Assembly: GCF_001194135.2 (NCBI RefSeq)
Contig: NC_068991.1
Coordinates: 34,348,761-34,387,952 of the forward strand
DNA: 39,192 bases
Source of the DNA: Octopus bimaculoides
Lineage: Eukaryota
Reading direction: 5' to 3'
Below the pieces are notes generated by a model. It saw nothing but the letters and a program-made list of their open reading frames with translations, was not told where the DNA came from and searched no databases. Below are positions 1 to 39,192 of this stretch, piece by piece (the first letter of the stretch is position 1; the number at the start of each line of letters is the position of its first letter). The translations under genes and the position numbers were made by a program.

Positions 1-423
1 TATATATATATACATATATATATATATACATATATATATGTCTACATGTATATATATATATATATTTAGGTTGCAAATATGGAGATGTGTATCCATACAT
101 ACAAACATGGTACACAGTTACAAAACACTTACACACACAGACATGCACACACAAGGAGACAGAGGTGCATGCATATACAAACACACACTCACACACACAC
201 ATACACAAAAAAGTACACAAACTTGGACATGCAAGCACATGAATATGCAGAATACATACATACAGATGCACACACATACATACATATATACATATGCATA
301 CACACATATATACATATACACACATGCATATATACATACATACATACATGCATGCATGCATGCATAGGCACAGACACTGACCCACACACATGCGCACAAA
401 CAAACAAAAAGGAACGCAGTGTA
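1..423. repeat. TA/CA-rich compound microsatellite, low complexity
   Basis: Runs of (TA)n, (CA)n and (TACA)n up to the gap at 424. Confidence 0.9.
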
Positions 424-524
424 NNNNNNNNNNNNNNNNNNNNNNNNNNNNNNNNNNNNNNNNNNNNNNNNNNNNNNNNNNNNNNNNNNNNNNNNNNNNN
501 NNNNNNNNNNNNNNNNNNNNNNNA

Positions 525-1325
525 AAGTTCAGAGAGCTCTTACTTCTGCTGGTGACAAAGGGCCTCTCACTCACAGTAAAAGCAGACTGTATGACGCATG
601 GTAGTGAAACATGAGGCGTGACTGCTGAGGACATGCGTAAGCTCACAAGGAATGAAGCCAGTATGCTCCGATGGATGTGTAATGGCAGTGTGCATACTAG
701 ACAGAGTGTAAGTACCTTGAGAGAAAAGTTGTACCTAAGAAGCATCGGTTGTGGGGTGCAAGAGTGACGATTGTGCTGGTATGGTCATGTGACAAGAATG
801 GCTGAGGATAGCTGTGTGAAAAAGTGCCACACCCTAGCGGTTGAAGGAACCTGTGGAAGAGGTAGACCCAGGAAGACCTGAGATGAGGTGGTGAAGCATG
901 ACCTTTGAACTTTAGGCCTCACCGAGGCAATGACCAGTGACCGGGACCTTTGGAAATATGCAGTACGTGAGAAGACCAGGCAAAGCAAGTGAGAGCATAA
1001 TCTGAGGTCTCTGCCAGGGGTGTAGCCAGCCCACTTATGCATACCTTTCCTTTATTGGACAGTAAACTCTGTTTGCAAAGACCTGTTGAGGCAAATGAAA
1101 TCGATCCAAATTCGACGACTGGTACCCATGCCAAACTCTCCTTCAGTGAACACTAAACTCGGCTTGCGAAGACCTGTCGGAGCAAGTGAAATCAAAATCG
1201 TGATTGAACCAAATTCGATGACTGGCACCTGTGCCAGTGGAGCGCTAAGAGCACTGCCCGAGTGTGATCATTGCCAGAGCAGCTTCCTGGCTTCCGTGCC
1301 AGTGGCACGTAAATAGCACCATTTG
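525..1325 (+). mobile_element. RTE-clade LINE, 3' fragment (ORF C-terminus plus 3' UTR), decayed
   Basis: Reads KFRELL.LLVTKGLSL.VK...GSET.GVTAEDMRKLTRNEASMLRWMCN...WYGHVTRM...CGRGRPRKT. Homologous to the opposite-strand copy at about 36960-37470. Confidence 0.9.
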
Positions 1326-1364
1326 AGTGTGGATTTTATGCAAAAGATGTCTACCAACTTTGCA

Positions 1365-1403
1365 GAGTCCTGCAATGCATGAGTCCTGCAATGCATGAGT
1401 CCT
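1365..1403 (+). repeat. 16-bp tandem repeat (GAGTCCTGCAATGCAT x2.4)
   Basis: Exact period-16 repeat read directly. Confidence 0.9.
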
Positions 1404-2930
1404 CAAACAAGATGGCCATTAAAGTACTACACTACCTAAATAAGATTCCATATTTACAGTCCACTTAGCCTCCAACCCTATGCAAATTTGATGAGACTTC
1501 TCCCAAAGTTTCCTTCTCCCCTCTAAAAGTCTCAATACACTATGTACTCCAAATATGAAAACATATCTGATCACTTCAAATCAACAAAGCCATCAGTCCT
1601 GTTATTGTCTCTTACTTTACTCTCAAATTTTGAACTACAAAGCTGGCCATTATTTTTGTCAGCCACTCCAATTTTTCACTCTAGGAATCTACTGGAAGCA
1701 AGCCATAGTTTCTGCCATTTAAGGAAAGGCAGCTTTTCTGACCTAAACACTCTGAAGCTATTGTTGTCACTTTCAACAACTCATCTGAAGGAAACAATTA
1801 TTATCATTTTCTCCAACATGTTGAATCTCTTTCAATCTTCAGTGATCACCAGTATAATTACTCTAGAGTCAAGCCTGTCATTTACCAGTTGCCTGTTCCC
1901 CTAGATGGAAGCAATATTATTGAACTTAACATCAGAAAAGTAATTCATCATATCTGGCATGATTTTCTTGGCTAAGTTCTTCATTTATGGACTCTATACA
2001 TCTTTTTTCTTTTGGGTTTCTGATAAGATTGCACTATTTTAGCATGCATTCATGGAATCCTTCATGGCCTGCATTCTATCAACTCTGGTGTTCCTCAAGG
2101 TTCAGTTATATCACTTACACTTTTCTTCCTTTACATGAACAACCTTCTCAACGACACCTGTAGCAATACATACTTCTATGCAGATGATAAAATTCTTCAC
2201 TCTTCTTTAATCTTCTGTACATAGGCATCATTGGTATATAATATTGACATCTCACATGATATATGGACTGCTTCTACAAAAAGAGATCTCACAAATGTTC
2301 CCTGAAGTTTCCACAAAAACTGCGTGTATCAATAAAACAACCTTCTACCTCCCCTTTTTAGACTGTTCTGTCAAATTCTCAAAGTCAACCTCACAGCCTT
2401 TGATTCTCTTTCTTGAAATCTTACATTCATCTCATAACAAAGCAAAAATTGCATAAAATTGCATTCCCAGGGACTAGCTTTTATCCTCAGAGCCAGAAAA
2501 TACTTCATTTTGCAACAATTATTCTTTACAAAGCTCAGATGAGACTTCACAATGAAATACTGCTCCCACATCTGAGAAAAGACTGCTGTTAGACATGCAG
2601 AAATCTTAGCCTGCATCCAGAAGCAAGCTAACCAGTTGATTTTTAAAATCTCACTCAATAATGCACTTCAGCCTTTACCCTACAAACATGCTCTCTTCTC
2701 AACTTGGTTATTTTGAAACTACTACAATTGCTTCTATTCCTTAAAACAGAAGCAATTATAGTAGTGTCAAAATAGCCTATTCACCACCCAAGCCCACCTG
2801 GCACACCCATCTCTTCTCATGACCTGTATAGTGTACTTCCATTCCCTGTAGGCCCTACACCATGCTCAGTTCTTCCTCTCCAAAACAATGTTAAACCTTT
2901 GAAATTTCCTTTTCACCTACATTTTACTTG
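1404..2930 (+). mobile_element. Decayed CR1/L2/Jockey-group LINE reverse transcriptase
   Basis: From 2078 reads INSGVPQGSVISLTLFFLYMNNLL...YFYADD (RT motifs). Downstream LYKAQMR...MKYCSHI resembles the thumb region. Frameshifts and stops are present. Confidence 0.85.
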
Positions 2931-3159
2931 CAAATATCAATTTATAGAAATAAAAATTAACATCAACTGTTTCATTTTCACCAGTTTTGAAGAGCCCTTA
3001 AAAATTTTGGACACAACCTCCTTTTCACCTGACTAATCTTTGAAAAAGAGAGGCATACTATCTTTATGTTCTGAATAAGGAACCCATTGCAAAAATATCA
3101 GAATATTATGTGACACAGAATCACTTTGTTTAACTTATGATATTAACCATTTATATCTT

Positions 3160-3512
3160 CTTTTATCTTGTACTTGTTTCAGTCATTTGGCTGTAGCAAT
3201 GTTGGGGCACCATCTTGAAGGGTTTAGTCAAACAATTCAACCCCAATACTTACTTTAAAGTCTGTACTTATTATGTTGACCACTTTTGCTGAATCACTAA
3301 GTTACAGGAATATAAACAAACTAACACTGATTGTCAAGTAGTGGTGGAGCTAACACAAACATACACACATATACAATAGACTTCCACACAGTTTCCACCT
3401 ACCAAATTCACTCACAAGGCATTGGTTGGCCCAGGTCTTTAGTAGAAAACACCCAAGATGATACACAGTGGAAATGTATCCAAAACCACATTGTTGCAAA
3501 ATGCTTGCACTT
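3160..3512 (-). mobile_element. Old copy of tRNA-derived SINE family 1
   Basis: Diverged match to the copies at 14619-14990 and 20896-21280, including the tacttgtttcagtcatttg tail and ccaaattcactcacaaggc body. Confidence 0.75.
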
Positions 3513-3874
3513 ATAAAATAAAGGTTGTGGTGAGATCAATATATGTAAAATAAATGTATTTTCACTTTTTAGTTTTTTTAGTTAACCCAGAACATTTGCA
3601 TCATGTTTTTTCTCACTCAGTTTTTTCTCCCCTCTTCTATTACTGATCTCTCTACATTCTCATTTTCTAATTTGGAGATTCTTATTTTCTCTTCCCTTGT
3701 GGTTTTTGTCAATTTAAATTGGTGGTGGTGCTGTATGTAGAGGGTGGTGAAGAAGTATAAGATGAGTAAGTCGAACAATGGAAATGTGGCATTAATATTT
3801 CTCTCAAAACATTTCACTTTTAAATGTTTCAAATATAGGTAAAATTCTCTTGAATTTTCTTTGTATTTTGGTAG

Positions 3875-4022
3875 CAAGTAGCTGAGCAACAAGTACGCAA
3901 CCAAGAAGTTGGCATGATGACAGAATTAGTCAGAGATTTTTTAGATCCTGCTGATTTTTACAAAGCATTGCATAATATAGGCATAGAATACTTCTGTGGT
4001 GTTCCTGATTCTTTGTTAAAAG
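3875..4022 (+). CDS. ppd: Phosphonopyruvate decarboxylase-like gene, first coding exon visible in the window
   Basis: Acceptor ttttctttgtattttggTAG| at 3874 and donor AAG|GTAAGT at 4023 (phase 1). Open frame QVAEQQVRNQEVGMMTELVRDFLDPADFYKALHNIGIEYFCGVPDSLLK contains the F(C/T)GVPDSLLK motif of Ppd N-termini. Not in the ORF track. Confidence 0.93.
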
Positions 4023-4349
4023 GTAAGTATGAAATTATGCTTAAATATTGATGTCCAAAATAAATATTTATTTTGTATGTAGCTGTTTGTTTATGTGTAG
4101 TAAATTCTGTTGACATAACATTTTCTAGACAACATCTTGGAACTTGGATTACCAAGTATTACTAAATGCATCAATACTTATACAGAGGTCTTGTGTCATC
4201 TTGTGAACAAAGCTTAAGATTAGGGACAATGTATTTTGCCACTATGATATGGTTGTTCCATAAAGAACTATGTTACTACATTTTAACGCCCCTACTCACA
4301 ATATATAAACAGAGATGCAATAGACAGCCACTGATCTCATAAGGAGCAA

Positions 4350-4926
4350 AATAGCTAGTTCTAAACATCTCTAAATGAGATATATAAGTAGTAACAATAC
4401 TACACAGTAACATTTTTGCCACTATAACATGGCTGTTCTATAAAGAACTATGTTACTACATTTTAACCCCAAGAAAACATCTTTTCCAGCGAGTTAACAA
4501 TACACAAACTGTGAATAAGGGAGTGAACCACTCCCCTCCAGCTTGGCAAGACTAGTAAACCATGCTTTCTGGGTCTTTACCCTATGAGATCAGCAACTGT
4601 CTGCTGCTTCTATGTTTATATATTGTGAGTAGGAGTGAGTGACTGCCATCTCTAGCAGGCAGGTGTCCAGTACTGATGAAGGGTAAAGACCCAGAAACCA
4701 TGGTCTACTAGTCTTGCCCAGCTGGTGGGGAGTGGTTTGCTCCCTTACCCATGAAATATCGGACACAGTTTGTATGTCGTTAACCAGCTGGAATAGACAT
4801 TTTCCTGGGGTTAAAATGTAGTAACATAGTTCTTTATGGAACAGCCATGTTATAATGGCAAAAAAATGTTGCTGTCTAGTATTGTTACAACTTATATCTT
4901 GTTTAGAGATTTCAGAACTAGCTATT
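4350..4926. repeat. Long imperfect inverted repeat (fold-back or MITE-like), arms about 4350-4583 and 4679-4926
   Basis: Arm segments are reverse complements: aagaactatgttactacattttaacccc / ggggttaaaatgtagtaacatagttctt and ctgggtctttaccct / agggtaaagacccag. Confidence 0.9.
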
Positions 4927-5089
4927 AGGATTAATATATTCCTGAAATTCTTGGTTTCCAGTAGTATTTATCTATTTATTTATGCATTTCAGCCAAGTAG
5001 CTGTGGTCATGCTGGAGCACCACCGTGACTTTCCGTCTTTATGCTGTGCTCTCTTCACGTTCCTTGCATGGCTCTTCTCCTCCACCTGA

Positions 5090-5310
5090 TATAGTCCAAT
5101 CAAGATTTTTGATGGCACATCTGGTGTATAAGAGAATTTGATATCGCTGCCCTAAACTGTGTCTCATTTCGAGCCATTGGTTCATCTGGTATCATGGAGA
5201 GGAAAGTGTCGAGTTTTGTTTTGAAGACCTCTATATCCATGTCTTGCAGGTCTCTCAACTGTTTTGGTAGGGCATTAAAGAGCTGAGGTCCTCTGGACAT
5301 TTTCAGAAAT
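5090..5310 (-). mobile_element. 3' end fragment of a CR1-like LINE ORF2
   Basis: RGPQLFNALPKQLRDL...FKTKLDTFLSMIPDEP...AAISNSL is a typical CR1-group C-terminus. Confidence 0.75.
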
Positions 5311-5353
5311 AATCTACTGTCACATTTTTATTGCAAAAGAGTCATGTTCCAGT

Positions 5354-8194
5354 TTCTTAAAGTTATTTAGTTTAATATGAAGAGATTCTTATTTGAACAA
5401 AGCAATGATATTTAATGCAAGTATCGAAAAAGTATGGATATTGTTTATGCTACCAAGCTTTGAAAGTTGCAAAAATTTATATTATTATACACAGTATTGT
5501 GACTGATATAACTTCATTGATTGAGACTTTTCAATAACAAGTCAGATGTCAAAGATGAATAAACTTATTTATACATAAGAAAAACTTGAGATATTCAGAG
5601 AAATGCTGGGTGTGTGATTAGAAGTTATCCTGATTATATTATTTCATCACTTTTTGGAGTTGAAAAATACCTGTTCAATAACTGTAGTCATTTTGTCTTT
5701 AGATCTGCCCTCTGGAAGACTTCATTAACAAGAACATGACAAACAATCTTCTAGTTCCGCTAACATTTCTCAACCAAATAAGAAAAGAAGATGATCTTCA
5801 ATTAGGCACTGTCTTCTTTTATACTTGAAACTTTGCAAGTGAAGCTGTATAGCAACAATGAAAGCATTTACTGCACTTATGTCAATCATGTTGTAGAATA
5901 TAACCATAGGCCATCTTTGAGTCATTCTTTTGCAAGTGTATGTCCTTACCATCCTATCTTGAGTATCTACTCCTTTTGTTTTGTTGTAACATGTAATAAC
6001 TTCAGGTTTCTTTTCAGCATTTTTTGGATCAATTGAAGGCTGAGAGTGCATTGTACTCATAAGTGTGACTACATAATTTTTCTTGGGACAAAGAGATAAG
6101 ATCATAGAATTCTTTTGAAATCCAAATATTGTGCTGTTGATTTCTCTTTCTTTTTGATTTGTAAAAGCACTTGAAAGTTCAACTCTGTTCTTTCTAATTG
6201 TTCCAACTAAAGTAGTTTTCTTGCTAAGTAGCTTTTGAGCCAATCCTACACTTGTAAGAAAGTTATCACAAGTTATATTGTGACCAGTATTTTCAAGTTC
6301 TTTTATTAGGTCTTCAAATAACTCTTGAACCTTGATTTGTCTCTCTCCATTTAACTGGGTCTTTTCCAGTGTAGATTTGCTTTTTCCAGGCATAAGATGT
6401 TTCACTGTCGCATATTGCCCAAATTTTAATTCCATATTTCCCTGGTTTTGAAGGAATATATACCCGAAATGGGCAGCGCCCTCTGAATGAAACTAATTGT
6501 TCATCAACTGTCATGTATGAACTTGGAACATATCTATCTTGCAAATACTGATTCCACATTTCAAATACTTCTCTTGTGGGCTCCAATTTATCATCACCTC
6601 TCTTTTTTCTTCTTGCACTAGCATCATCAAAACGCAATACTTGTAAAATCTGTTGAAATCTTCCCTGGCTCATAATTTTGTTGAATATTTGGCGGTCGTC
6701 TTCTTGACTCCATTTTCATGTTTAGATTTATGAACACTTATAAGAATAGTCAGTCTAATAAATTTCTTTAGTTCAGAGTGATTAATTTCCTTCCGTTTAT
6801 CTTTGTAAACAACCTGACCTTCAAGAAGCACCTCAAGAAGATTCTGGTGCATAAAGATAGTAAAACATTTCAATGCTATCGCAAGACCTTTTAGCAAAAC
6901 AGGATGGTCCACATTCTTGGCGCACAATATTGCAAGATAAAGTTCTTACTGCTGCTTGAGTAAGAGGATCAGAATGTCAAACTTCTTGTCTGTCGCTGGA
7001 AACATATTGCTCATTCATAATTTGGTGGCTTGCAGATAATTGTTTTGAGTATCTTCATCATCTGATGACACAGAACCTAAACTGTCCAGCACACAATCAC
7101 TTTCACCATCATCTTCAGAGCAATAGAAGGAATCACTACTAACTTCTTCCCATTCTTCATCTAATTCCAATAACCTTTTTGATATTTGGTCTTCACTCAA
7201 GTTTTCATGTCTAAGCATATTGGAAAGCACAACTGAACTACATGAAACTTGATAGCAGACTAAAGGCAGATATTGCTCTCTCACATATATTGATACAATA
7301 TATTGTAAGAATTGTGTCATCACATAGAAATATTACACCACCCTATAATCTAGCAGATTGAAGGTGATGCAATACCGCACAAATTTGCAGGAATATTTTC
7401 ATAATTTTTCCTATTTTATCTCAAATTCAGCAAATAAATTGAATACAATTTTATCTATTTTATATATGATAAATATCTAGGAAAATAATATTTGAAACTG
7501 ATTTTATTCTGTTTAGAATGACAAGAGTATTGTCTGAATTTAATTCGAGGGTCCAATGGACCCAAACAGTAATTAAGCAGTAAATAAAGTGAAATTTCAT
7601 AGCTTTTATAAACATATGGAAAATTTCCCGTTTGACAAATAAAAGAGATTCAAGAAAAAATAAGTCACAAGAAATCAACAGAATCAAATAATATCTGGTC
7701 ACCACATGCCAGTCAAATCTCACTGCTACAATATACAGAATATCAGCAAATAGCCAGCAGGCTTATTAAAAATTAATTATTAGTGATGATTTCCAGTAGA
7801 ATGAAAGGGTGTGATATGGGAGTTCCAGCACCCTTGACAGATGATTCTCATTTGCTACAATCTATGAGTGTGCTTTTATGCACCAAACACCTATATGAGA
7901 GAACCTCCCAAGGCTAATAATGCAGTATTCAGTGTTCTAACATGCTAAGTTGAATATAAAAATTACCTTTTGGTATTAATGCTACTTCTGTCACTAATGA
8001 TTAATATTTAAAAAGTCTAAATTAACTTAAACACTGAACATGAGCTCTTAAAGTTATTTAGTTTAACATGAAAAGATTCTTATTTGAACAAGACAATGTA
8101 ATTTAATGTGAGTATTGAAAAAATACAGATATTGTTTATGCTACCAAGCTTTGAGAGTTGTAAAAATTTATATTATCAGACACAGTATTGTGAC
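5354..8194 (+). repeat. Pair of about 150-bp diverged direct repeats (about 5354-5512 and 8046-8194)
   Basis: Shared segments include cttaaagttatttagtttaa, gattcttatttgaacaa, gatattgtttatgctaccaagctttga and acacagtattgtgac. Confidence 0.85.
5700..7581 (-). mobile_element. piggyBac (PGBD4-like) DNA transposon, frameshifted transposase
   Basis: ORFs 7015-7323, 6670-6927, 6314-6673 and 5770-6435 give an acidic N-terminus, MTVDEQLVSFRGRCPFRVYIPSKPGKYGIKIW, NITCDNFLTS and YNKTKG-VDTQD (DDD triad). Subterminal palindrome GGGTCCAATGGACCC at 7549-7563. Confidence 0.93.
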
Positions 8195-8393
8195 CAACAT
8201 TTAATTTCACCATCCCACTACAAAACCATCAGCACCTCCATTTGGCCAACACATATATTTAGCACATATAGTTAGCATATATTTCTCCACTACCTGCACA
8301 TTATTATGGTCATTGACATAATCTCTCTCTCTCTCACACACACACACACATGCCTACACACATTTTTATATGTTTATTATTTTATTCTTTTAG

Positions 8394-8524
8394 ACTTTTG
8401 TGCATATATTGCTGAAACATCACCGAAGGATAGACATATCATTACAGCCAATGAGGGCAGTGCAGTAGCTTTAGCAACAGGCTACCATCTTGCAACTGGA
8501 AAATCAAGTTTGGTTTACCTCCAG
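8394..8524 (+). CDS. ppd: Phosphonopyruvate decarboxylase-like gene, second visible exon
   Basis: Acceptor ttttattctttTAG| and donor CAG|GTAAGA (phase 0). The split codon G|AC gives Asp, then FCAYIAETSPKDRHIITANEGSAVALATGYHLATGKSSLVYLQ, including the ANEG motif with the ThDP-activating Glu. Confidence 0.95.
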
Positions 8525-8999
8525 GTAAGATAACCTATTAGCATTGATATGAGCTTTGAGAACATAAATAGATGAAGTGGGATTTTACATTAGATATATC
8601 AATACAATTGTTGAGAACAAAATTACCATTGTAACTAGAAGATATAGTCTAATTTATATTCACAAACCAGACACTTGCTGCCACTTTGTAACTGCTCAAC
8701 TAAACTTCTCTCTTTTTTTTCTTCTTTGCCTGGTGAGCTTCAGCAAAAGTTGTAGTCTTTCAGTGCAAAAGCATCAAGCTGCAACATGTTTCAGCTGTTG
8801 GGATTGATAAACCACCACTGTAAATGTATTGCAAATATAAAGTGCATAATATATAGAATTAAACATCAACAATGTTCATGCTGTGCACATGTAGGCATTT
8901 TAATTGGCTGTATAAGTGTTCTAAGTTGCAGGTCACCAATGAAAAATCATTAATATCTGGTTATTAGTAGGATGTAAGGACCATAAAGAAATCATTGTT

Positions 9000-9850
9000 G
9001 CATAGTTCAACAATTCATTCATTTGCCACAAAGATTATCCAACATAATGGCCTGATAGTTTGCAACAGCAAAAGATGAAATGTTTTTTTAAATGTGTATA
9101 ACTGTGACGGGCAAATGCATTAGTTTATTAGTTGACCTTGCTGTAAACATAATAAAAATGGTGAAGATGATAGTGTAGGTAAGCCTTATTTCTTTGAGTT
9201 GAAGAAAAGTATTTAGCACTAGTTTGATGGATCCTATAATGCTATCTGATGACTGCAACATAGCACTAGATTGCATATTTCTATGTGAGAAAGAGATGAA
9301 GTTTGAACAATTACTTATATGATATTGTTTGCAGATGAGAGTATTTGATGAGCATTAAAAGAGATTAATCTAGAGAGGAAGCTATTTGAGAGACATATAA
9401 GAAAACCCAGGCTGACCTATTTTCCAGCTGCAACCAAGATGATCTCTGTCTGGAGCTAAAAGTCATGAGTTTATTTATATAATCTCAAAAAAAGGTTCTT
9501 TTTGTATTTTCACATGGTAATGAAAATGGTTCTTTTGATGTCTGCTGACATTTGTCATATCCACTAGCTATCATAAAAATTACCAGATATGGTAATATTA
9601 ATGAAATGTAATTCCAAATTCAGACAGAAGTGCTGTAAGATCAAATCTTGGAAGTGGTCTACTACAATGTAATGAGATGTGTTGGTTCTAAACAATAAAA
9701 ACTTGGATTAGGTTGATAACATGTCTGTCAAAGATTTCTTATTTTATATTTCCACATAAAGTATGAAGGTCTTGAAATACTGGGATTGTAAAATTCTTCA
9801 TTTATAGCCTACAATAGCATCGTTTGATTTCCAATACATAGTAGTCATGG
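9000..9850 (+). mobile_element. Possible very old mariner-like transposase remnant
   Basis: Only faint resemblance to the mariner LGWEVLPHPPYSPDLAPSDF block near 9760-9830. No intact motif. Confidence 0.25.
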
Positions 9851-10494
9851 GAGTGAGAGTCAACAAAATTATTTACATGTCTGCCATCACATAATTTTGT
9901 CACTTTTTGTAAGAAAATGATGTGTAACATTGATCATATATGAAATTGCTTGTTGATCCATATTTTGTCAATAAGGTAGTCATTACATTTTCTAACTGTC
10001 TCCATGATAATCATGTCTTCATATCCAGCAATAAAAAGACTTCTTTCATATTTTGAAAATTATTTTGATAAGAAAGTTGCAGGCCTTCCAACTTGAGGCA
10101 GCATGAAACCTAGAGCAGATTCTGATTATATTTCTAGATTTTTGTAGTCATTTTTAGCAACTGTTTGTTCATAGCAGTAGCACTGTTTGGTGTTTCCTGT
10201 TGTTTACTAACTTCAATGTAAATTTCACTTCTGTAACTATCTTGTAACTATTTCAGCATTTTTGGATGCTTTTGCATAATTGATAGTTTATGTAACAGCT
10301 CAATTAAGTGAGAGATTGTTTGATTGTCTAGAGCTTATAGAAATGAGTTTACAAATGAATACACAAAATACCCAAGCAACTCATTCTTCAGCTTCAAAAG
10401 TACAGTCTCATGGAAATGTCATAGAATTGTCATGTACTGACTTATAAATTCATTTTGATCCTAGTGATAAGTAGATATCTAACAATTTATATAC

Positions 10495-10550
10495 TCTTTT
10501 GCTCTTTTACTTGTTTCAGTCATTTGACTGCGGCCATGCTGGAGCACTGC
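10495..10550 (-). mobile_element. 3' tail fragment of SINE family 1
   Basis: ctcttttacttgtttcagtcatttgactgcggccatgctggagcac. Similar stubs at about 4985-5025 and 18358-18405. Confidence 0.85.
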
Positions 10551-11059
10551 CAATCTTTACAAAAATAGAACCAAATAGGTCAGGGATTCATTATAGTCTA
10601 TATAATGTGCAATGAAATTAAAAACTTACATTATAGAGTAATTTGATTTTTATCAAAATTTGTACTTTGTTGGCATCTCTAATAATTATTGGGGAGTGTG
10701 GAAGAAGAATTATTGAATACAGTCTACCATTACTACCATCTGTTATTATTGAAAAATTTCCATCAAATTGTCCAGTTTCACAATGGTTTTTTTATTGACT
10801 ATTATTCAGTTGAATAAATTTTTGTAAGAGCTATACTCAACTAAATAACAAAGTCTGGAGCATCAAAATGGTAGTCATTTTAAATGGTACTGATCAAATG
10901 ACTGTCTTGTTGAGTTAATTGATTTAGTAATTAAATTATTAGATTTAGGACTGGTAGATAATTCCATAATAGTTTTCTTTTCTGTTTGTATGTGATATAG
11001 TTACCTTGTTGAGTTGTTTGTTCAGATCACAGTAAAGATGAACTTCTGAAGATGTCTTA

Positions 11060-14000
11060 ATTTATAATGGAATATAAAACACTTCAAGAAGCCAGCCAAC
11101 CAACTCATTACTTACCAGTCTGGTAAACCCACAAGTCAGAGAGATTACATTCTAACCAGGAAAAGGGACAGAGGAGTGATTGTAAATGCCAAAACCTTTT
11201 CTGACTAAGAATGCTTTATGCAACATTAGTAGCAAGTGACTTCAGAGTTAGAACCAGGTAGACACAGAAATGAACTATGACATAGAGAAGGAAAAGTCAG
11301 AAACTGAAAGATTCTGCAGTTTGGAACAGATTTTGAGAAATTCTAATTATGCACATAACTGTAGGGAGGAAGATTGAGATGCCTGAGGATTTCTTAGAAA
11401 TAACCTGTTTAGGGCTACACATCAGACATGGCTGGAGCAAAGCCAAAACAAAAGAAACATGGTGGTGGAATGATACATCTGATAGGGCAGTAAAGACTAA
11501 AAGAATGACTTCGAAAATCTGGAAGAAAGTGTCTAGTATGGAGCATTACCAAATGGCCAGAAGGGTAGCTAGGTGGCAAATATGCTTAGCTAAGGTTGAA
11601 ACGATTTGCACATATCTTGCAGCATGAGGATCAGAGGCAAGATGTTCAGGATCAAGAGACAGTGTGTAATAGAGAACCAAGCTCTCATTGGTGACAAATG
11701 TTTTCAGAATAATGAACATGCACTCACCATTGATATAGAAGACAAGAAAATAGTGTGGAAGTGCTTTTATGAGTGGCTGCTGAATGTTGAGAATGTAGAG
11801 GACAAAGAGGGGCTACTTCATACTGACACTATAGAAGTACCAACAATTAAAGACATAAAGAGAGAGACAACTGCAGGTCCATAAAGGATAGTTGCTGAGA
11901 TGCTCAAAATATCCAGTGAAGTACAGTATATTATTATACACCCTGATAGTTAATCAAGTTATACAAGGAGTCATACCCAATGACTAGCATAGCAATAGCA
12001 TTATAAACTGTTACAAAGATGAAGGAGATGCCCTAGAGAGAAGCGACTATAAAGGAATGAAATTACTGAATCAAGTTATGAAAATCACAGAGAGGGTTGT
12101 TGGTGCAACTGATATGTGACAGGGTAGACTTAAATAAGATGCAGTTTGGTTTCGTATCCAGAAGAATAAACCATTAATTTTGGGATTCATTGACTTAAAG
12201 AAAGTGTTTGACAGGGTACCACTTACAGAAATTTGGTTGATACTAAGGAAACTTGGCATTGACAAATGGCTTGTGAGGACTGTACAAGTCATATATACAG
12301 ATGCAGTAAGTAAAATGAGAGTCAACAAAAACTTCAGTGATGAATTTAGAATGTAAGTTGGAATCCATCAAGGTTCAGTCCTCATCCCACTCCTATTTAT
12401 CATACATCAAGGTTCAGTTCTCAGCCCACTCCTATTCAACATAGTCCTACAGGTCATCACAGAGGAGTTTAAGATTGGCTATCCTTGAGAACTCCTATAT
12501 GCTGATGATCTATTTCTCATAGCTTAATCTATAGAGGAATTAGAGAAGAAATTTCAGGCATGGAAGCTGAACCTAGAATTGAGATGACATAAGGTAAACC
12601 TAGCAAAGACAAAGTAGGAAAGAAGACAGGATCTTATCTTCTGGGAAATGGCCTTGCTCAATGTGCTGAAAAGGAGTAGGTAAAAACTTTTTATATTGTG
12701 TCAAATGTAAACAATGAACACCCAGAGGACATAAGTTTTGTTCTTAGTACATACTGATGTAGTATGTACAATGAGCACACCGGAAATTGAATGTTAAACA
12801 AAGATTTTTTTCTCAGAATAAAGGGCAAATTGTATGAAGCTTGTGTTAGAACTGCAATGTTTCATGGTTGTGAGACAGACTTTGAATACAGGGTATTTGA
12901 GAAATGAAGCTAACATATTCATTTAGATGTGCAATGTGAGTGTGAATGAAAGAATTAGTACAAAACTGCTGAGAGAAGAACTGGGCATAAGAGGAATCAA
13001 ATTTAGTGTATAAGAAAGAAGACTGTGCTGGTCTGGATATGTGATGAGGACAGCTGTATAAAGAAGTGCTGGTCACTTAATGTGGACGGAGCTTACTGAA
13101 GAGGGAGGCCTAAGAAGACAATGGATGAAGTGGTGAAGGCTAACTTCAGGATCCTGACCCTCAAGAAGGAGATGACAAAAGACTGGAATGACTGGTGACA
13201 TGAGGTTCTCAAGAAGACCTGCTTACCTCATTGAAACTGAGTTCTGAAAACACTGTGTGTGTACGTGTATGTATTTTTATAAATATACACAAATAAGCCC
13301 TTTACTCAATCTCCCTCTGAAATCACCAACACTACCTCTCACTACAGCTCTCCCTTCATACCACTTATTTTTCGTACTACCCAGAAGCATTTCACATGTT
13401 ATTCATTTTTCCATCTTTTAATACTGTTCTTTCCATCCATACTTTACATTGATCACATGCCTCCACTGGACCCACAAATTATCTTCCTCATCCCAACATA
13501 TTTTTCTCACTCTTCATTCACTATGCCTGACTCTCTTTCTCTCTGACACTTCTACAATCTTCCCAACCACATGTTATCTCTCTCTCAACCTTCTCTTATT
13601 TACTACTGTATTGTATCATCTGTAGCCCTTTACTTCTCCCAAAATATGCATCATTAGTCATACCCCTCCTCCCTTATCCATCATTCATAACATCTACCCT
13701 TCAATTTTACCCAATATTCATAGTTCTTGTCTTCCCCTCACCATTTTCTCAATTTCTCACTCTCCCATATACTCTAGCAAGTCAAACCCACGTTTACGTC
13801 TAGTTCTTCTGTCCTCATTCATTTCTACCCTCCTTGTATCTTGAGGAGCACCTGGACACCTCACCACCACTATTTTATCTCTTTCCAGCACCACCAAACC
13901 ACTCCCACCTTTGCTTCTTAAATGTGAAAAGCCATGTAGCTCCTCTATTGCAAGAAACCTGCTATGTCATGTTCACTCATACTTAAACCATTTATCTAGC

Positions 14001-14245
14001 ATAAAGCTGCCTTCCTCTTGAGATTTGTAGTGTTGCAAACTGCATAGCTACCTTACCATACCATAGCTGGTGCCATGGAAAATACACCCAGTGCATGCTG
14101 TAAAGAGATTGGCATTAAGAAGAGCATCTAACCATAGAAATCATGCCAAAGTAGACACTAGAGCACAGTGCAGTCCTTGGATATATTGGATTCTATCTAA
14201 TTATTCAACTCATGCTAGCGTGGAACATGGATTAAATGACAACAA
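11060..14245 (+). mobile_element. 5'-truncated, decayed RTE-clade LINE (endonuclease C-terminus, RT, long pyrimidine-rich 3' region)
   Basis: Reads KETWWWND...AVK.KR, FIDLKKVFDRVP, HQGSVLSPLLFNIVL, ELLYADDL, KWPCSMC and GRPKKT. The 3' terminal segment at about 14070-14245 ends in a aac/atg-type short tandem tail. Confidence 0.88.
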
Positions 14246-14618
14246 CAATGATTATGGTGAGGATGTGTGAAGAAGAATTTTCACTTGTTTCACAGACAAT
14301 TTATCGGCTACTTAGTGTGACCAGTATAGTCTATTCTACTAAGAGGAAGAGAGCAACAGGACCATTGACAGGACTCAAACCTTGTATCTATTGTTTGTCA
14401 GATACTTATGTTACTGATAAGATAGATTACTGAACGTCAAATATTTCCTTTTTTCTGAAACTGGCTATTGTATAAGGTTTTGGATGTAGCAAGATGTTCC
14501 ATTTTGGTTGTTTCTTTGCAATGAGAAAAAAAATTCTCTATTTTCATTAATTTGTAATTAATTCATATTTATGGTGTTAATATTTTCTGATTTTCTTGAA
14601 ATATTGAAATTTTTATTT

Positions 14619-14806
14619 ACTCTTTCACTTGTTTCAGTCATTTGACTGTGGCCATGCTGGAGCACCGCCTTTAGTCAAGCAATTCAACCCCAGGACTTAA
14701 TCTTTGTAAGCCTAGTACTTATTCTATCGGTCTCTTTTGCCGAACCGCTAAGTTACGGGGACGTAAACACACCAGCATTGGTTGTCAAGCGATGTTNNNN
14801 NNNNNN

Positions 14807-14838
<32 letters not shown>

Positions 14839-14990
14839 ACGGGCTTCTTTCAGTTTCCGTCTACCAAATCCACTCACAAGGCTTTGGTCGGCCTGAGGTT
14901 ATAGTAGAAAACACTTGCCCAAGGTGCCACACAGTGGGACTGAACCCGGAATCATGTGGTTCGTAAGCAAGCTACTTACCACACAGCCAT
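14619..14990 (-). mobile_element. Near full-length tRNA-derived SINE family 1 (resembles the octopus OK-type SINE)
   Basis: On the minus strand: Pol III-like head TGGCTGTGTGGTAAG...GGTTCAGTCCC, internal (TA)n, and tail ...GACTGAAACAAGTGAAAGAG. Matches 20896-21280. Confidence 0.9.
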
Positions 14991-15029
14991 AGGTATAAAA
15001 GGTCATATCATCAAGAAAAAATCCCAGAA

Positions 15030-18000
15030 AGTAAAAAAGGTGGGGATTAAGCAACAAAAGATGATGGGTGGAAGTAACAAGTTGTACCCCAGTCCAAATA
15101 GTGTGTTTAGCTGTGCCTCACAAAGGTGTTGTCAGTGAAAATGGCCAGCAACACTCACTACAACAGCCACCCCACCTCACAATGCTCATTTCTTGGATAG
15201 ATTACTATCATCCCAATTTTGCAGAGGAAATCACCAGTGCAAGGTCCAAAAGCACTTAAAGCTTCAACAGCAACAAGTACAAACAGATAGTCGTCAATCA
15301 GGCTCTGGTATTTGTTTAACTTCCTATCCTCTGCATTACAGGCAGCAATGCCCAAATCTGCAGCTAATGCACCAAGATTGCAATTGGAGAGCATGTTGCA
15401 GCACATTGTATCCCAAATTAGGGATTTACTTCCTACATATGGGAAGTAGGTCATTCTGTCAGGGCACTTACCATCTCCGTGATCAAGACCTATTGGCTCC
15501 AATTGTAACAGGAAACCAACTGTAACAAGGCCCCTTCTGATGATGGAATTCAGAGTGACATGTCAGGAGAACCTGCCTGCACTATGGGTGCAGGATAACA
15601 AATGCAGGCTAAATTAATTGACTACATTTCCATGATGGCATTTGTGTGGCTCACACATGTAGAGACTGCGGCACTGAGCCACTCTGATATAGGTGCACTC
15701 ATCATCAAGAAGGGTTCCTGTTGATGAAGGGGGCACCAAGTCGAGTCACACACTGCTGTTTGGCTGCAAAGCAGAGTAGGGGAAGGTGAGGCAGTGCTGG
15801 TCTAAGGATGTCTCAGTCAGCCTGAAGATAGATTTGCATTTGATGTTGTCCTAGCTATGTTAGACATCTGTATTCCGGGAGACAGTAATGCCTTCAATGG
15901 TTCAATCAACTAGAGCTGACTCCATTTTCCAGGCCACATCAGGTTCAGTCACCCTACAGATTACCTCTCTAATGAGGGTGTGGCTGGAGGAGATTGAGGA
16001 AAGATAGGCCAGCAGTCCCAGGTCCAAAGTGGAATGGAGACTGAGGCCATCACATTTCACACGTAGTGTCATCTGATGTCAGCCAATGTTGTCAAAATTA
16101 ACATTCAGCACAGTGCCAAATGCTGGCATTAATTTTGCGTAGGCAATCTTTGAGAGGATGACATGGTTCACTGCATAGCAAGGAAAGGCGTTTAGGCAGG
16201 ACAAAGCAATTCCTCAAGAGGAAGAATGTCAGGTACATGTCAACGAGGCTTGATCCCTCTATTATCCTGGACAGATCCACAAGCTTGGTCTCCAGGCACT
16301 CTCTTGTGGCTTGCAGGTGGATTATGGTAAAAAAAGGTAAAGTTATCTTCTTGAGTCATACCAACTCATAAGGGCTGGTTTCATGGCGTATATATTCCCC
16401 ACCTGGATGGGACACCCGTCCATTACAGGATTACTCATTTTTGCCAGCTGAGTGAACTAGAGCAATGTGAAATGAAATGTTTTACTCAAGAACACAATGC
16501 ATCGCCTGGTCCAGGAATCAAAACCACGATCTTATGATCATGAGTCCAACACCCTAACCACTAAGCCAAGTGTCTCCACTTACAGGTGGATTGGGGAGTC
16601 AAGGATGCAGATGGTATCCCTTGGTGTCATCCAAACTTACACCAAGATGGGCTGGATGCTGAGTGCAATATCCTAGAATTCAGCCTCACCATAACTCATG
16701 TTTCTCACCTCTGACTTGTATGGGTTGATCTCAAGCCCAAGGGGCTTTAAGGCTGGGATGACCTGCTAAAAGTCCCCAGCTGCAGACTCAGCTAAGCCAC
16801 CCAGGGTTATATCATCCATGTACCAGACATTAAAGGGTGAGCAGACTAATCAGGCAAGATCATTGACTGCCAACACAAAAAAGGGCAGGCCAAAAGGGTC
16901 ATCTTGCTGGACATCTGTTGCAAAAACAATCCTGTTGTCACAGCCATGAGTATGCTGGGTGTCTTGTAGGAGAGGTATGCAAGTGGATATAATGAGAGAA
17001 CACATGTTAGACATGTCTCAAAGATGTGGTCTTGGATAATGCTGCTGATGTTGTTTTTTATGTCCAGCTTCAGTAAGAGGCAAGGTGACAAGGAAAGTGT
17101 GTGATGTATGTTAGTGTCGAACAACATGGGCAGTAGCCTCACAGCCACTTCTACCCCTAGCTGGGAAGGGCTCAGTGCCTTGTTCAGGTATTCTGAAACT
17201 AATCTACATGCTATCCTGACCACAAGTCAATGAAAGATGTTGTCCACCACTATTGGATGGATGCCTGCATCCTTCTTCTTCAGTGCAGTAAGGTTGGCTG
17301 AGAAGAGGAGATCTTGGGTATAGCAGTGGAGGTCTGCATGCAGAAGACTCTGTCAGAACAGTAATAGATCAGAGCAAATGTGCTCCTGTCTCAGATGAGT
17401 GTGGTGAGATCAAATATCTGAGATGGCCAGGTTACAGGCCATCTACTCCACCATTGCTGCTCACAGGGAAGGATCTCAAGGCAGCAGCCACATCATCACT
17501 GGATGCAGTAAAGGCTATGTCACTGTCAAGGATTTAAAAATCTCTAATATCTGTTGGTGATCTGTAGGCTTGAGATGGAGAGTGACCAGAACATTTGGTG
17601 TGGATTCAAGCACAGTGTTGCTTGAGGCTAGCACAAGCACCACAGCAGAAACGTCACCCTCAATTAGTTTGCAGTTGACCTAGACTCAAGGCTTTCTTGT
17701 ACAATCAGTAGAGACCTCGTGCATGATGTCAGCACTATTGGGCAGCCTGAGAGAAGTGAGAGGCTAGTTGGTGAGAATTGGCTGAAAGAAGTGACAATGC
17801 ATTTGAGCCTCAAAGTCATGAAGGGAACTGAACCCTCACTTGCCATTGGGAACCCAAGAACAAACATTGCAAAACTGAATAATTTGTTCCAGTCTTGAAA
17901 GCAAGTGCCTGGTTTATAGATAACCAGGCACTTCTACAAAAGTGTGGGTAGCGTTGGGGATCCTAATTAGGATTCTCCAGTGCCAAGACTTCATTTGGGC

Positions 18001-18235
18001 TGCACCTTTGTGTTCAAGAAGTTAGGCAGCTTCTGCAGTACCACTGGTGCAATGATTCTGAGGTGCATCAAGTGAGTTTGACACATGAGAGATGCAAGAA
18101 ATTGTCACTGTCAGAACACTACCTTTCCTTCTTCCACCTGTTGCGCAGATTACAGATGTGACATTGTTCAACCTCCTGCATTGTGGCAGGCTGGGGAGTT
18201 GATATACATGGGAAAGGCTTGAGCATAACTAGAGC
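15030..18235 (-). mobile_element. Decayed CRE-like non-LTR retrotransposon (RT plus restriction-like endonuclease)
   Basis: Minus strand reads LLKLDIKN...SI.QD, DVQQDDPFG and WYMDD (16810-16823). C-terminal DGKCPD.MT..P...KSLIWD...AAC.AEDRKLNKY...VAVEALSAFGP has the PD..D endonuclease pattern. Interrupted by the SINE at 16329-16579. Confidence 0.8.
16329..16579 (-). mobile_element. tRNA-derived SINE of the family-2 group, with a different 3' half
   Basis: Minus-strand head TGGCTTAGTGGTTAGGGTGTTGG...GTTTTGATTCC and central TGTGTTCTTGAGTAAAAC...AGTTCACTCAGCTG, shared with 27795 and 34591. Confidence 0.8.
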
Positions 18236-18256
18236 CGTGTCTATATATATATGTTC

Positions 18257-18300
<44 letters not shown>

Positions 18301-19388
18301 CTGGAGGAGGCAAAGGCATATTCAAAGCCATGACTATATATTTCCTTAAAATATATATACTCTTTTACTTGTTTCAGTCATTTGACTGTGGCCGTGCTGA
18401 ATTGCCTCCTTAACTATGTTCATATACATATATANNNNNNNNNNNNNNNNNNNNNNNNNNNNNNNNNNNNNNNNNNNNNNNNNNNNNNNNNNNNNNNNNN
18501 NNNNNNNNNNNNNNNNNNNNNNNNNNNNNNNNNNNNNNNNNNNNNNNNNNNNNNNNNNNNNNNNNNNNNNNNNNNNNNNNNNNNNNNNNNNNNNNNNNNN
18601 NNNNNNNNNNNNNNNNNNNNNNNNNNNNNNNNNNNNNNNNNNNNNNNNNNNNNNNNNNNNNNNNNNNNNNNNNNNNNNNNNNNNNNNNNNNNNNNNNNNN
18701 NNNNNNNNNNNNNNNNNNNNNNNNNNNNNNNNNNNNNNNNNNNNNNNNNNNNNNNNNNNNNNNNNNNNNNNNNNNNNNNNNNNNNNNNNNNNNNNNNNNN
18801 NNNNNNNNNNNNNNNNNNNNNNNNNNNNNNNNNNNNNNNNNNNNNNNNNNNNNNNNNNNNNNNNNNNNNNNNNNNNNNNNNNNNNNNNNNNNNNNNNNNN
18901 NNNNNNNNNNNNNNNNNNNNNNNNNNNNNNNNNNNNNNNNNNNNNNNNNNNNNNNNNNNNNNNNNNNNNNNNNNNNNNNNNNNNNNNNNNNNNNNNNNNN
19001 NNNNNNNNNNNNNNNNNNNNNNNNNNNNNNNNNNNNNNNNNNNNNNNNNNNNNNNNNNNNNNNNNNNNNNNNNNNNNNNNNNNNNNNNNNNNNNNNNNNN
19101 NNNNNNNNNNNNNNNNNNNNNNNNNNNNNNNNNNNNNNNNNNNNNNNNNNNNNNNNNNNNNNNNNNNNNNNNNNNNNNNNNNNNNNNNNNNNNNNNNNNN
19201 NNNNNNNNNNNNNNNNNNNNNNNNNNNNNNNNNNNNNNNNNNNNNNNNNNNNNNNNNNNNNNNNNNNNNNNNNNNNNNNNNNNNNNNNNNNNNNNNNNNN
19301 NNNNNNNNNNNNNNNNNNNNNNNNNNNNNNNNNNNNNNNNNNNNNNNNNNNNNNNNNNNNNNNNNNNNNNNNNNNNNNNNNNNNNNNN

Positions 19389-19449
<61 letters not shown>

Positions 19450-19749
19450 AGCAGCTATACACACATATACATAATATATCAGCTCGCATATACTTAAATA
19501 TATAATTATTACCAACCTATACTTACATACTTATAACCTCTACACTCTACACATATACATCATTTCCACTTAATTGCACTCATTTGTGTACTCAGTAAGC
19601 AAGAGTATGCATACATGTATTTATCTATGTGCGCAATAACAGCATTAAACACATGTATATTCACACATGTATGTATACATTTACATACACACAAACATAC
19701 ACTTCTAATACATTTATATCCATCCCCACATGTGCATACATATTTATAT

Positions 19750-20085
19750 AAGCATAAGAGATTAACAATTCAGGGACAAACCAAGATAAACTAGAATAAC
19801 AAATTTAAAACAAAGGAAATAAATAAAGTGAAAAAAGTAAAAATATAAAAACATAGAATATAAAAATATTAAAAAATAAAAACATAATAAGGGCATAAGA
19901 TATAAAGGATAAAAAAACAACAACAATTTGAGATATATGTATAAGATAAATCATAAAATATGATAAATGTATTAAGAATGTGATAAGAATATAAAAAAAT
20001 ATCAGAAGATATAAAAAGTATAAGGATTATGTATAAGATGTAGAATATAAAATACATAATATATAATCTATAATAATAAAATCAA
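19750..20085. repeat. A-rich, C-poor low-complexity tract
   Basis: Strongly skewed composition (aaaata, aagata units). No coding signal. Confidence 0.7.
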
Positions 20086-20569
20086 AATTCTGTCTGTTTG
20101 GGACCCCTGTATCTCAGTCTACATAGACATATTATACTTTTTTGGAATCAGGATAATCCCAGAATTGAAAATCTGCCCTTCATTTGGTTCTTGAACATCC
20201 AGCATTGGGTTCTGATTTAAAAGCATCTGGGTTGCTATTTCTAGCAGGTAAAGCTTGGCTGATTCATGCCATCTTGGTTGGCATTTGTCAGAGATCAAGG
20301 GAGAGATAAATGATATTCACTTTGTTAATTTTATGTCGAGATAAGAACTTTAGGACAAATTGGCAACAGTTGGAATTCAACTTGGGACTGGAACAATAGA
20401 ATGATTACATTACAAAATTAATGTAATCCTTAAAAAATTAATTCTCATCCTTCTTTAACCTCTGATCAAACACCGCTGCAGCATATAGTCATTATAGACA
20501 TATTATAGTCGTGCTATTTAGCTCTCTTTAGTTTTGGGCCAGAGGCCCAATTATCCCTTCATAGGCGCA

Positions 20570-20608
20570 AGCTTAAAAGTCTGCATGGAGTGCGGCTTTT
20601 AAGCTAGT
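20570..20608 (+). other. Palindrome ending in CTAG|T, possible Helitron 3' terminus
   Basis: AGCTTAAAAGT-CTGCA-tggag-TGCGG-CTTTTAAG-CTAG-T: a GC-rich hairpin 8 nt before CTAG|T. Confidence 0.45.
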
Positions 20609-20895
20609 ACAATATGAATATCAATATTATGTCAATATCATAAGTATATGAAAAAAGTATTTTGATTACTCACTGGCCAAATTTTGGTTGGAGGAGTCAA
20701 AAATAAGCAATTTTGTTTTGAAATTGGGATATTTTAAAATGTTGAATTCTTGTAATATATTCACCTGAACAAAACAGTTTTTTTCGCATGATGTAATAAT
20801 TCTATTCACCAGTATAAGAAAACATGTCTGAAACAGCTGTAGTGAATCACAATCCACCTGCTGTTATTTGTTTATGTGTGTGTGTTTAATAAATA

Positions 20896-21280
20896 GGCAT
20901 AGAAGTGGCTGTGTGGTAAGAATCTTGCTTCCCAACCACATGGTTCTGTGTTCAGTCCCACTGCATGACACCTTGGGCAAGTGTCTTCTACTACAGTCAT
21001 GAGCCAACCAAAGTCTTGTGCATAGTAACAGAAGAAGCCCATCATATATATATATATGTATGTATATACTTGTGTGTCTGTGTTTATCCCTCCACCATCG
21101 CCTGACAACTGATGTTGGTGTGTTTACATCCCTGTAACTTAATAGTTCTGCAAAAGAGACCAATAGAATAAGTACTAGGCTTAAAAAGAATAAGTCCTGG
21201 GGTCGATTTGTTTGACTAAAGGCAGTGCTCCAGCATGGCTTCAGTCAGATGACTGAAACAAGTAAAAGAATAAAAGAATA
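20896..21280 (+). mobile_element. Full-length tRNA-derived SINE family 1
   Basis: Head GTGGCTGTGTGGTAAG...GTTCAGTCCCAC, internal (TA)n/(TG)n, and tail GACTGAAACAAGTAAAAGAATAAAAGAATA. Confidence 0.9.
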
Positions 21281-22028
21281 AATGTTCTGTTAATTTGGTT
21301 TGAGTGCAATAAATATGTTGTGTTATGCACATAAAATATATGAATTAAAATAAACTAAAATGAAAAAAATTAAATTAAACATTTTGAATTGGAAATGAAA
21401 TTAAAGAAACATACAAGGTTGTAAATAAACATTAATTTTCTGTTTGTCTGTCTTTTTTACAAAAATGATTAATAAGAAACAAAAAGATAATTAAAATGAA
21501 AGAAAAAAAGAAAATTTAATGTAACAAAAGGCAGTTCATGGAAATGGTTAAAATATTAAAAATTCACTGAAAAAGTTTCTGTTAAAAATTCTCACCTATT
21601 GTGTTTATTTTCTTTTTCGTAAGAAAGGACATTCAACAATGTAGCCTGTAGGAGGTGAATTTCTTGCTAAAAGAGTATGTGACATGGAATATTTGGAAAT
21701 TCTTTACTGAAGAAAATTCTCCAGAGTTATACGATAATATAAGGCAATTTTGTCTTGTTAAAAGAAACAGCACAATGTTTGTTGCTTTGATTATAAAATG
21801 GATTTAATGCATGGGAGTGGATGAGACAAAGCTTTTTGTTAGAAAATGCAGTTCAAATTAAAGTTCTGTCACAAATATGAAACCAGTGTATGTCAGAATA
21901 AAGAAATAAAATGGAGCTGTGGAAACATTTTTATACAAGTATCAAGACTTGATTTGGGAAGAAAAGATAGTTCATGCTCTTCTGGCATACCCAGAGCCAT
22001 GCTTATATATGTGCTTAAAATATATATG

Positions 22029-22077
<49 letters not shown>

Positions 22078-22087
22078 NNNNNNNNNN

Positions 22088-23225
22088 TGACTATAAAAAC
22101 AAATTGTGCATAATTTAGTTTACAGCTGTTAGTTCAGTGTCAATTTTAACACGGAGTGCAAAAACAAACATTTTCTCTACATTTTGCTTTTTTATTTCCG
22201 TAATGGCAAGAAAGCTGCTGAGGCTCACAAAGAGATATGTGAAGTTTATGGTCTTGATTGCTTAAGAGAATGCACATGTCAGAAATGGTTTTAAAAATTC
22301 TGTTCTGGAGATTTTACGCTCAAAGATGACCAACATTCTGGTCGACCTACTGAAGTTGATGATGACCAAATCAAAGCCATAATTTAATTTGATTGTCATA
22401 TAACTGTGTGAGAGATTTCAGAGAGGTTAAATATATCACACACAACAATTGAAAATCACTTAAAATGCCTTGGACTCGTTAAAAACCACAATATTTGGGT
22501 TCCACATGAATTGAAAGAGATTCATTTAACACAGTGAATCAATATTTGCGATATGCCTCTCAAACGTAATGAAATCGACCTTTTTTGAAATTAATTATCA
22601 CTGGTGATAAAAAATGGATTGTCTACAATAACATCAATCAAAATCGATTATGGTCCAAGTGTAATGAACCAGCACAAACCACACTGAAAGCTGAATGGTA
22701 TCAAAGAAACATCATGGTGGGATTACAAAGGTGTTGTGTATTTTGAGGTGCTTCCAAGGAACCAAGCAAACAATTCAGATGTTTACTGTCATCAACTAAT
22801 GAAACTGGAGGAAGCAATGAAAGTAAAACAACCAGAATTGCAAATCATAAAGGAATTGTGTTTCACCATGACAGCATTAGACCACACATGTCTTTATTAA
22901 CTCGTGAAAAATTATTGGAGCTTGGTTGGGACACATCCACCATATAGTCCTGACCTTGCACTATCAGATTTTGAAGTTTGCAAAATTCTTTGAATGGTAA
23001 AACTTACAATAATGATGATGACCTGAAATTGCACTTGCTTCAGTTTTGGCTGATAAGGACTAGAAGTTTTGTGAGTGTAGAATTGTGAAGTTGCCAGAAA
23101 GATGGCAAAAGGTCATCGAACAAAATGGAAAATATACAATTGATTAAAGTTCATTCTTTGTATGAAAAAAAAAAAAACTTTTATTTCACACTAAAAAACC
23201 GAAATTACTTTCTTGCCAACCCTAT
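22088..23225 (+). mobile_element. Mariner (Hsmar1/SETMAR-like DD34D) transposon, inactive
   Basis: Reads AAEAHKEICEVYG, SGRPTEVDDD, WVPHELKE, ITGDKKWIVYNN, FHHDSIRPH and HPPYSPDLA. Right terminal inverted repeat (TIR) AACCGAAATTACTTTCTTGCCAACCC followed by TA. The left TIR is not visible, possibly lost at the gap. Confidence 0.93.
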
Positions 23226-24332
23226 ACACACACACACACACACACACACACATGACAGAAATAAATAGACATTCAATAAAACATTGTTTTATGTTTATTC
23301 TAAGTTGCAGTGGTTTATATTTTTCATTAATTGACGCTTTTATGTTTCAGGTTCTATATGTGGCTGTTTAATCAAGCCATGTACAAAAGAAGCCTTGGAA
23401 CTGTCTGAATTTCAAAGAGGCCATATTGTCAGTCAATCTGAAGGTGGACATAGCATAAAATTGCAGAAAACCTTGGGATCCCACTTTCTAGAGTGACTGC
23501 GCAATTCACCAGAGACAGGAAGGAGTCTACATCACCTTGCCCAGGTTGACCAGGGCTCTCTGACAGGACCTTTCTCTTTGTTAAGAGAAGTGTGTAGGAT
23601 AATTCTTGTTGCAAGGCCTCTGACATAGCAGAGCACGTTGATGTCAGTCCCAGAACAGCTGTCAGGTATCTCCACAAACTTGGTTACTATGGCAGAGCAG
23701 CAAGAAGGAAGCCATTTCTTTGACCAGCCAATATCAAGTGGAGAAAAGATTGGGCCAGTGAGATGGTGGAGAGGTCACTAGCATTTTGGGACATTGTCAA
23801 ATTCTCCAATGAGTCCAGATTTGCTGTATTTTCTAACAGTGGTTGAGTGTGGGCCTGGAGACTGTGATTAAGAGTTTGACGTGAAAAGATTGCAACCAAC
23901 AATGAAACATGGCAGCTATTCTGTGATGGTCTGGAGAGCAATAGTCAATCAAAGCTGGTGGAGTGTGAGGGAAACATAAACTCAGATAGATGTGTGTCCA
24001 TATTGTAGAAAGGATTCCTTTCAATCTTCTCCAGTGGTGAAATGATTAAAGAAGACTCTTTATTTATGGAAGATGGGGCTCCTGGCATTAAAAAGCTTCC
24101 ATGGCCAAGCCAGTCACCAGATATGAACCCTATTGAACACCTCTGGGGCACTTCATAAAAAGAACAAGAAAGTATCTTCAAAGCCAGATCTTTTGAGATT
24201 ACTGGATGAAACTTGGCAAGAAATTCTTCAAGAGAAAATTCATCATCCGATCATTAACATGCCTAATAGGGTCCTTGTATTGAAAAATGCAAGGGGAATG
24301 TCTACTAAATATTAAATATTCACATTATAACA

Positions 24333-24656
24333 TTATTTACATTATCTACATTTGACGGATATTCGTCCTCATCTTGTTTGTTGTTAACACAACGTTTCGG
24401 CTGATATACCCTCCAGCCTTCGTCAGGTGTCTTGGGGAAATTTCGAACCTGGGTTCTCATTCCTATCGATGTTACTATTATTATTNNNNNNNNNNATTTC
24501 GAACCTGGGTTCTCATTCCTATCGATGTTACTATTATTATTATTATTATATTATTATTATTATTATTATTAATCAGGTCGCTGCCGTGAATCGAACTCGG
24601 AACCTTGGGGTTAGTAGCCCGCGCTCTTAACCACTACGCCATATGCCCGTGAACTG
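24333..24656 (-). mobile_element. tRNA-headed SINE family 3 with a 16-bp TSD
   Basis: A box TGGCGTAGTGG (24631-24641) and B box GTTCGATTC (24588-24596), followed by (AAT)n. TATTCACATTATAACA is duplicated at 24317-24332 and 24657-24672. Confidence 0.92.
24386..24431 (-). ncRNA. Minimal type I hammerhead ribozyme motif inside the SINE
   Basis: Minus strand GACAC-CUGACGA-A-GGCUG-gagggtatat-CAGCC-GAAA-CG-UU-GUGUU: 5-bp stem I, CUGANGA and GAAA cores, 5-bp stem II, minimal palindromic (ACGU) stem III, GUU cleavage triplet. Confidence 0.7.
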
Positions 24657-25369
24657 TATTCACATTATAACAATTAATAATTTGAATGTATAATTTCAGA
24701 TTTAAATGAATTTTAACTATTATAACTGTGTCTATTTACTTCTGTTGTGTCTGTGTGTATATATATATGTTTAAAAATTGTTCAGTTAATTTGGTTTGCG
24801 GGTAGCAATCCTAGGATGTTAAGTGTTACATGCACAAAGTATATGAATTAAAATGAACTGATATTCAACTTCTTTTAGTTTACATCATGCTCACAAATGT
24901 CAGCTTTTTGACTGCAACTACCTTTCCAGGTGGGAAAACACTTGATATACTTTGTGTGAAAATATAATACAATAATAGAATGAATCACTCAGAGATGACC
25001 AGCCTCTCCTACTGACACTAAGTGGCTGGCAATTACCTGCGAAACAATTAAGATACTGTGTAGAAATAAAATAAACAGTAGAAAAAAATACATATAGTAC
25101 CTAGCTTGAAAAATGTAAGAAGTGTTGTTGTAATCAGTATCATGGTCACCCAACAAACAACTGGAATCAGGCTCAAGTACTGTGGCCTGCTTTCCTTTTT
25201 CTGTCTCAAGTTGATGCTTATGATATCTAACACTACATCTAACATTTTATCATCAACTGTTATTGAAGTATAGATATAAAATGAGAATGAAAATTATAGT
25301 AAAACTTTTTAAAAATGTGAATAATATTGAATTTTTACATTGATATTATTGTTTTTATTTCATGTCTAG

Positions 25370-25529
25370 AATTCTGGTCTTGGAAATATAGTAAACCCTT
25401 TGATGTCACTAGCTTCAACTAGTGTCTACAGTATTCCAATGTTACTTCTAGTTGGATGGCGAGGTGAACCTGGCAAACGAGATGAACCACAGCATCTAGT
25501 TCAAGGACACGCTACACCAGGCCTTTTAG
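25370..25529 (+). CDS. ppd: Phosphonopyruvate decarboxylase-like gene, third visible exon
   Basis: Acceptor gtttttatttcatgtcTAG| (phase 0). Encodes [53 protein letters not shown], completing the QNSGLGN motif and containing GWRGEPG..DEPQH. Probable donor G|GTTTGC at 25530 is weak, phase 1. Confidence 0.93.
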
Positions 25530-25589
25530 GTTTGCTATACTCAAATGGTTTTTTACTCTAATATCATTAAAAAATATTGTGATTTAATT

Positions 25590-26200
25590 GTTATCAGCCT
25601 CCAGCAATACCCACTCTTACACAGATAACATTACCTGTCATTTTCCCAAACTTTCTGCACCTAAATGTAATCTACACATCATTGCACTAAATCTACTCTG
25701 ACTCAAAAGCACATTTCAATGAAATCATACCAATCTTGTCTCCTCTGACAGCGGGACACAACCACACCACTTATGACAACATTATTTCTCCTACCCTTGA
25801 ACTTGAACAATATGCAATCAGAATCATCCAGGCTGCTACAAATGCTTGACTCCACCATCACAGAGGATCACACCTGAAAAATGTGTATCCTCAGATTTAA
25901 CAAAACTGCAACACAAAGTCCGGCCTTCTTCTTCAGGCTGATCTCCCATCAACTACTAATCCTCTACAAGGATCAGGTGATCCTCATAATGAAATACCAC
26001 TCCCACATCTGGAACAGTGCATTGCTACATAGGTTGCATTCATACAAAGGCTACCTGAGTGATTGGAATGAAGCTCCATACCAACACACTCCACTCTCTC
26101 ATTCATAAATGTGTTGTCTTTTCTCTCTGCCTCTTCTTTCTGTTTGCCACTGGCTCATCTCATGCCACCACCATCCTCTTCTTGTTATCTCTTGCATTAT
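25590..26200 (+). mobile_element. Decayed CR1/L2-group LINE 3' fragment, same family as 1404-2930
   Basis: FFRLISHQLLILYKDQV..IMKYHSHIWNSA parallels about 2500-2580 (ctttacaaagctcagatg...aatgaaatactgctcccacatctg). Confidence 0.8.
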
Positions 26201-27222
26201 GCTGTGTCTCACCACCCCAGCATGTTGGCCATCTGAAACTTCCTCTCTGCTTGTTCTGCTTGTTTTTTTTTTTTTTTCAATTGTCAACTTGCAACTGTTA
26301 AATAGGAATGTTAACTGTGTTGTTCTCACCAGGTTTGGAGAACCAGTAAAAGCTTTAAGTACAGTCTCTATCTTCACATCAATCCAGTAAAAAATTAAAA
26401 GCTAATTTTAGAGTAGTTTTCCTCCATTCTCTTATGAAGTGATAAATATTCTAAAATGAAAGAAAATATATAAAATAAGGCATTTGATACTAAACAAACA
26501 ATAAAGAATTATTAAATGCCACAACAAGGGATGGGGAGAGTAGTCATAAATAACCAAGAGATTGGCGACCAAAAAGTTCTGAATCTACTGGTTTATGATC
26601 ATTTGTCAATTTTAAGGTGAATATGCTCTAAAAAAATATCTGGTTTTTCCAGATGTGGATTTGTACAGTGCTGCATGCGAACAGCTTATCATGCTACTAT
26701 CATCATGCTGCCAGCATCACCACTACCGTCATCACTTTTTTTTTCTTTACTAGTATAGGTTGGACAGTTCTGCAGTGCAGCATATTACTAGTCCTTTAAT
26801 TCTGGAAATTCTTGATTGTCCCTTCCCTAATAATCACATTGAACTGTACTTCCTATGGTATCCAATTTGAGGTGTGTAAACTGCGTCTTTGAAAATTAAG
26901 TATTGTTGTGTCTAAGGTGGGTCATTATACCTATCGAAATTAAAATAAACACACAAATTGGTTCAATACTACTTCTTTATTTCACCAACTACTCATGGGT
27001 TTTTTTAAGGTGTTGATTGAACAGTTAATTGGTTGTTAGTTACAGGCATTCAAATAATTATCTATTTATTCTTTATGCAATAAAATAAATTGTTTTTATA
27101 TGATAAAAGCTGTGCAACAATCATCATTATGGATGTCAACAGGAGGATTAAATTTTTTCGTCTTATATCTCCTCTCTTTCTTATATATATACAAATATAT
27201 ATGTGTGTGTGTGTGTATATAA

Positions 27223-27602
27223 CAAATAAGAAAATGGAGAGGATATAAAGTCGACAGACATCAGCCAGTAAACATGTAAGTATGTCTATTTATTCAATTG
27301 TAAAGGATGAATACGCACACATGTATGAGTTATACAGATTAGCGAGTGGAAAAGCTGGTAACTGCATAGACAAGGGTGTGAATACATATAAGTATATAGA
27401 AACAAATGAGCAAATGAGCAAAAATATAAATGGGTGTGCACGTACCTGCACACCCATTTATATTTTTGCTCATTTGTTTCTATATACATGTATATATTAT
27501 ACATGTGTGTGTATTCATCCTTTACAATTGAATAAATAGACATACTTACATATTTACTGGCTGATGTCTATCGACTTTATATCCTCTCCATTTTCTTATT
27601 TG
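27223..27602. repeat. Near-perfect 380-bp fold-back palindrome (MITE-like)
   Basis: Outer arms 27223-27326 / 27499-27602 and inner arms 27392-27440 / 27447-27487 around loop CGTACC. The ORF track shows MSIYSIVKDEY on both strands. Confidence 0.95.
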
Positions 27603-27794
27603 GGTAAATCACTCTTTTACCCCCGCCCAGATATAATACTCAATTGCAAGATTGCCATGCAATAACTAGCACTTGACTATGAATAAGTGGGTACACTACC
27701 AGCAGTATATTAGATAGGTACTATCCCTTAGTTGGTTTCTCAACCTCTAACTCACACAGAAATAAATAAATATATATATATATAATGTATATAA

Positions 27795-28092
27795 GGCACA
27801 TGGCTCAGTGGTTAGAGCATTGGGCTCACAAGAATGAAGTAGTGAATTTGATTCCAAGACCAGGCTGTGTGTTGTGTTCTTGAGCAAGACACTTTATTTC
27901 ACATTGTTTCAGTTCACTCATCTGCAGAAATGAGTTGCAATGTCACAGGTCCCAAGTTCTATTGGCTTTTGCCTTTCCCTTGGATAACATCAGTGGTATG
28001 AAGAGGGGATGCTGGTATGCATGGGCGACTGCTGATCTTCTATAAGCAATCTTACCTGGACTTGTGCCCTGGAGGGGAACTTTCTAGGTGCA
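27795..28092 (+). mobile_element. tRNA-derived SINE family 2, 3'-truncated
   Basis: Head TGGCTCAGTGGTTAGAGC and central TGTGTTCTTGAGCAAGACACTTTATTTCAC. Reverse-complement match to 34591-34930. Confidence 0.88.
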
Positions 28093-28279
28093 GGAGGTCT
28101 TAAAAGACATGTTAGGATCCACAATGAGCAGAACTTACTTGCAGGTATTGGTAGTGCAAATCAGAGGTGCAATCTGTGTGGGTGTTTTTTCAAAACACTG
28201 TCTGGTTTAAAAAGCCACATCAGACGCCATGAAAGGGCTAAGGTGTAGGTGCAGGAGGTGGTCAAACTCTGTTTAAGGA
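28093..28279 (+). pseudogene. C2H2 zinc-finger-coding fragment, probably a LINE ORF 3' end
   Basis: Open frame GGLKRHVRIH...CNLCGCFFKTLSGLKSHIRRHERAKV* has one partial and one complete C2H2 finger. No start codon or splice acceptor. Confidence 0.6.
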
Positions 28280-28409
28280 GTAGACAACCACCATATATAN
28301 NNNNNNNNNNNNNNNNNNNNNNNNNNNNNNNNNNNNNNNNNNNNNNNNNNNNNNNNNNNNNNNNNNNNNNNNNNNNNNNNNNNNNNNNNNNNNNNNNNGG
28401 GGGGGGGGG

Positions 28410-28680
28410 GAATTCGCACAAAAAAAATAAACAAAAGACGAAGACAGGTGGTGTAGACAACAAACAGATGTATTAGTTTAATGGTCAGGAAGTGAAAAAG
28501 TCTTTAACATTTCAAGCCTACGCTCTTCCACAGAAAGGAACACAGTAAGAAACAAGGAGAGAAAATAAAGAATGTGTAGTGGCTAGTGATCTATCATGGC
28601 GAATGCCGGACAGAGGGGTCACACAGGTGAGCTTCGAAGAAGGGGAGATAATAAAGTAGTGGTGATATGTATACTACCAA
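28410..28680 (-). mobile_element. Penelope-like terminal repeat fragment with a degenerate hammerhead-like motif (28502-28537)
   Basis: Minus strand CTTT-CTGTGGA-A-GAGC-gtag-GCTT-GAAA-TG-TT-AAAG has hammerhead geometry but a mutated core. Confidence 0.45.
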
Positions 28681-28789
28681 TGCATTCCGGCATTGCCTGG
28701 GTGTTATGACCTATAAGCACATTGAATTATTTGCTCCTTTCTTATGGGCAGAATCAGCACAGCTGATATATAGTTAATGGAATAATGGA

Positions 28790-29303
28790 AGGGGCAAAGT
28801 TCAGAGAGCTACTACCTCTGTTTGTAACAAAGGGCCTCTCCCTCAAAGTGAAAAGCAGATTGCAAGATGCCTGTGTATGAACAGCTATACTACATGGCAT
28901 ACAAACTTACCCTCTCCACCCTATAATGTTATCCAAATGAAAGGCAAAGGCCAATACAGCTTAACACTAGTGACAAATGAAGCCAGCATGCTCTGCTAGA
29001 TGGGTAATGTCAGTGTGTACATACGACAGTGTAAGTGATTTGAGAGAAAAACTGGGTATACAAGGTATCAGATATAGTGTGCAAGAGAGAAGACTGCACT
29101 TGTATGACCATGTAATGAAGATAGTTGCATCAAGAGGTGTCAGTCTCTAATTGTAGAGGGAAAATATGGAAGGAGTAGACCCATGAAGATGTGGGATGAA
29201 GTGATGAGAAAGGATCTTCAGATGTTGGGCTTCACAATGGGGATGACAGGGGACCAAGATTCGTGGTGGTTTGCTGTGCTTGAGAAGATGCATCAAGCTA
29301 AGT
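28790..29303 (+). mobile_element. RTE LINE 3' fragment with a SINE-family-2-like insert at about 28905-28975
   Basis: aaagttcagagagctactacctctg...aaagggcctctc matches 525. The insert aaaggcaaaggccaatacagctt matches 34743-34766. Confidence 0.85.
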
Positions 29304-29340
29304 AAAATCATGGTTGTCCTTGCATATAGGCATGTCCCCT

Positions 29341-29659
29341 TGTTGTGTCATGGATTTGAATATTTCATTGCTAATAATGTTATGACGATGCTGGGATATG
29401 CACAAAGGTGTAGGAATAGTATTACCGAAATAAATATTTGGATATGGTTATCTAGAATAGCCTTTCACAGAATTAATATGTCCGCGTAGAACATATTCCA
29501 TACTACACCAAACGTAGGTACGATATTAAACTAACACAGTGATCCAATACGAATGATCAATGCTGTCAACTTCTGACAGTTCACACTGTTTCTTTATTTT
29601 ATTGAAATGGGTCAGTCCACTTATGGTCACATGTGGGTGGTCAGGATCCTTCCTCAACA
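29341..29659 (-). repeat. 3' LTR of a Ty3/Gypsy element (319 bp)
   Basis: Termini TGTTG...CAACA. Immediately preceded on the minus strand by polypurine tract AAAAAAGGGAAGG (29660-29672). Contains AATAAA. Partial homolog at about 31309-31476. Confidence 0.8.
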
Positions 29660-31480
29660 CCTTCCCTTTTTTGAGAATTAGCTTTCCATAACCTCTCCCC
29701 TTTTTGAGAATTAAACTCCGTCCAGAGTTTTAATATCTCTTACACTCAGGGTTTAATTCCAGTATTTCTATTCTTTTCTTTTTTCTAGAACTTGAACGTG
29801 TAGTTTGGGTTTGTTTGAGTGTTGTACAATACTCTCATGGGGATTTCATCTCTCATGACTGTTTCTTCCATACATCTTTTTTCAAGTTGGTTTATATGTT
29901 CGAAATTTTTTCCTTTTACCAGGAATATTTTCCCAATTTGTTTAATAATTAAACCATCCTCCCAACTTTCTTTACCATATCTATAAAAAAAAACTATATA
30001 AAAAACTTTGTCACCTAACTTGAAGAATTTTGAAGTATATTTGTTGTTCGCCATTTTTCTATTTTTACTCAGTATCAGCTTATGAAAAATGGATCTGATC
30101 TTTCTAGCAAACATTAATTCTACAGGTGACATTCCAGATGGTGTATTCAGATTAGGTGTTGCTCGGTGCACTCTTAGAAATTGTTGAAGTGCTAGGTCAT
30201 CCATTACTTCATTGTTCACCTTTTTTAAAGCTTTCTTAAAAGAATCAACAAAACACTCTGTTTGTCCATTTGACTTAGGATGATATGGCAGAGTGGTCAC
30301 ATGTTTGATAATGAACATTTTACAAAATGTTTTAAACTTGTCTGAAGTAAACTGAGTTCCATTATCAGGTACAATGATATCAGGAATACCATATCTGGTG
30401 AACAATTTGTGCAAAAAACTTACTGTAACCACAGATGTTGGGTTTTTACAATTACACAATTACACACTTCAGGTCACTTTGGAAAACTGCATCGACCCAA
30501 TTCATCCGAGAAAACATCAGGGAACAACCTTTCCACTTGTTTTTTTCAAATTTTCTGACTCTGTATTTGAATTAGTGCACGACTCCATTACATTTTTACA
30601 AAAATTATTTATGGGTAAATTCCATAAGTTGAACAGTTCCATAATCAGTTCCAAAAAGGTTACTTGTATTTTTTAATACATAAGCTTTCACTTTTATAGT
30701 CTTACCACGAAATATAATGTTACAGATATATTTGCCTTTAAAAATTAATTTAATCCCTGAGACACCAAGGGCAATTTTCAATGTTTTCTGTGGTGTAAGT
30801 TTCTCGATTTTTTTCCATATTTTAAAAGTAATATCCCTACCTGTATCTAATTGTAATTTTACATTCGTATTATTAATTTTTACATACACAAATTTCCTTT
30901 CAGGCTTGTTCATATTTCTTGTCACTGATAAATTGTTTACATGATTTTTTTCTGTTGAACTACTTTCCAGGTTTTGTTTTACAGTGTGATTTTTTATGAC
31001 CTATCTTACCACACTTGAAGCATTTTCTCTTTTCATAAAGGCAGTCAGATCTGTAGTGTAATACTCTACATCCAAAACATGGGTTAAATTTCTACTTTTC
31101 ATTACTTACTTTCGGTTGTCCTGATTGTATATGAGAGCAGTTTCTCACTTCAATTTCTTCCATATAACTTAGGTTTATCATTCTCTGACATTCCTCAGAT
31201 ATTTCTTGCAGTGTTAGCTTCTGATTTTGTGCTAATTTAGTCAGAATTTGGTTATGAATTTTTGAGTCTTTCTTTCACATTAAACCTCTAAAATAACATT
31301 TAACAGAGTTAATATGTTCAGGCAGAAGCTACTCCACACTATGCCAAACATAAGTGTGATACTGAACTAACACAGTAATCCAATACAGACAACCAAAGCT
31401 ATCAAGTGCTCTGCTGTCAAAAGCCACCAGATCACACAGTTTCTTTCTTTTATAGAAATGAGTCAGACCACGTATGCATA
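29341..31480 (-). mobile_element. Internally deleted Ty3/Gypsy LTR retrotransposon (gag fragment, protease, integrase; no RT/RNase H)
   Basis: Gag-like ILTKLAQNQKLTLQEISEECQRMINL, protease KLQLDTGRDIT (30605-30925), and integrase GIPDIIVPDNGTQFTS...YHPKSNGQTE (29785-30459). Confidence 0.9.
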
Positions 31481-31494
31481 TATAAATACATATT

Positions 31495-31507
31495 ATCTAT
31501 CTATCTG

Positions 31508-31541
<34 letters not shown>
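31495..31541. repeat. (ATCT)n microsatellite
   Basis: Read directly, running into a gap. Confidence 0.95.
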
Positions 31542-32239
31542 NNNNNNNNNNNNNNNNNNNNNNNNNNNNNNNNNNNNNNNNNNNNNNNNNNNNNNNNNNN
31601 NNNNNNNNNNNNNNNNNNNNNNNNNNNNNNNNNNNNNNNNNTTTTTTTTTTTTTTGGAGAACTTAAAGCATTCAAAGAGCCCATGAGTCCTAAGTAACTA
31701 CTGGCATCAAGTTTGAACAAAATACTTCAAAGGGGTGTAGCTAATTTTAGTGGGAGATCCTATAAGGAATCGGTTTATTGATTTTTCAACTTGATTGAAT
31801 GGAAAACCCCATAAGGAATCAGTTTATTGATTTTTCACCCCAAACAGGACTTAACATTGTTGATTCAAAAAAGCTATATTTATACCTTAAAGTTGGTTTT
31901 CATACCCAACCCCATTCTGCAGAATCAGTGTCACAGCGGGAATGCATGTGTCGAGAGTTTGACCGGCAGAGGTGATCAAGTTGCACATGCCAGCTCTTTC
32001 AAAATCCCCCTCACCATCATATAAAGCCCCCTTGGCCCATGGGTTGGGAACCCTTCCAGCAAGGAAAATAGAATGTATAAAAGGGCTCCCGATCCTTTGT
32101 ATCAGGTGAGGTTATGTTCGGATCACAACTAAGCTTTAACCTAAACCTAAGCTAACCTAGCGAAAGGGGGCTCGGAAGCCTCTAAAAGGCAGTGATTATT
32201 CCCGATCTAGTCCTAACCCCTCCTAGGGGTACTATCAGT

Positions 32240-32463
32240 CAAGGCTGTATTGAAGATATTCATTGGAGAAGGTTGCCTCAGAGATCTGCATTGGAAGAGG
32301 TTGCATTGAAGGTTTGCATTGGCTAAGGATGCATCGAAAGTTTGCATTGGAGATCTGCAGTGAAGAAAGTTGACTCAAAGATTTGGATTGGATAAGGTTG
32401 CATTAGAGATCTGCATTGGAGAAGGTTCGTTCAAAGGTTTGTATTGGGGATCTGGATTGGAGT
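32240..32463. repeat. Degenerate short-unit tandem repeat (TGCATTGGA / GAAGGT / GAGATC modules)
   Basis: About ten recurrences of (t/c)tgcattgga-like units. Confidence 0.75.
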
Positions 32464-32779
32464 AACTTAGGAAAACTTACCAACAGCCTTAACAAAAATA
32501 TGAGGGGCCTGGCTCTTCTAGCCTAACTCTATGAGCAACTTGGCCAAGCACTGATATTGTCCGAGTGAGCTTTATTGTCAGAGAAGTCAGCATTGTCCAA
32601 TAAAGAAGAGGAAGAGTCTGTGAGACATGTTGCCATGGTTTGAGAATATGTCCGCCAATACTTCCGGATCACCTGTTTATAACCACATCAGCTGCAATGA
32701 TGACTTGTTCTTCTTTCTACATCTATAAAACTTTGCTATTGACAACATTGCGTGTTCTGCCCTGAGGAGCATACACAAA

Positions 32780-33420
32780 AAGTGCATTTCAACTCCTCAT
32801 ACAGTAGCAGGCCACATAAAGTTGCCCATGTGAAAAGCACAGCTCCCCCAAATGGATGCCCACCATCGAAAGTGTTTGGCCTTGGGATTTGTTGCTGGAC
32901 ATGGCGAAGCATGACCTCACTGTGAACTGCGATCTGCAGAAGTTAAATGGCATGTCTGATCCCGAGGGATAAAGGTGCATCCTTGAAATGAAAACATTTC
33001 CCCCCCTCCCACAACCCTAACAATGGTGGCCTTAATAAAGTGGGGCGCCAGTGACTTGACTACCAAATGGGTCCCATTGCACTGTTTAGGCAGATAAAGC
33101 ATGTATTCTTTATCCCATTTGAGTTTTATTGAATGATTGTGTAAAATTTTCTTAGCAATAGGATATATTGTAAGTCTACACACACACACACAGAAATACG
33201 CACTTGGTATTATGGTTGTTGTGATGCTTGTACTCTTTATCCCATTTGAGTTGTTGTTTTAAGTGAAAACATGCCGTTTGAGGTGTTCCACTCATTGGAT
33301 AGTAGGTTTTGTTTGAGAGAGTGATTAAAATAGTAATTTATTTTTGGTATCCTTATATCATTGAAGATTTTATGGCAGGAGATAAGTTTCAGCAAACTTG
33401 AATAGCATGTTTGGAACTCA
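32780..33420 (-). mobile_element. Helitron Pif1-like helicase remnant
   Basis: QCNGTHLVVKSL and SQFTVRSCFAMSSNKSQGQTLSMVGIHL...FSHGQLYVAC match the C-terminal motifs of Helitron/Pif1 helicases. Frameshifted. Confidence 0.88.
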
Positions 33421-34505
33421 TTTCTAATGTTGAAATGCCACATATTAAAAAATGCTTTAAATCACATAGGAAGAAAAACGGCTACAGCACGAAGTCATCA
33501 GTTTGCCTTGACCACCGAGAAAGCAAAAGTACGTAAGAGAATTTCATAAACAGAAATGAATGGAAAGAATGTTGTGGCTGAACAAAGTTTGTTGTGAGGA
33601 TTCTAGTGAACAGAAATAAAAAAATTAGAATGCAAATACACTACGTAAGAAAACAGTCAAGTAAAAATTTAAACATAAAAGCAAACAAAAACTAAGAAAC
33701 AAAATGTGCTAGTTGCTAATTATACATCGTCATTAGGTTTTGTTTTTTAAATGAATAAACCAACATTAATTATATAGCATTCAAAATTTCATTTAAAATG
33801 AAATATATAGAAAAATTAAAACTATACATACATTTCTTTCAGAGGGGTTCATCTTTGTTTTTCTGTATAATGCTTTTCGCTATTGCAAGACAGGAAACAT
33901 AACTCATGTTAGCAAACTTATGGATTTCACTGAAGTGAAAATTAGTAAGAGTTATGGTTGAAAATCGATTTTTACCACTATCCGGGGCTGCCTNNNNNNN
34001 NNNNNNNNNNNNNNNNNNNNNNNNNNNNNNNNNNNNNNNNNNNNNNNNNNNNNNNNNNNNNNNNNNNNNNNNNNNNNNNNNNNNNNNNNNNNNNNNNNNN
34101 NNNNNNNNNNNNNNNNNNNNNNNNNNNNNNNNNNNNNNNNNNNNNNNNNNNNNNNNNNNNNNNNNNNNNNNNNNNNNNNNNNNNNNNNNNNNNNNNNNNN
34201 NNNNNNNNNNNNNNNNNNNNNNNNNNNNNNNNNNNNNNNNNNNNNNNNNNNNNNNNNNNNNNNNNNNNNNNNNNNNNNNNNNNNNNNNNNNNNNNNNNNN
34301 NNNNNNNNNNNNNNNNNNNNNNNNNNNNNNNNNNNNNNNNNNNNNNNNNNNNNNNNNNNNNNNNNNNNNNNNNNNNNNNNNNNNNNNNNNNNNNNNNNNN
34401 NNNNNNNNNNNNNNATTTTGTGTTCTTTGCTACATTGGTTTCTATTAACCCATTTATTCTATCAGAAGAATTTTTATTCATTAAGATAGAAGAAATACAC
34501 ATAAT

Positions 34506-34536
<31 letters not shown>

Positions 34537-34542
34537 CTATAC

Positions 34543-34574
<32 letters not shown>

Positions 34575-34590
34575 ATGTATATATATATAT

Positions 34591-34930
34591 GCTCAGACCC
34601 CCTTCGGTCATGACTGACCATGGGATTGCACCTAGAAAGTTACCCTCCGAGGCACAAGCCCGGGCAAGTTTGTTTTATGGAAGACCAGCAGTCGCCCATG
34701 CATACCGGCCTCCCCTCTCCATGCCACCAGTGTTATGCGAGGGAAAGGCAAAGGCCGATACAGCTTGACACCAGTGAGGTTGCAACTCATTTCTACAGCT
34801 GAATGAACTGGAGCAACATGAAATAAAGTGTCTTGCTCAAGAACACAACACACAGCCTGGTCCGGTATTCCAACTCACAACCTTACGATCATAAGGTCGA
34901 CGCTCTAACCATTGAGCCATGCACCTTCAC
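34591..34930 (-). mobile_element. Full-length tRNA-derived SINE family 2
   Basis: Minus-strand head TGGCTCAATGGTTAGAGCG and the same central domain as 27795. Flanked by TA/TG microsatellites. Confidence 0.9.
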
Positions 34931-34932
34931 TG

Positions 34933-34983
<51 letters not shown>

Positions 34984-35235
34984 GTATATACATGTATAAA
35001 TAATATATATATACATATATAAATAATATATATATATACATATATAAATAATATATATATATCATATATATATATATGTTATATATATATTATTTATATA
35101 TCTATCTATATATATTATCTACATATATATGTTACATATATATATAAATATATATATATATGTATATATATATAAATATATATATATAAATATATATATA
35201 TATGTATATATCTATATATTATATATCTATATCTA
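34931..35235. repeat. (TA)n/(CA)n microsatellite tract
   Basis: Read directly. Confidence 0.95.
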
Positions 35236-35390
35236 TATGACTGCTGAGGACGTGCGTAAGCTCGCAAAGAATGAAGCCAGTATGCTCTGGTGGATGTGTA
35301 ATGTCAGTGTGCATACTCGACACTGTAAGTACCTTGAGAGAAAAGTTGAACCTAAGAAGCATCAGTTGTGGTGTGCAAGAGAGATGATTG
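35236..35390 (+). mobile_element. Short RTE LINE fragment
   Basis: MTAEDVRKLAKNEASMLWWMCNVSVHTR, homologous to about 615-760. Confidence 0.9.
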
Positions 35391-36052
35391 CACAACATAC
35401 ACATTGCTCCCATTCTCTATCTCCCCCTCTTCCTCTCTTCCTTTCTCAAACGCATACACGTGCAAGTAAACACAATCATTCACGTTCGTCACTGTGGCAT
35501 AACTACAGAGTTGTACCCACCGACTTTGGAAGGTCGTAACTTTCAGAAAAATGAATAGATTTTAATGAAATCTTCTATGCATATATTATTTATTATGTAG
35601 ATTCCGAATATACAAAAATTTTCTCAGTGAAAGTGTTTTGGGAGGGGGATGGGGGACAATTTTGGAAATTCCATTTAAATTCCTCTTAACTTCCAGGAAA
35701 ATGAATATTTTTCCGTGAAATTTTCTACAAATATACCTTGATGTATGTACATTTTGAGCATGTAGGAATTTTGAAGGAAACAACTGTAGGTCATTTTTGA
35801 GAAGTGTTTCCCATTCGGTGGTGTTTCGGAGCAAGTCGTCCATATTTGTTTCATTTTTTCTATTATGTGCGTAATAGATTTCTTATGAAGTAATAGGCAG
35901 TGAAGAGAAGCCGTCATAAGAAAACTTTTAACTACCTCTATTCCTTTCTCCCCCTCTCTCGCTCTCTCAAACGCATACACGTGAAAGTACACAATCATTC
36001 AGTAAATATAACTCATGTTCGTCAATGTTTTGTAAATATAACACGATTTTCA

Positions 36053-36103
36053 TTAGGATGTTAGGGTTAGGGTTTTAGGGTCAGGGTTAGGGTTAGGGTT
36101 TAG
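36053..36103 (+). repeat. Interstitial telomere-type (TTAGGG)n repeat with variants
   Basis: TTAGGG TTAGGG TTTTAGGG TCAGGG TTAGGG TTAGGG TTTAG, running into a gap. Confidence 0.85.
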
Positions 36104-36949
36104 NNNNNNNNNNNNNNNNNNNNNNNNNNNNNNNNNNNNNNNNNNNNNNNNNNNNNNNNNNNNNNNNNNNNNNNNNNNNNNNNNNNNNNNNNNNNNNNNN
36201 NNNNNNNNNNNNNNNNNNNNNNNNNNNNNNNNNNNNNNNNNNNNNNNNNNNNNNNNNNNNNNNNNNNNNNNNNNNNNNNNNNNNNNNNNNNNNNNNNNNN
36301 NNNNNNNNNNNNNNNNNNNNNNNNNNNNNNNNNNNNNNNNNNNNNNNNNNNNNNNNNNNNNNNNNNNNNNNNNNNNNNNNNNNNNNNNNNNNNNNNNNNN
36401 NNNNNNNNNNNNNNNNNNNNNNNNNNNNNNNNNNNNNNNNNNNNNNNNNNNNNNNNNNAGCCAATTGGACGGATGAAATTTACGTAAGCTTAATAATGTT
36501 ACGCAAAACAGCCTTCAGACTTTCCCTATTAATTTCATTGTCTTTAGAATTATGAACATATTTACATCATAAGGGTTTTTTCGTTGTAAGGCTTTCTTTT
36601 TTAGTTGATTTTCACCTTGCAAGACTTATCGTAGATGGCGTAATAAGTCACACCCCGACACAGGATTCCTTATTCAGTCTAGTTACAAATTATCATTGCA
36701 ACTTCGGCAAAAGGAAACTAAGAAACCCAGATTCCTTGGAAGAAAGAACAGTGATGCTGGCAGGTGGAGGAAATGAGAAAATGAAGCGAGGAAAAAGAGA
36801 TGTTCACGAACAATGGTCGAAGCAGAGAAATGGCGATAAGCCCCAGATGACCAGGTCACGTGGATAGTTAGAGGTAGAGGGATAGAAGAAAGCTATTAAA
36901 TGGGAGAGAGGGAAAATGAAATAAAGATACGGATTAGTGAGCTGGCAGA

Positions 36950-38775
36950 GATCCCAGATTATGCTCTCACTTGCCTTGCCGGGTCTTCTCACGTACTGCA
37001 TATTTCCAAAGGTCCCAGTCACTGGTTATTGCTTAGGTGAAGCCTAAAGTTCAAAGGTCGTGCTTCACCACCCCATCCCAGGTCTTCCTGGGTCTACCTC
37101 TTCCACAGGTTCCCTCAACTGCTAGGGTGTGGCACTTCTATCCTCATCCACACAGCTATCCTCATCCATTCTTGCCACATGTCCATACCAGCGCAATCAT
37201 CTCTCTTGCACACCACAACTGATGCTTCTTAGGTCTAGCTTTCTCTCAAGGTAGTTACACTCTGTCTAGTATGCACACTGACATTACACATCCATCGGAG
37301 AATACTGGCTTCGTTTCTTGTAATCTTACGCATGTCCTCAGCAGTCACAGCCCATGTTTCACTGCCATGTAGCATGGCTGTTCGTACACATGCGTCATAC
37401 TGTCTGCCTTTTACTCTGAGTGAGAGGCCCTTTGTCACCAGCAGAGGTAAGAGCTCTCTAAACTTTGCCAGGCTATTCTTATTCTAGCAGCTACACTTTC
37501 AGTACACCCTCCCCCGCTACTAACTTAGTCACCTAGATAGCGGAAGCTATCAACTACTTCTAGTTTTTCACCCTGGAATGTGATAAAGGTTGTTTTCTGC
37601 ACATTCTCAGTGTTTATTGCTCCTGAGCATCTGCCACATACAAAAACTATCTTGCTAGTTAGCCGTCCTTTGGTATTGCTGCACCTCTTATGTGTCCATA
37701 GCTTGCACTGGGTACATCTTATGGAGTTTCTACTTACGCCTTTTCTACAGATCGAGCAGGGCCATCTACCTGAAGGGGTTTGTGTTTTGTCTACCTTCCT
37801 ACTTATTAGGACTTTGGTTTTAGCTAGGTTGACTCTAAGGCCCTTCGATTCTAGTCCTTGCTTCCACACCTGAAACTTCTCTACTTCTGATAGTGACTCA
37901 GCAATTAGGGCAAGATCATCAGCATAGAGGAGCTCCCAGAGGCATCCCGTCTTGAATTCCTGTGTTATTGCCTGGAGGACTATGGTAAATAGGAGGGGGC
38001 TGAGGACTGAACCTTGGTGGACCCCTACCTCTACCCGGAATTCTTCACTGTACTCGTTGCTAACCCTCACCTTACTGACAGCGGCCCTGTACATGGCTTA
38101 CACAGCTCTCACTAGCCACTCATCTATCCCTAGTTTCCTCATTGACCACCAGATAAGGGAGTGGGGGACCCANNNNNNNNNNNNNNNNNNNNNNNNNNNN
38201 NNNNNNNNNNNNNNNNNNNNNNNNNCTCTAAGGCCCTTCGATTCTAGTCCTTGCTTCCACACCTGAAACTTCTCTACTTCTGATAGTGACTCAGCAATTA
38301 GGGCAAGATCATCAGCATAGAGGAGCTCCCAGAGGCATCCCGTCTTGAATTCCTGTGTTATTGCCTGGAGGACTATGGTAAATAGGAGGGGGCTGAGGAC
38401 TGAACCTTGGTGGACCCCTACCTCTACCCGGAATTCTTCACTGTACTCGTTGCTAACCCTCACCTTACTGACAGCGGCCCTGTACATGGCTTACACAGCT
38501 CTCACTAGCCACTCATCTATCCCTAGTTTCCTCATTGACCACCAGATAAGGGAGTGGGGGACCCAGTCAAAGTCTTTCTCCATGTCAACGGAAGCCAGGT
38601 ACAGAGGTTTATCTTTGGCTAGGTATTTCTCCTGCAGCTGTCTTACCAGAAATATAGCTTCAGTGGTGCTTTTTCCTTGAGCGAACCCAAACTGCATCTC
38701 ATCTAAACTGACTCTCTCCCTAATTTGTTGGGCTATGACCCTCTCGGTGACTTTCATTACCTGGTCCAACAACTT
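36950..38775 (-). mobile_element. 5'-truncated RTE-clade LINE, the least decayed copy, with a PHD-like finger in the RT region
   Basis: Reads LLDQVMKVTERVI...DEMQFGF, ASVDMEKDFDWVP, GVHQGSVLSPLLF, ELLYADDL and CSIC...CTQC....H..C...CGRC. Segment 37833-38172 is repeated at 38226-38565 across a gap. Confidence 0.95.
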
Positions 38776-38807
38776 GATACATATAATATATACATATATC
38801 ATATATA

Positions 38808-39192
38808 TCTTAATATATAAATCTGAAGTTGTGTGTCTGTGTGAAGCCTTTTTGAATGTTTATAGAAATCCACATTTTCCACTTTTTCGTAAAAATTTTT
38901 ACATCAATGGAATTTTCTCGATGTGAACTTTCCAGTGCAGTAATTAGATTTTTTAAATTCCGTTTACTTTGTGTGATTTAAGGGAGATTTGGCTGTTGTT
39001 TCTAGCAACCTTTATATTTCATCCCTTCTACCTGGAACGCCATTCTTACACACGCGCTCAACATAAAAATATAGAGAGTAAGAGTAAAAGAGGGAGAGGG
39101 AGAGAGAGAGAAAGTGATACATACAAGGTCATAGATTAAACTTTCATCTCAGTATTCTTTACCTATTTTTCATAACATAGATACGTAAAAAC
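38808..39192 (+). mobile_element. Possible non-autonomous Helitron-like element, 5' end
   Basis: Begins TCTTAATATATAAATCTGAAGTTGTGTGTCTGTGTG, resembling Helitron 5' termini (TC...ATATATAAA followed by a TG run). Confidence 0.4.

What the first reader, a model, noticed from the sequence alone, without database searches (positions are those of the whole stretch)
3875..25529. Spliced, intron-rich phosphonopyruvate decarboxylase gene: C-P (phosphonate) biosynthesis encoded in an animal genome
Seen: three exons of 148, 131 and 160 nt, separated by introns of 4,371 and 16,845 nt, join in phases 1 and 0 into [146 protein letters not shown]. There are no stops, whereas every TE ORF nearby is broken. 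Known: GVPDS, ANEG, QNSGLGN and RGEPG..DEPQH are hallmarks of Ppd/AepY. Ppd decarboxylates phosphonopyruvate, pulling the unfavourable PEP mutase reaction towards phosphonoacetaldehyde and then 2-aminoethylphosphonate (AEP). Molluscs make ceramide-AEP phosphonolipids, and vertebrates lack this pathway. Inference: this is the host's own functional ppd gene, part of a pathway mostly studied in microbial operons (aepX/aepY/aepZ of Bacteroides fragilis). The ORF track recovers only the middle exon.
Basis: partly seen in the sequence, partly recalled or inferred. Interest (0 to 1): 0.92.

Follow-up and report, generated by a model that had tools for sequence, protein, structure and literature searches.

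The report
Octopus phosphonopyruvate decarboxylase gene, front part
Three cleanly spliced exons in this octopus DNA encode the front third of phosphonopyruvate decarboxylase, the animal's own enzyme for making the carbon-phosphorus head group of its phosphonolipids. The gene is already annotated in octopus and in dozens of other invertebrates, so it is real but ordinary.

Summary
Exons 3875-4022, 8394-8524 and 25370-25529 have AG/GT borders and join into a stop-free 146-aa peptide. All four N gaps lie inside the second intron. A gapless Octopus vulgaris chromosome is collinear across them, so exon order and frame are safe.

The peptide is the N-terminal ThDP (PYR) domain of phosphonopyruvate decarboxylase. 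It scores 171.5 bits on positions 1-111 of TIGR03297, against 72.9 bits for sulfopyruvate decarboxylase.

It is the host's gene. Intron positions and phases are shared with a clam, a stick insect and Hydra. The exons differ from O. vulgaris at 1.4% of bases, against 5.5% in flanking DNA.

Only part of the gene is here. The exons for the remaining ~250 residues, which hold the cofactor-binding domain, lie beyond the window.

It is not new. GenBank already names the O. vulgaris orthologue "phosphonopyruvate decarboxylase-like", and many molluscs, corals and insects carry the same annotation. A 2013 coral paper described an intron-bearing ppd gene and the AEP pathway, and mollusc PEP mutase was characterised in 1998.

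Interest is low.

The parts
3875..4022 (+). Coding exon, exon 2 by homology. It encodes QVAEQQVRNQEVG-MMTELVRDFLDPADFYKALHNIGIEYFCGVPDSLLK plus the first base of Asp. The acceptor AG is at 3873-3874, inside an in-frame TAG. The donor is GTAAGT at 4023. The ATG ATG at 3914 is the start used by the O. vulgaris model.
   Evidence: The acceptor position directly before Q-(V/Y/I)-x-(E/D)-Q is shared with Bacillus rossius and Mercenaria. In Hydra it lies within about one codon. The exon is identical in length and splice sites in O. vulgaris.
4023..8393 (+). Intron, 4,371 nt, phase 1 (SLLK|DF). It contains a decayed piggyBac-type transposase on the minus strand (5770-6673, split by a frameshift).
   Evidence: Pfam DDE_Tnp_1_7 matches at E = 2e-31 and 7e-31. 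The same intron position and phase occur in Mercenaria, and the same position occurs in B. rossius. Hydra lacks this intron.
8394..8524 (+). Coding exon (exon 3): (D)FCAYIAETSPKDRHIITANEGSAVALATGYHLATGKSSLVYLQ. It contains the ANEG glutamate of the PYR domain.
8525..25369 (+). Intron, nominal 16,845 nt, phase 0 (YLQ|NSG). It contains all four N gaps of the finding, so its length is approximate.
   Evidence: It is collinear with the gapless O. vulgaris intron of 15,257 nt. Position and phase are shared with Mercenaria, B. rossius and Hydra.
25370..25529 (+). Coding exon (exon 4): [53 protein letters not shown] plus G. The donor is GTTTGC, phase 1.
   Evidence: The donor position PG(L/I/M)L|(A/N), phase 1, is shared with Mercenaria, B. 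rossius and Hydra.
25530..39192 (+). Start of the next intron, at least 13.6 kb and reaching the window end. No further Ppd exon was detected. It is full of transposon remains: integrase 29785-30459(-), reverse transcriptase plus PHD 37525-38802(-), and a foldback element 27223-27602.
   Evidence: tblastn with seven full-length or near-full-length animal Ppds found nothing past residue ~136. Pfam matches are and repeats.

Best explanation
The window holds exons 2-4 of an octopus nuclear gene for phosphonopyruvate decarboxylase (Ppd, EC 4.1.1.82). The species is a congener of O. vulgaris.

Shown: the three exons splice at GT-AG borders into the N-terminal pyrimidine-binding (PYR) ThDP domain of a Ppd orthologue. 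The gene structure is the ancestral metazoan one. The coding sequence has been under purifying selection since the split from O. vulgaris.

Inferred, on three points:
1. The full gene has an upstream exon that encodes a leader of about 37-45 residues. The leader is basic and poor in acidic residues, like a mitochondrial presequence.
2. About four downstream exons encode the PP domain with its Mg-ThDP motif. They lie outside this window, because cephalopod introns run to tens of kb.
3. The enzyme decarboxylates phosphonopyruvate made by PEP mutase to phosphonoacetaldehyde. That step pulls the unfavourable mutase equilibrium forward and feeds 2-aminoethylphosphonate into the ceramide-AEP lipids that octopus tissue contains.
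For: Identity:
- TIGR03297 (Ppyr-DeCO2ase equivalog) scores 171.5 bits, E = 2.5e-50, over profile positions 1-111. ComD scores 72.9 bits and acetolactate synthases 27 bits or less.
- Pfam gives TPP_enzyme_N.
- The best solved relative is a 'putative phosphonopyruvate decarboxylase alpha subunit', 9iz3.
- The best protein hit is 98% identical: 'phosphonopyruvate decarboxylase-like [Octopus vulgaris]'.
- Full-length animal orthologues, 71-77% identical to the window peptide over 131 columns, score 452-479 bits on TIGR03297 against a cut-off of 312.5.

Host origin:
- Three intron positions with their phases (SLLK|DF phase 1, YLQ|NSG phase 0, PGLL|A phase 1), plus the acceptor before QVxEQ, are shared with Mercenaria, Bacillus rossius and/or Hydra.
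- Transposon remains lie inside the introns.
- The locus is collinear with O. vulgaris chromosome OX597824.1.
- The sequence groups with animal and holozoan proteins, not bacterial ones.

Selection: 6 of 439 exon bases differ from O. vulgaris (4 synonymous, 2 not), against 5.5% substitutions in 22.6 kb of collinear non-coding DNA. The binomial P is 8e-6. All six splice sites are identical.

Partial gene:
- In full-length animal proteins the 146-aa peptide aligns from about residue 37-45.
- Mercenaria has four more exons after PGLL.
- The cuttlefish gene model spans more than 107 kb.

Leader: in 39 full-length eukaryotic Ppds the leader averages 38 residues. Its first 20 residues hold 3.3 R/K and 0.18 D/E on average, and 33 of the 39 have no acidic residue there.

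Context:
- CAEP lipids occur in O. vulgaris (PMC12335516).
- A Ppd transcript is listed for O. maya (PMC6522055).
- PEP mutase and Ppd are placed in mitochondrion-related organelles of protists (bioRxiv 10.64898/2026.09.23.753574).
Against: - About two thirds of the coding sequence, including the Mg-ThDP-binding PP domain, was not found in the window. It was also not found in the 10 kb beyond the O. vulgaris model. An intact gene is therefore not demonstrated.
- The only octopus protein model on record (181 aa) ends in a mariner-derived exon and has no PP domain.
- No octopus protein with the C-terminal half appeared among the best 120 hits of a C-terminal profile search.
- No exon-1 candidate was convincing.
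- The selection test rests on only six substitutions.
- No transcript reads, enzyme assay or localisation predictor were available.
Confidence: 0.88

Rival explanations
1. The octopus gene is a truncated relic or a PYR-domain-only gene. Only the N-terminal exons survive. In O. vulgaris they are capped by an exonised mariner fragment. The product would be inactive, or would work only as an 'alpha-subunit-like' piece.
For: No PP-domain exon lies in 13.6 kb downstream, nor in L001. The only octopus model is 181 aa and ends in a mariner-derived exon. Split Ppd alpha subunits do exist in prokaryotes (9iz3).
Against: The exons are about four times more conserved than flanking DNA, changes are mostly synonymous, and the splice sites are intact, including the phase-1 donor at 25529 that demands a following exon. 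The mariner insertion is absent at the orthologous site in this window, so that terminal exon is specific to O. vulgaris and looks like an annotation artefact. The cuttlefish model continues into downstream exons and spans more than 107 kb, so long introns explain the absence. Octopus makes CAEP lipids.
Confidence: 0.08
2. The peptide belongs to a different ThDP decarboxylase family, such as sulfopyruvate decarboxylase ComDE, acetolactate synthase or 2-hydroxyacyl-CoA lyase. Several UniRef names for orthologues say '2-hydroxyacyl-CoA lyase 2'.
For: UniRef labels some animal orthologues '2-hydroxyacyl-CoA lyase 2'. ComD and ALS models give weak hits.
Against: TIGR03297 scores 171.5 bits, ComD 72.9 and ALS 27 or less. 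Full-length orthologues pass the Ppd equivalog cut-off by about 140 bits or more and fall below the ComD, ComE and PRK06163 cut-offs. The coral study separated Ppd from the 2-hydroxyacyl-CoA lyase clade (PMC3640398).
Confidence: 0.02
3. The sequence is bacterial, either contamination or a recent horizontal transfer, and not an ancestral animal gene.
For: Ppd is best known from bacterial operons. The bdelloid-rotifer study classed its Ppd transcript as foreign (PMC3499245). Bacterial proteins are still 59-67% identical.
Against: Spliceosomal GT-AG introns of 4-17 kb carry animal transposons. Intron positions and phases are shared across Cnidaria, Insecta and Mollusca. The locus sits on a 100-Mb O. 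vulgaris chromosome. The eukaryote-type leader and the QVxEQxxRN module are absent from bacterial proteins.
Confidence: 0.01

Closest known systems
'Phosphonopyruvate decarboxylase-like' [Octopus vulgaris], protein P0001, on chromosome OX597824.1
   Same: It is the orthologue. It is 98% identical over the 133 residues from MMTELV. It has the same three exons with identical splice sites and a collinear locus.
   Different: That model starts at the internal ATG, so it omits the conserved QVAEQQVRNQEVG. It ends in a 48-aa exon taken from a mariner/Mos1 element (HTH_48, Transposase_1). That element is not present at the orthologous site in this window.
Animal Ppd orthologues (RefSeq 'phosphonopyruvate decarboxylase(-like)'): Mercenaria, Dreissena, Patella, Haliotis, Acropora, Montipora, Hydra, Periplaneta, Schistocerca, Priapulus and others. 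Also the Acropora digitifera ppd gene with 6 introns (Shoguchi et al. 2013, PMC3640398).
   Same: The named full-length orthologues compared are 60-79% identical over the PYR domain, the divergent gastropods and the partly aligned Actinostola lowest. Most share the N-terminal module QVxEQxxRNxExG-TELVRDF; gastropod proteins lack it. Intron positions and phases match in the three species examined.
   Different: Those models are complete, at 435-443 aa with leader and PP domain. Only the middle-front part of the octopus gene is visible here, and its introns are far longer (4-17 kb against 0.3-1.4 kb between the corresponding exons in the clam).
Bacterial Ppd: AepY of Bacteroides fragilis, Fom2 and BcpC types (NCBIfam TIGR03297)
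   Same: It is the same enzyme family. The window peptide matches the family motifs GVPDSLLK, ANEG, QNSG(L)GN and GWRGEPG..DEPQH from profile position 1.
   Different: Bacterial genes are intronless, sit in operons next to PEP mutase, and lack both the leader and the 22-residue QVxEQ...TELVRDF extension.
Sulfopyruvate decarboxylase ComD/ComE (TIGR03845, TIGR03846) and split 'Ppd alpha subunit' proteins (PDB 9iz3)
   Same: These are the nearest sister family, with the same PYR-domain fold and motifs.
   Different: The score is much lower (72.9 against 171.5 bits). They are two-subunit enzymes, whereas animal Ppds are single chains.

Membership tests
Phosphonopyruvate decarboxylase (NCBIfam TIGR03297, equivalog) | The whole-protein score reaches the curated cut-off of 312.5 bits | tested here: inconclusive
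   The window peptide scores 171.5 bits, but it covers only profile positions 1-111 of 360. Full-length animal orthologues score 452-479 bits. The cuttlefish partial model scores 247 bits on positions 1-164.
Phosphonopyruvate decarboxylase (NCBIfam TIGR03297, equivalog) | It scores better on Ppd than on sister ThDP families (ComD/ComE, acetolactate synthase, benzoylformate decarboxylase) | tested here: met
   171.5 bits against 72.9 (ComD) and 27 or less (ALS and others). The orthologues show the same ranking.
ThDP-dependent decarboxylases | PYR-domain glutamate that activates the cofactor (established knowledge of ThDP enzymes) | tested here: met
   The Glu in ...HIITANEGSAVALATGY... (exon 8394-8524) lies inside the Pfam TPP_enzyme_N match. 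The ANEG tetrapeptide recurs in most animal homologues read.
ThDP-dependent decarboxylases | PP domain with the GDG-X(24-27)-N(N) Mg-ThDP-binding motif | not testable with these tools
   No exon past PGLL lies in the window or in L001. Orthologues carry CLDGDG...NNG(A)HDS (sequences). The downstream part of the octopus chromosome could not be fetched.
Phosphonopyruvate decarboxylase | It catalyses phosphonopyruvate -> phosphonoacetaldehyde + CO2 | not testable with these tools
   This needs an enzyme assay. As far as these searches showed, no animal Ppd has been assayed.
AEP biosynthetic pathway (PEP mutase, Ppd, AEP transaminase) | The partner genes PEP mutase and AEP transaminase are present in the same genome | not tested
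Indirect support: mollusc PEP mutase was characterised (Kim et al. 1998, cited in PMC3543383), and CAEP lipids occur in O. vulgaris.
Metazoan Ppd orthologue group | Shared intron positions and phases | tested here: met
   Intron before QVxEQ: B. rossius, Mercenaria and approximately Hydra. SLLK|DF: Mercenaria (phase 1) and B. rossius (position; phase not computed). YLQ|NSG phase 0 and PGLL|A phase 1: Mercenaria, B. rossius and Hydra.
Metazoan Ppd orthologue group | N-terminal leader exon (presequence-like, about 38 aa) followed by the QVxEQxxRNxExG module | tested here: inconclusive
   The module is present at 3875-3913. No leader exon was identified in window 1-3874. In Mercenaria the leader exon lies 22 kb upstream.

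The most novel reading that the evidence does not exclude
Animal Ppd, octopus included, may be imported into mitochondria. The import signal would be a leader encoded by a separate first exon. The enzyme also carries a eukaryote-specific N-terminal module (QVxEQxxRNxExG-TELVRDF) that bacterial enzymes lack. If so, the step after C-P bond formation, and perhaps the whole AEP pathway, would be mitochondrial in animals, as proposed for some protists' mitochondrion-related organelles. The current octopus and cuttlefish gene models would then all be truncated or chimeric because of introns of 5-20 kb and more.
Probability: 0.5. Interest if true: 0.3.

Novelty: already known. Interest (0 to 1): 0.14.

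Why it matters
It matters little beyond curation. Animal-encoded phosphonate biosynthesis has been established biochemically since mollusc PEP mutase was isolated in 1998, and genomically since the 2013 coral study. The genes are now named routinely in invertebrate annotations.

The useful residue is practical. The O. vulgaris model on record is a chimera that ends in a mariner fragment and starts at an internal ATG. The cuttlefish model skips exons. No full-length cephalopod Ppd turned up in these searches. This window, together with the conserved intron map, shows how to repair those models.

The presequence-like leader on nearly all full-length animal Ppds hints at a mitochondrial site for the pathway. 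That is cheap to test.

Tried and rejected
- Downstream exons. I ran tblastn with the cuttlefish model and six full-length Ppds (named ones: bivalve, limpet, priapulid, annelid) against window 25530-39192 and against the O. vulgaris locus. Nothing beyond PGLL appeared; the only hits were chance matches with E above 0.5.
- Octopus C-terminal half elsewhere. A profile search with seven C-terminal halves listed its 120 best hits of 8,000 scored, none of them from Octopus. No other cephalopod full-length protein was in the retrieved set.
- Cuttlefish locus. It could not be fetched because the gene range is 107 kb.
- Exon 1. I scanned window 1-3874 and L001 1-9961 for ATG-started, phase-0, GT-ended ORFs with a basic composition. 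It gave only a transposon-derived peptide (633-707) and an unconvincing 29-aa ORF (3458-3544). Neither is claimed.
- Similarity between the cuttlefish model's N-terminus (KSFHFSVFQ) and window 3806-3835 (KTFHF*MFQ, with stops). I judged it either intron read-through in the cuttlefish model or chance in AT-rich sequence.
- Three look-ups for coral and orthopteran loci returned nothing.
- Rfam and tRNA scans of the whole window found nothing.
- The NJ tree on 131 columns is poorly resolved inside animals. I used it only to separate eukaryotic from bacterial sequences.

Full report
**Observation**

The three segments are exactly as described. Exon 3875-4022 is flanked by AG and GTAAGT. Exon 8394-8524 is flanked by AG and GTAAGA. 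Exon 25370-25529 is flanked by AG and GTTTGC. Intron lengths of 4,371 and 16,845 nt and phases 1 and 0 are correct. The third exon ends in phase 1 with a G. That matches the Ala that follows PGLL in homologues.

**Assembly gaps**

The window has ten N runs. The four flagged ones all lie inside the second intron, and none is nearer than 875 nt to an exon. The orthologous O. vulgaris locus has no N (L001, chromosome OX597824.1:55,485,026-55,529,179, reverse strand). It is collinear with window 1376-30612 at 88-95% identity across every gap. It carries the same exons at L001 9962-10109, 15843-15973 and 31231-31390, with identical splice dinucleotides. The peptide is continuous against homologues at each junction, so no coding exon is hidden in a gap. 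Only the intron length is soft: the O. vulgaris introns are 5,733 and 15,257 nt.

**What the peptide is**

- NCBIfam gives TIGR03297 (phosphonopyruvate decarboxylase, equivalog) at 171.5 bits, E = 2.5e-50, on profile positions 1-111 of 360. Sulfopyruvate decarboxylase alpha scores 72.9 bits and acetolactate synthases 27 or less.
- Pfam gives TPP_enzyme_N.
- The closest solved chain is a "putative phosphonopyruvate decarboxylase alpha subunit", 9iz3.
- The best database protein is 98% identical: "phosphonopyruvate decarboxylase-like [Octopus vulgaris]".
- Full-length animal orthologues pass the TIGR03297 cut-off of 312.5 with 452-479 bits and fail the ComD and ComE cut-offs.

The family assignment is therefore secure for the part that is visible. 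The window is not O. vulgaris itself. Non-coding DNA differs from it by about 5.5% in substitutions, so the source is a congener.

**Whose gene it is**

I mapped the exon-intron structure of three orthologues from their genomic loci: the clam Mercenaria (L002), the stick insect Bacillus rossius (L003) and Hydra (L004).

| Intron position | Phase | Shared with |
|---|---|---|
| YLQ\|NSG | 0 | Mercenaria, B. rossius, Hydra |
| PG(L/I/M)L\|(A/N) | 1 | Mercenaria, B. rossius, Hydra |
| SLLK\|DF | 1 (computed in Mercenaria) | Mercenaria, B. rossius; absent in Hydra |
| acceptor directly before Q(V/Y/I)x(E/D)Q | 0 (computed in Hydra) | Mercenaria, B. rossius; within about one codon in Hydra |

Shared spliceosomal intron positions across Cnidaria, Arthropoda and Mollusca make this an old, vertically inherited animal gene. 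They exclude bacterial contamination or recent transfer.

Other evidence points the same way. The introns hold animal transposon remains: a piggyBac-type DDE_Tnp_1_7 at 5770-6673(-), and further downstream an integrase fragment and an RT-PHD element. In an identity table and a rough NJ tree, the octopus sequences sit among animal and holozoan Ppds at 71-80% identity. Bacterial proteins are 59-67% identical.

**Is it under constraint?**

Against O. vulgaris the 439 exon bases differ at 6 sites, 4 synonymous and 2 not. The 22.6 kb of collinear non-coding alignment shows 5.5% substitutions. The binomial probability of 6 or fewer differences is 8e-6. All six splice sites are unchanged. The counts are small, but they argue against a dead relic.

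1. *The 5' side.* An in-frame TAG (3872-3874) sits immediately before 3875, and no ATG occurs before 3914. Yet QVAEQQVRNQEVG is conserved in coral, insect, bivalve and cuttlefish proteins. In full-length animal Ppds the 146-aa peptide aligns from residue 37-45. In 39 full-length eukaryotic Ppds the preceding leader averages 38 residues. Its first 20 residues hold 3.3 R/K and 0.18 D/E on average, and 33 of 39 have none of the latter. This is the look of a mitochondrial presequence. That reading is an inference, because no predictor was run. It fits reports that place PEP mutase and Ppd in mitochondrion-related organelles of protists. I could not identify the leader exon in window 1-3874. In Mercenaria it lies 22 kb upstream.

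2. *The 3' side.* tblastn with the cuttlefish model and six full-length Ppds found nothing beyond PGLL in window 25530-39192. It also found nothing in the 10 kb past the O. vulgaris model. Mercenaria has four more exons there. They encode the PP domain with CLDGDG...NN. The cuttlefish gene model spans more than 107 kb. The likeliest reason for the absence is simply a long intron that runs off the window.

**State of the existing annotation**

The O. vulgaris model (181 aa) starts at the internal ATG and ends in 48 residues from L001 33984-34151. That stretch lies inside a mariner/Mos1 element (HTH_48, Transposase_1). The element is absent from the orthologous site in this window. The exon is therefore lineage-specific and is probably an annotation artefact. 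The cuttlefish model also lacks an internal segment and the C-terminus. No full-length cephalopod Ppd was in the retrieved sets.

**Mechanism**

The steps below rest on established knowledge of the family, not on tests made here.
1. PEP mutase makes phosphonopyruvate in an unfavourable equilibrium.
2. Ppd, with ThDP and Mg2+, decarboxylates it irreversibly to phosphonoacetaldehyde.
3. A transaminase then gives 2-aminoethylphosphonate.
4. In molluscs that compound ends up in ceramide-AEP.

O. vulgaris arm muscle contains 29 CAEP and 6 N-methyl-CAEP species (PMC12335516). The ThDP-activating glutamate (ANEG) is present in exon 8394-8524.

**Novelty**

None of substance. The evidence:
- The orthologue is already named in O. 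vulgaris.
- The same name is attached to proteins of bivalves, gastropods, corals, Hydra, insects, a priapulid and a barnacle. Orthologues under other or no names occur in a brachiopod, annelids, rotifers and holozoan protists.
- Shoguchi et al. 2013 described an Acropora ppd gene with six introns, its Nematostella orthologue and the AEP pathway (PMC3640398).
- Velvet-worm PEPm, Ppd and AEPt transcripts were reported in 2023 (PMC10540779).
- An Octopus maya white-body transcriptome lists a Ppd transcript (PMC6522055).
- PEP mutase was isolated from the mollusc Mytilus edulis in 1998 (reference in PMC3543383).

**Verdict**

The identification is correct. The claims of completeness and novelty are overstated. 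This is an ordinary, known invertebrate gene seen in part. Interest is about 0.14.

Noticed in passing
L001 33174-34154 (O. vulgaris); the orthologous site in the window is about 27199-27216: The last exon of the O. vulgaris 'phosphonopyruvate decarboxylase-like' model (48 aa) comes from a mariner/Mos1-type transposon (HTH_48, Transposase_1). The element is inserted in O. vulgaris only and is absent from this window. The public model is therefore a chimera.
   Followed up: yes
window 3875-3913, and the N-termini of proteins P0230-P0292: Most full-length animal Ppds read here, though not the gastropod ones, carry a basic, acid-poor leader of about 38 aa. It is followed by a conserved module, QVxEQxxRNxExG-TELVRDF, that bacterial Ppds lack. 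The leader looks like a mitochondrial presequence. The function of the module is unknown.
   Followed up: partly
window 5770-6673 (-), possibly extending to 7323: A decayed piggyBac-type transposase (Pfam DDE_Tnp_1_7, two ORFs split by a frameshift) lies inside the first intron, antisense to the gene.
   Followed up: partly
window 27223-27602: A foldback element of about 380 nt. It has 114-nt arms that are 95% complementary, plus nested inverted repeats, so both strands give near-identical ORFs. It is conserved at the orthologous place in O. vulgaris (L001 about 34239-34610). It is probably a MITE or foldback transposon.
   Followed up: partly
window 37833-38132 and 38226-38525: Two 300-nt direct copies, 100% identical, flank the N gap at 38173-38225 inside a reverse-transcriptase/PHD element. 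This looks like a gap-associated assembly duplication, not biology.
   Followed up: partly
window 29785-30925 (-): A fragment of a retroelement integrase core (Pfam rve, 32.3 bits, just under the gathering score). An adjacent unassigned ORF lies in the intron downstream of the third exon.
   Followed up: no
window 3806-3835: Just upstream of the acceptor, the frame reads KTFHF*MFQ. This resembles KSFHFSVFQ in the annotated N-terminus of the cuttlefish Ppd model. It suggests that the cuttlefish model reads through intron sequence, or it may be chance in AT-rich DNA.
   Followed up: no
proteins P0159, P0250, P0283, P0291, P0294 (gastropods): Gastropod Ppds are markedly more divergent (62-69% identical to the octopus peptide, no higher than some bacterial proteins). 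They lack the TELVRDF module. They form their own branch in the rough tree.
   Followed up: no
window 38-555, and the flanks of the gaps at 18435 and 22078: Long CA/TG-rich and TA-rich microsatellite tracts border several N gaps. They probably caused the assembly breaks.
   Followed up: no
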